The translations under genes and the position numbers were made by a program. Shown one piece after another: positions 1-37,867 of a stretch of DNA of 37,867 nt. Location of the stretch: the IMG/VR virus record IMGVR_UViG_3300045988_120615. One strand, 5' to 3'. How positions within the stretch are numbered: position 1 is the first letter of the stretch; each line of letters begins with the position of its first letter. The notes beneath the pieces are model-generated. The model saw nothing but the letters and a program-made list of their open reading frames with translations. It did not search any database and was not told the DNA's origin. Origin of the DNA: a virus.

Positions 1-55
1 CTGTCTGCGTCGAGCCGAACGCGGCAGCATTACCACCTTCAGCACGGAAAAACAG
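1..55. repeat. Copy of the 72-bp tail-fibre inverted repeat; identical to 37813-37867 (assembly overlap of a circular contig)
   Basis: The first 55 nt of the window are identical to the last 55 nt. The reverse complement of this sequence also occurs at 37299-37353. Confidence 0.85.
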
Positions 56-892
56 ACCGGCGAACTGGGCGCTGATGTTTTCCCACGTGCCACCATAGAG
101 ATCGGCTGGGGCGGCCATACCGGAAAACTGTATACAATATGCTCCGACCGGCATGGCTGACGGGATGACGATGTTGAAGCCGGTGGCCGGGTTTTGGAGT
201 ACCCATTTGCCCTGCGTAGAATCGTATTGCAATATCATCCAGTATCCATTACCGGCAATATCGCCAATAGCAAGCGGTTGGTATGTCCCTTTGGTGATGG
301 TGGTGGCGGTAAGACCATCCGGACTGAACGTCGGTGTCGTTGTGGCGTTTGACGCAAGCGCACGCACGAAAACAACAAGGCCGTTCGTCAATTCGGTAAT
401 CGCAGGATCGAATGTCGCGGTAATGGCGTCAGATGTGCCTTCACCGACAGCGATATACAGCGATGAACCTTTTGCTGCATCGCCAGCCCACGGCAGCCAC
501 GAAGTGCCGATTGATTCAGGGGATTCATTGAAGTCGGTCGTATTGTTGGCAATCGCGCTGACATACGCTGATGCGCCGTCATTGGATTGCAATACCGCCC
601 CCAGTGGATAGCCGCCGATTGTTGAGGCAAAGTCTGCGTTGAAAGTCGGTAAACCACCAGATTGAGAAAACCCGATGCTCGACGAAAGCGCGAACAAAAT
701 GCCGTTCATGTCCATGCCCTGCGGCGGCAAACCGCCGGCGACAAGCGGCGTCATCGTGACAGGCGGGAAGCCCTTTTGGTACGACGCATAATTGGTCTGT
801 CCTGTTTCTGTAGATGGCGTTACCGGAATCGTGTTTTTGTCGCCCTGCGACGCAAAAGGAACCGGCATCAAAACTTGTGCTGGAACGCTCAT
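1..892 (-). CDS. Tail fibre protein, constant N-terminal/shaft part. The ORF starts at 892, runs off the window start and continues in frame at 37812 to 37601; total 1104 nt, 367 aa.
   Basis: Minus-strand translation from the ATG at 892 gives MSVPAQVLMPVPFASQGDKNTIPVTPSTETGQTNYASYQKGFPP...GMDMNGILFALSSS...GGYPLGAVLQ, a conserved phage tail-fibre N-terminal domain. There are no stops down to position 1. Frame arithmetic (892-1 and 37813-37603 are both multiples of 3) joins it to the C-terminal tip ending TAG at 37601-37603. The six-frame track omits it because it is open-ended within the window. Confidence 0.7.
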   Translation of the reverse strand, partial: MSVPAQVLMPVPFASQGDKNTIPVTPSTETGQTNYASYQKGFPPVTMTPLVAGGLPPQGMDMNGILFALSSSIGFSQSGGLPTFNADFASTIGGYPLGAVLQSNDGASAYVSAIANNTTDFNESPESIGTSWLPWAGDAAKGSSLYIAVGEGTSDAITATFDPAITELTNGLVVFVRALASNATTTPTFSPDGLTATTITKGTYQPLAIGDIAGNGYWMILQYDSTQGKWVLQNPATGFNIVIPSAMPVGAYCIQFSGMAAPADLYGGTWENISAQFAGLFFRAEGGNAAAFGSTQT

Positions 893-903
893 GTTTCACC
901 CAT

Positions 904-925
904 AAAAAAACGGGCTGTAGCCCGT
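904..925 (-). terminator. Intrinsic terminator-like hairpin plus T7 run immediately upstream of the tail-fibre start codon
   Basis: The minus strand reads aacgggctacagcccgttttttt (6-bp GC stem, 4-nt loop, 7 T). It overlaps the stop of the upstream gene and sits about 15 nt before the tail-fibre RBS/ATG. Confidence 0.45.
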
Positions 926-1548
926 TATGATTGACTGTAAAAAGTACCCTGATTAAATGGCGCGTAGCCCGGTGACGCCTCATTGAAACCAAAAGTGTTT
1001 GGCGTCGGGATTTGCAGATACTCCGCCCTTACGCCCGCTGGTCGCGGCATGACAGATGATGTGACGATAGCCCACTCATACGGCTGCAAGTAGAACTCGA
1101 ACACGTATCGCATTGCCATGTTGCCAAGGTCAAGCACATAGCACCGCTGACCGTCGAACAGATATTGAAGCAACTGGTTTAGTGTCGGCACGTTCGGTCG
1201 GCAGATGTTGGACATCGCCTTGACCATGATGAGCTTTCGGTATACATCATCTGCCAGACGGTATGTCTGCGTTGCTGGATCGCCATTTGCGAACGGTGCC
1301 TCGTTGAATGGCGTGAACGAACCATCGCCCGTGTAGAATCCGAAATTTACACCGGTGCCTTGAATCGTAAGGTACCGTTCCACACCGACAATGCGGCCCC
1401 ATATGTCAAGCCCGAATCCTTGCGCTGTATCCAGATTGACGACATTGTCGTAAAAGTCGTCGATTGTCGTTTGGAAGTCGTAATTCTGATAAATGAAATC
1501 CACCAGCTGCGACAGAATCGGGCTGGACTGATATTGAATCGGAATCAT
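925..1548 (-). CDS. Baseplate/tail protein, Mu gp48 / DUF2313-like (P2 gpI position)
   Basis: 207 aa located between the Baseplate_J-like gene and the tail fibre. The start overlaps the upstream gene. Confidence 0.45.
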   Translation of the reverse strand: MIPIQYQSSPILSQLVDFIYQNYDFQTTIDDFYDNVVNLDTAQGFGLDIWGRIVGVERYLTIQGTGVNFGFYTGDGSFTPFNEAPFANGDPATQTYRLADDVYRKLIMVKAMSNICRPNVPTLNQLLQYLFDGQRCYVLDLGNMAMRYVFEFYLQPYEWAIVTSSVMPRPAGVRAEYLQIPTPNTFGFNEASPGYAPFNQGTFYSQS

Positions 1549-2771
1549 GAGATCGTCACCTGAATGCCAGACTGTTGAATGACCGGAACCTGATCGATGC
1601 CCATCGTTACCGCGTTCTGATTCGCTTCTGACGTACCTATCTGGATTGAAATGATATTGATCTGGCTGCTGACAGCGGAAACGATCCTGTAATAGGACGA
1701 TGCGTAAATTGCGCCGCCGATTCGCGGTCTTGCGAATCCGTCAACCTGACCGTTGAACGCTGCGATGATTGCAGACTGAATCTGCGCGATGACATCAGAC
1801 GGAAGCTGCGTATTCTGCTGGATCGTGACCGCGAAAAGAATTTCGGTTGGTGTCGGGCGGTTGAACGTGATCTGGTATTCAGGGTATGGCGTTACATATG
1901 CGGAATCATCGTACACCGTTACGGTTGTGTTTCCGTTCATTCCGCAACCGATGTCCTTCTTTGTCCAGATCGTTTGGGCAACCGTATCATCATCACCGCC
2001 GACCACTCCGACATACACGCTGTGCGGCGCAAGCTCGTAGTTTGTCGCGCCATACTGGATTGTTTCGTCTGACGGATTGTCGCAAACAAAACAATCCGTC
2101 ACTTCGTCAATTTCGGACACAGCGGCGCGGATGGCTGGCGCGGTGCCAGTCGCATTGAGTGCAACAGATTCTTGCCTGCGTAACTCGAAAGCGTCCCTGC
2201 CTTCGACATCGGTTCCTGTCACGCCGGGACTTTCGTTTGTGATCGCGTCCCATCCTGGGACGGCGACTTGAATGTACACCAGCGAACCGGCTGCGCATGG
2301 AATGGCACCGCTGACCTGATTGGCAAATTGCACCGTCGCTTGACCGTTTGAGCCGAATGAAACCGCGGACAACGATTCATAGACATTGCCGGATGTGTCT
2401 CTTGCTAATGAGCCAGCCGGCAACGTATTACCCGGAATGCCGGTGCAGGTCGCACTGACGATTGTTGGTGTTCCTGATTTTCGAGTGATGAAATAGATCC
2501 TTGCCAGAGCGTCCTGAAAACGTCCGATCGCCGTGTCCGGATCGAATTGTGACAACGTGAACGCGAGACTTGCATACGCCAGCGCGATAGCCTGCGCCCG
2601 CTCCGCCGACAACACATATTGCGGCGTTGAAACAGACGTCACGTTCAGATTTCCGCCGAATGCTGCATTGATGTCTTGCAAAGTACCCGAAAGAATATCC
2701 TGCGTTTGTGGAACCGATATGCCAGTTTCCGTGATTGTTACTGGCGGAACGTTAGTTTGCAATGTTGACAT
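1545..2771 (-). CDS. Baseplate J-like protein (Mu gp47 family)
   Basis: 408 aa. The position (after the GP46-like gene, before the gp48-like gene) and size fit a Baseplate_J protein. Start and stop codons overlap those of the neighbouring genes. Confidence 0.55.
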   Translation of the reverse strand: MSTLQTNVPPVTITETGISVPQTQDILSGTLQDINAAFGGNLNVTSVSTPQYVLSAERAQAIALAYASLAFTLSQFDPDTAIGRFQDALARIYFITRKSGTPTIVSATCTGIPGNTLPAGSLARDTSGNVYESLSAVSFGSNGQATVQFANQVSGAIPCAAGSLVYIQVAVPGWDAITNESPGVTGTDVEGRDAFELRRQESVALNATGTAPAIRAAVSEIDEVTDCFVCDNPSDETIQYGATNYELAPHSVYVGVVGGDDDTVAQTIWTKKDIGCGMNGNTTVTVYDDSAYVTPYPEYQITFNRPTPTEILFAVTIQQNTQLPSDVIAQIQSAIIAAFNGQVDGFARPRIGGAIYASSYYRIVSAVSSQINIISIQIGTSEANQNAVTMGIDQVPVIQQSGIQVTIS

Positions 2772-3102
2772 TGATCGTCTCGGTTTCTGTTGTGATCTGG
2801 ATTTGTCCTGACAGCTGGCGATTCTCGAAAATCAGTATCGGAGTAGCGTCCACGACGCCCGGAACCGTTTTCGCTTCTGTGCGAAACCACTCGGTCAGCA
2901 TGGCGACCGGCGGGCGTTGACCTAATACGCTGGCCTTGTACGGGACACCACGCGATGTATCGAAAAGCGCTTCGCCTTGCCACAATCGGCAGGCTGACGC
3001 AACGTCTTGCGCGATGGCATATGGATCGCTTGCCATTGCAATGTTTCCGGACGCATCCACCGTCAAATCCCATTTTTCCGGGACGAGATAAAGAGTATTC
3101 AT
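2752..3102 (-). CDS. GP46-family baseplate protein (Mu gp46-like)
   Basis: 116 aa with WDLTVDASGNIAMASDPYAIAQDVASACRLWQGEALFDTSRG, which is typical of the GP46 family. Gene order V - gp46 - J - gp48. Confidence 0.5.
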   Translation of the reverse strand: MNTLYLVPEKWDLTVDASGNIAMASDPYAIAQDVASACRLWQGEALFDTSRGVPYKASVLGQRPPVAMLTEWFRTEAKTVPGVVDATPILIFENRQLSGQIQITTETETINVNIAN

Positions 3103-3818
3103 TGCGGTTCACCTGTCGTTGATCCCCCGGACTGGACGCCACCGTGAACATGCGTTTCAAGAGTGATCCCATTGCTGGAAATCGTGCCGCCGGTGTTCGT
3201 AATGCCGCCGGATGTTTGTGCGCCGGAACCTTTCGCGCCGGTCTGTGTCATCTGTCCTGTGATCGTCATGAGTGGCGTATCGACCGTCACTTGCTGATCT
3301 GCCGTGATCGTCACTGTCGGGGCTGTCAGATTGATAGCTGTCGGCGAGTACACCGTAATTCCAGCTTGAGAGAACTGGATATACTGCGTTGGCGTGCTGT
3401 TCAGAATGCCGTTGACATATATGGCGTCAGACAGTGAGAACTTGCGAAGTGACGCGGTCGCAGAATCCCCGCGAGTGCGTTTCACGCCTGAAATGTCGCG
3501 GCTTGAGAAAACCGCAAACCCGATGTCGCCCGGCTCCGGATCTATGATGATCGCGTTCGCCCCGCCTTGAAGCCTGAAATATGGCGCGTTGTATATCGCC
3601 GGATACGGTACCATTTCTCCGGTTGCTGTCTGCTGCTGGATCAGCGGCTGGATATTGGCTGTTCCAACGGGAGCCAAACCGCCACCATTCACAGCAAGCA
3701 CCTTGCACGGCAGACAGGCGTACATCTCACGAATGAACGCATCGAATTGATAGCGTATTTGCGCTATTTCGTCTGTTGACAGCCCAAATGAAGCATTTTC
3801 TGTATAGTTATTGTCCAT
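3099..3818 (-). CDS. Baseplate assembly/spike protein V (Mu gp45-like)
   Basis: 239 aa with a Gly/Thr-rich C-terminus containing the HVHGGVQSGGSTTGEP tip motif. Lies upstream of the gp46-like gene. Confidence 0.5.
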   Translation of the reverse strand: MDNNYTENASFGLSTDEIAQIRYQFDAFIREMYACLPCKVLAVNGGGLAPVGTANIQPLIQQQTATGEMVPYPAIYNAPYFRLQGGANAIIIDPEPGDIGFAVFSSRDISGVKRTRGDSATASLRKFSLSDAIYVNGILNSTPTQYIQFSQAGITVYSPTAINLTAPTVTITADQQVTVDTPLMTITGQMTQTGAKGSGAQTSGGITNTGGTISSNGITLETHVHGGVQSGGSTTGEPQ

Positions 3819-4104
3819 CGTTGTAGCACAATAAAAACCGTGATCCCCACCCCGTGAAAATCGGACTGTCGTTTCCTTGCGTATCCACGCTCAGGAAATC
3901 GCCCGAAAATCCGAGATAGGGCGCGTTTATCAGGTATGTCCGATCAACCATCAGCACGTTCTGGCAAAGCGCCTGACCGTTCTGCGAAGCGGAAAAATAC
4001 TGCCGTCCGCCCATCTGTCGTAAAAGGATCGTGACCTGCTGCCCGCCGACTTCGCAAACGACTTGCTGGGACGGGACAGGCTTCAAGGGAATGGTGTAAA
4101 ACAT
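3808..4104 (-). CDS. Hypothetical tail/baseplate protein
   Basis: 98-aa ORF translationally coupled between tail genes. Confidence 0.3.
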   Translation of the reverse strand: MFYTIPLKPVPSQQVVCEVGGQQVTILLRQMGGRQYFSASQNGQALCQNVLMVDRTYLINAPYLGFSGDFLSVDTQGNDSPIFTGWGSRFLLCYNDGQ

Positions 4105-4859
4105 CAGAACAAATTGCCTATTGCGGTTGCCGCATTCGTGACCGTACCGATCACACTATCTGCCGCACTAATGACGGACGCAGAAACACGTTGCGCAAGG
4201 GATGTCGGCGCATCGTTGGCTGACTGCGCATTTTCCGTGCTGGCGTTTGCCGTACTGGGCAATACCGGTATTGCTGTCATGATCTTTCGGAACGCGCACC
4301 GTGCAATGATGAGCGATGCCCCGCCATTGTCTGCATCCCGTATCACCTCATATGATTCAAGCGTCATGTTTTGGTATGTGCGCTCCGGCACGACGATGTC
4401 GTAAACAGTCGGGTTCTGCACATTCGTCTCAAGCCACGACAGGAACGTTTTACGGTTCGTCAACCCGCCGCCACGCGCCATTTCGATCATGACCATATCG
4501 GGAACCTGCACCTTGTTGTAACTGGCGAATCCGCCTTGTTCGATACGGTAATCACAGACCTGCGTTTCATGCCGTGAATCAAGAGAGCGGATACTGTCAA
4601 CCGTTACAACCGGCGAAACGCCGGACGACTGACCGCCGATCAATTCCCCGATCGTCGTTGTGCCTATCGGGGTGGACAAAACGACCCGCTCAAGATTCTC
4701 ACCAAATGACGGTGTCACATCGCCGGAATTTGCCGGGTATATACCCCATTGCCCGGAGAAAGACCCAAGCAGTTCCCACAGCTTCGCTTCCGCCGAACCA
4801 AGAATGATCGTTGCGGTTGACGATGCTGTGATGCTGCTCAAAACCGGAATGCCGTTCAT
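4104..4859 (-). CDS. Hypothetical baseplate/tail protein
   Basis: 251-aa ORF within the tail module; its start overlaps the upstream stop. Confidence 0.35.
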   Translation of the reverse strand: MNGIPVLSSITASSTATIILGSAEAKLWELLGSFSGQWGIYPANSGDVTPSFGENLERVVLSTPIGTTTIGELIGGQSSGVSPVVTVDSIRSLDSRHETQVCDYRIEQGGFASYNKVQVPDMVMIEMARGGGLTNRKTFLSWLETNVQNPTVYDIVVPERTYQNMTLESYEVIRDADNGGASLIIARCAFRKIMTAIPVLPSTANASTENAQSANDAPTSLAQRVSASVISAADSVIGTVTNAATAIGNLF

Positions 4860-5788
4860 GATGAAGTCAGTTTGTAAATCAGTTGCAGTTCAGTTTGCCA
4901 GAGGCCGTTAGGGGTTTCGGATTGCAGCCGATGAGACATTTTCAGAATGAGACATTCAGCCTCGCTTGCGCCGATTTCCTTGCCCATTCCCTTTTGAAAC
5001 AGCACCTGTCTGCTTTTGACGGTTACGGGAGCCAGCCAACGGTAATAGGGCGAAAACAGCGTCCTGACGATGCAGCCGTTCGGGATGAGTGACGGGTACC
5101 CGATCATCCCTGTTTCGACCGAAATAGTGATCGGTGTGATCGCTCTGGACTGACCGGCGGCAACGATAACCACCGTATTGCCCTCGAACTGAACCGAAAT
5201 GTTCGCCTGCCTTGCGACAGACAGGATCATTTCCTTGTACGAACCGGACAAAGCCACATCAGTCAGCGACGTAGTGACCCCATTGTTTTCCAGCACGTAC
5301 TTGTCCGCCGCTTCCGTCCGTGTCGCGTTATAGTTGTCCAGGATCGTCTGAATTATCTGCGGGACAGTAACCGACCCGTTGAACGAAATCGCGTTTGGCG
5401 GCGCGGTATTGAGCTTGAACGACGACATCGCAAAAATGTGCATCGGTACGGTAGGCATGCTGTTGTAGTCAGCCAGCGCCTGAAAAATCATGCCGGAGAA
5501 CACAAGGATGTCGTTGCCCGTCTCGTCCTGCGCATACAGTGACACCGTGTTCGGTTTCAACAGGTTGATCTGGACAGTCCCTTTTATGAGCGTCAGCGCG
5601 TTCATCGTGTCCGCTTTCAGTCCAAAGACGACGATATGCGCTTCATCCAGCGCAGAGAAAGGGGAAACACGGATGTTCGCGTGGATTCTCAACCCTGAAA
5701 GCTCTATTCGGTTATCCTCTGGCTTTCCGGTAAAAGACCCCTCACCAAGCTCGAAAACGATGCGGAAAGTGCGTTTGACAAAGCTCAT
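4856..5788 (-). CDS. Tail protein immediately after the tape measure (baseplate hub / DNA-circulation-like position)
   Basis: 310 aa, coupled to the stop of the tape-measure gene. Confidence 0.35.
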   Translation of the reverse strand: MSFVKRTFRIVFELGEGSFTGKPEDNRIELSGLRIHANIRVSPFSALDEAHIVVFGLKADTMNALTLIKGTVQINLLKPNTVSLYAQDETGNDILVFSGMIFQALADYNSMPTVPMHIFAMSSFKLNTAPPNAISFNGSVTVPQIIQTILDNYNATRTEAADKYVLENNGVTTSLTDVALSGSYKEMILSVARQANISVQFEGNTVVIVAAGQSRAITPITISVETGMIGYPSLIPNGCIVRTLFSPYYRWLAPVTVKSRQVLFQKGMGKEIGASEAECLILKMSHRLQSETPNGLWQTELQLIYKLTSS

Positions 5789-7569
5789 ATAAATACAGAT
5801 GTCAGTGCGCCGATATTCTGCGTTCTCTTTCGGATTTCAGCGACGATTTCGCTTGCTTCTGTCGATGGCGCATACACAGTAATGTTCTGCGTAACGGTCG
5901 GCGAAGACTGCGACACTTTCGTGGTAGCGGGGGCGACGCTGTAAGCCGCAGGTTGAACACGTGGCATGATGACGTTTGGTGTCTTGCTTGCTTCTGCGTA
6001 TGTCGCGTTTCGGCCATTTTTCAAATACTCTTCTCGCATCCCCTTCAACCGCGCTCCCATCTCTGCGCCACTTATGGATGCTCTGTTTCCTTGTGTCCCG
6101 TGCCAATAGCTCAATCCTGTATCAGGATTTGCGACAGATGCCCATTGGGTTGCTATGGCTTTGATCGCACCATTCAGGTTGTTGTTGCGACCTTCTATAT
6201 AATTTTTTACGGCGGGCAAGCTGTTCATAAGCGCCATTGCAAGCCTGTCCTGATTTTCTTCATTGAAAAGGTCTGATTCTTTCAAACCGGCAAGTCTTGT
6301 TGCCCGTCGTAAAGTCGCGGGAATGAATTGATACTTTCCTGCCGCGTTAAAATCCTTGTTCTTCTGACTTTGAAGCACATCTCCAATGGTCATGTTTACA
6401 AGATTGCGAGTTCCGGCCCCGCCGCCTTTTGCCTTTCCAAGGTTTACGCTGTTGTAACTCCCTTCCCCGCGCCCAATCAAATCTAAAGTTGCTCGATCGG
6501 TGTTGCTAATGCCGCCTTTCGCGTTTGCAGACGACCCTCTAGCCTCTTTTCTGACCTGATCTGCGTCATACTGGTAATCGGTATTCCCTGTCTCGCCTAC
6601 CCCGGCGAAATATCCCAAAATTCCGGTATCTTCACCGCTCTTTATTTTCTTATCGACGCTTTCGCCAAATTCCTTGAATTTTTCCAGAACAGGAGCGAAC
6701 GCCGCTTGCGCGATGTTTTTCAGCGAAGTAAAGATTTTACCGATCTGCAAAATGACGTCCGTCAGCGCGCTAACCGCTGGAACCATTGCGCTGACAGCAT
6801 TGCCCAGCCCGTCAAACAGCCCGAAATTCTCGTTGATTTTCAGAACTGAATCCGTCAGCGCGTTTTCCATTTCGGTCATCGCGCCAGACAGTTTTGCTGT
6901 GCTGGCGGCCATTTCGCGTGATGCTGCCGCTTGTCTTTTCAGCGATTCTGCCTGTTCCCTGGCATCGCTTCTGGTTGCCATGTCAGCCAAAGCGGGAGAA
7001 ATGCCGCGAGACATCATCAGCTGCATCGCGCTTTCTCTGTCGCCGCCCGTGAATCCAAGCGCAAATTCACCGGCTTCGATCGCCATGTCGTACAGATCGC
7101 GGGCTTTGCCCTGCGCGTCAATGACGGAAACACCAAGATCGGTAAAGGCTTTGGTAATACCGGTCAGCTCTCCGCCGAACTTGAGCGCGGCAAACGATCC
7201 GGCAAGGTCATCGACGATGCTGTTTGCCTCGCTCGCAGAGTATCCAAGCGCCTTGAACTGGTTCTGCATCGCACGGATGCTCTTTTCGGACTGCCCGCTG
7301 CGAACCGCCATCTGACCAAGCAGCAGGTTCGCTTCCGATACGCGCTTGATGAACGACACGACAGCACCGGCAGACAGGACAAGCCCGAATGTACCGGCAA
7401 GGCGTTTCAGGGACGAGACAAGGGCATTCCCGGACACTTCGCCGGTGTCTTTCAGCCCTTCCAGCCCTTCTTCCGCCTTGTTCGCGGCCTTCTCGACGTT
7501 TTCAAGTTCCTTGACAGCGCCGGACGCCTTGACATCGACTTCAAGGGTAAATTTTTCGGATTCAGCCAT
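5785..7569 (-). CDS. Tail tape measure protein
   Basis: 594 aa with Ala/Gly/Leu-rich helical repeats (MAESEKFTLEVDVKASGAVKELENVEKAANKAEEGLEGLKD...). Located just after the G/GT chaperone pair. Confidence 0.7.
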   Translation of the reverse strand: MAESEKFTLEVDVKASGAVKELENVEKAANKAEEGLEGLKDTGEVSGNALVSSLKRLAGTFGLVLSAGAVVSFIKRVSEANLLLGQMAVRSGQSEKSIRAMQNQFKALGYSASEANSIVDDLAGSFAALKFGGELTGITKAFTDLGVSVIDAQGKARDLYDMAIEAGEFALGFTGGDRESAMQLMMSRGISPALADMATRSDAREQAESLKRQAAASREMAASTAKLSGAMTEMENALTDSVLKINENFGLFDGLGNAVSAMVPAVSALTDVILQIGKIFTSLKNIAQAAFAPVLEKFKEFGESVDKKIKSGEDTGILGYFAGVGETGNTDYQYDADQVRKEARGSSANAKGGISNTDRATLDLIGRGEGSYNSVNLGKAKGGGAGTRNLVNMTIGDVLQSQKNKDFNAAGKYQFIPATLRRATRLAGLKESDLFNEENQDRLAMALMNSLPAVKNYIEGRNNNLNGAIKAIATQWASVANPDTGLSYWHGTQGNRASISGAEMGARLKGMREEYLKNGRNATYAEASKTPNVIMPRVQPAAYSVAPATTKVSQSSPTVTQNITVYAPSTEASEIVAEIRKRTQNIGALTSVFI

Positions 7570-8202
7570 TTTTCTGCGCTCTGTATTGTTCGATCAATGC
7601 GTTGTTGTACCGGTTGACGCACGCTACTTCGTACATCTTGTAAAGGTCGCGGCATCCATAAACGGTTTGAAGTTCGTGCAATGTCGCCAGCCGTTCAGAC
7701 ATGACCATGCCAATAGCAGGCGACACCGCTACATAGCTTATCTGGTGGACAGATACGCCAAAGTTCATCAGCCCTTCAAACTCTGGACGCCGTTGATAAA
7801 AAAATTGAGATGCAGTTCGATGGTTTTCATGCGCAGCATCATCAGGGTGCCGATTTCCTCGATGTCGTTTTCCGTCAGCTTCCGGCAAAAATCGTTCTTG
7901 CACTTGAGCTGCCAGCAAGACTTCATTTCATCCAGTAACGGCTTCATACGATCTGGATCGGCTTTCATCATCAGCTGAATGATCGCCGAACCGCCTGCCT
8001 GCGCCAGCAATTCAAGGTTTCCCGCTTTGCCAACAAGCCCTTGCAGGCTTGCCAGCGAGTTATCCTTGTCAGCGTCAATTAGCACACCGGCAAGGCGGTA
8101 CGCATACCATTCGCCCTGTTCGGCAGACATTTCGGTAATGCGAAATACCTTGCCCGTATCACGACCGCCGGTGATTTCAACGTCCGTAAATTCTCGTGCC
8201 AT
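7562..8202 (-). CDS. Tail assembly chaperone GT, predicted -1 programmed-frameshift fusion product
   Basis: Frame B (ORF 7562-7918) is reached by a -1 slip at the TTTTTTT run. The fused frame reads ...HLNFFYQRRPEFEGLMNFGVSVHQ... and ends 5 nt inside the tape-measure start. This matches the canonical G/GT arrangement. Confidence 0.5.
7768..8202 (-). CDS. Tail assembly chaperone G
   Basis: 144 aa between the tail-tube and tape-measure genes. Its 3-prime end contains a T7 slippery run. Confidence 0.55.
   Translation of the reverse strand: MAREFTDVEITGGRDTGKVFRITEMSAEQGEWYAYRLAGVLIDADKDNSLASLQGLVGKAGNLELLAQAGGSAIIQLMMKADPDRMKPLLDEMKSCWQLKCKNDFCRKLTENDIEEIGTLMMLRMKTIELHLNFFINGVQSLKG
7770..7776 (-). 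promoter_or_regulatory. Slippery heptanucleotide T-TTT-TTT (A7 on the + strand) for the G/GT -1 frameshift
   Basis: The minus strand reads ctc aat ttt ttt atc. The run lies inside the G ORF, 6 codons before its stop, and is where frame A and frame B overlap. Confidence 0.5.
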
Positions 8203-8210
8203 GTGTCACC

Positions 8211-8642
8211 TTAAATCTTTGCCGGGGTGATTTTTCCCCAGTGAATGACATACTGCTTCGCTTCCTGCACGCGGTTGTGCGGCGCAACAGGCGTGTACGT
8301 CTGCATGACGCCCTTCGACAGCGTGTAGGATTGTCCAGTCGCAGGAACTTCGATGACCGCAGTCAGCCACAGGACTTCTTTCTGTGACTGGCTGTACTGA
8401 TAGATCGTGTCAAACACTTCGACGGAATCGGAATCGGCTTGCAGCTGGATAGTCTGCGGAACGACATGAGGCGTGTAGCCTGCCGACATGTTCCCATCGA
8501 CGCCCATACGGGTTTCTGCGGTCTGCACCGATTCGACTGTAAACGCGGTGTCCGACGCGAATCCTTGAACCTGAACACCTGCATACAAACCTTCGGCAGA
8601 AATCGTGAACTTCGAGTTCGCGGAAGTAATCGTTTTCGTCAT
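8211..8642 (-). CDS. Tail tube protein
   Basis: 143 aa directly downstream of the sheath gene. Confidence 0.55.
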   Translation of the reverse strand: MTKTITSANSKFTISAEGLYAGVQVQGFASDTAFTVESVQTAETRMGVDGNMSAGYTPHVVPQTIQLQADSDSVEVFDTIYQYSQSQKEVLWLTAVIEVPATGQSYTLSKGVMQTYTPVAPHNRVQEAKQYVIHWGKITPAKI

Positions 8643-8650
8643 GCTTCACC

Positions 8651-10129
8651 TCACCGGACGACAATGGATGCAACGGTGATCTGCTGGATGGAACCGCCGT
8701 CCATGTAATAGAGAGAAATGGGGGGGGACTGGCGCTGACCTCTGGTCTGTGCCGTTGCTTCGCCGATGTACAGGTAGTATCCCTGCGTTTGCAGCTCGGT
8801 CGAAATATCGAAGCCGAGTGCGGAAATGATCTGCGCTTTCTGGTTGTCGGACAGCGTGACGCCGATGCGGATCGTGCCGTTGTTAAGCGCTTCGTTGATC
8901 GGATCCGTGCATGCCAGTCGAATGAGCGCATTGCCGTCTGCGTTGTACGGTAGCGAGTTGACAGAAGTCAGCAGGGTTGCAATCGCCAGTTGCAGCTGTG
9001 CGTTCAGGTAAATCTGGTTGACATAGGTATCCGCAAACCCATAGTCGGAACCCGGAAGCTGGCTGTTGTACAGGAAATTGAACGTATTTCCTTCGCCTGC
9101 TGCGGAATAGGCCCCGTAATAGGTATAACCGTTCGACAGCAGCGTTTCCGCGTCTTGCAGGCTGGTAACCGTTGCAGCAAGACCGGATTGTGACTTGAAC
9201 GCAAGGTCGATTCGCCCGTTGTACCGCGTCCAGTCGATAGACGCGATGCTGCCCATCGCCATTGCTGCAATAGAGATGTTGTCCCAGACAGGTAAAACCG
9301 CTTCGTACTTCATCTGCTGGCAGGTTTGCCCCAAGCAGGTTGAGTTGGCGACAAGTGCTTGCGGATCGTTGTCCCACGGGACGAACAGATACCGCTTGTT
9401 CTGCGTGTTGACCCATGCGCAGAAATCCTGCGGATTTTCCAGCGCGTCAACGATGGTGAACGTCGCCCAGTTGAGCGAAAGCGCCTGAATGCGATCCATT
9501 GCGGTAGTCGCCGTATCGGCATCTGCGCCCTGCGATACCGTCCCGGTAGCCAGACCAAGCGCGACTGCGCCGGGACCCGTGACCGCGCTGATTGTCGATG
9601 CTGCTCCGGTTGCGGTAACGGTGATACGGAAACAGTTGAATGTCGCGTCCCACGTGACGGTAGCGGCATCGGACGTGTTGAGTGCCGTAGTCAGCAATTC
9701 CGCTGCATTGGTGAAACTGGTCGCCGTGGACAGGTTTACACTGTCGATGTTGTACGCCTGACCACCGATGGTGACGGACAGCGCACCGGTAACGGCTTTC
9801 AGCTGATCCAGCGTCATACCTGCGAGAGACGAACCGCGTACCCACGCGCCGACCGCATCGGACGCATAAGGCGTGAAGATGATCGCCTGCGGTTTTTTCG
9901 TGCTGTTGTCGAAAGACAGGAAATAGTTGTCAGCCAGCGCCGCCAATGGGGACGAACTGCCGAAATACTCGGAAACAGCGTCGGCAGAATAGAACTGCTG
10001 TAACTGCCCGAAAGGAACGTCGGCTTCGGTCGTGACGAACACGCCGTTCAGCGCGAGCGGATTGCCGCCCGTACCAACAACACCCGGATTGATCGTCACC
10101 ACCTGCGAAATCGGGATGGTTTGAGCCAT
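8651..10129 (-). CDS. Contractile tail sheath protein
   Basis: 492 aa with C-terminal ...ISLYYMDGGSIQQITVASIVVR. The size and position (before tube) match Mu gpL-like sheaths. Confidence 0.65.
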   Translation of the reverse strand: MAQTIPISQVVTINPGVVGTGGNPLALNGVFVTTEADVPFGQLQQFYSADAVSEYFGSSSPLAALADNYFLSFDNSTKKPQAIIFTPYASDAVGAWVRGSSLAGMTLDQLKAVTGALSVTIGGQAYNIDSVNLSTATSFTNAAELLTTALNTSDAATVTWDATFNCFRITVTATGAASTISAVTGPGAVALGLATGTVSQGADADTATTAMDRIQALSLNWATFTIVDALENPQDFCAWVNTQNKRYLFVPWDNDPQALVANSTCLGQTCQQMKYEAVLPVWDNISIAAMAMGSIASIDWTRYNGRIDLAFKSQSGLAATVTSLQDAETLLSNGYTYYGAYSAAGEGNTFNFLYNSQLPGSDYGFADTYVNQIYLNAQLQLAIATLLTSVNSLPYNADGNALIRLACTDPINEALNNGTIRIGVTLSDNQKAQIISALGFDISTELQTQGYYLYIGEATAQTRGQRQSPPISLYYMDGGSIQQITVASIVVR

Positions 10130-10140
10130 TGGGAAACTCC

Positions 10141-10165
10141 AAAAAAAAAGCCGCCCGAAGGCGGC
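10141..10165 (-). terminator. Rho-independent terminator between the head-tail joining genes and the sheath gene
   Basis: The minus strand reads gccgccttcgggcggc followed by ttttttttt, directly upstream of the sheath RBS (ggag) and ATG. Confidence 0.55.
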
Positions 10166-10186
10166 AAAGAGAGGAAAAGAGAAAAA

Positions 10187-10681
10187 TCAGAGCGGCACGA
10201 CTGTTGTCTGCGCCTTGTCAAAAAACTGTTGCGGAACAGATGCGACCGGGTTGTATTGCATTTTGATGTCAACCTTCCAGCGTTCGATGTATTGTTTTTC
10301 ACCGGAAATCAGCGGTATTTGCATCGGTTCTCCTGATACCAGTGGCTTTATATCGTCAGGAAATGCGTAATATGCGTAATCGTTGTTTATCAGGTTGACG
10401 AACGTCTGCGCGTTGTTGCCTGACCCCGGCCCGTAGAAATCGACCTGCATCGTGTACTGCATTCGTGTCTTGACGTTTTGCGTCTGCACGGCGTCCGTGT
10501 CGGTGTAGCTGTTTTCTGTATAGGCCAGCCGGACTTTCGACACGTTGTTCATGATGACGAACTGCCCTTTCGGGGACGGAACACGGTTGATCTGGCCTTG
10601 AAATACCTGAATGCCCGGTAATATGGACGTGATGAACGTTCCAAGCGTCTGAAAAATCTGGGAATCGGTTGTATCAATCAT
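10187..10681 (-). CDS. Hypothetical virion/neck protein
   Basis: 164-aa ORF in the head-tail joining block. Confidence 0.35.
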   Translation of the reverse strand: MIDTTDSQIFQTLGTFITSILPGIQVFQGQINRVPSPKGQFVIMNNVSKVRLAYTENSYTDTDAVQTQNVKTRMQYTMQVDFYGPGSGNNAQTFVNLINNDYAYYAFPDDIKPLVSGEPMQIPLISGEKQYIERWKVDIKMQYNPVASVPQQFFDKAQTTVVPL

Positions 10682-11060
10682 CTGTTTGCAATGTCACGAT
10701 GACGCAGCACCAGTCCGGCCATGTTTCCATGACCTGACTGACTAACCACGTCTGCGGAGAGCTGGCAGGGTCTTGCGGAAAAACAAGCAAATCCGCTCCG
10801 GTCGCATCTGGGCGCGAAATCGCTTTCACATCGCCATACAGATAGACCTTGCGCATCGTTCCCTGTATGTTCAGTCCGTTGATGTGCTGCAAATCCGAAC
10901 CTGACAGCGCCTGCACATTGGCAAGAACCGTTGTGCTTTCGTATTCCGGTACCTGTTGGAAATCTTCGGACGTGGAAAACCCGGTAGAGCGCATCCACGT
11001 TACGGACGTGTTTGGATTGACGGTTTGTGTCACTCCGTTTGCTATTTGTCGTAGGTTCAT
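10674..11060 (-). CDS. Hypothetical virion/neck protein
   Basis: 128-aa ORF overlapping its neighbours by a few nt. Confidence 0.35.
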   Translation of the reverse strand: MNLRQIANGVTQTVNPNTSVTWMRSTGFSTSEDFQQVPEYESTTVLANVQALSGSDLQHINGLNIQGTMRKVYLYGDVKAISRPDATGADLLVFPQDPASSPQTWLVSQVMETWPDWCCVIVTLQTDD

Positions 11061-11569
11061 TTTTTAACGGCAATTCCGGTGCAGGTGGCCAGCATGTGAC
11101 CGGTGTCAACGAGTGGTTTTGTCGTCACGCCTTCGCCTCGCTGGCCTTCGGCAACCGCTCTGGCAGCATCGCCGACTGTTTTCCCGGTTATGTCTTTGCC
11201 TTCCTTGCGCCACTGACGCAACAGCACCGTCACGGGCGACAGTTCAGGCTCAAAGACCTGCGTAATGGTCTGGCGCATGTCTCCGGCAGCTTTTTGGGCT
11301 ACCAGCGTCATGCCTTGTTCTGCGCTCATTTTCCCGCGCAGCACTTGAGAAACAACCTTCCCGGTCGTTCTTGCCCATTCTCCCTTCTGGGATTCAGCCG
11401 TTGGGCGCATAAAAGGCCGAGGCGGAATGCGTGACGTGCCGTACTCGTTGTATATGGCAACTTGCGCGACTGGCACGCCGTCGTCATAACGCGCAGATTC
11501 AAACCAGCCCGCTTGTGCTGAATATTCCTCAAGCGACTTCATGCGCTTTTTCAGATCGTGCAGTTTCAA
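11057..11569 (-). CDS. Head-tail joining / virion morphogenesis protein (HK97 gp10 / Mu gpG-like)
   Basis: 170 aa with the C-terminal motif KPLVDTGHMLATCTGIAV. Confidence 0.4.
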   Translation of the reverse strand: MKLHDLKKRMKSLEEYSAQAGWFESARYDDGVPVAQVAIYNEYGTSRIPPRPFMRPTAESQKGEWARTTGKVVSQVLRGKMSAEQGMTLVAQKAAGDMRQTITQVFEPELSPVTVLLRQWRKEGKDITGKTVGDAARAVAEGQRGEGVTTKPLVDTGHMLATCTGIAVKK

Positions 11570-12006
11570 AACAGTCCACCTACATCCCGTATGGCGGATC
11601 CTTCCGGTTTACCCCCAAAATAAAATCCGCCGACCGTCAACATCTCGAACAAGGCAAGCAATTCCTGTCCATAGGGCGTTTTCATGAGCCAGTACTGCCA
11701 GGCACTTTTCAACTGAAAAACCGCCATCGAAACGGAGACACTCCCTTCTGCGGCACTCTGCACCATACCCCCGCCCGGATCATCTCCGCTTGCCGACTGT
11801 TGGCCGAGTCTGGCGAGATGAGCCGTCATAAGATTAAGTACATATTGCAGACGTTCTCCACATAAAAACCAGTTGTCATAGGGACAAATGCGCAAGGTCG
11901 CCCAGTTCCAGTACCGGGAGAGCGTTTCATCCGGATACTTGTCGGGATCGGCAAACTCGGGAAAGAGCTGCCGGAAAGCCGCCACGTCAAAAACGTGTTC
12001 AGCCAT
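11566..12006 (-). CDS. DUF4054-like head/connector protein
   Basis: The start is taken at the internal ATG at 12006 (MAEHVFDVAAFRQLFPEFADPDKYPDE...). It overlaps the upstream gene by 8 nt. The longer ORF prefix is a basic, out-of-context extension. Confidence 0.4.
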   Translation of the reverse strand: MAEHVFDVAAFRQLFPEFADPDKYPDETLSRYWNWATLRICPYDNWFLCGERLQYVLNLMTAHLARLGQQSASGDDPGGGMVQSAAEGSVSVSMAVFQLKSAWQYWLMKTPYGQELLALFEMLTVGGFYFGGKPEGSAIRDVGGLF

Positions 12007-12370
12007 TATCGTCTTCCGGCTTGCCGACTTTCGGCGGATCCTTAAAGTCGGACGGCGTTTTCTGGGCCGATGCGTCTTTGCCTTCCATCGTGGAGGCCAC
12101 TTTTTCAGGTTCGGACTTTTTCTTTTCCACCCGGATGAATCCTGCCTTGACATGATCCGCGAATGCCGTGCATTTCTGGAGAGCGTCTAGCTCTTCATCC
12201 GTCACTTCGGTAACCACGCCCAAAGGGGTGACGAGATTTTTTCCCATTCTCCCGTGACCGCCCTTGATCTGTACTTTTTTGATAGCCACATTCGGCTTGC
12301 CCTCCTCTTTGGAAGGACGCCACAAGGTGTATATCTGATCGTTCGTCAATGTGGAATAAACGTATGCCAT
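11999..12370 (-). CDS. Hypothetical head protein
   Basis: 123 aa immediately after the major capsid gene. Confidence 0.35.
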   Translation of the reverse strand: MAYVYSTLTNDQIYTLWRPSKEEGKPNVAIKKVQIKGGHGRMGKNLVTPLGVVTEVTDEELDALQKCTAFADHVKAGFIRVEKKKSEPEKVASTMEGKDASAQKTPSDFKDPPKVGKPEDDNG

Positions 12371-12379
12371 GCCCTCTCC

Positions 12380-13513
12380 TTAAATGCCAGAACCACGATA
12401 AACCAGCGTCGGGCGCTTGCAAAGCACACCCGCACAAGCGTTCGAATAGGCCTCTTCATAGCCTTTTGTCAGTTGCTGGACACCCAACGTCATGAATTTC
12501 ATCGGTACCAACTGATCGATGGTGTTGCCGTTATCCGTGCTGTCACCCTGATAGTTCGGCGCGAATAGGTAGAAGACATTTGCGCTGCCGTTGGCCGCAT
12601 CCAGTTCAGGTGCAGAATCCAGCGTGACATTCGGATAATTTTTCTGCAACCAGTCATTGGCCGAATAACCCAGTTCCGTTGGCGTGGACAGATAGTCGAT
12701 ACACGAAATAGCAACGTGCAGTCTAAGCGGCGTTTTCTTGACGTCGATGTTGCCTTGCGCCTGAACACGCAAGCTCTGGAAGGCGGTCAACAAATCGGCG
12801 ATGATCTCCAGGGTGGTTTTGTCTGCCCATTTGGTCGAACTGCCCGCCCCTGTCGCCACATTCTCGTAGGCCGGCAAGTTCGGATCGTTGAGATAACCAT
12901 ACGTGCGCCCGGTTCCGTCGTTATAACCGTAAAAGCCGATATAGTTACGGTTGATTTCTAACGAAGTGGTCGCCCCCATTCGACGGTTTTCCACGTCCGA
13001 ATAGTTCATTTTGGCGGCACGCTTTTCACCAAGGCGACCGATACGCATGCCGGATTCGAACCGGACAATCGTGCGCCGCTCGTAGTTCGTGTTCCACGAT
13101 CCCAGCGGGGTATTGGTTTCATCCCCATACGGCTGTGCAAAGCCGGTGCGTTCCGAAAAGCCCTGGACGATTTCTTCATCTTCCCAATCGCCCAATGTCG
13201 TAATACCGATCAGGTCGTCGATCTTTCTGGCCCAGGTCATAAACTGGACAAACCCTGGCATCCATGCCTGCAGGAACTGGATAGCGACCGGAATGGAGGG
13301 AGTTGACAACGGAGCGACGATATCGGCATCCAAGGCCATGCCGGCAGATTGCATACGCCGGAACGCCTGATACATGTTGAGGATATCTTCGCTATCTAAT
13401 GCGATACCGATTTTCTCCAGATCCCGGATATCCTGCATGGAATCGACGCTAAATCCTTCAAGAGGACGCACCTTGCCGGCGGGAATGAACGAATGAATTT
13501 TTGATGGTTGCAT
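12380..13513 (-). CDS. Major capsid protein
   Basis: 377 aa, the largest head ORF after the protease/scaffold gene, with a strong RBS context. Confidence 0.55.
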   Translation of the reverse strand: MQPSKIHSFIPAGKVRPLEGFSVDSMQDIRDLEKIGIALDSEDILNMYQAFRRMQSAGMALDADIVAPLSTPSIPVAIQFLQAWMPGFVQFMTWARKIDDLIGITTLGDWEDEEIVQGFSERTGFAQPYGDETNTPLGSWNTNYERRTIVRFESGMRIGRLGEKRAAKMNYSDVENRRMGATTSLEINRNYIGFYGYNDGTGRTYGYLNDPNLPAYENVATGAGSSTKWADKTTLEIIADLLTAFQSLRVQAQGNIDVKKTPLRLHVAISCIDYLSTPTELGYSANDWLQKNYPNVTLDSAPELDAANGSANVFYLFAPNYQGDSTDNGNTIDQLVPMKFMTLGVQQLTKGYEEAYSNACAGVLCKRPTLVYRGSGI

Positions 13514-13525
13514 GTAATAAATCCT

Positions 13526-14023
13526 TTACTCAGTCAGTTCGACGATCGCTTCGCCAGCCCCGGATGTATTGAAACGTACAATTTTCGAATTTGGGATCAG
13601 TGTGTAACCTTCTGATGCGGTTCCCGTGGAATTGGCTTGCAACGTGCCATCAGTCTGGGAAAACTCGATCTTGTTACCGATTGCGGCTGCGCTTTTGAGG
13701 TTGACCAGAATACCGCTTGTCAGCGTAACGCCCTGGACTACCGTATTGTTGGGCAGTGCCATGGTCGGTTCCAGTGTCCCGGCAGTCGTCCCGTTTAGCG
13801 CGTACAATTTCGAATTGGACAAAATTCCCGCGAAAGCGCCGGTCCCTCCGATCGTGAACTTGCCGTTTTCGCCGGTAACATGTGTCATGGCGCTTCCCAC
13901 GACGTTCAGGGCTGCATTGGTTGTATTTAGGATGCCTGCCTGTGCCCGGACCGGGCCGGAAAGCACGATATCGCCGACAATACCGGTCGTCTGAAATTGT
14001 CTGATTGTTTTCTGGACTGCCAT
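13526..14023 (-). CDS. Hypothetical head protein (decoration/scaffold-like, DUF2190-like position)
   Basis: 165 aa, Gly/Thr/Ala-rich, between the protease and capsid genes. Confidence 0.35.
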   Translation of the reverse strand: MAVQKTIRQFQTTGIVGDIVLSGPVRAQAGILNTTNAALNVVGSAMTHVTGENGKFTIGGTGAFAGILSNSKLYALNGTTAGTLEPTMALPNNTVVQGVTLTSGILVNLKSAAAIGNKIEFSQTDGTLQANSTGTASEGYTLIPNSKIVRFNTSGAGEAIVELTE

Positions 14024-14025
14024 GT

Positions 14026-17083
<3,058 letters not shown>

Positions 17084-18574
17084 AAAAATCGCTTTCCGGA
17101 TTTACAGAATCAAATCCGCTCATCGGGTCACTCTCCAATGCCTGCGCAATGTCATCGCCCGATATGGCCCCGGTATCCCGTAGCGTCGAATAGTATTGGC
17201 CCGTTTTCAGGCGAATATCGGCCACTTCGCTTTCCGTCGGCTCATCGGTCGGGTTCCATGAAATTTCAAAATCAGGCATCACGCCGGTTTCTGGTTCGAC
17301 ATACGATTTCGCCATCAACAGGTAATGCCGCTTCAAAAGCGCTTCGAGCTCGTGCTTTTGCACGCTGCGCAAGGTTTTATCATATGCGCGTTTTTCAAAC
17401 TCACCTGTTGCGTTAAATCCTTTTGGCGTCGTCCCTAATAGCTCCGTTACAGGGACACCGGCAACCGACGCCACCAGCTGATACTGGGTCATGATGACCG
17501 CATCCAGATCGGCCAGTGATGTTTCGTGTTGTTCGTATTCGTCATCTTGTCCGATCAGGAGCTGACCGTAATTGTCACGGTAATACGACTGTGCTTCCAT
17601 CGCCCGGCGGGTCCGCTCCGGGTCCCCTACGACTTTGCCCAAATCGGTTTTGCGCACATTCATCCGCTTGGTCATCGTCAGTTGAGGGGCTTCGTTGGCG
17701 GTGCGCTCTGCGCAGTACACCCGCTCGTAGATCATTTGCGTCAGCGGGATACCACCATAGAAATAGGCCGGTTTCAATATATCCGGCACATCAGCATAAC
17801 GCGTGATGATTAGATGCGAGCGGTGGTATTTTTTGCCACCGATCATCCAGTATTCGGGATCGTAAAAATGTCGGTTGGCAGGACGATAGACATCTTCCCC
17901 TGTCAGTAAAGGAGCACACCAATACGGATCAACCTGCGATATCCCTTTGTATGATCCCGGTGTCACACCGTCGATGTTGAACTGATTTTCATAGTACGAA
18001 GGATCATCGCTTTGCACATCGAACAGGGCAATCCGCACACCGAAAATACGCAAAAACTGGGAATATTCGATGAGGTTTTCTGTTATCCGGAAAGCTGTAT
18101 CCCTGGCAGTCAACGCTTGCGTTATCTCTTCGGATCTATCTCCCTCTATCGAGAGCTCCCAACCGTTGCGTGTCGCATCCTTGCCGGGGGCGACACAAGC
18201 CTTGTTGATCAACCAGTGTTGGGACAACAAGGCACATGTCTGATATCCGATAAAGCCTTGCATGGCATACCATGACAGCAAGGTGTTCGATACCGGCGAG
18301 TTGGCAATCGAGAATATGCCTTTGGTCGGGATCGGATTGTTTCCCGAATCCATTGCCATTTCGGCATCCGGGAAAACCGGTTCCAGGAAAACACGCCGGT
18401 CGATTTCCGCCCGTGACATTTCCGGTATGTTGTGCGTGGAGAAAGCTAAAAGTCCGTTGACCGACTTTTTCTTTTTTTTCTTTTCTTCGCGCACGGGTTC
18501 TTCCCCGCGTACCCAGTCAAAAAAGCTCATACCAAATCATTTATTTCAATCCACGCACCCAAAAGGAAGCGACA

Positions 18575-19810
18575 TCACACCAAATCAAACCAGTCTGCGC
18601 CCTTGCGCTTGATGTATCCATCCAGCGAGTAACGTAATGCATCCCAAAGATGGTTGTTCTTGTCCTCGATCACTGGCAATATTTCGTTGGTTCGTTTGTC
18701 TATCTTGTACCGGTACAATCTGGCTTCTTCCGCCATGTGTTTGCAACGGTCATGGATGATGATTTGCCGGAACCCTTTCAGGTGTGCGATTCCGTCTTCA
18801 ATGCTACCTTGCCACTTGTCCGCTGCGGAAATGTTGAATCCGTGTTCTTTGTGAAGGTAGCTGATCGTTTCCGGTCTGGCGCTATCGGCCTTGATCGGCC
18901 ACTTGCGCGCTCCAGGAACGGCATCGTACAACTGGGGCAGTTCGGTGATTTCTACCCCCACTCCATATGCCTCGTATTCGATATACAGACAATCATCAAG
19001 GATAAAGCTGCGTACTAGCGTGCTGGGATCTTTGGCAAAACCGAAGTCGGCACCAAAAAACAGTCTGTCCGCTTTTTCCCACAGATCATCAGGAAACGCC
19101 TCTACCCGATACTTGCCAGCAAAAATGACCGCGTCGCTTATGGTCAACGGTTTGCCAAGCCAGACATGCTCATATGCTGAATAGTCTGTTTCCTTTAGAT
19201 ACTCCATTTCTTTTCGGAGCACTTCCGGAAACCACGGGTTATCGAAGTAATTGACTTCTGCACTGCAACAGTCCGGCGGCGGAGCAGTTACGAATCGTCT
19301 GTATGTCGGCGCGTCCTCGTCAGTGGGGTTCCAGCTCAACCATATTTCAGAACCTGATTTTCTGATCGTCGGGATCAGTATTGACCATGATTCCTCGCTG
19401 ACCGTCTGCGCTTCCTCGACCCAACATATATCAATACCTTCCGTTGACTTGATACCTTGAGGGTCGTATTTCAGACCTTTGAAGATGAACTCCGATCCAA
19501 CCGAACTTCTGATACTGTTTTCCGTTATCCTGAACCATGGGTGAAGGCCCATGGAATTGATCTGGTCGGTTATCAGCTTGTGAACAGAATCCCGAATCGT
19601 GTTCTGGACTTCTCTGGCACACAATACTCGTTTCGGTCTGCTGTAAGCCATCACGGTCAACGCTTTGGCGAAGTTCACAGACTTGCCGGAACCGCGACCG
19701 CCGTAGAAGTTCTTGTAACGATATGGCTTGAAAAGACCTGCAAATGCCGGTGCAAATTCAACGTTGAGGGAAGATGACATTGATTGAAGGTGGAACAAGC
19801 GGCTCACCAT
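18575..19810 (-). CDS. Terminase large subunit
   Basis: 411 aa with Walker [10 protein letters not shown] and a nuclease-like C-terminal domain. Confidence 0.75.
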
Positions 19811-20090
19811 CTACACCAGATATTGCGTTTACAGGCTTCTCACCGATGCTGTCCCGTATTGCTTCAAAAGCCCGAACATCACCGGAGAGAGCTTTTTCGA
19901 GTAAAGCAACAACTATCGCATCCTGTCGTGTCGCACCATCCGGCATTTTTCCCGAAAGCATCATTTCAAGCGTTTCACGGATCGTTTTTTTCTTGCGTCT
20001 TGCTTCACCTGACGCGATACCGCCTTTTTTGCCTTTTTCTCTCGCTTCGTTCTCGCTTCTGACCGGATTCAAATTTCTTTCATTTGCCAT
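19758..20090 (-). CDS. Terminase small subunit candidate
   Basis: 110 aa from the ATG at 20090 ([35 protein letters not shown]...), with a basic N-terminus. It immediately precedes the terminase large subunit. Confidence 0.4.
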
Positions 20091-20254
20091 GCGATCACCA
20101 GCGCAATGCGAAAATAACAGCAGCGGCACCAAGACAAACAAGAAACGCAAATATGCCGCTTCCTACCAATAATCCATATATATTGGATGCTGTTTTGTCC
20201 ATATTGCCGGTTACTTTTGCCAACGTTCAGGGGTTTTGTTTTATGCGATGCAAC

Positions 20255-20284
20255 AAAAAAGCCCCCGAAATTCGGAGGCTTTAT
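20255..20284. terminator. Bidirectional terminator-like hairpin in an AT-rich non-coding gap
   Basis: The sequence aaaaaagcccccgaaattcggaggcttt forms a GC-rich stem with an A-tract on one side and a T-tract on the other. It lies in a 290-bp AT-rich gap between the early-right region and the packaging genes. Confidence 0.4.
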
Positions 20285-20723
20285 ATTATGGATGCATTTA
20301 TCCATTTTGGAAATTAACACGTATTATGCATCGTTTTTTTTGCATGGTCAAGGATTTGTTCTGTTTTTTATGCACATTGCCGATAATTCGCCGGCTCCCT
20401 TTTTCGCTAACTCCCTGAATTGCTCGTCTGTATAAACCTTCTCTATGATTTTTGATTTGTCGGCATCAGCCAACACCCCGTTACAAGCTGTTGCGGCCGG
20501 TTCCCTATTGAACCTGGACAGGCATTCGAGCAGCTTTCCGATACTCGCGTTTCATTGCGTGGCTTCCCTTTCCCTGACGCGCCATCGCTCACTGATTCGC
20601 AGCTGAAATTCATCGTGAATGAGGCGTACTTCGGCAGATTCAGCACGATCGACAGCTTGCCGTCCATTCCGTGCCATGAACTTGCTTCCCGCCCGTCCGG
20701 ATGGAAGCCGTTGCGGTAGTTCT

Positions 20724-21101
20724 TCATTTGTTCAGCAATTCCCGCATGACAACCGGCATAGCCGCTTTGATAAATTCCCACGACAGTGAAACGGCTGCCT
20801 GCCGTGCTTTGTTCCGGATCCGTAACCAAACGTTTTGATCGCGCAGCGCGTCCAGCAAGTCATGACCTGCCATCGAAATGAACACGCCCTGAACGTCATA
20901 TTGCGAAAATTTGCCCGCCCATCCTCGCGTTATCTTGCCGTTCTGCAAAATCCCCGCATCCAGCATGATTTCGATATGTCCGAGTACATCCTCTTCCGAC
21001 ATGCCGGAATCAAGATACTTTTCCTTTTCAAGATAGACCAGCAGTTCGACTGCTTCCACTTTTTCAAGGATGATCCTGATCGTGTCCCAGTTACGCTTCA
21101 T
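20724..21101 (-). CDS. Hypothetical protein (DUF2513-like)
   Basis: 125-aa ORF downstream of the Q-like gene. Confidence 0.35.
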   Translation of the reverse strand: MKRNWDTIRIILEKVEAVELLVYLEKEKYLDSGMSEEDVLGHIEIMLDAGILQNGKITRGWAGKFSQYDVQGVFISMAGHDLLDALRDQNVWLRIRNKARQAAVSLSWEFIKAAMPVVMRELLNK

Positions 21102-21666
21102 TTACGATCCCCTTGTCCGTTAAAATCCTGTCAACCGTCCGGTAAGCAACCGCATCCATTCCTTCTTTTCCTCTTGTCCCGCGCAAGTACGCCTTGATGT
21201 CTTTCATCTGTCGCGTGATGGTGGACACGTGAACACCCGCATTACTTGCGACAAGCGTTGCAGACGGACGGATGCCGCTGTAATACGCCTTGACGCACCA
21301 GACAACCGCCCCCCGATCTGCACCGCGCAATGCGTTTTTGCACACGTCGAGAACAATGTACGGTATCGCTTCCGACCATTCCCTGTTTTCGATCTTGCCG
21401 GAACAGCAAGCATGACCGCAGCTGCACGGCAACCACATCGGCGCGTATTTCGCGGTTATCAGGCTTTCGATCAGTTTCCCGGCGGAACTGACTTCTCGCC
21501 GGATCATGCCGGCCTGTGCCGCGCCATTCAGACCGCCCAGCCCCTTTCCGGTTGTTGGCAATGGTTCCGGCGATAGACGCGCTGTGACGCAGTTTTGACC
21601 TGTGTAGTTGTAGGCGAAAATCAAAGCCTGTTCGGTGTTTTCAAACAATGTCATTCTCCGCAGCAA
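21091..21666 (-). CDS. Antitermination protein Q-like (tentative)
   Basis: 191 aa with the Cys/His cluster LPCSCGHACCSGK. It is the last gene of the early-right operon, before the AT-rich gap plus terminator and the late genes. Confidence 0.35.
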   Translation of the reverse strand: MLRRMTLFENTEQALIFAYNYTGQNCVTARLSPEPLPTTGKGLGGLNGAAQAGMIRREVSSAGKLIESLITAKYAPMWLPCSCGHACCSGKIENREWSEAIPYIVLDVCKNALRGADRGAVVWCVKAYYSGIRPSATLVASNAGVHVSTITRQMKDIKAYLRGTRGKEGMDAVAYRTVDRILTDKGIVNEA

Positions 21667-21988
21667 AGTTCAACCGATTTTTTTCATAAAACTCACGCGT
21701 TTCCGCATTAAAGTTTTCTAAAAATTCGTTCATTGATTGTTCTGCGCGTTTTAAAAAATTCTCATACTTTCTTTTTGTAAAGTTTTCTCTAAAGAAAATC
21801 TCTACATCAAATCCACGGAAAACCATCACTGCCGGAGGGGCCCCGCGGGATTTTATTGGCTTTTTGAATTTTCTACGTTGTCTTCGATACCAAGATATTT
21901 CGTTTTTTTGGTTCGCATCCATTCGGCTCCGTTTTTTTGGGTAATTTTTTTCTCGGTTCCTGTTCTTCATCGTTTGCCCTATATGCAT
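21641..21988 (-). CDS. Hypothetical protein in an AT-rich islet
   Basis: 115-aa ORF, possibly starting at an internal Met. The region is AT-rich relative to its flanks. Confidence 0.2.
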   Translation of the reverse strand: MHIGQTMKNRNREKNYPKKRSRMDANQKNEISWYRRQRRKFKKPIKSRGAPPAVMVFRGFDVEIFFRENFTKRKYENFLKRAEQSMNEFLENFNAETREFYEKNRLNFAAENDIV

Positions 21989-22389
21989 TCAACCAACACT
22001 TCTACCCGCGGAAAGTCGGAATATCGCTTATCGACAGTCGCATGCGATACCTTCGCATCGTCAGCGTAAACCACGCCATTCAAGGCGTCCGACACAACCT
22101 TGCCGACGTTGTCCCAGTCCGGCTTTTTTGTATGCCTGAATTCACCGGACAATGCTTTTGCCCTGACCGACTTTGTGCAGGATTTCGGTATCGGGAAAAA
22201 CGCCGTCACGGAAAGCGAAATCGCGCCCGTGAGCAGCTTTTTGCCCTTCATGGCTTTCATGGCACACAGCTTGACGATCGCTTCGTATGAGCGCGTTTTA
22301 TCGGGCGTGTAGGCGTGTCCGTTTTTCGTGAAACGCGGACGGGCTTTTGCGACTGGGGCGCCGGGAACGGAAAATCGGATACAGGTCAT
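21979..22389 (-). CDS. rusA: RusA Holliday-junction resolvase
   Basis: 136 aa with GAPVAKARPRFT...DWDNVGKVVSDALNGVVYADDAKV, the RusA signature. Confidence 0.7.
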   Translation of the reverse strand: MTCIRFSVPGAPVAKARPRFTKNGHAYTPDKTRSYEAIVKLCAMKAMKGKKLLTGAISLSVTAFFPIPKSCTKSVRAKALSGEFRHTKKPDWDNVGKVVSDALNGVVYADDAKVSHATVDKRYSDFPRVEVLVECI

Positions 22390-22397
22390 ATTTACCC

Positions 22398-22757
22398 CTA
22401 CTGCACTTTGTGGACGAGAGTATCGTCCGGGAACGACAATGGTGCTTTACCGACGGACTGTCTCGCCTCATTAAGTATCTGTATCCGGCGGCCGATTTCA
22501 TCCCGGGACACCCCGAAGAAATCTTCAATCAATCTGGAGCTATATACCGGTGTTCCGTCTGCCAGATAACCATCCGGTTTGGGTAGCATTCCTTGCCGAA
22601 TACCGGCGTCAACGATTTTGTCTTTCAGCTCATCCGGTACAAGTGCCAGCATCGTTCCCATCCACTTCAGTGCCTGAGCAGACGTTACCCCGTATTTTTT
22701 CTTTGCCCGGGCATAATCCTCCAGAGCATTTAATAACGCTGTTTTCTCGGTTCCCAT
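22398..22757 (-). CDS. Hypothetical early protein
   Basis: 119-aa ORF. Confidence 0.35.
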   Translation of the reverse strand: MGTEKTALLNALEDYARAKKKYGVTSAQALKWMGTMLALVPDELKDKIVDAGIRQGMLPKPDGYLADGTPVYSSRLIEDFFGVSRDEIGRRIQILNEARQSVGKAPLSFPDDTLVHKVQ

Positions 22758-22768
22758 GTTTTATCCTT

Positions 22769-23152
22769 TCATCGTGCATCTCTGTTTTTTTCAAATGTGT
22801 CCTTCTGTTTGATCTCAACACATGCTTTAACAGCGCTATCCCATATCGCCATTCCTTGCCAAAACGGGGAAAGCGGCTTTTTGTCCGGTTTTTCGTCAAG
22901 TTTCGCCAGCAATGCCGGTATCCGCTCGTCGTCTGCAATCGTGTAGCGGTATGGGTATATCCCTGGTGCCCTTTTCACTATCCCGAGCTGACACATATGG
23001 CGCAAGGCAGCAGAAACGTTTTTCGTGTTATTTTCGATTTCTTCCGCGATCTGCTTTACGGGATAATCCCAGCATGGTCTTTTATATAAAAAGGCCAGGA
23101 TATTGAGGTGCTGCCGTTTCAACCGGCCAAGCGCAAGGATTGATGGTTTCAT
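22769..23152 (-). CDS. Winged-helix DNA-binding protein
   Basis: 127 aa with HLNILAFLYKRPCWDYPVKQIAEEIENNTKNVSAALRHMCQLGIVKR. Confidence 0.35.
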   Translation of the reverse strand: MKPSILALGRLKRQHLNILAFLYKRPCWDYPVKQIAEEIENNTKNVSAALRHMCQLGIVKRAPGIYPYRYTIADDERIPALLAKLDEKPDKKPLSPFWQGMAIWDSAVKACVEIKQKDTFEKNRDAR

Positions 23153-23790
23153 GCCGCCCCCAGTAACGCACGAACCTTGTCTCCCGCACGGGTTATCATC
23201 TGCGGGATATCTCCTCCCATCTGGATGACCCGTCGGGCCTTTTCCGGATCTCCGATCAACACCGGTTTACCACAATCAAAACCATGACGGCTGTTGTTGG
23301 CGTTGGCGATACCTGTCAACACCCCTTTGTATTCCGGCGTGATGCCACGTGACGCATAGCCGCGATAACGCACCTCGAACTCCTTGGCGACAAACGGCCA
23401 TTCGTCCTCGGTCTTTTTGCCGAACTCGATCCACCCTCCCATGTCATCGATGACACGATGGATTAGCGGATCATCGAACACGACATCTTGCCACGTGCCG
23501 ACCTGTCGAACTGCTTTATCGACTTTTGTCCAGGCGATCATCGCGCTGTCGGTTGACGTGCCCCCAATCATCCGGACAACGTCCGCCGGCTTTGGCATGT
23601 ATTGACCATTATCCGGGTTGACTGCGTGGCGACTTAACGCTTCGCTTATCGCTCTCAGGTCATAGTCTTTCAGGCCGTTCCACCACAGCGACAGGGCAAA
23701 CTCCGAGATGGTTTTTCCGTACAGGTCGTAAGTCGCCGATATGATTTGCCTGAATTCGTCAAAGTCCCTGTTCTGCATAATCTTCTCCAA
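23149..23790 (-). CDS. Replication-module protein downstream of the initiator (helicase-loader position; function unproven)
   Basis: 213 aa, overlapping the stop of the O-like gene. Confidence 0.3.
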   Translation of the reverse strand: MEKIMQNRDFDEFRQIISATYDLYGKTISEFALSLWWNGLKDYDLRAISEALSRHAVNPDNGQYMPKPADVVRMIGGTSTDSAMIAWTKVDKAVRQVGTWQDVVFDDPLIHRVIDDMGGWIEFGKKTEDEWPFVAKEFEVRYRGYASRGITPEYKGVLTGIANANNSRHGFDCGKPVLIGDPEKARRVIQMGGDIPQMITRAGDKVRALLGAA

Positions 23791-24598
23791 AAATCAATCG
23801 TTTAGCACGTTCTCCAGCTTCCATGTTCCGTTCGTACAGCGTTTTTTCCTGTCTGCCTCCCGGACGGTTACGCACCCAATCTGCCTTGAATCCGCGCCAG
23901 CCGTTAGCGCAAACGGTTTCCAGCACCTCCGTCAATGTCATTCCGGCTTTTTGCGCTTCCCGGATCAATCCTTTGATCGCTGTCTCCGATATCGGTGCTT
24001 TCAAGCGCTTTCGCAATTCGGCAAAGTCTCTGGCAACGTCATCAGGCACTCCATCCCGGATCAGCAGGTCGGTCGAAAACGGCGCTTGCGCCTTTTGACG
24101 GTTCCCTGATGGTTCTATTGATGGTTCATTGATGGTTATGGGTGCACGTGGTGCGGGGGTCCCCCGCATCTCCTGCGGGGGTGGGGTGCACGTGGTGCGG
24201 GGGTGGGGTGCATCTGGTGCGGGGCGCATCTCCTGCGGGGGTGCATCTGGTGCGGGGGTTGTGGATAACTCCGGCCATTCTGAAACAGGTGAAATCCGGT
24301 ATATCGTGCTTTGTCCCTTGCGCATTGTCGCGATCATGTATCCCATTTCGACAAGACGCTTGATCGCCCCCTGCACTGCACGTTCTGACAGACTTGTTTT
24401 TTTGCATAGGGTCGATATGGACGGGTAGCAATCGCCCTCATCGCTGGCGTTATCACATAGTGCGACAAAAACAAACTTCTGCGTTGTCGGCAATTCGGTT
24501 CCGAATGCCGCTGTCATCAGTTTTACGCTCATTTCTTTACCCCAACCATTCCCGATAAAAACCACCATTCCACCGTCTTCCGGTGGGCCTCTTCCCAC
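23759..24598 (-). CDS. Replication initiator (lambda O-like; N-terminal HTH, C-terminal replisome-organiser-like domain) with embedded origin iterons
   Basis: 279 aa. N-terminus: QKFVFVALCDNASDEGDCYPSISTLCKKTSLSERAVQGAIKRLVEMGYM. A Pro-rich linker is encoded by the DNA iterons. C-terminus: LIRDGVPDDVARDFAELRKRLKAPISETAIKGLIREAQKAG. Confidence 0.55.
   Translation of the reverse strand: MGRGPPEDGGMVVFIGNGWGKEMSVKLMTAAFGTELPTTQKFVFVALCDNASDEGDCYPSISTLCKKTSLSERAVQGAIKRLVEMGYMIATMRKGQSTIYRISPVSEWPELSTTPAPDAPPQEMRPAPDAPHPRTTCTPPPQEMRGTPAPRAPITINEPSIEPSGNRQKAQAPFSTDLLIRDGVPDDVARDFAELRKRLKAPISETAIKGLIREAQKAGMTLTEVLETVCANGWRGFKADWVRNRPGGRQEKTLYERNMEAGERAKRLIFGEDYAEQGL
24105..24260. repeat. Iteron cluster (putative replication origin) inside the initiator gene
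   Basis: TTGATGGTT occurs three times, GGGTGCACGTGGTGCGGGGG twice, GGTGCATCTGGTGCGGGG twice and CGCATCTCCTGCGGGGG twice, in direct orientation. Confidence 0.55.
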
Positions 24599-24828
24599 GC
24601 TTCAACGCGTTCTGCCTTGCTCAATCGGCTCCCCTGATCGATTTCCATATGGCAGTCATGGCACAGATAAGCCACTCGGAAATCATGCGCCTTGATCCCT
24701 TTCCCCTTCCCGTCCCGCGACTGATTGCTGTGAGCGGCTACAACGGTTCTGTCATTGACACGACCACATGCAAAACAGCAAGGCGAGAATTTCGCAAAAT
24801 CAAGTAACTTTTTATTCCGGTAGATCAC
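24529..24828 (-). CDS. DUF1364-like zinc/HNH-like small protein
   Basis: 99 aa with CCFACG...AAHSNQSRDGKGKGIKAHDFRVAYLCHDCH. Confidence 0.35.
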   Translation of the reverse strand: MIYRNKKLLDFAKFSPCCFACGRVNDRTVVAAHSNQSRDGKGKGIKAHDFRVAYLCHDCHMEIDQGSRLSKAERVEAWEEAHRKTVEWWFLSGMVGVKK

Positions 24829-25286
24829 GCAAACATCCTTTCGGAAATGCCAAACTGGACACCAAGAGACGCTCCATAGGCGTATATTTGTTCGAGATAA
24901 AGAGAAAACCCTTTTGTTGTCAGATCGCCCGTTGACGCCTTCAGAATCCGTTCACCAGAAGGCAAATACCGCCATTTCTGATAACCTTCCCGCGTAAGTT
25001 CCGTATCGGCTTCTTCTGGCAAAAATTCCCGTTTGAAATGCTCGTGCCAGACATCGGCCGAGTACGTCTGACCGTTGACGTATGCCTGACTCGCAATGTC
25101 ACGCAGCGGCCCTGCCCACATCAGCGCGTTCTGGTCTTTGTTTCGGCTTTTGATTTGTTCGCCGATCCTGATTTCAATCGGGTTGGCAGCGTCAACCGGA
25201 ACAGTCTTGAGCACCGCAATCGCGGTACCAAGCTGCGCCGGACTGACGACAAGGATTTTCCGTGTAGGGAACCGAGCGCGTTTCAT
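24825..25286 (-). CDS. ninB: NinB/Orf-family recombination protein
   Basis: The start is taken at the ATG at 25286, which has a GGAG RBS and an ATGA overlap with the upstream gene. IRIGEQIKSRNKDQNALMWAGPLRDIASQ...WHEHFKREFL parallels lambda NinB (QERNRSLDQNRKLWACLGDVSRQ...). Confidence 0.6.
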   Translation of the reverse strand: MKRARFPTRKILVVSPAQLGTAIAVLKTVPVDAANPIEIRIGEQIKSRNKDQNALMWAGPLRDIASQAYVNGQTYSADVWHEHFKREFLPEEADTELTREGYQKWRYLPSGERILKASTGDLTTKGFSLYLEQIYAYGASLGVQFGISERMFA

Positions 25287-25585
25287 GGTTTTCTCCAGAT
25301 TTTGATTTCGCGGCGATGACCGGCTGTGCGAGTGGACAGCGCACGCCAACCGGTGTCGATTAACCCATGTTCCTTGATCTGCTGGTGTAACAGGCCGCCC
25401 CAAGCATTCGGGTGATGCGGTTCAGGTAATCCGTCTTCTTCTGCGAACTGGCGGAACATGTCAGAGGTGAACTCCCTGTTTCCGATATGGACAAGGAAGC
25501 GGCGGAAACATGCTTCTGCGCTGGCCGTCCAGTCGGATTGCAGAACAGAAGAAATGCCGGCTTGTTTCTTTGCTTCTCCAGTCAT
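25283..25585 (-). CDS. Hypothetical early protein
   Basis: 100-aa ORF with a GGAGG RBS, translationally coupled to ninB. Confidence 0.4.
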   Translation of the reverse strand: MTGEAKKQAGISSVLQSDWTASAEACFRRFLVHIGNREFTSDMFRQFAEEDGLPEPHHPNAWGGLLHQQIKEHGLIDTGWRALSTRTAGHRREIKIWRKP

Positions 25586-25755
25586 TTCCCCTCCAGTTTC
25601 ATATACTTCGCATGTTCGTGATCCGGCAGGTACGAACCGCGTTCGATCATGCCTCGTGCCAGTTCAACAGCCGATCGCCTTGTCCAGCCTTCATTGAAGA
25701 AGTACCGGATCAGGGCCTTTTCATCGTATGCATGGTTCTTTCCCCGAAACACACT

Positions 25756-25998
25756 TCATTTTTCTTCCATATCTGACCGTTCACGGGCTTCTTTTTCCAT
25801 AAATTCAATTCCCGGTACTTCGATACCGTTCTCTTTTGCCAGCTTGATTAAAGCCAAGCAAATATCGAAAGATGGACTTTTCGTCTTTCCCGTATGTAGC
25901 AAGCTCACATTTGACTGGGAACAGCCAAGGTGCTTTGCGATTTCCTCTTGACGGAATCCTTTTTCGATCAGTTTGGCGGTTATTTGTTGAGCAATCAT
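25756..25998 (-). CDS. Cro-like HTH regulator, divergent from the repressor
   Basis: 80 aa. The HTH is QEEIAKHLGCSQSNVSLLHTGK. Confidence 0.55.
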   Translation of the reverse strand: MIAQQITAKLIEKGFRQEEIAKHLGCSQSNVSLLHTGKTKSPSFDICLALIKLAKENGIEVPGIEFMEKEARERSDMEEK

Positions 25999-26069
25999 GC
26001 TTATATTATGCGCATGCTTATATTTTAAGTCAACAAAATACTTATCATTTTTTGTATTAGGATGCTCAT
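25996..26069. promoter_or_regulatory. Immunity-region control region with divergent promoters and operator-like repeats
   Basis: CATGCTTATATT occurs twice (25996-26007 and 26013-26024). On the minus strand TTGACT-17-CATAAT ends a few nt before the cro-like ATG. An AGGA RBS lies 8 nt before the repressor ATG. Confidence 0.4.
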
Positions 26070-26744
26070 ATGAATATTGGGCGAAGATTAAAAGAAGAAA
26101 GAAATTTAAAAGGGCTGTCTCAACAACAGCTTGCGGATGCTGTTGGCATAAAACAATCTGCTATCTCGCAACTTGAAAGCGGCGCCTCGCAAAAAACTAC
26201 TTACGCTGCCGCAATAGCGGCCAAACTGGGAGTAAACGCCTTATGGCTTGAAACTGGAAGAGGCCCTAAATATCCGGAAGTTTCCGAACCACAGTCCCCC
26301 TCAGAAGACGAATATTTCCTTGTACCGATACTCGACGTACACGCTGCGTGCGGGAACGGACATTTCAACGATCAGGCGCTTGTGGAAGGCGGTTTCGCGC
26401 TGCCAAAAGTCATGCTGCATGATCTGGGCGTGCCTGAAGGACAAGGACGCATCATCCATGCGAAGGGTAATAGCATGGCTCCAACGATTCAGGACGGGGC
26501 CGTAGTTCTCATTAATCTGGCTGACAAGGAGCCAATGATGAGTAAAGTGTATGCGGTTTGCCTGCCGCATGAAGGTCTCGTGCTGAAACGACTGACTTAT
26601 GAATACATCGAGGCTGCGGGGACGTCCGTCTGGATGATGAAGAGCGACAATCCGGACAAGAACCAGCATCCGGACAGGCGTTTGCCTCCTGACGAATCAA
26701 CGATCATCGTCGGGCGGGCAGTGTGGTATGGGAACAGATTGTGA
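26070..26744 (+). CDS. CI/LexA-like phage repressor (HTH_XRE plus S24 peptidase)
   Basis: 224 aa. N-terminal HTH: LSQQQLADAVGIKQSAISQLE. The C-terminus has the Ser nucleophile (GNSMAPT) and the Lys (LVLKRL) of the S24 autopeptidase. Confidence 0.8.
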   Translation: MNIGRRLKEERNLKGLSQQQLADAVGIKQSAISQLESGASQKTTYAAAIAAKLGVNALWLETGRGPKYPEVSEPQSPSEDEYFLVPILDVHAACGNGHFNDQALVEGGFALPKVMLHDLGVPEGQGRIIHAKGNSMAPTIQDGAVVLINLADKEPMMSKVYAVCLPHEGLVLKRLTYEYIEAAGTSVWMMKSDNPDKNQHPDRRLPPDESTIIVGRAVWYGNRL

Positions 26745-26831
26745 GATATAACTATGACAAATGAAAACCAAGACAACCAAGAAAAACCAGAACCGAAACC
26801 AGTTACCATTCCGGCAAAAATGCCAGAAGGT

Positions 26832-27350
26832 CTAGCCTTTGATCATGACCCATTTCAGAATGACCACAAGCAAACCAAAAATGGGCGCGATGGACGAAAT
26901 GATTAGAACCGCATTGAATGTATTGACCATCTTCTGACATGCCCTGTTGATTTCTCTGTAAGCATCGCATAGCCAAATCAACCTTGTTCTTTTGACGCGT
27001 TTCAGTTCATAGCTGTCCTGATACAAAATATCTGGCGGGTAGAATGCTGCTGCCCGCCCCTTCCCGAACAAGCAAGAAAACATCATGAAAGCGCCGCAAG
27101 CAAACCAGACTGCGGCGACACAAAGCATTTCGTAAAAAAATGCGGACTTCAAGCCATCGGCAATCAACCACATCGTTACACCCGCGACGCCCGTCACAAT
27201 AAGACTTGTCAACTTCTGGCATCGCTCCCTGATATTCCAGAAAGATTGTTCCTGCCGCTTCACTCCCTCTTCCCCTATTCTCTCAAGAAAATCAACAAAT
27301 TCATCCGACGCATTGTCGAAGTAATCTTCTTTCAATTCTTTAGCATCCAT
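26832..27350 (-). CDS. Multi-pass membrane protein beside the repressor (candidate superinfection-exclusion / abortive-infection function)
   Basis: 172 aa with 3-4 hydrophobic helices and a GAGGATGAG RBS. It sits in an AT-rich islet, has its own divergent promoter region, and is convergent with cI. Confidence 0.45.
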   Translation of the reverse strand: MDAKELKEDYFDNASDEFVDFLERIGEEGVKRQEQSFWNIRERCQKLTSLIVTGVAGVTMWLIADGLKSAFFYEMLCVAAVWFACGAFMMFSCLFGKGRAAAFYPPDILYQDSYELKRVKRTRLIWLCDAYREINRACQKMVNTFNAVLIISSIAPIFGLLVVILKWVMIKG

Positions 27351-27418
27351 ATCTCATCCTCAAAATTGACCTGCATCAATTTTATCAGAAAAACATAAGC
27401 GTTATATCATTTTACTTA

Positions 27419-27447
27419 TTGATTTATAATATCAGTAATCTTATAAT
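27419..27447 (+). promoter_or_regulatory. Early-left (pL-like) sigma70 promoter
   Basis: TTGATT-17 nt-TATAAT. It lies about 35 nt upstream of the GGAG RBS of the first early gene, next to a TTATAT operator-like motif. Confidence 0.5.
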
Positions 27448-27480
27448 TACTCCATCAACTAAACAATGACGGAGTAAAAA

Positions 27481-27813
27481 ATGGCACACGCAACAAGAGA
27501 TTTCTGTCCAGTGATGGCCGATCTGGCCGCATACGAAAGACAGCAGGATCGCTACGGCCATTTTTGTGATCGGGTCAACAAGGTTGTTGATGAGCTTCTG
27601 GCGGGCGATTTCAACCCTGCTCTGCCAGAAAACATCTCTGAAGCGCTGGAAACTTTCGACGCCTCCCAGATGACAAGCGACCAGATCAAAGACTCCATCT
27701 GGGCGTACTGGAATGATGCCGCCGAAAACTTGGCAGTACAAATCATAGACGAAGAAGACGAACGTGCCCGGGAAGCAGAAGAGCAAGCCAGATATTACTC
27801 CTGCAACGATTAA
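27481..27813 (+). CDS. Small strongly acidic early protein (DNA-mimic / anti-restriction candidate)
   Basis: 110 aa with about 25 Asp/Glu against 9 basic residues. It is the first gene of the early-left operon. Confidence 0.45.
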   Translation: MAHATRDFCPVMADLAAYERQQDRYGHFCDRVNKVVDELLAGDFNPALPENISEALETFDASQMTSDQIKDSIWAYWNDAAENLAVQIIDEEDERAREAEEQARYYSCND

Positions 27814-27887
27814 CACCGGCCTCACGCGTCGTGGTCGGTCTGGTTTCCGGATCCAGATAAAACCGGATTTTCTAAAGGTTGATTTTG

Positions 27888-27989
27888 ATGATGAAAAATA
27901 TGCTTGAACTTTTTACCGGTATTGGATGGGCATTGTATATCGGCCTGTTCTGGGTTGCGGCGGAAATCATCAGAGGAGCAATAGCATGA
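27888..27989 (+). CDS. 33-aa hydrophobic single-TMD peptide
   Basis: MMKNMLELFTGIGWALYIGLFWVAAEIIRGAIA, with an AAGG RBS. Its stop overlaps the next start (ATGA). It is not in the ORF track because it is under 60 aa. Confidence 0.3.
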   Translation: MMKNMLELFTGIGWALYIGLFWVAAEIIRGAIA

Positions 27990-28165
27990 ATATCTCTCCC
28001 CTTGCAATGGATGGTGACAAGACCGTTGGACAGTCTTGCATGATGGAAATCGATGGCTTGTACAAGAAAGGTGTTATCAGCGAAACCGAGCGGGATGCTT
28101 TGATGGATCGGGTTTTTATGGCTGTCGATGATATTTGCAAACAGATTATTGAAGGACGGGAATGA
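27986..28165 (+). CDS. Hypothetical small protein
   Basis: 59 aa from the internal ATG (MNISPLAMDGDK...). It is coupled to the upstream peptide and overlaps the erf start. Confidence 0.35.
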   Translation: MNISPLAMDGDKTVGQSCMMEIDGLYKKGVISETERDALMDRVFMAVDDICKQIIEGRE

Positions 28166-28758
28166 ATGTTTTTGAAAAGCTAAATGCTGTTCGGAGTGAA
28201 TTTCTGAAGTCCGAACACAAGAAAAGCGGATACAACAAGTTTTCCGACTACCGCTATTTCGAGCTGGCGGATTTCCTCCCGGAAGTGCTGATGCTGTGCG
28301 CCAAAAACGGCTTGGGCGGTCATTTCGCCGCGGCAAATGGATTGGCGACGCTGGAAGTGGTCAATATCGAACAGCCTGAGGAAAAAATCATTTTTTCGTG
28401 CCCTCTCGGTTCCGCAAATTTAAAAGCGTGCCATGAGGTGCAGAACATAGGGGCCTGCATTACTTACGCCCGCCGGTATCTCTGGGGATGCGTTGTCGAA
28501 CTAATCGAAAACGATGCCCTGGACGCAATAACAGGGAAGGAAGAGAAGTCTCCAATAAAAAAGGAAAAATCGGATTACGACGATCTGGAAAACCCGGAAG
28601 ACTGGACGGATGTGTTTACGGCGATGGGGGACGCATCGACACTGGATGAGCTGCGGGCGATTTTCGGTCCGGCATGGAAAAAAGCAAAAGGCAAAGACAA
28701 GGACGATATCAAAAAAGAATATGACCGCCTGAAAGCGATGATGGAGGAAAAACAATGA
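28162..28758 (+). CDS. erf: ERF-family single-strand annealing recombinase
   Basis: 198 aa. [20 protein letters not shown] and [29 protein letters not shown] parallel P22 Erf (FGKYKYRSCEDIL; TSSYARKYCLNGLFGIDDAKDAD). Confidence 0.75.
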
Positions 28759-29156
28759 GTATCAATAAAGCCATCATTATCGGATTCTGCGGCCGTGATC
28801 CGGAAATACGATATATGCCGAATGGCGATCAGATCACAAACATTTCTGTCGCCACAACGGAAAGCTGGATAGACAAATCCACCGGGGAAAAGAAAGAACT
28901 AACGGAATGGCATCGTATCACTTTTTACCGAAAACTGGCTGAAATCGCCGGACAGTATCTGAAAAAAGGGGCGCAGGTTTATGTGGAAGGACGGCTGAAA
29001 ACACGGAAGTACACAGACAAAAATGGCATAGAGCGTTACCAGACTGAAATCATCGCCGATCAGATGCAGATGCTTGGCCAAAAGCATGACGGTCAGCAAA
29101 CAAAGCGAAATACGTATCAGGCAGGTAAAGACGGTTCAGACGATATTCCTTTTTGA
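28755..29156 (+). CDS. ssb: Single-stranded DNA-binding protein
   Basis: 133 aa with an OB-fold N-terminus ([39 protein letters not shown]) and an acidic C-terminal tail DDIPF. Confidence 0.85.
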
Positions 29157-29166
29157 AGGGTGATTT

Positions 29167-29589
29167 ATGAGACAAGACAAACGCGCTCTTTTTCAGCGTA
29201 TGCAGCAAATCCAGTCATGGAACGGAAAGCTGGATGAGGATGAAAAACGGGATTTGTCTCTTTTCGCCTGGCTTTCTCTGGATTGGGCGAAACGGGAACC
29301 GAACAGGCAGGCTGTTTTGAATATCGTTTCGGTCTGCAATCTGGCATTGGTTCTTGCGAACAAGGAATATCCGAAAGGTTATATGGGTGAAGCGAACACA
29401 GCATTCGCTGTCGTGCTTGCCAACTTGAAATTACTGATTTCCAGAGGAAAGGAAAAAGGAACGTGGTCTCTGAATGGAGACCTTATCCGGAACCTGCCGG
29501 TTGTTCTGTCTCTGCACGATCGTCAACTAACAGAAGTCAGCCGGAAAGTCATGGAGGCTTGTGTCAATTATGTCCGGGAGAATGTATGA
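29167..29589 (+). CDS. Hypothetical early protein
   Basis: 140-aa ORF coupled to ssb and Gp157. Confidence 0.4.
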   Translation: MRQDKRALFQRMQQIQSWNGKLDEDEKRDLSLFAWLSLDWAKREPNRQAVLNIVSVCNLALVLANKEYPKGYMGEANTAFAVVLANLKLLISRGKEKGTWSLNGDLIRNLPVVLSLHDRQLTEVSRKVMEACVNYVRENV

Positions 29590-30083
29590 GTAACTTGTAC
29601 AAGCTGTCTGCCGAAGTGGCCGCACTGAAAGAAAAACTGGAAGCGTCCGATCTGGATGCACAAACAATTGCCGACACGCTGGAAGCGGAAAGTTTCGATT
29701 TCGAGGAAAAATGCAAAGCTCTGGGCTATGTCGTCAAAGAGTTTGAAAGCAAGATCATGAGCCTTGAAGATGCATATGACGAAATGTGGCAGCGGAAAGT
29801 CCGTTTTGAAAACAAGCGAAAAAGCCTGCTTGAGTATTTGCAGGCGTGCATGACGATTGCCGGAGTTAAAAAAGTCGAGGGCGTGGAATTTGATATCGTT
29901 ATCCGCAAGAACCCGCACGCCGTGAAGATCATCGATGAAGGACTTGTGCCGGTATCGTACTGGAAAATCCCGGAACCGGCTCCGGCCAGACTGGACAGGA
30001 AGTCAATCCTGAAAGACCTGAAGGACGGCAAAAGCGTCCCTGGCTGTCAACTGGAACAGACCGAACGGGTGGAAATCAGATGA
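29586..30083 (+). CDS. Siphovirus Gp157-family protein
   Basis: 165 aa from the ATG at 29586 (ATGA overlap). It has an N-terminal coiled coil and then ...GVEFDIVIRKNPHAVKIIDEGLVPVSYWKIPEP. The family is typically found next to erf/ssb. Confidence 0.5.
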   Translation: MSNLYKLSAEVAALKEKLEASDLDAQTIADTLEAESFDFEEKCKALGYVVKEFESKIMSLEDAYDEMWQRKVRFENKRKSLLEYLQACMTIAGVKKVEGVEFDIVIRKNPHAVKIIDEGLVPVSYWKIPEPAPARLDRKSILKDLKDGKSVPGCQLEQTERVEIR

Positions 30084-30291
30084 GACTGAAAGACTGGCTG
30101 ATGGATCAGCCGCCAGACGAACCAACAAACGAAGACGAGCAAAACTCATCCCCCGTCCAGTAGCGGTGACGGGGAGACGAAACAACCGCTACGGCGTGAG
30201 GGTGACACCGACCACGCGTACTCATGATTATCTTTCCTTCGCCAGCTCCCCGGCTCTGGACAAAAGCCGGAATAACCAAAGGAGAAATGAA

Positions 30292-30489
30292 ATGAATGAA
30301 CTGGTGAAGTTGCGCGAAATGCTTTGCGAGATTTTTGGCAATGTGGATTCTTATTTGGTTGTCACAAGAGATGGCGATCAGGCCTACACGGCATTTGATG
30401 CCAACAATGATGATCTGGCTTATATGGTTGCGCTCGCCAATAAAGCGCTTATGCAGCGCCTTGAACAAAAAAATAAAAATCTGAATTGA
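30292..30489 (+). CDS. Hypothetical small protein
   Basis: 65 aa (MNELVKLREMLCEIFGN...) with an AAGGAG RBS. Confidence 0.35.
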   Translation: MNELVKLREMLCEIFGNVDSYLVVTRDGDQAYTAFDANNDDLAYMVALANKALMQRLEQKNKNLN

Positions 30490-30503
30490 ACCTTGAAAAT
30501 ACC

Positions 30504-30899
30504 ATGAGTAAACCATATTGCCGCTACTGCAAGAATGACATACATCTGTACTACATCGGGGACGCCGAATATCCATATCAGAAGGACTACGGCCCTGTCT
30601 GGAAATGTGTCCCGTGTGACGCTTATGTTGGGTGCCACAAGGGCACCGAACGCCCTCTTGGCCTAGTAGCGGATGCAGCAACCCGCGCTGCAAAAATCAA
30701 GGCTCATGCCGCTTTCGATCCTCTATGGATGCGGAAAATGCGAAAAGAAGGGATATCGAAATCGGTCGCTCGTGGTGCTGGATACCGCTGGCTTGCTGAT
30801 CAACTAGGCATCCCAAAAGAAAAATGTCATATCGGTATGTTCAGCGTCGATACCTGTCTGCGAGTTATAGAAATTTGCGAAAACGTTGGGAGGAGATAG
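30504..30899 (+). CDS. Zinc-ribbon prophage protein (DUF3268-like)
   Basis: CRYC...CVPCDAYVGCH...PLGLVADAATRAAKIKAHAAFDPLWM...YRWLADQLGIP. Alternatively a TTG start at 30486. Confidence 0.4.
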   Translation: MSKPYCRYCKNDIHLYYIGDAEYPYQKDYGPVWKCVPCDAYVGCHKGTERPLGLVADAATRAAKIKAHAAFDPLWMRKMRKEGISKSVARGAGYRWLADQLGIPKEKCHIGMFSVDTCLRVIEICENVGRR

Positions 30900-31229
30900 A
30901 GAAATGAAAGCAGTAATAACCATTGAAGACGATGGGGATGAGGTAAAGATAAATGCCTATTTCGGAGAAAACGGCATTAACGATGAATCGTATGCGCACT
31001 ATTTGGCATGTTTTGCCGTAGGAAAAATCGCTGAAAAAATGAAATCAGAAGACGCTTGACAGACAGGTGAACTATGAGTGAATTGGAAAAGATTTCGGCT
31101 GTAAAGGAAAAAAGTCAGGCAATCGGAGAATTTCTGGAGTGGGCACGATCGGAAGGATTTTTTCTCGCAAGCTGGCAGCATTTCGGAAATCCGGAGCCTG
31201 AAGGTTACGACAGACTTCTCGGGTGAACG

Positions 31230-31649
31230 ATGAAAGAAATAGTTGATCGGATTCTGGCCGGTAGTGTTGTGGATATTGCCAAAGACGGTGGGGATTATTA
31301 CTTAAATGTTTTAAAGGATGGCAATAAATATAAAATCGGCTTTATGAGTTCGTTGCATAACAAGGAATATGGCTCGCGTTTAACCGTTGAAATGATTAAA
31401 GAGGCCGTAGAACGTTTGATTGCGTTGTCGGATGAATTGAATGCTCGGAAGAAGTTTAAAAATGGAGACAAGTATTTTACTGTAAGGCCCAACGGAAAAA
31501 TAATTGATTGGTATTTCGATTCTTCTGAATCAGGGGACATGGCACGTCTGTATATGGGCAATCTGTTCACGACACTTAAAGAAGCCGAAGAAAATAAAGG
31601 CGCTGTTATGGCGAAGTATCAGGAGTTGAGAGACAAGGGATTAGTATGA
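31230..31649 (+). CDS. Hypothetical protein (AT-rich cargo island)
   Basis: 139-aa ORF, the first of four overlapping genes in a low-GC block. Confidence 0.4.
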   Translation: MKEIVDRILAGSVVDIAKDGGDYYLNVLKDGNKYKIGFMSSLHNKEYGSRLTVEMIKEAVERLIALSDELNARKKFKNGDKYFTVRPNGKIIDWYFDSSESGDMARLYMGNLFTTLKEAEENKGAVMAKYQELRDKGLV

Positions 31650-31834
31650 GCTATATGAAACGAATCATACTAATTTTACTGGGGTTATACATATTATTTT
31701 GTCCTTTTATCCCGGTGTTTTTTGATGAATCCATGAGAGAAGAATTAAAGGCGGCAGTCTTTTTATCTTTAATAATGGCACTCAGTTTCATGCCGATTGT
31801 TTATGTTTTTTGGGATTTAATAGATGACGACTGA
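31646..31834 (+). CDS. Small two-helix membrane protein (cargo island)
   Basis: 62 aa: MSYMKRIILILLGLYILFCPFIPVFF...AAVFLSLIMALSFMPIVYVFW. Confidence 0.35.
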   Translation: MSYMKRIILILLGLYILFCPFIPVFFDESMREELKAAVFLSLIMALSFMPIVYVFWDLIDDD

Positions 31835-32150
31835 AAGAAAACCACATAAATGGGCCGAAATCATCAAGGCTTGGGCTGATGGAAAACCGATACAGTATAA
31901 GTATTTGGACTGGAAAGACAGCGAGTGGAAAGATAATGATATGCCTCTCCCAAGATTCGATATAGGCGATCTTGAATGGCGCGTCAAGCCGAAAAATATA
32001 GTCGTCAAAACAAAGCTTGGATATGAAATAGATAGTTTTACCGGTTGGGGAAAGCTTTTTCATGATACAGGAGTTAAGCCGAATATCCGTTTTGAGTTTG
32101 ACCCGGAAACCCTCAAACTTGTTAAAGCGGAGATGATCGGAAATGAGTAA
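31824..32150 (+). CDS. Hypothetical protein (cargo island)
   Basis: 108-aa ORF overlapping its neighbours. Confidence 0.35.
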   Translation: MTTERKPHKWAEIIKAWADGKPIQYKYLDWKDSEWKDNDMPLPRFDIGDLEWRVKPKNIVVKTKLGYEIDSFTGWGKLFHDTGVKPNIRFEFDPETLKLVKAEMIGNE

Positions 32151-32340
32151 AGGGCTTACCGTATTTATTAAGACAGGCATGCGCGGAAGTGAAGTCAAAG
32201 AATTTTATTCTTGGGATAAATTAGGAATTACAGAACAGGAATTTGACGATATGCCAAAAGAAATACAAGAAAAATTTGCGTGGGAGATCGCCAGTGAAAA
32301 CATTGAATGGGGTTTTTACAAGGGGAAAGAAAATGACTAA
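32143..32340 (+). CDS. Hypothetical small protein (cargo island)
   Basis: 65-aa ORF. Its stop overlaps the Lar-like start. Confidence 0.3.
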   Translation: MSKGLTVFIKTGMRGSEVKEFYSWDKLGITEQEFDDMPKEIQEKFAWEIASENIEWGFYKGKEND

Positions 32341-32767
32341 AACGCCTGAATTGCTGCCGTGCCCTTTCTGTGGAGGCCCGGCGGATTTTCAAGAAAATGA
32401 ATGCATTGGATACGCATATTGTATTCAATGCTTAGCTAAAACAGATGAATTTTATTCTTGGAGAAATAATAACTGGAAAGAAGATGCAGCACGGGATTGG
32501 AACTCCCGCACTCAATGTCCAGAATGTGAAAAAAAGAAAAAGGCGATTGAGCACATTTCGTTTCACCTTGAAATGGTTTTATGCGCGATGCAAGCAGCTT
32601 ACGTCGAAATGTGTAACACAGGTGCAGATAACGCAATGCGTTGGATTGAAAACACTCTCGACGGCCCGGGATTGATTCCCGACGTACCAAAAGGAATAAC
32701 CGCACAAGAATTTTTTGATAAAGAAATGGCGGAACTTGAATCGAGGATGAGGAATGAAACCAACTGA
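32333..32767 (+). CDS. Lar-family restriction-alleviation protein
   Basis: The start is at the internal ATG at 32333. ELLPCPFCGGPADF is the Lar hallmark, followed by further Cys pairs (CIQC, CPEC). Confidence 0.5.
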   Translation: MTKTPELLPCPFCGGPADFQENECIGYAYCIQCLAKTDEFYSWRNNNWKEDAARDWNSRTQCPECEKKKKAIEHISFHLEMVLCAMQAAYVEMCNTGADNAMRWIENTLDGPGLIPDVPKGITAQEFFDKEMAELESRMRNETN

Positions 32768-32945
32768 TTTTTTACCAAAAACATACGAAGAGATAGAAGA
32801 TTTTGTTGGTCTAAATTTTATATACCGGGAAGAGAAAGATGGAGAAATATTTTTCAAACTGTCAGCACATGATCTTTTGTCCTCATTTAGGGACTTGAAG
32901 GATGCGATTGGAGAGAAAAATGATAATGGTGTACGTGCAATATAA
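32754..32945 (+). CDS. Hypothetical small protein
   Basis: 63-aa ORF at the end of the AT-rich island. Confidence 0.3.
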   Translation: MKPTDFLPKTYEEIEDFVGLNFIYREEKDGEIFFKLSAHDLLSSFRDLKDAIGEKNDNGVRAI

Positions 32946-33299
32946 GGACAGACCAGATGTCTGCGGGACGGCTTTCGGTGGTGTTATGGACGAATTTCTG
33001 AATCAGGATGAACTGGCCTTTTTAACCGGAAGGACAAAAAAATCCGCACAAATTCGGTGGCTGACGAACTGGGGATACCGTTCCAGCGTTTTCAGTTTCG
33101 CGATTTACGCGCCAAAGCGGCAACAGACATAAGGGACATTTACGGCATCGTCGAAGCATCTAACCTGCTGGGACACACCAACACCAGAACGACGGAAATC
33201 TACATACGACAGCAAAAAGGCAAGACGGTAAGACCGGTTATGGCGAAACAGGTGTTTCGCCATGAAGACGCAAAGAAAGTCGGGAATGATGATAAGTAA
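32902..33299 (+). pseudogene. int: Remnant of a lambda-type tyrosine integrase (C-terminal ~130 codons only, frameshifted)
   Basis: The second frame (33057-33299) reads ADELGIPFQRFQFRDLRAKAATDIRDIYGIVEASNLLGHTNTRTTEIYIRQQ. This matches the lambda Int C-terminus (TFHELRSLSARLY...LLGHKSDTMASQYRDD), including the catalytic Tyr. The upstream part is in another frame; the A7 run at 33035-33041 is the likely shift site. The N-terminal two-thirds, carrying the catalytic Arg/Lys, is absent. Confidence 0.55.
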
Positions 33300-33309
33300 T
33301 TGATTTAAT

Positions 33310-33359
33310 TGGCCTGCCCTAGTGGATTCGAACCACTGACCTACGGCTTAGAAGGCCGT
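33310..33359 (-). tRNA. 3-prime ~50-nt fragment of a tRNA-Arg(UCU) gene: anticodon stem-loop, variable loop, T arm, acceptor 3-prime strand and CCA. Putative attP core.
   Basis: The minus strand reads acggc-cttctaa-gccgt-aggtc-agtgg-ttcgaat-ccact-agggcag-g-cca. The anticodon is TCT with U33 and A37, and the T-loop is canonical TTCGAAT. No matching 5-prime acceptor strand or D arm lies upstream, so this is a fragment, as expected for an att core in a tRNA-targeting phage. Confidence 0.5.
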
Positions 33360-33395
33360 TTACAAATTATTTAAAATCAATAGGTTAGTTAAATT

Positions 33396-33473
33396 TTCGT
33401 TTCGCCATGCACAAAAAATAATCAGCTCAAACACCTGATAAATACTAGCTATTATTTTTTATGGCGAAACACT
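33396..33473. repeat. 10-bp inverted repeat GTTTCGCCAT / ATGGCGAAAC flanking an AT-rich spacer next to the att core (candidate recombinase arm / IHF-type sites)
   Basis: ttcgtttcgccat at about 33396-33408 and atggcgaaacac at about 33462-33473. Confidence 0.3.
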
Positions 33474-33509
33474 TTTGATCTGAAAAAATAAGCCTTCAAG
33501 CCGGTTTTT

Positions 33510-33968
33510 TCATTGCAGCGCCTTGTACTGATCAATACACAGATTCAGCTCCCGGATTGCTGCGTCTCCGTCGGCTGCGATAGAGATAAGATCGTAAGCA
33601 GTCTTTCCGTCAAGTTCGGCTCGCGTTTCTCCAGCGTCATTGGTGGTATTTCCGGGCACTGTACAGCCACGGGCGGGGACTGACAGGCGCACAGTGCCAG
33701 CACGTATGCGACCGCGCAGCCGGTTGATTTCAGTTTGTGCATTCTTTTTTTCCTTTTCGTGTTTTCTGGCCAGCGCGTCGTGTTCCGCCTGCATGGCCTG
33801 TTCTTTCTTGCGGGCATCCTGTTCGGCTTTCAGGACGGCTTCGGCGTGGTCTTTTTCCAGTTTGGCGATCCGGTTTCCGCTCCACCAGCCGTTGATCGTC
33901 CAGCCCAAAAAAATGCCGGTCACAAGACCGGCAAGCAGGATGATCGATTTCGTTTTCAGGTTTTCCAT
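33510..33968 (-). CDS. Rz-like inner-membrane spanin (i-spanin)
   Basis: 152 aa with an N-terminal TMD (SIILLAGLVTGIFLGWTI), a central coiled coil, and the C-terminus RLSVPARGCTVPGNTTNDAGETRAELDGKTAYDLISIAADGDAAIRELNLCIDQYKAL. This is colinear with lambda Rz (RRLHIKAVCQSVREATTASGVDNAASPRLADTAERDYFTLRERL...QKYINEQCR). Confidence 0.6.
   Translation of the reverse strand: MENLKTKSIILLAGLVTGIFLGWTINGWWSGNRIAKLEKDHAEAVLKAEQDARKKEQAMQAEHDALARKHEKEKKNAQTEINRLRGRIRAGTVRLSVPARGCTVPGNTTNDAGETRAELDGKTAYDLISIAADGDAAIRELNLCIDQYKALQ
33545..33742 (-). CDS. Rz1-like outer-membrane lipoprotein spanin (o-spanin), embedded in the +1 frame of Rz
   Basis: MHKLKSTGCAVAYVLALCACQSPPVAVQCPEIPP. It has a signal/lipobox-like LALCAC followed by a Pro-rich segment, as in lambda Rz1. 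Confidence 0.4.
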   Translation of the reverse strand: MHKLKSTGCAVAYVLALCACQSPPVAVQCPEIPPMTLEKREPNLTERLLTILSLSQPTETQQSGS

Positions 33969-34140
33969 TTTTTCAGTTATTCGGTTTTTCCTTATAGCTG
34001 GACAGGTTCTTTAAAGCATTTTCGTTCTCTAAATTCTTCCTGCTTTCCCTCGTTCCAGTTCTGCACCGGTCGGTGGTACCCCATCACCCGCGTCCAGACT
34101 TCGCATGGCGTCCGTTTTTCCCGTGGCAATTCTTCTCTTG

Positions 34141-34389
34141 TCATTTCGCTTCTCCCGTGAAATGCTTGTTTTTACGTATTCTGCTGATCTTCCATCCGCC
34201 CTCAAACCCGACACAATCGGCGATGAAATCCCATACATCAGAGGCTATTTCGATGAGACAGTCAGGTACAAATTCGCGGGCCATTATGTCCGCTCCGTCC
34301 ATTCCGTCAAAATTGATGTACGCCGGCACGCAACCACAGAAAAGCCCTGTGTACTCGTATTGCGTTCTCAATTCTTTTATCTTGCTCAT
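34141..34389 (-). CDS. Hypothetical small protein between the HNH and Rz genes (uncertain)
   Basis: 82 aa from the internal ATG (MSKIKELRTQYEYTGLFCGCVPAYINFDGMDGADIMAREF...). No recognisable motif. Confidence 0.2.
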   Translation of the reverse strand: MSKIKELRTQYEYTGLFCGCVPAYINFDGMDGADIMAREFVPDCLIEIASDVWDFIADCVGFEGGWKISRIRKNKHFTGEAK

Positions 34390-34500
34390 TTCATCCCAAT
34401 ACACATTTTGTATTCCGCTTCCCGCCGATTGACCAGCCCAGGCAAGACCTTGCCGCCCGCACGGTTCCAGCGCCTGATTTCCGCGCACGCGCCGGCTTGT

Positions 34501-35184
34501 TTAATTTGTTGGTAATTTTCCGGAACATATTGACCTTCGCAAATGAGCTGCTTTTATTTTTAGCTTTGTTTCTTCACTCATTGGACCGCGCTTTTTTCCT
34601 TTTTGAGATTCCCAATATTTTTTGTATCTTGCGCGTTTCTCGTCTGTCATTGGCCCATAATTCGGGTTCTTTTCACCACGAATTTTTGAATATATTTTGT
34701 TCTTTTTAACTGGGTCTGATAAAAGCTTTCTCCGTGCCTCAATAGATGCCTGTATCTGTTCTCTGCTAGGCTTCCATCCACTCGCTTTTCTTGTAGCCGC
34801 TATTTTTTCCCTTACCTCTTTTGGCATTTCTCGATTTTTCCATGCCGCTCTGCCTTTCTCCGCCATATCGCGCATGTTGTCAGCGTTCGTTCCGACAAAT
34901 AGATGTTTAGGGTTTACGCATGACGGGTTGTCGCAACGATGACAAACAAAAATCCCTTCATGTATTTCTCCGAAAAATGCCTCATATGATATTCTGTGCG
35001 CTAATAATATTTTGTTACAGATATTCAACACACCATATCCTGCTTTTGTTTTACCGCCATTCCACTCCCAACATTCGTTTTCTCCTTTGACATGTGTTCT
35101 TCTTAAAATGCGACATTTTAGAGAACAATATTTCATTCTGTACGGACCTTCAAAATTCGTCCCACAATATCTGCATACTGGCAT
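34501..35184 (-). CDS. HNH homing endonuclease with NUMOD3-like C-terminal repeats
   Basis: 227 aa: CWEWNGGKTKAGYGV...LAHRISYEAFFGEIHEGIFVCHRCDNPSCVNPKHLFVGTNADN, followed by repeated ...E(V/T)R(E/K)KI(A/K)A... modules. The gene is markedly AT-rich relative to its flanks. Confidence 0.7.
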   Translation of the reverse strand: MPVCRYCGTNFEGPYRMKYCSLKCRILRRTHVKGENECWEWNGGKTKAGYGVLNICNKILLAHRISYEAFFGEIHEGIFVCHRCDNPSCVNPKHLFVGTNADNMRDMAEKGRAAWKNREMPKEVREKIAATRKASGWKPSREQIQASIEARRKLLSDPVKKNKIYSKIRGEKNPNYGPMTDEKRARYKKYWESQKGKKRGPMSEETKLKIKAAHLRRSICSGKLPTN

Positions 35185-35228
35185 AAAATCACATATGTTT
35201 TATAACTGACTAACGCGACAATATTACA

Positions 35229-35693
35229 TTATTTTTTTATTCCGAGACACGTTTCTTTTTCTTTTTGACGTCTTTTTACAATTCCAGGAAGTTTTTTGCC
35301 GCCAGCATATACCCATTTATCAAGCTCGTTACACGCCCCTGTGTAATCGCCTTTGTTGAGCTTTTTGATTAGTGTTGACCTGCAAAAAGCACCAGCACCT
35401 ATCTGATAGGATAGGCTGACGTAGGCATCGAACTCATGTTGATACAGCGGCACTTTGATACAGCTTCGGATAGCGTCCGCATGCTTCTCGGTGCTTGTCA
35501 GCAACTGCACAAGCGCCCGTTCCGGTGTGGTCTTGTCGCCCATCTTCACACCTGCTGTTTCGCCGTAGCCGATGGTAGTAACGCCTACCGCATCCTTGTA
35601 CGCTTCGCCGCGATAACCTTCATGCGTGGCGATACCCACAAGCGCGGCTGCCGACACAGCCAGCGCCGCCACAGTAATGCGCGTCTTATTCAT
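35229..35693 (-). CDS. SAR endolysin (GH24 T4-type lysozyme with an N-terminal signal-anchor-release domain)
   Basis: The N-terminus MNKTRITVAALAVSAAALVGIATHEG is a weakly hydrophobic Ala/Gly/Ser-rich SAR helix. It is followed by the catalytic E-x8-D-x5-T triad (HEGYRGEAYKDAVGVTTIGYGET). Confidence 0.75.
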   Translation of the reverse strand: MNKTRITVAALAVSAAALVGIATHEGYRGEAYKDAVGVTTIGYGETAGVKMGDKTTPERALVQLLTSTEKHADAIRSCIKVPLYQHEFDAYVSLSYQIGAGAFCRSTLIKKLNKGDYTGACNELDKWVYAGGKKLPGIVKRRQKEKETCLGIKK

Positions 35694-35958
35694 TTATACC
35701 CCCGTGCTGCGAATAGGCGTAGCATTTCAGCTCGTACAGCTCTTTTTGGAGCGCGTCGAACTTGTTGTGCAAGTCGTCGTGACGTTCATCATTTGTACGG
35801 ATCCGTTCTTCAAGCCGATCTTTCATCCGATCGATGCATCCGCGCAATCCGTCAATCAATTTGTATAGCCGCCGAAAGAAAAACCAGAACATTGTCGCAA
35901 CACAGACAACAAGCCCGGAAATGATGCTGATAAGAAGCTCTGGCGTTATGTAATTCAT
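35686..35958 (-). CDS. Holin candidate (single TMD plus C-terminal coiled coil), translationally coupled to the SAR endolysin
   Basis: 90 aa from the ATG at 35958 with a strong GGAAGGAAAGAGG RBS. It contains the TMD ELLISIISGLVVCVATMFWFFF and a charged helical C-terminus. Its stop overlaps the endolysin ATG (ATGAATAA). Confidence 0.4.
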   Translation of the reverse strand: MNYITPELLISIISGLVVCVATMFWFFFRRLYKLIDGLRGCIDRMKDRLEERIRTNDERHDDLHNKFDALQKELYELKCYAYSQHGGINE

Positions 35959-36539
35959 CCTCTTTCCTTCCACGGGTTGATGCTGCACACAAACATCGCC
36001 GTATAGTCAGGTATGACAAATGCCGGATTCTCGGCATGCTGAATGCGGTACTTGCACGCACTCTGCAATTTCCAGCCAAGATAAACGCGCAGACACCGCC
36101 CGGAAAACGTTGGCCAGATCACGTAAAGCATCCATCGCGCCTTGATCGGATTGCGGGACGTGGTCGCAAACCAAATGCCCGGATGAAACGGATCGTTGTC
36201 CGTCTCGCTGTCTCCGCATTGCAATAGCTCATCGTCCGAACCGATGAACGTGCTAAATACCGTCCATCGCCATCCGTATGCTTTGTTCCGCCATAGCCAT
36301 GCGACACGCTGAATGTACATGCCGATTTTCGGATGCGCGGCAACAAACCCCGCCCACCGATCGAAATGTCCGCTGTCCCCCTCAATAGGATTGTCAGGCG
36401 TGAGCCAGAGACGCAGCGGGTTTTTGTCGGACAATGTGACATCGCCCTGTCCATCGGCGAACAGGGCGATTATCGGTGCGAGTGGAAAAGCGAGAAGACA
36501 GACGATTGTAGTGAGTGGCAGGTATAGCAGCCAGATCAT
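35955..36539 (-). CDS. Membrane-anchored hypothetical protein between tfa and the lysis genes (moron position)
   Basis: 194 aa with an N-terminal signal/anchor (MIWLLYLPLTTIVCLLAFPLAPIIALFA) and a Trp-rich body. It has ATGA overlaps with both neighbours. Confidence 0.4.
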   Translation of the reverse strand: MIWLLYLPLTTIVCLLAFPLAPIIALFADGQGDVTLSDKNPLRLWLTPDNPIEGDSGHFDRWAGFVAAHPKIGMYIQRVAWLWRNKAYGWRWTVFSTFIGSDDELLQCGDSETDNDPFHPGIWFATTSRNPIKARWMLYVIWPTFSGRCLRVYLGWKLQSACKYRIQHAENPAFVIPDYTAMFVCSINPWKERG

Positions 36540-37273
36540 ACCGCTGCGTCCTCGTATGGTTTAACCCACAGTTCGGACTGTTTCTGACCGGCCAGCGCAC
36601 AGGCTCTTGCAAGCTGCTCATAGCTGACGCTTGCGATTGTGTTATCTGCCAGCACCCAGTCGGTCTTTTCGCTCATCTGAATGCCGGACAGCTGTGCAGA
36701 CAGCACTTTTCTTGCCATGCGGTCTTGTGCCTTTTCGTCTCCATCAAATACCATACCGTCCACTTCGACGGTGATGCGGGAGACAGCTTCGGCGCGATCC
36801 GTCTTGGCTTCCGACATGGCGACTTCCGCGGCTTTGTCATCGTCCAGCACCCATTGCCCGGAGACGGCCTTGTATGCCGGGCCGGGTTGTTTGCCGGTCA
36901 TTTCGATCAGTCCTTCCTGGGGCCAGTAGCCGAAATTCCCGTCCCGATCGAACGTCTTTCTGACTTTGGTGGCATCGAATGATCCCTCAAGTGCGTAGGT
37001 TTTGGGTGGGTATTTTGTGTCGATTTCCGACTGTTCCATGCGTTGGAATTCGTTGTCGTCGGCATTGATTTTGTAGCCTTCCGGCAGATCGATGATTCCT
37101 TCCGATACCTGTTGAGACAGGGGTTTCAGGCCGGTCAGATCGTCTTTCAATGCCGCGAAAGGTAGTCCGACATACCCCGGAAATCCGCTCGGGACTTCGA
37201 TGGCGTTTTCCGGTTTTTTGGCAGAGCAACTGTGTTTTGTGATTACTCCATTATCGATGATGATGTATTCCAT
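36536..37273 (-). CDS. Tail fibre assembly protein (Tfa/gpG/U-like chaperone), located outside the invertible segment
   Basis: 245 aa. The C-terminal ...EKTDWVLADNTIASVSYEQLARACALAGQKQSELWVKPYEDA matches the Tfa C-terminal consensus. It has an AGAGGA RBS and lies 25 nt downstream of IR-L. Confidence 0.6.
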   Translation of the reverse strand: MEYIIIDNGVITKHSCSAKKPENAIEVPSGFPGYVGLPFAALKDDLTGLKPLSQQVSEGIIDLPEGYKINADDNEFQRMEQSEIDTKYPPKTYALEGSFDATKVRKTFDRDGNFGYWPQEGLIEMTGKQPGPAYKAVSGQWVLDDDKAAEVAMSEAKTDRAEAVSRITVEVDGMVFDGDEKAQDRMARKVLSAQLSGIQMSEKTDWVLADNTIASVSYEQLARACALAGQKQSELWVKPYEDAAV

Positions 37274-37298
37274 GTTTTTTCCTCTTTGTGGGGAGTGG

Positions 37299-37370
37299 CT
37301 GTTTTTCCGTGCTGAAGGTGGTAATGCTGCCGCGTTCGGCTCGACGCAGACAGACGGGGCACCGAATATT
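37299..37370. repeat. Left inverted repeat (IR-L, 72 bp) of the tail-fibre tip segment
   Basis: It is the reverse complement of 37796-37867 with one mismatch (37805 C versus T). In both orientations it encodes the junction peptide LFFRAEGGNAAAFGSTQTDGAPNI. Confidence 0.85.
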
Positions 37371-37604
37371 TATGGTAGTGTTTCTTTCGGTGTATATAAC
37401 GATTCCGCGGGGGCTGCACCTCATAACCCAATTGGTGCTTTCGGTATCGGGGCGGCAGAACTTACATGGCTGAGTCAAGGCGAAAATCAAAGATCAGCGC
37501 CAACGTATTTCGATTTTTATGCCAGCAGAGTTGACAGTAGATACAACTTACCCGAAGTGAGGACGGTTAACAGTACTATCCGTGTCTGGAAAAGGACAGC
37601 CTAA
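37371..37604 (+). other. Silent alternative tail-fibre C-terminal tip cassette (Sv-prime-like). It has no promoter, RBS or start of its own and would be expressed only after inversion or conversion.
   Basis: The + frame continuing from IR-L reads ...GAPNI-YGSVSFGVYNDSAGAAPHNPIGAFGIGAAELTWLSQGENQRSAPTYFDFYASRVDSRYNLPEVRTVNSTIRVWKRTA-stop (TAA at 37602-37604). It is homologous to, but diverged from, the expressed tip. The upstream part of track ORF 37200-37604 is antisense to the tfa start and is not a real N-terminus. Confidence 0.6.
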
Positions 37605-37867
37605 GCAGTGCGTTTCCAGATGCGGACGGTGCTGTTGTAAGGGCGTACTTCAGCCAGAACATATTTCCCGTTGCTATTTGAGGCGACAAAATTGATTTGA
37701 GCAGCACCGCGTGTCGCGAAGTTCCAGCCCGCGCCACCTACATTGTAAAATGCCCCCGATGCATATCCACCATCATTAACACCGATTGATCCTGTAATAT
37801 TCGGCGCCCCGTCTGTCTGCGTCGAGCCGAACGCGGCAGCATTACCACCTTCAGCACGGAAAAACAG
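37601..37867 (-). CDS. Tail fibre protein, currently expressed C-terminal receptor-binding tip. It continues from 1-892 across the circular junction.
   Basis: The reverse-complement translation reads LFFRAEGGNAAAFGSTQTDGAPNITGSIGVNDGGYASGAFYNVGGAGWNFATRGAAQINFVASNSNGKYVLAEVRPYNSTVRIWKRTA-stop (TAG, complement at 37601-37603). It is in frame with the ORF that starts at 892. Confidence 0.7.
   Translation of the reverse strand: MFFRAEGGNAAAFGSTQTDGAPNITGSIGVNDGGYASGAFYNVGGAGWNFATRGAAQINFVASNSNGKYVLAEVRPYNSTVRIWKRTA
37796..37867. repeat. Right inverted repeat (IR-R, 72 bp). Positions 37813-37867 are duplicated at 1-55.
   Basis: See IR-L. Together the two repeats bracket a 425-bp segment (37371-37795) that holds the two tail-to-tail tip cassettes. 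Confidence 0.85.

What the first reader, a model, noticed from the sequence alone, without database searches (positions are those of the whole stretch)
1..37867. No invertase, and no intact recombinase of any kind, is encoded for the tip switch
The ORF track and manual scanning show no Gin/Cin/Pin/Hin-type serine recombinase; there is no N-terminal Ser-nucleophile motif followed by a C-terminal HTH. The only tyrosine recombinase is the truncated integrase remnant at 32902-33299.

The repeats are long for gix/hix-type crossover sites (72 bp, against 26-34 bp for those sites) and show no obvious internal dyad symmetry. Switching must therefore rely on one of two things: a host-encoded invertase acting in trans, or RecA-type homologous recombination or gene conversion between the 72-bp repeats. 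Gene conversion would be helped by the second block of near-identity at the cassette 3-prime ends. The system could be a pilE/pilS-like cassette-conversion device rather than a classical invertase switch.
Basis: inference. Interest (0 to 1): 0.6.

Follow-up and report, generated by a model that had tools for sequence, protein, structure and literature searches.

The report
Tail-fibre tip switch without an invertase
A complete 37.8-kb gut phage genome carries a flip-flop DNA switch that swaps the tip of its tail fibre, and both states occur in nature although the phage encodes no invertase, so the flip most likely runs on ordinary homologous recombination between two 72-base inverted repeats.

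Summary
The central observation holds. The window is a closed circle (37,812 bp plus a 55-bp overlap). Pfam/PHROG scans, tblastn and six-frame HMM searches find no serine recombinase. The only tyrosine-recombinase trace is the last ~80 aa of an integrase, left by a clean ~1-kb deletion.

Two details are overstated. The phage does encode general recombination proteins (Erf, SSB, NinB, RusA, Gp157). The 3' "near-identity" of the cassettes exists only at protein level (30/48 nt identical, longest run 8).

The switch does flip. L180 and L178 are 100% identical apart from an inverted segment. L170 is the inverted isomer of the window at 97% identity. The predicted inverted-state fibre of the window exists with one residue changed.

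Unrelated phages with the same tail-to-tail tip design have a Gin-like invertase next to 23-40-bp repeats. This lineage has a chaperone-like gene there and 72-80-bp repeats with no hix-like dyad. Its two arms co-vary within each phage, with three haplotypes among 97-98% identical phages, which points to gene conversion.

Best reading (about 0.55): homology-driven reciprocal inversion. Rival (about 0.22): an invertase acting in trans. pilS-like conversion is disfavoured. I rate it a new variant of a known kind.

The parts
37299..37370 (.). Left (silent-side) arm of the inverted repeat. Read on the + strand it encodes LFFRAEGGNAAAFGSTQTDGAPNI at the head of the silent tip.
   Evidence: I1: 72 nt, 99% complementary; sequence; arm comparison.
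37796..37867 (.). Right (expressed-side) arm of the inverted repeat. 37813-37867 repeats 1-55 because the contig is circular, so on the circle the arm is 37796-37812 plus 1-55.
37371..37795 (.). Invertible segment of 425 nt holding two convergent tip cassettes whose stop codons overlap (TAA 37602-37604 on +, TAG 37601-37603 on -).
   Evidence: It is inverted in L170 relative to the window while the flanks are colinear.
1..892 (-). Tail-fibre gene, constant N-terminal part (ATG at 892). It continues across the contig junction to 37601.
   Evidence: Homologues P0002-P0071. The upstream neighbours are DUF2612 and Baseplate_J.
37601..37795 (-). Expressed tip A (64 aa, TGSIGVNDGG...RIWKRTA).
   Evidence: The exact 367-aa fibre is also on a JGI contig of 37,829 bp.
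37371..37604 (+). Silent tip B (77 aa, YGSVSFGVYNDSAG...RVWKRTA). It has no start codon of its own context and becomes the fibre's C-terminus after inversion.
   Evidence: It is expressed in L170/P0002 and in P0124.
36536..37273 (-). DUF4376 tail-fibre-assembly-like gene. It lies 25 nt outside the left arm, in the place where related switches carry their invertase.
   Evidence: Relatives without a silent cassette have the fibre stop 12-13 nt before this gene.
33057..33299 (+). Integrase remnant: the last ~80 aa only (RxxxxxxxLLGH...Y region).
   Evidence: Pfam Phage_integrase positions 121-170 of 172; E 2e-30 against an integrase HMM; ~1009-bp deletion relative to L172, which has an intact 373-aa integrase.
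32902..33132 (+). Truncated, frameshifted DUF4224 gene, fused by the deletion to the integrase remnant.
   Evidence: DUF4224 positions 1-29 of 45.
28162..28758 (+). Erf-like single-strand annealing protein, a candidate catalyst of short-homology recombination.
   Evidence: phrog_155, E 7e-18.
28755..29156 (+). Single-strand DNA-binding protein.
29463..30083 (+). Gp157 / 'Mu Gam-like end protection' protein.
24825..25403 (-). NinB/Orf recombination mediator.
21979..22389 (-). RusA Holliday-junction resolvase.

Best explanation
ANATOMY (shown)
- The fibre gene has a constant part that ends in a 72-nt stretch coding LFFRAEGGNAAAFGSTQTDGAPNI.
- An inverted copy of that stretch heads a promoterless second tip. 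This copy sits tail-to-tail behind the expressed tip, just before the chaperone-like gene.

MECHANISM (inferred)
- Reciprocal exchange between the two arms flips the 425-nt segment and fuses the other tip to the constant part.
- No dedicated site-specific recombinase is involved.
- The exchange is carried out by general homologous recombination acting on the 62-80 nt of perfect identity. Candidate enzymes are host RecA/RuvABC and/or the phage's own Erf-SSB-NinB-RusA module during replication.
- Heteroduplex repair during these exchanges keeps the two arms identical. That identity in turn keeps the switch working.

STATUS OF EACH STEP
- Shown: the anatomy, the absence of an invertase, the natural existence of both states, and the co-variation of the arms.
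- Inferred: that homology-driven exchange is what causes the inversion, and which enzymes do it.
For: 1. NO INVERTASE IN A CLOSED GENOME
   -.
   - 13 independent assemblies of the same phage show the same gene order, with a short DUF4224 fragment and no integrase or invertase.

2. BOTH STATES EXIST
   - L180 matches L178 at 100% over 1-997 on the plus strand and over 918-1485 on the minus strand, so it is an exact inversion isomer. L180 was found by predicting the inverted fibre protein and looking it up exactly.
   - L170 is colinear with the window at 97.2% and 97.7% in the flanks. The 571 nt between the outer repeat ends match on the minus strand at 95.8%.
   - P0124, from a 37,819-bp JGI contig, equals the window's predicted inverted-state fibre except for D87A.

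3. CONTRAST WITH INVERTASE-DRIVEN RELATIVES
   - In unrelated phages with the same tail-to-tail tip design, a Gin-like serine recombinase gene sits directly next to the silent cassette (L106, L152, L155, L157, L159, L164).
   - The repeats measured in four of them (L106, L152, L157, L159) are 23-40 nt.
   - In this lineage the repeats are 72-80 nt.

4. THE ARMS CO-VARY
   - The window, L181, L182 and L170 are 97-98% identical phages with three repeat haplotypes: 1-1, 1-2 and 2-2.
   - In each phage both arms carry the same haplotype.
   - L172 (73/73) and L176-L179 (80/80) also have identical arms.
   - Arms differ by 2.4 sites on average within a phage and 11.2 between phages (permutation p about 0.002).
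   - In L182 the arm identity extends about 5 nt further than in the window, into the first codons of the silent tip, which I read as a conversion tract that ran on.
   - Variable tract ends and mosaic haplotypes are what homology-driven exchange leaves. A fixed 2-bp crossover does not leave them.

5. NO SITE SIGNATURE: no hix/gix similarity or dyad in or around the repeat beyond shuffled controls.

6. ENZYMES ON BOARD: the phage carries a lambda-like general recombination module.

7. KNOWN THRESHOLDS (my knowledge): phage annealing systems work on about 35-50 nt of homology, and RecA-dependent exchange needs about 25-30 nt of perfect identity.

8. PRECEDENT: pneumococcal hsdS inversions at the longer repeats persist without the local recombinase PsrA (PMC4948785).
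Against: - 62-80 nt is short for efficient RecA-mediated exchange, so the rate may be low.
- L001 and L171 keep the design with arms that differ at 5 of 72 positions. Their longest identical runs are 29 and 40 nt, near the lower limit for homologous exchange.
- Long homogenised repeats can coexist with an invertase. From my knowledge, P1's C segment does this, so arm co-variation does not exclude a recombinase acting in trans.
- The module clearly shares its design with invertase-driven switches.
- Orientation calls come from short-read assemblies. The window's 55-nt overlap suggests k=55, shorter than the 62-nt exact repeat, so each orientation rests on the assembler's read-pair resolution, which I could not inspect.
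- No reads or experiments were available.
Confidence: 0.55

Rival explanations
1. A site-specific invertase supplied in trans flips the segment. It would be encoded by the host chromosome or by a co-resident prophage. The crossover sites would lie in or at the outer edge of the repeats. The long repeats would simply be conserved coding sequence kept alike by occasional gene conversion.
For: - The same tail-to-tail tip design is driven by adjacent Gin-like invertases in other phages.
- Gin, Cin, Pin and Hin complement one another in trans (my knowledge).
- Invertible regions with no nearby recombinase are known in bacteria (PMC9881135, introduction).
- The outer boundary of the repeat is sharp and identical in two phage lineages.
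Against: - No hix/gix-like site or dyad in the repeat or its flanks.
- The repeat DNA bears no resemblance to the 'ATAGAAAAATCGGGCGTTTTGAGTAAGCAG' repeats of the invertase-bearing relatives.
- No invertase within 10 kb in any of about 130 related fibre loci, including Oxalobacter prophages.
- Known Gin-family systems need an enhancer in cis, which lies inside the invertase gene (my knowledge). That gene is absent here.
- A phage whose switching depends on a gene it does not carry would lose the switch in most hosts. Yet the repeats stay perfect in many samples.
Confidence: 0.22
2. There is no programmed switching. The silent cassette is a by-product of mosaic recombination among fibre genes. 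The inverted isomers reflect rare accidental events, or assembler choices, rather than a working bet-hedging device.
For: - Fibre C-termini in this family are highly mosaic.
- Some close relatives lack the silent cassette.
- L001 and L171 have imperfect arms and the same orientation.
- Short-read assemblers can mis-orient a segment between repeats longer than k.
Against: - Both cassettes are intact open reading frames in every genome seen.
- Arms are perfect or nearly perfect in 9 of 11 genomes despite 9-15% divergence between phages.
- L180 and L178 differ by nothing except the inversion, so the event is recent.
- Isomers occur in two phage lineages and three tip pairs.
- A separate switch shows both states in one metagenome project (L162 and L166).
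Confidence: 0.13
3. One of the phage's uncharacterised proteins is a recombinase of an unrecognised type that acts on the repeats. Examples are the 191-aa ORF at 21094-21666 and the 172-aa ORF at 26835-27350.
For: About a dozen ORFs have no Pfam or PHROG function.
Against: - No similarity to any recombinase family or solved structure.
- None of these ORFs lies near the switch.
- The second phage lineage with the same switch (L176-L179) shares the fibre and chaperone-like genes. I did not compare its early-gene content with the window's.
Confidence: 0.05

Closest known systems
Phage Mu G segment / Gin (also e14 Pin, Salmonella Hin)
   Same: - A constant fibre N-terminus is fused to one of two oppositely oriented C-terminal cassettes by inversion between repeats inside the coding sequence.
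- The purpose is a change of host range.
   Different: - Mu encodes Gin next to the segment, uses 34-bp repeats holding 26-bp dyad gix sites, needs a cis enhancer, and carries the chaperone genes (U/U') inside the segment.
- Here there is no invertase and no dyad site.
- The repeats are 72-80 nt and the chaperone-like gene lies outside.
- Only 64-77 aa are swapped.
Phage P1 C segment / Cin
   Same: Long inverted repeats (0.62 kb) made of fibre coding sequence flank the invertible part. The repeats are kept alike.
   Different: P1 has cin and cix sites at the outer repeat ends. Neither is present here.
Gin-like-invertase tip switches found here in unrelated gut phages (L106, L152, L155, L157, L159, L164)
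   Same: - The same tail-to-tail arrangement of two tips ending in ...(I/V)WKRTA with overlapping stops.
- The repeat sits at the same place in the fibre, just after FFRA.GG.
   Different: - Those carry a roughly 200-aa serine recombinase gene directly beside the silent cassette.
- Their repeats are 23-40 nt (measured in L106, L152, L157, L159) and unrelated in sequence.
Campylobacter fetus sap S-layer nested inversion (recA-dependent; my knowledge: Dworkin and Blaser 1997)
   Same: - Programmed inversion between conserved 5' coding regions of alternative cassettes.
- No dedicated invertase; it depends on general recombination.
   Different: - The repeats there are about 600 bp.
- It is a bacterial chromosome locus and moves a promoter.
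- recA dependence was shown experimentally there. Here it is inferred.
Streptococcus pneumoniae hsdS (ivr/Spn556II) inversions at the longer repeats (PMC4948785)
   Same: Gene-altering inversions at repeats of about 85-300 bp continue without the local recombinase PsrA.
   Different: - That locus also has a tyrosine recombinase acting on a 15-bp repeat.
- Deleting recA alone did not stop those inversions, so the mechanism there is unresolved too.
Neisseria pilE/pilS gene conversion
   Same: A silent, promoterless cassette serves as a reservoir for the variable part of a surface structure.
   Different: - pilS donates non-reciprocally and stays unchanged.
- Here the cassettes swap places reciprocally, and there is no 3' DNA homology.

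Membership tests
Gin/Hin/Cin/Pin-type invertible fibre segment | Small serine recombinase (catalytic Ser near the N-terminus, C-terminal HTH) encoded in or beside the segment | tested here: not met
   tblastn best E 0.55; six-frame HMM best E 0.65; no Resolvase hit in the Pfam/PHROG scans; closed circular genome.
Gin/Hin/Cin/Pin-type invertible fibre segment | 26-bp imperfect-dyad crossover sites (hix/gix/cix-like) at the repeat | tested here: not met
   Best match 13-15 of 26 against a shuffled mean of about 13. Best internal dyad 7 of 10. A site for an unknown enzyme cannot be excluded.
Gin/Hin/Cin/Pin-type invertible fibre segment | Alternative fibre C-termini in opposite orientation joined to one constant N-terminus | tested here: met
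Gin/Hin/Cin/Pin-type invertible fibre segment | Both orientations found in nature | tested here: met
   L180 vs L178; L170 vs the window; P0124. These are assemblies, not reads.
Gin/Hin/Cin/Pin-type invertible fibre segment | Fis-dependent enhancer in cis | not testable with these tools
   In known systems the enhancer lies in the 5' part of the invertase gene, which is absent here.
Shufflon / Rci-type tyrosine-recombinase switch | Dedicated tyrosine recombinase plus short (about 19-bp) sfx-type repeats, usually several segments | tested here: not met
   Only an 80-aa integrase tail remains. There is one segment with 72-nt repeats.
Homology-driven (general-recombination) flip-flop inversion, as in C. 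fetus sap | Repeats are stretches of conserved coding sequence long enough for homologous pairing, with no dedicated recombinase | tested here: met
   62-80 nt of perfect identity; no invertase (see above).
Homology-driven (general-recombination) flip-flop inversion, as in C. fetus sap | Concerted evolution of the two arms, with mosaic haplotypes and variable tract ends | tested here: met
Homology-driven (general-recombination) flip-flop inversion, as in C. fetus sap | Inversion depends on recA or phage recombination genes | not testable with these tools
   This needs genetics. The phage does encode Erf, SSB, NinB and RusA.
pilE/pilS-type cassette gene conversion | Non-reciprocal copying from an unchanged silent donor, anchored by homology on both sides | tested here: not met
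   The isomers are reciprocal. The 3' ends are 30/48 identical with a longest run of 8 nt.
Diversity-generating retroelement | Reverse transcriptase plus template and variable direct repeats | tested here: not met
   No reverse transcriptase among the Pfam hits that were listed or among the ORFs scanned individually. The repeats are inverted, not direct.

The most novel reading that the evidence does not exclude
This phage lineage has replaced a dedicated invertase with its own general recombination module (Erf annealing protein, SSB, NinB, RusA). The repeat arms have lengthened to 72-80 nt to suit that machinery and are kept identical by the conversion the process itself produces. Host-range switching would then be coupled to phage replication rather than to an invertase. 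That would make it a recombinase-free, self-maintaining programmed switch in a virus.
Probability: 0.3. Interest if true: 0.75.

Novelty: new variant of a known kind. Interest (0 to 1): 0.6.

Why it matters
- Invertible tail-fibre segments are the textbook case of site-specific inversion, and every characterised phage example carries its own invertase.
- This switch keeps the same design, demonstrably exists in both states, and has no invertase anywhere in a closed genome. That suggests programmed host-range variation can run on general recombination alone.
- Searches that use a nearby recombinase gene as a criterion for programmed inversions would then miss this class.
- It gives a simple, testable system (a 570-bp cassette) for asking how much homology a phage needs to build a reliable switch.
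- It concerns phages whose fibre relatives sit in Oxalobacter genomes. Oxalobacter is a gut genus of clinical interest, so the switch bears on how such phages track receptor variation in that host.

Tried and rejected
- Megablast of 25 kb against 50,697 GenBank phages: no match, so no annotated relative was available.
- ARAGORN: no tRNA gene. By eye there is a tRNA 3' half on the - strand around 33305-33355.
- Exact look-ups of the JGI proteins P0002 and P0007 for their contigs: not on record.
- Exact look-up of the window's predicted inverted fibre and of L170's and L172's predicted inverted fibres: not in the collection. The one-residue variant P0124 and the L178 prediction were found.
- PDB sequence searches of the 191-aa and 172-aa unknown ORFs and of the chaperone-like protein: nothing meaningful.
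- Integrase as the invertase: rejected for this lineage. Only its last 80 aa survive, yet the repeats stay perfect and isomers exist.
- HNH endonuclease (34501-35184) as the driver: rejected. It is absent from at least one otherwise identical contig (L015) and lies 2 kb away.
- Contig circularity as an artefact of the inverted repeat: rejected. The 37.2 kb between the arms is assembled continuously, and the 425-nt segment closes the circle.
- Contig breaks at the repeat in 13 assemblies: not usable as evidence of mixed orientation. A repeat longer than k breaks contigs anyway.
- I did not run structure prediction. It would not have separated the hypotheses.

Full report
WHAT THE WINDOW IS

The first 55 bases equal the last 55, so the contig is a closed circle of 37,812 bp. 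It is a small myovirus with an E217/Pam3-type tail and baseplate. The families found are DUF3383 sheath, E217_Gp32, Baseplate_J and DUF2612. It also has a lambda-like early region:
- CI repressor with an S24 peptidase domain, and Cro
- O-like initiator
- NinB and RusA
- Erf-like annealing protein, SSB and Gp157

Its lysis genes include an Rz spanin, so the host is Gram-negative. The closest fibre relatives in species genomes are prophages of Oxalobacter, plus a 'Proteobacteria' MAG. The samples are human gut. Oxalobacter or a near relative is the probable host. This is an inference.

THE SWITCH

The inverted repeat is 37299-37370 and 37796-37867, 72 nt with one mismatch and 425 nt between the arms. 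The right arm crosses the contig junction.

The tail-fibre gene runs on the - strand from ATG 892 through position 1 and on from 37812 to a stop at 37601 (367 aa). The repeat encodes LFFRAEGGNAAAFGSTQTDGAPNI. After it comes tip A (64 aa). On the + strand the left arm heads tip B (77 aa). The two tips meet tail to tail with overlapping stop codons. Twenty-five bases outside the left arm begins a DUF4376 chaperone-like gene.

Relatives without the silent cassette have the fibre stop 12-13 nt before that gene. The cassette is therefore an insertion of about 330 nt.

IS THERE A RECOMBINASE?

No serine recombinase was found by any of these tests:
- tblastn with Hin, Gin and gamma-delta resolvase against the circularised genome: nothing below E 0.5.
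- An HMM built from those three plus five invertases recovered beside related switches, run against every six-frame fragment of 25 aa or more: best E 0.65.
- Pfam and PHROG scans of the selected ORFs: no Resolvase, transposase, IS110/Piv-type or intact integrase.

The only tyrosine-recombinase signal is 33012/33057-33299, which matches the last 50 positions of the Pfam model. Comparison with L172, a relative with an intact 373-aa integrase preceded by DUF4224, shows a clean deletion of about 1009 bp in the window. Thirteen independent assemblies carrying the identical chaperone-like gene show the same gene order downstream of the switch. In the longer ones only a short DUF4224 fragment follows the Rz gene, and no integrase is called.

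'No recombinase of any kind' is too strong. Erf, NinB and RusA are recombination proteins and are intact.

DOES IT FLIP?

Four lines of evidence say it does.
1. L170, a 9.7-kb human-gut contig, is colinear with the window at 97.2% upstream and 97.7% downstream. The 571 nt from outer repeat end to outer repeat end match on the opposite strand at 95.8%. L170 expresses tip B and keeps tip A silent.
2. I predicted the fibre protein that inversion would create in several genomes and looked each up by exact sequence.
   - The prediction for L178, a second phage lineage with 57% fibre identity and 80-nt perfect arms, exists exactly.
   - Its contig, L180, matches L178 at 100% over 1-997 on the same strand and at 100% over 918-1485 on the opposite strand. 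Its silent cassette is the tip that L178 expresses.
3. P0124, from a 37,819-bp JGI contig, is the window's predicted inverted-state fibre with one substitution.
4. L001 and L171 express B and keep C silent, while L002 and L176-L179 express C and keep B silent.

Both cassettes are always retained and simply change places. The event is therefore reciprocal inversion, not one-way conversion.

One caveat applies. These are short-read assemblies. Where the assembler's k is shorter than the repeat, the orientation rests on read-pair resolution that I could not inspect.

HOW THE SAME DESIGN WORKS ELSEWHERE

A DNA pattern for the tail-to-tail ...WKRTA stop junction found 23 viral and 19 metagenome loci. 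Most belong to unrelated phages.

In six of them (L106, L152, L155, L157, L159, L164) a Gin-like serine recombinase gene lies directly beside the silent cassette. The repeats I measured in four of them are 23-40 nt. Some have an A-tract/T-tract dyad by eye. The design therefore normally comes with its own invertase.

In the window's lineage that position is taken by the chaperone-like gene, and the repeats are two to three times longer. No invertase lies within 10 kb of the fibre gene in any of about 130 related loci.

WHAT THE ARMS SAY

Four phages are 97-98% identical overall: the window, L181, L182 and L170. Their repeats come in three haplotypes, defined by a 2-nt marker (AA or GC) and a block of seven sites. 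The haplotypes are 1-1 (window), 1-2 (L181) and 2-2 (L182, L170). In every phage both arms carry the same haplotype.

L172 (73/73) and L176-L179 (80/80) also have identical arms of further types. Across five genomes the arms differ by 2.4 sites within a phage and 11.2 between phages (permutation p about 0.002). The genomes are related, so this p-value is only indicative.

In L182 the identity between the arms extends about 5 nt further than in the window, into the first codons of the silent tip. I read this as a conversion tract that ran past the usual inner repeat boundary. The single mismatch in the window travels with the tip in the window and in L170, but has been erased in L181 and L182.

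Copying between arms with variable end points is what heteroduplex repair during homologous exchange produces. A serine invertase exchanges strands at a fixed 2-bp core and cannot homogenise 40 or more flanking bases. The repeat shows no hix/gix similarity and no dyad above shuffled controls.

MECHANISM

The best reading is that the flip is a homology-driven reciprocal exchange between the arms. General recombination would carry it out: the host's RecA pathway, or the phage's Erf-SSB-NinB-RusA set, which in lambda-like phages works on a few tens of bases (my knowledge). The identity of the arms would be both a requirement and a by-product of the process. I put this at about 0.55.

The main rival is an invertase supplied in trans, at about 0.22. 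In its favour:
- The design's relatives use invertases.
- Gin-family enzymes cross-complement.
- P1 shows that long homogenised repeats can coexist with an invertase.

Against it:
- There is no recognisable site.
- There is no cis enhancer.
- No invertase turned up in any related locus.
- It is odd for a phage to depend on a gene it does not carry.

A non-programmed by-product (about 0.13) is hard to square with perfect arms in most genomes and with isomers that differ by nothing else. A hidden recombinase among the unknown ORFs (about 0.05) has no support.

The isomers are reciprocal. The cassette 3' ends share only 30 of 48 nt, with a longest run of 8, so conversion of a tip would have no 3' anchor.

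COMPARISON AND NOVELTY

It works like Mu G or P1 C in outcome: tip swapping by inversion within the fibre gene. It fails two defining features of that family, the invertase and the crossover site.

In mechanism it most resembles two systems:
- The recA-dependent sap inversions of Campylobacter fetus (my knowledge).
- The pneumococcal hsdS inversions at longer repeats, which persist without the local recombinase (PMC4948785).

Invertible regions with no nearby recombinase have been noted in bacteria, and DUF2612 neighbours are enriched near predicted programmed inversions (PMC9881135). I found no description of an invertase-less fibre switch in a complete phage genome. I rate it a new variant of a known kind, with interest about 0.6.

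Noticed in passing
window 32902-33360: A temperate-looking phage (CI repressor, Cro) has lost its integrase through a clean ~1009-bp deletion with 8 nt of overlap at the junction. It keeps what looks by eye like an attP-type 3' half of a tRNA-Arg(UCU) gene on the - strand (about 33305-33355). The deleted form recurs in 13 assemblies from different samples. How it persists (lytic only, episomal, or helped in trans) is unexplained.
   Followed up: partly
window 33992-34144 (- strand): A 50-aa ORF in the lysis cluster matches only the last 33 positions of the anaerobic ribonucleotide reductase NrdD model (E 4e-10), including an RVMGY motif that resembles the glycyl-radical site. It is conserved in relatives (L010-L014; a 61-aa version in L176). 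A free-standing NrdD C-terminal peptide in a phage is unexplained.
   Followed up: no
window 24140-24279: Four copies of a roughly 41-nt GGGTGCA(C/T)(G/C)TGGTGCGGGG-type direct repeat lie inside the O-like replication initiator gene (23759-24598). These are probably origin iterons, as in lambda.
   Followed up: no
window 34501-35184 (- strand); L015: An HNH_3/NUMOD3 homing-type endonuclease sits between the lysozyme and Rz genes. It is absent from an otherwise identical contig (L015), which is consistent with a mobile homing gene.
   Followed up: partly
L106 5112-5720 and L155 (about 2737-3069), compared with L152 and L157: In two invertase-bearing relatives, the right repeat arm overlaps the 5' end of the invertase gene. 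The assembled ORF lacks the N-terminal YIRVST catalytic-serine segment that L152 and L157 have. Either the invertase is truncated there or its own start is affected by the inversion.
   Followed up: partly
L160 558-595 and 1413-1450; L098, L111, L113: Some unrelated phages carry two tail-to-tail tip pairs or several inverted-repeat partners. These look like multi-cassette, shufflon-like fibre systems.
   Followed up: no
L162 and L166 (both WFLX01 metagenome project): Two contigs from one project carry the same pair of tips of another (GC 56-58%) phage in opposite expressed/silent arrangement. Both orientations therefore appear in one data set.
   Followed up: partly
L171 13550-15189: A close relative with the same switch has an IS605-family insertion (TnpB-like 400 aa plus a Y1 transposase) in its lysis region.
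   Followed up: no
L084 4723-5641: A distant relative has a 71-nt, 92% inverted repeat pair 777 nt apart, about 5 kb upstream of its fibre gene. This may be a different invertible element.
   Followed up: no
window 37290-37298 and L170, L172, L176-L179: The silent cassette, a 15-nt linker (CCACTCCCCACAAAG on the chaperone-sense strand) and the start of the chaperone-like gene are shared by two phage lineages whose fibres are only 57% identical. This suggests the module moves horizontally as a unit.
   Followed up: partly

Follow-up and report, generated by a model that had tools for sequence, protein, structure and literature searches.

A free circular Oxalobacter phage genome with an attP site and deletion remnants of its integrase and predicted excisionase genes

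The DNA examined here, IMG/VR record IMGVR_UViG_3300045988_120615 (37,867 nucleotides, taken at its full length and referred to as the window), very probably carries the integration module of an ex-temperate phage lineage that exists as a free circular form, still encodes a CI repressor and is unable to integrate alone. Two simple deletions have reduced the integrase gene (int) and the adjacent gene for a predicted excisionase (xis) to remnants, while the attachment site beside them appears complete, with four arm sites present. Loci and contigs compared with the window are numbered L001 to L031.

The circular genome, its host and the attachment site

Bases 1–55 of the window recur exactly at 37813–37867, as direct sequence comparison shows, and two independent contigs, L015 and L016, bridge both window ends. 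Therefore, the window is a complete circular phage genome of 37.8 kb. It belongs to a lambdoid-organised Oxalobacter myovirus from the gut. The plus-strand early arm encodes a CI-like repressor (26070–26744), Erf, SSB, a Gam-like protein and Lar, with the xis and int remnants at its end. On the minus strand are NinB, an O-like replication initiator, RusA, the large terminase, portal, protease, major head protein and tail/baseplate genes, and these minus-strand genes wrap round the circle to the tail fibre, endolysin, HNH endonuclease and Rz spanin; a gene for a sheath-like protein is also present. Among the window ORFs there is no second recombinase, partition system or transposase able to replace Int, the called genes of L016–L025 hold no other recombinase, and host genes are found neither in the window nor in L016–L025. 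Megablast of 25 kb and of the region itself against GenBank phages returned no match. The features that define the genome form and the attachment site are as follows.

1–55, plus strand: terminal 55-nt duplicate, identical to 37813–37867; it marks circular closure and is also one arm of the tail-fibre inverted repeat
33240–33470, no strand assigned: whole attP, the core plus four ATGGCGAAAC arm-type sites (putative extent)
33240–33249 (plus), 33254–33263 (minus), 33399–33408 (minus) and 33461–33470 (plus): the ATGGCGAAAC arm-type sites, exact 10-mer copies
33310–33360, minus strand: attP core, 51 nt, the 3' end of the Oxalobacter tRNA-Arg(UCU) (Rfam, 32.6 bits; exact match to complete host genes)
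33510–33968, minus strand: Rz-like spanin, final gene of the late operon, which bounds attP on its other side (phrog_2466, E = 2.5e-34)

In phages that integrate into tRNA genes, attP carries the 3' end of the target tRNA, and the gene is restored upon integration. The initial annotation had seen at 33310–33359 of the minus strand the 3' part of a tRNA-Arg(UCU) with no 5' half, and this is borne out by Rfam and ARAGORN, with base 33360 to be added. The core covers the anticodon stem-loop, variable loop, T arm, 3' acceptor strand and CCA. With the Rfam tRNA model, pairing is found only in the anticodon arm, the T arm and the 3' acceptor strand, the supposed 5' half being unrelated and unpaired, and ARAGORN finds no complete tRNA in the window. 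A missing 5' half is to be expected since the site is an attP. Identity to the host tRNA-Arg gene extends over 51 nt and ends at 33361, in agreement with the earlier reading of the fragment as an att core. It is the attP core of a tRNA-integrating phage and not a sign of a damaged prophage.

The full host gene, which the initial annotation had proposed to look for, was found: 11 Oxalobacter contigs have, beside tRNA-Pro(tgg), a complete tRNA-Arg(tct) gene whose 3' end is the same 50-nt string, and the core is exact in the complete tRNA-Arg(tct) genes of L002–L012, L026, L030 and L031. Because the fragment is identical to the Oxalobacter gene, the host is Oxalobacter. The core begins 10 nt past the int stop codon and sits between int and the late-operon end (Rz), which is a lambda-like position. 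The distance from the previous gene to the core is about 365 nt, close to the ~400 nt first estimated.

The same tRNA locus also turns up under other names. L001 (IMGVR_UViG_3300047546_001929), an unrelated phage contig of 49 kb that encodes a DNA ligase and four tRNAs, carries at 2047–2123 a tRNA-Arg(tct) identical over 77/77 nt to the Oxalobacter chromosomal gene. The Oxalobacter tRNA-Arg locus is found in L008, binned as Oscillospiraceae, together with Oxalobacter-type tRNA-Pro and glmM, and in L013, a 1.29-Mb scaffold named 'Alistipes senegalensis' whose flank is common to the O. formigenes contig L012. The last two have the look of public MAGs that were mis-binned or scaffolded into chimeras.

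On both sides of the core lie short repeats. The 10-mer ATGGCGAAAC is present in the 37.9-kb window as exactly four exact copies, two on each side of the core and none more than about 150 nt away from it; 0.16 copies would be expected by chance, and none of 100 shuffles reaches four. In the free genome L015 all four recur with unchanged offsets, and at the attL junctions L008 and L026 only the int-side pair is kept. The repeats thus behave as would be expected of arm-type Int-binding sites, to which Int presumably binds. The int-side pair, that is, the left arm, falls within the final 60 nt of the int coding sequence. Since the left arm lies within the int 3' coding region, the retained int stub is partly attP.

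A more distant phage, with an int about 58% identical, is represented twice in a single MAG (Oxalobacter sp. MAG13081), in L009 by an attL junction and in L003 by an attP-like contig. In L003, a copy of the arm motif with one mismatch, CTTTCGCCAT, stands at the same offset.

Int+ relatives give the ancestral layout in both of its forms.

L008, L026, L030 and L031, integrated: DUF4224 gene (69–70 aa), int (373–374 aa), complete tRNA-Arg, tRNA-Pro, then host genes
L015 and L027, free phage genomes: the same xis–int module with attP, then Rz

In the four integrated relatives, int overlaps the stop codon of the DUF4224 gene, the attL junctions show complete tRNA-Arg genes, and the flanking host genes include glmM, folP, ftsH, greA and carB. 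For L030 and L031 (contigs of 1.15 Mb and 55 kb, respectively) the neighbours are glmM, folP and ftsH. All four are integrated at the tRNA-Arg that matches the core, the corresponding attB. Intact integrases of at least 90% identity are common, forming a 54-member cluster of 373/374-aa proteins on chromosome-length contigs, and this tRNA-Arg is a busy integration site in Oxalobacter.

Independent lesions of int also occur. The free 48-kb genome L015, which has attP, lacks 5 nt at about 10440, and L008 lacks 4 nt at about 958; a 13-nt 'insertion' in L008 was dismissed as a 10-N scaffold gap and not biology. In L014, the first ~33 int codons and xis are replaced at about 9990–10010, giving a 326-aa form (P0002), the representative of a cluster whose 19 members are largely int fragments. 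Nevertheless, intact copies predominate, and the notion that all copies of this int are broken was rejected on account of the 54-member cluster of intact proteins.

Remnants of int and xis and the two deletions

Five overlapping features describe what is left of the module upstream of the core.

32920–33132, plus strand: 70-aa chimeric ORF over both deletion junctions, the allele marker (exact product in 60 blocks, 28 contigs)
32977–32980, plus strand: small-deletion junction, in frame, about 312 bp net, joining the 5' end of a 122/126-aa gene to the xis start region
32986–33067, plus strand: predicted excisionase (DUF4224) remnant, first 27 of 69 codons (PF13986 positions 1–29 of 45, E = 3.7e-7)
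33060–33067, plus strand: large-deletion junction, 1,017 bp relative to L030 and L031, with the 8-nt microhomology GCTGACGA
33060–33299, plus strand: integrase pseudogene remnant, last 79 of 373 codons plus stop (PF00589, tblastn and nucleotide identity to relatives)

The ORF that contains the int remnant (33057–33299, frame 3) has as its sole in-frame start a GTG at 33057. It matches PF00589 at positions 121–170 of 172 with E = 1.5e-3, which is under the gathering score; the full-length int products of the relatives match the same family with E = 2.9e-11. By tblastn, the stub is 44–54% identical to phage integrase C-termini, and at the nucleotide level it is 94–95% identical to the int 3' ends of L015, L030 and L031. 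A word-indexed protein search with the 80-aa stub alone found nothing, and the reconstructed full-length Int gave matches.

The catalytic residues were mapped through lambda Int, which among solved proteins is the best homologue of the intact relative P0001. The stub keeps the equivalents of R311 (FRDLR), H333 (LLGH) and Y342 (EIY), with the same H+9 spacing in both proteins. By motif alignment, the equivalents of R212 (TGQR) and K235 (QNKTGEK), along with the arm-binding and core-binding domains, fall in the deleted 294 codons. A complete tyrosine recombinase active site (Arg-I, Lys, His/Arg-x-x-Arg, His/Trp, Tyr) is thus absent from the stub, as is an intact ORF of ~370 aa with N-terminal domains, and the stub is out of frame with the upstream ORF. 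The initial annotation was right that only a C-terminal stub of the integrase survives, that the Tyr (EIY) is kept and that the Arg/Lys N-terminal half is missing. What it took for ~130 codons in two frames is, however, ~79 codons in one, and its 'H-x-x-R' box reads R-D-L-R. Its conclusion that the integrase is non-functional and autonomous integration lost is supported by the deletion of the R212 and K235 equivalents and of the DNA-binding domains, from which the loss of function would follow.

The xis remnant belongs to a gene whose intact 69/70-aa DUF4224 homologues match PF13986 over profile positions 1–44 (E = 3.6e-17). The intact DUF4224 protein also matches the PHROG excisionase families 4764, 8896 and 1266 (E = 7.7e-18), and the label of predicted excisionase for DUF4224 comes from this annotation. 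In the relatives a complete domain of ~45 residues lies in a ~70-aa protein upstream of int; the window lacks it. The frame-1 ORF at 32902–33132 instead consists of the 5' end of the unrelated 122/126-aa gene followed by 27 xis codons, after which it runs out of frame into int.

Both breaks can be read directly from alignments. At the small deletion, window positions 32904–32977 correspond to L015 9398–9471 and positions 32980–33067, the xis remnant, to L015 9786–9873, both at 100% nucleotide identity, and the same break recurs against L027 and L030. The large deletion spans from xis codon 28 to int codon 294, and its flanks are 100% (left) and 95% (right) identical to L015. The string GCTGACGA occurs in xis and the imperfect form GCCGAAGA in int, and both flanking alignments include these 8 nt, which points to a microhomology-type deletion. 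Breakpoints of both deletions agree against five int+ references. The reading frames of xis and int differ, which puts the fusion out of frame and explains why two frames are seen. A 1-nt frameshift at the GGGG run 33071–33074 was considered as a way of joining them and rejected, because L008 and L015 show a deletion fusion of xis and int.

The order of events may then be pictured as follows. The ancestor would have had the order 122-aa gene, xis (DUF4224), int, attP and late-operon end, and it would have been integrated by Int at the 3' end of the host tRNA-Arg(UCU), using the 51-nt core and the four ATGGCGAAAC arm sites. A deletion of 1,017 bp between the 8-nt microhomologies would have taken xis codons 28–69 and int codons 1–294, and a second one of about 312 bp most of the upstream gene. 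Left over would be an apparently complete attP, a 79-codon int tail and the chimeric 70-aa ORF. The position of the left attP arm within the int tail may account, at least in part, for the retention of that tail.

Upstream of the module, window positions 30295–32903 (40% GC; small ORFs and a Lar-like restriction-alleviation gene) stand in the place of L015 6592–9398 and L027 5893–9371 as an alternative cargo module. In the int+ relatives, the same cargo position holds DNA methyltransferase genes, joined in L027 and L030 by a Tad2-like gene.

A further element was considered together with the integrase. The tail-fibre ORF lies on the minus strand, from about 895 through the origin to 37604, and contains an invertible segment of 459 bp (37354–37812) between 55-nt perfect inverted repeats at 1–55 and 37299–37353. 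If one mismatch is allowed, the repeats reach about 71 nt, and it is precisely at the repeat that the assembly breaks. The two C-terminal tips exchanged by inversion are homologous, measure about 70 aa each and share the ending ...IR(I/V)WKRTA. The genome has no invertase gene, and the initial annotation had linked the loss of integrase to this inversion. Such a link is not supported: both orientations occur among int-deleted genomes (the window and L020 in one, L016 and L019 in the opposite), and therefore this Int is probably not the tail-tip invertase. The L016 copy of the segment is about 4% diverged.

Spread of the deletion lineage and its probable mode of propagation

An exact-protein look-up places the 70-aa fusion product on 28 contigs, the longest of 38.7 kb, and in 60 blocks of the assembly collection; contigs with the allele typically measure 37.4–40.4 kb, and none is above 50 kb. 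The names of these records (ENA, Logan, JGI, NCBI) suggest several independent gut-metagenome studies. The same look-up has no record of the 76-aa version starting at 32902, and the exact junction string had no matches in IMG/VR and JGI metagenomes. In all 19 contigs that were read, Rz and the lysis genes follow the stub, which is the attP configuration, and the 671 nt around the stub, across both junctions, are identical in 10/10 loci fetched. The deletion allele is a real and widespread lineage and not an accident.

In shared segments, genomes of the lineage are 97.5–99.9% identical to the window, but they are mosaic, with two immunity types and alternative Erf and HNH modules. Only 2–3 sites vary in 3.4 kb. 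The lineage is thus nearly clonal and young, so conservation or decay of attP and CI is uninformative on selection. For the same reason, the 100% conservation of stub and attP was rejected as evidence of selection, the whole 3.4-kb neighbourhood being nearly invariant.

The exact CI repressor protein is found on 35 contigs and is intact in most members. In L018 the CI-like repressor is divided between two ORFs, one with the HTH and one with the S24 peptidase part (3118–3792), in L016 only the S24 part is called (2217–2579), and four other members have a different 212-aa repressor with a P22 Cro-like partner. Variation is also seen at the other side of attP, where L017 (11373–12885) and L024 (11730–13242) carry an IS200/IS605-type element (Y1 TnpA and TnpB) between Rz and the endolysin. 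The site corresponds to about 34.0–35.1 kb of the window, and other members hold different HNH/NUMOD4 endonuclease genes there. This interval looks like a hotspot for mobile nucleases.

How such a phage propagates we infer from assemblies. A phage with neither a recombinase nor an excisionase of its own would be incapable of autonomous integration and excision, because catalytic residues and xis are lost and the window holds no other recombinase. A free genome in attP form with dead int and xis would then not stem from excision of its own prophage, and it would have to pass between cells either without integrating or with help. We lean towards the former, namely that the lineage propagates without chromosomal integration, lytically or as unstable non-integrated carriers like lambda int-, and regard it as the more probable course. 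The split CI repressors of L016 and L018 speak for it.

Help would take the form of lysogeny in which attP is functional and resident int+ sibling prophages provide Int and Xis in trans. The intact CI of most members, the two immunity types and the four arm sites would fit helped lysogeny equally well. Sibling Int and Xis are 92–94% identical to the lost ones and would recognise the same arm sites, and Oxalobacter chromosomes commonly hold, at this same busy tRNA-Arg, int+ siblings whose int, xis and arm sites are nearly identical. However, the deletion allele lies beside host DNA or a complete tRNA in 0/19 contigs read, no contig bearing it exceeds 50 kb, and assemblers ran straight across attP, so that the attP form dominates. 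Oxalobacter is usually rare in gut metagenomes, and integrated copies could for this reason assemble poorly. A resident sibling, moreover, would fill attB and often give immunity, and the conservation of attP is accounted for by the youth of the lineage. Helper-dependent lysogeny is for these reasons possible but unlikely. We consider rather unlikely, too, its stronger form, in which the lineage would be no lytic dead end but an 'integrase parasite', that is, a full-size phage that has shed int and xis, keeps a working attP and borrows the Int and Xis of siblings for lysogeny and excision. If true, the independent int lesions (window, L015, L008, L014) would mean repeated evolution of this strategy, or else selection against integration in the gut.

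The initial annotation had offered a different account, in which AT-rich cargo inserted into a defective or satellite-like prophage and destroyed its integrase, leaving a frameshifted C-terminal half in two frames. The block at 31–33 kb is indeed AT-rich (40% GC) and differs from the L015/L027 module, and two reading frames do span 32902–33299. The alignments to L015, L027, L030 and L031 nevertheless refute it. The order of genes shared with the int+ relatives resumes at 32904, upstream of both deletions, so the AT-rich block neither abuts the int break nor replaces the missing part of int; what destroyed the gene were two simple deletions, with gene order kept on both sides in five int+ relatives. 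The upstream frame is made of xis and another gene and not of int, and the two frames are xis and int joined by deletion. The A7 run at 33035–33041, proposed as the site of a frameshift, is present and in frame in the intact gene of L015. Nor is the element a prophage or a satellite. A satellite would lack its own capsid, tail and packaging genes and need the virion of a helper, and a defective or cryptic prophage would be chromosomal, between attL and attR; the window is a circular assembly with an internal attP and the full set of terminase, portal, capsid, tail, lysis, replication and repressor genes. We therefore hold the cargo account to be highly improbable.

That the deletion is an assembly or sequencing artefact absent from the real phage is scarcely credible, for although the window is an assembly of short-read style (55-nt terminal overlap) and the comparison contigs L008 and L015 hold small indels and a scaffold gap, the ten identical loci come from different studies, sources and assemblers, and a microhomology of just 8 nt would not be long enough to lead a k-mer assembler astray.

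Significance and relation to known systems

With propagation without integration as the preferred reading, several consequences can be drawn. The 80-aa stub is labelled 'integrase' by JGI, and lifestyle tools based on integrase hits would misclassify a widespread gut phage as temperate and integrating. The lineage offers a clean natural case in which int and xis were lost in one microhomology deletion, with attP apparently and the repressor intact, and which has yet spread across many gut metagenomes. Taken together, the mapped attP and the intact Int and Xis of the siblings could serve as a ready-made tRNA-Arg integration system for Oxalobacter. The genus is studied for oxalate degradation and kidney-stone risk, and in a published survey of its genomes prophages were reported only via PHASTER calls (PMC9812493). 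As speculation, a non-integrating, presumably lytic Oxalobacter phage could bear on unstable colonisation.

The module is built like that of lambda in its xis–int–attP order, in the int 3' end abutting attP and in the arm-type sites on both sides of the core. As in lambda, it closes the pL operon and adjoins the late-operon end, and no solved homologue is closer to the intact relative than lambda Int. Unlike the lambda module, it has Int and Xis deleted, its predicted excisionase is of the DUF4224 type and not lambda Xis, the int stop codon is only 10 nt from the core, and one arm of attP lies within the int coding sequence. Lambda int- and xis- mutants show normal lytic growth, establish the repressor without stable integration (abortive lysogeny) and can be rescued by Int in trans. 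The same phenotype would be expected here, with the difference that this is a natural deletion spread over many samples and not a laboratory mutant.

Grounded or cryptic prophages likewise carry an int pseudogene fragment by an att site. Those, however, are chromosomal and lie between attL and attR, whereas the window is free and circular, with attP and a full gene set. Parallels are also found among ex-temperate phages, virulent by loss, that keep a damaged lysogeny module. Lactobacillus phage LL-H has defective integration elements related to the temperate mv4, and the lytic cos phages of Streptococcus thermophilus related to Sfi21 are further ex-temperate examples. The Oenococcus phage OE33PA is ex-temperate as well and keeps int and a repressor without attP (PMC6256464). 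Both it and the window are complete genomes of temperate ancestry with a fossil lysogeny module and, in our case presumably, no lysogeny by integration. The window is the mirror image of OE33PA, with attP and the repressor kept and int and xis deleted, in an uncultured phage known from metagenomes only whose lifestyle we infer. Ex-temperate phages with fossil lysogeny modules are thus already documented; the mechanism is an ordinary one, and the modest interest of the present case comes from its spread, the misleading 'integrase' label of the stub and its host.

Follow-up and report, generated by a model that had tools for sequence, protein, structure and literature searches.

A compact invertible tail-fibre tip module, possibly flipped by homologous recombination, in a human-gut myovirus

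The window, by which we mean the whole 37,867-nt stretch of DNA analysed here, is a circularised contig with a true length of 37,812 bp and a 55-nt assembler overlap. Its first 55 nucleotides recur at 37813-37867 as a 100% identical direct repeat with a spacing of 37812, and the third copy of the module's repeat that the initial annotation placed at 1-55 is this circular-assembly overlap, the same DNA as 37813-37867. An independent assembly of the phage, the MEGAHIT k=127 contig L032 (37,829 bp; human gut metagenome, ERR414404), matches the window at 100% identity for 7080 nt across the end join and carries the fibre gene internally. Because L032 reproduces both, the end join and the orientation of the module described below are real, and because it spans the join, circularity is corroborated. 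The same contig confirms that the fibre body at 56-892 joins 37812, on which the initial annotation depended, and rules out a hairpin telomere or linear end as the source of the end repeat.

Gene content indicates a temperate-type myovirus of ~37.8 kb from the human gut. Annotation with Pfam and PHROGs identified terminase, portal, a Mu-F-like protein, major capsid protein, and E217-like sheath and tube, as well as baseplate J and then Phage_Wedge1 (PF11041, a family that we take to have formerly been named DUF2612) just upstream of the fibre gene. The fibre gene is followed, in order, by genes for a DUF4376 tail protein, a DUF7338 protein, a putative holin and a lysozyme. The window also encodes a repressor of the cI type (HTH_3 and Peptidase_S24) and has a GC content of 50.3%. 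When the module was compared by BLASTN with 50,697 cultured phage records, no close relative was found, only 72-78-nt matches to the N-terminal part of the fibre in Burkholderia and Ralstonia phages, and an exact search of IMG/VR with the repeat sequence returned no match.

The fibre open reading frame runs across the circular join and, translated across it, encodes 367 amino acids. Its N-terminal part matches tail fiber protein in PHROGs (E 1e-32 to 1e-35), and its body is 57-97% identical to those of relatives. The features of the locus are as follows.

1..55, no strand: assembly overlap, a duplicate of 37813-37867 and not a separate repeat copy
56..892, minus strand: constant fibre body, codons 1-279, with the ATG at 892-890; past the window start the gene continues at 37867/37812
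36536..37273, minus strand: downstream tail protein, 245 aa, outside the invertible segment and common to both tip states
37299..37370, plus strand: IR-L, the silent arm, which reads the other way and encodes the 24-aa junction found in IR-R
37371..37604, plus strand: tip B, currently silent, 77 codons (YGSVSFGVYND...IRVWKRTA) plus TAA at 37602-37604
37569..37636, no strand: imperfect palindrome on the overlapping stops, with 32-nt arms, 75% complementary, 4 nt apart
37601..37795, minus strand: tip A, currently expressed, 64 codons (TGSIGVNDGG...VRIWKRTA) plus TAG (complement of 37601-37603)
37796..37867, minus strand: IR-R, the expressed arm, encoding junction L280-I303; its last 55 nt are the DNA of 1-55

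IR-L (37299-37370) and IR-R (37796-37867) are 72 nt each, 71/72 complementary, and enclose 425 nt. Not one of 100 shuffled windows gave even a single inverted-repeat match, so that the chance expectation is 0. The arms differ only at repeat position 62, by a synonymous A/G, and both translate to the same 24-aa junction peptide, LFFRAEGGNAAAFGSTQTDGAPNI. The two cassettes converge on stop codons that have two bases in common (TAA at 37602-37604 on the plus strand and TAG, as the complement of 37601-37603, on the minus strand). The initial annotation had described the repeats, their coordinates, the shared junction peptide and two tail-to-tail tips with overlapping stops and a common (V/I)R(I/V)WKRTA end, and all of this was borne out by the repeat comparison and by translation of the open reading frames. 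Its length for the silent tip (77 aa) also stands, whereas the expressed tip, given there as about 70 aa, is 64 aa. Tip B lacks a conserved start of its own, and only 25 nt separate the outer end of IR-L from the ATG of the downstream gene.

The palindrome at the stops exists because both convergent cassettes encode NSTxRxWKRTA; as RNA it has a predicted folding energy of -28.7 kcal/mol (z -3.7). A scan for promoters and terminators found nothing above chance within the module. We ruled out the plus-strand open reading frame at 37200-37604 as an independent gene, as three relatives (L006, L008 and L010) have a stop codon directly upstream of the silent arm, which thus carries no independent reading frame. 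A diversity-generating retroelement was likewise ruled out: the repeats are inverted, the cassettes have unrelated sequences and there was no reverse-transcriptase match in Pfam.

To place the module among related phages, we combined fibre-protein searches with contig look-ups, which gave 39 loci. The same architecture was found in eight lineages from gut metagenomes (L001, L006, L008/L039, L010/L037/L038, L009, L016, L017 and L030), each with the fibre body, the junction, one tip, overlapping stops, a second tip in inverted orientation, an inverted junction, ~25 nt and finally the DUF4376 gene; in L017 the second arm is cut short by the end of the contig. In all seven arrangements in which both C-terminal motifs were found, the tail-to-tail spacing was the same, with 43 nt between motif starts. 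In other relatives (L002-L004, L007, L019 and the Oxalobacter paraformigenes prophage L033), a single tip is followed directly by the DUF4376 gene, which makes the second cassette an add-on to a simpler ancestral arrangement. No similar inverted-repeat module was found beside other fibre types in 18 loci, and a scan of genome contigs returned only one metagenome-assembled genome (MAG), with a different fibre C-terminus. The search for related switchable fibres that the initial annotation had proposed thus yielded eight lineages, together with the flipped protein described below (P0124). L001 and L017, with flanks 94.5% identical, carry copies of tip D that are 100% identical, and the tips are mosaic and horizontally mobile. 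Cassette exchange between phages probably also occurs, but it fails to explain the flipped pairs that follow.

The clearest indication that the segment inverts comes from sister phages in opposite orientations. In two SPAdes contigs, L008 and L010, the flanks are 100% identical over 10,912 and 3,958 nt and the 591-nt module between them is an exact reverse complement. As the 74-nt repeat of these phages exceeds k=55, either orientation could have been chosen arbitrarily by the assembler, and we therefore sought assemblies made with higher k. In two further contigs, assembled by MEGAHIT at k=119 in separate ENA analyses of different samples, L037 (k119_95000, ERZ27289095) and L039 (k119_49197, ERZ19661708), 100% identical flanks (3412 and 2270 nt) again surround an exactly reversed 591-nt module. 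Here each orientation is supported by reads, because k=119 is longer than the repeat and k-mers that cover the repeat also cover unique flank. In both pairs the two tips swap places exactly; the exchange in the sister phage is thus a reciprocal inversion and not a one-way conversion.

The window itself has a counterpart in L006, with flanks 98.5-98.9% identical, the same tips A and B, and the module reversed, such that tip A is silent and tip B is expressed. Tip B is also the expressed tip in L006's protein P0002 and in P0124, which is encoded on a 37,819-bp JGI contig and is identical to the window's body joined to tip B except for one substitution, D87A. The exact flipped protein predicted for the window was absent from the protein collection, which did contain the one-residue variant P0124. 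In the window and in L006, the A/G at repeat position 62 travels with its tip, which places the crossover outside that position. A third flipped pair sets L001 and L016 against L017. Exact look-ups of nine possible chimeric forms of the flipped L001/L016 products (arms 93% identical) found none, an absence that is uninformative and carries no weight for either mechanism considered below.

Silent cassettes appear to be maintained rather than decaying. All of them (9/9) are open from the junction to the stop, and homologous tips had dN/dS values of 0.05-0.7 by the Nei-Gojobori method where synonymous differences exist, silent-versus-silent pairs included. The silent copies of the window and L017 differ by 6 synonymous changes and 1 non-synonymous change, and the window's silent tip B differs from the expressed tip B of L006 by only 3 synonymous changes. 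The initial annotation had named a decaying silent pseudo-tip as counter-evidence; with every silent cassette open and dN/dS below 1, no such decay was seen. Its central proposal, that the small segment inverts and swaps the tip while the body and the downstream gene stay fixed, gains support from the opposite orientations found in otherwise identical genomes. The module also has two features of gene-altering programmed inversions, namely inverted repeats inside two opposed coding fragments of one family, and the two orientations among near-identical genomes.

An alignment of 27 fibres shows what the alternative tips have in common. After an almost invariant body comes a conserved block, MPVG...GGTW.N.S..(Y/F)AG(L/Q/R)FFRAEGG.AA.FG..Q..GAPNI, then a hypervariable stretch that forms the bulk of the 64-77-residue tip, and finally a set of retained C-terminal residues, F.AS.SN..Y...E(V/I)RP.NSTIRIWKRTA. 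At least ~20 tip types occur between the same conserved blocks. In a profile-profile comparison, the C-terminal module aligned with the Collar-containing modules of sister fibres (94% probability, E 1.3e-7, 117 columns); searched against Pfam, including Collar (PF07484), neither tip version of the module had a match even at E 10. The window's C-terminal module appears to be a shortened relative. Because the two profiles align, the WKRTA end, which the initial annotation had proposed as a recognition element for a Tfa chaperone, is better explained as domain scaffold, and EVRPxNSTxRxWKRTA is best read as belonging to the scaffold of a Collar-like domain, namely its last strand region, which any tip would need to keep. 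A profile search of PDB sequences gave no match, and AlphaFold2 models (pLDDT 39.7 for the whole fibre and 54.3 for the C-terminal module) were too low in confidence for use. Position and hypervariability suggest that the tip may bind the receptor.

The gene downstream of the module had been taken for tfa. Its product matches DUF4376 in Pfam just below the cutoff (E 3.6e-5, 24.6 bits versus a cutoff of 25) and, weakly, the PHROGs families 'tail protein' and 'tail fiber protein' (E 1e-7 to 5e-6); no Tfa family profile in Pfam or PHROGs matched it, and the tfa assignment is not supported. What does hold is that a single downstream gene lies outside the segment and that no chaperone is duplicated, as the 425 bp contain only the two tips. 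The downstream protein is 74-98% identical across phages with unrelated tips and, since this identity is kept regardless of the tip, it is likely to be generic and not tip-specific.

We found no candidate for a dedicated invertase. In tblastn searches of the whole window, Hin and Gin reached no better than E 0.5 and XerD had no match, two Pfam passes over all plausible open reading frames revealed no recombinase domain, Resolvase included, and Hin had no match within 10 kb of the module in 31 related loci. The sole trace of a tyrosine recombinase is an 80-aa C-terminal integrase remnant, left by a deletion that, from comparison with L019, runs from inside xis to inside int. Allowing up to 2 mismatches, the Din-type core AAACCnnGGTTT (AAACC-NN-GGTTT) does not occur inside 37299-37370 or 37796-37867; in the whole window the pattern has 12 matches, versus 20 expected by chance. 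The window does encode several general recombination functions:

21979..22389, minus strand: RusA Holliday-junction resolvase, a candidate accessory function (Pfam RusA, E 3.5e-34)
24825-25403, minus strand: NinB (Pfam NinB, E 1e-10)
28162-28758, plus strand: Erf-like single-strand annealing protein (Pfam ERF; PHROGs Erf-like, E 7e-18)
28755-29156, plus strand: SSB (Pfam SSB)

Of these, Erf and SSB are candidate recombination functions for repeat-mediated flipping. The repeats themselves offer a second line of evidence. Arm identity within a genome was 0.99, 0.93, 0.99, 1.0, 0.93 and 0.89, compared with a between-genome mean of 0.82, and the two arms of a genome share genome-specific synonymous variants. 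Perfect tracts fall at differing positions of the repeat (in L001 over the outer 40 nt, in L030 over the inner 50 nt), and the arms of L009 are only 74% identical. The arms thus seem to evolve in concert over the whole 72 nt, synonymous sites included, a pattern that fits what heteroduplex repair during homologous recombination would be expected to produce.

Taken together, these observations lead us to lean, with some reserve, towards a minimal tip-only invertible switch that is flipped by general homologous recombination, a reading that we favour over a site-specific recombinase acting in trans. We consider general recombination the most likely route because there is no invertase, the integrase is deleted, no Din-type site is present, and the repeats are long and near-perfect. 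Reciprocal recombination between the two 72-nt junction copies would flip the 425-bp segment and put tip B in place of tip A on the same body, leaving the downstream tail-protein gene and its ribosome-binding site unaffected. The silent tip lies promoterless and inverted directly after the stop, and the junction that heads it is likewise inverted. The arms would stay alike through gene conversion. Candidate drivers, as suggested by gene content, are host RecA and/or Erf, SSB, NinB and RusA of the phage. We hold more tentatively, at somewhat less than even chances, to the fuller proposal of an enzyme-free programmed inversion, in which a 24-codon stretch specifying some of the fibre's domain scaffold would persist by conversion as a 72-74-nt near-perfect inverted repeat, and general recombination (Erf/NinB/RusA or RecA) would flip it frequently enough for host-range bet-hedging. 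If this is true, the switch travels with the fibre gene alone and works in any host, and one generic downstream tail protein serves every tip.

The main alternative keeps the same switch and has it flipped in trans at a short core by a site-specific recombinase, either an invertase of the Oxalobacter host or an enzyme of a co-resident prophage; we regard this as possible though rather unlikely. The inversions are precise and reciprocal, and nothing else has changed over 15 kb, a clean outcome that an efficient host-encoded site-specific recombinase could equally well produce. L009 retains the architecture with arms that, at 74% identity, would not sustain homologous recombination; this copy may no longer flip, or flipping may need no more than a short conserved core, in which case a site-specific enzyme would be favoured. 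The perfect tracts of several genomes have 13 nt in common, GGTGGTGCGGCTG, a stretch that differs in the window (GGTGGTAATGCTG), and the repeats have neither a Din-type site nor obvious dyad symmetry. Invertible regions with no nearby recombinase gene are noted in a catalogue of programmed inversions (PMC9881135). Nevertheless, neither the complete phage genome nor the 10 kb around the module in relatives yielded such a recombinase, concerted evolution across 72 nt exceeds what a short crossover site would explain, and dependence on a host enzyme would cost the phage its tropism switch in new hosts. A recombinase of a family unknown to Pfam is conceivable as the flipping enzyme.

Other readings question the switch itself. 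The silent cassette could be a stored donor for non-reciprocal replacement or inter-phage exchange, akin to pilin-type gene conversion, for which the 5' junction and the 3' EVRPxNSTIRIWKRTA block would be the homology arms. The mosaic, horizontally moving tips (tip D being the clearest case), the variety of tip types between the same conserved blocks and the lack of a silent cassette in L002, L007, L019 and L033 would all suit such a donor; the reciprocal exchange in near-identical genomes, in which both cassettes are swapped exactly, makes it improbable. Slightly less probable again is a frozen relic of an ancient inverted duplication in a window phage that no longer switches. It would account for the absence of the exact flipped product from the protein collection and for the single orientation shared by the two independent assemblies of the window phage, yet it sits poorly with arms that are still 71/72 identical, with a silent tip that is intact and almost unchanged relative to its expressed copy in L006, and with P0124, which is the flipped form but for a single residue and comes from a contig of equal size. 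Least probable of all, and largely refuted, is that the assembler made the repeat or its orientation. The 72-nt repeat does exceed k=55, the last base of the window is the outer edge of IR-R, where the 55-nt overlap lies, the contigs L017 and L018 are broken at the repeat, and a SPAdes-type graph leaves the orientation of a loop unfixed between inverted repeats longer than k. Against this, the k=127 contig L032 gives the same sequence and orientation with the module internal, the k=119 contigs show both orientations for the sister phage, and the L001 arms share at most 40 identical nt and are thus distinguishable at any k above 40.

Invertible tail-fibre segments of the Din family include Mu G with Gin, P1 C with Cin, e14 P with Pin, and p15B Min. 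These segments span 1.8-4.2 kb, provide each tip with an assembly gene of its own (U/U') and adjoin a gene for a serine invertase, which acts with Fis at 26-bp gix/cix crossover sites; inversion swaps host-range determinants. The module described here resembles them in having a constant N-terminal fibre part outside, opposed alternative C-termini inside and repeats within coding sequence. It differs in that its 425 bp contain nothing but the two tips, the stops of which overlap, in having a single downstream gene for both tips and no cassette-specific assembly gene inside the segment, and in having no invertase (in the window or within 10 kb in 31 loci) and no gix-like core. The principle of Mu G, P1 C and e14 P invoked by the initial annotation thus applies to the architecture and not to the machinery, there being neither a Gin-like invertase nor a gix-like site.

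Several other systems share part of this design. Type IV pilin inversion in Moraxella (tfpQ/tfpI) requires the DEDD/IS110-like recombinase Piv and a segment of ~2 kb. As in our module, two C-terminal cassettes lie tail to tail in one invertible segment with the constant N-terminal part outside, whereas the Moraxella product is a pilin, the segment is several times longer and Piv is dedicated to it; here the product is a fibre. In T-even phages, distal fibre genes reportedly undergo motif-mediated recombination between co-infecting genomes (Tétart and colleagues, 1998). There too, homologous recombination swaps specificity by acting on short conserved motifs in the coding sequence on either side of hypervariable adhesin segments, but the exchange is between genomes rather than an intramolecular flip of a resident silent cassette. 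Shufflons rely on the tyrosine recombinase Rci and multiple sfx sites, with three or more short repeats and multiple segments; the present module has two arms, one segment and only an 80-aa integrase remnant. The segment of carotovoricin Er is reported to be ~790 bp with 26-bp repeats. Carotovoricin Er undergoes tail-fibre inversion by the Ein invertase, the gene for which adjoins the locus (Nguyen et al. 2001, as cited in PMC13195805). Carotovoricin likewise has a small invertible segment inside the fibre gene and exchanges only the C-terminal part, but it needs a dedicated adjacent ein and uses short repeats. Milman et al. 2023 catalogued gene-altering programmed inversions in bacterial genomes and emphasised nearby recombinase genes, with tail fibre proteins as enriched inversion targets and DUF2612 proteins as enriched neighbours (PMC9881135). 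Our module matches the loci of that catalogue in having inverted repeats inside two opposed coding fragments and orientation variants within a species, and differs from them in belonging to a free, circularly assembled phage genome with no nearby recombinase gene (PMC9881135).

The likely host can be narrowed through the relatives. The protein cluster of the L008/L010 fibre also holds proteins of Oxalobacter paraformigenes and O. formigenes HOxBLS, and L033 is a prophage in an O. paraformigenes genome. A phiPLPE-like prophage has been reported in HOxBLS (PMC3391216). On the strength of its relatedness to Oxalobacter prophages and its GC content, the window phage probably infects Oxalobacter or close relatives. 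Flipping of the module would be expected to alter its host range.

Invertible tail-fibre segments are a textbook route to alternating host range, and those known to us are kilobase-sized, with a chaperone per tip and a need for an adjacent invertase. Tail-fibre inversion is thus a known class; what sets this one apart is a 425-bp tip-only segment with overlapping stops, a shared downstream gene and no recombinase. The design is evidently reducible to ~0.43 kb, with tips of 64 and 77 codons, one scaffold and one downstream protein, in a genome that has no recombinase. Should the flipping be due to homologous recombination, the class will escape searches that require a nearby recombinase. When k is smaller than the repeat, short-read assemblies will break at such modules or assign their orientation arbitrarily. 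The conserved junction and C-terminal blocks are natural splice points for fibre-tip engineering. Oxalobacter is a gut oxalate degrader of clinical interest, and the relatives found here tie this phage family to Oxalobacter prophages. Tip switching may therefore influence which Oxalobacter strains these phages can attack.

Related phages indicate that the fibre-tip cassettes do more than invert in place. At the DNA level, tip D (silent/expressed), one of the alternative fibre C-termini, and the inner portion of its repeat arm were 100% identical between two related loci, L001 and L017, whereas the flanks were only 94.5% identical. The boundary of this identity fell at approximately repeat position 33-42. 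Judging from these sequences, cassettes evidently also pass between phages, with the junction serving as a recombination point. In a third related locus, L009 (3857-4465), the repeat arms were only 74% identical and their longest perfect run was approximately 12-14 nt, but both cassettes were intact despite this divergence. Either the switch of L009 became frozen recently, or its persistence hints that a short core suffices.

The convergent ends of the two tips also have potential to form RNA structure. Both C-terminal coding ends contribute to an imperfect palindrome at 37569-37636, which is centred on the overlapping stop codons and, as RNA, folds at -28.7 kcal/mol (z -3.7). From their sequence, the 72-nt arms would form an additional, long-range duplex in the fibre mRNA. 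Either the palindrome or the arm duplex could influence how the downstream gene is expressed.

Beyond the module, as judged by sequence comparison, the window phage has a deletion of ~1 kb across its excisionase and integrase genes relative to L019, because that related phage keeps a 69-aa excisionase and an integrase of ~400 aa, split across two frames, in the same region. In the window (32902-33299), an ORF that resembles an excisionase (by DUF4224 and by PHROGs) is fused or cut short past '...SAQIRWLT', and only the final 80 aa of the integrase remain. The genome nonetheless assembled as a circle, and the phage may derive from an integrating ancestor but itself be non-integrating or virulent. 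Four copies of a ~41-nt G-rich repeat (GGGTGCAyvTGGTGCGGGG...) were found at 24140-24279, within the proline-rich middle portion of an HTH_36 protein gene; by sequence, they look like replication-origin iterons inside an initiator gene.

Situated between the lysis genes is an HNH_3/NUMOD3 homing-type endonuclease (34501-35184). Near it, a 50-aa ORF (33992-34144) matches only the C-terminal end of the anaerobic ribonucleotide reductase NrdD, and a similar small NRDD-matching ORF is present in two relatives, L037 and L039. In L001, an IS200/IS605-type element (13550-15189; TnpB/OrfB_IS605 and Y1 transposase) is inserted directly past the lysozyme gene. A DUF7338 membrane protein gene (35955-36539) follows the DUF4376 tail-protein gene in the window, in L032 (an independent assembly of the same phage) and in L001, its place being taken by a 78-79-aa ORF in L002, L033 and L037. 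Its presence did not correlate with that of the silent cassette.

Two IMG/VR contigs from related phages, L017 (contig end 11421) and L018 (contig end 10858), terminate within the inverted repeat or at its edge; the window likewise stops at the outer edge of this repeat. Short-k assemblies break systematically at the inverted repeat, and the module will therefore be under-reported or mis-oriented in viral catalogues.
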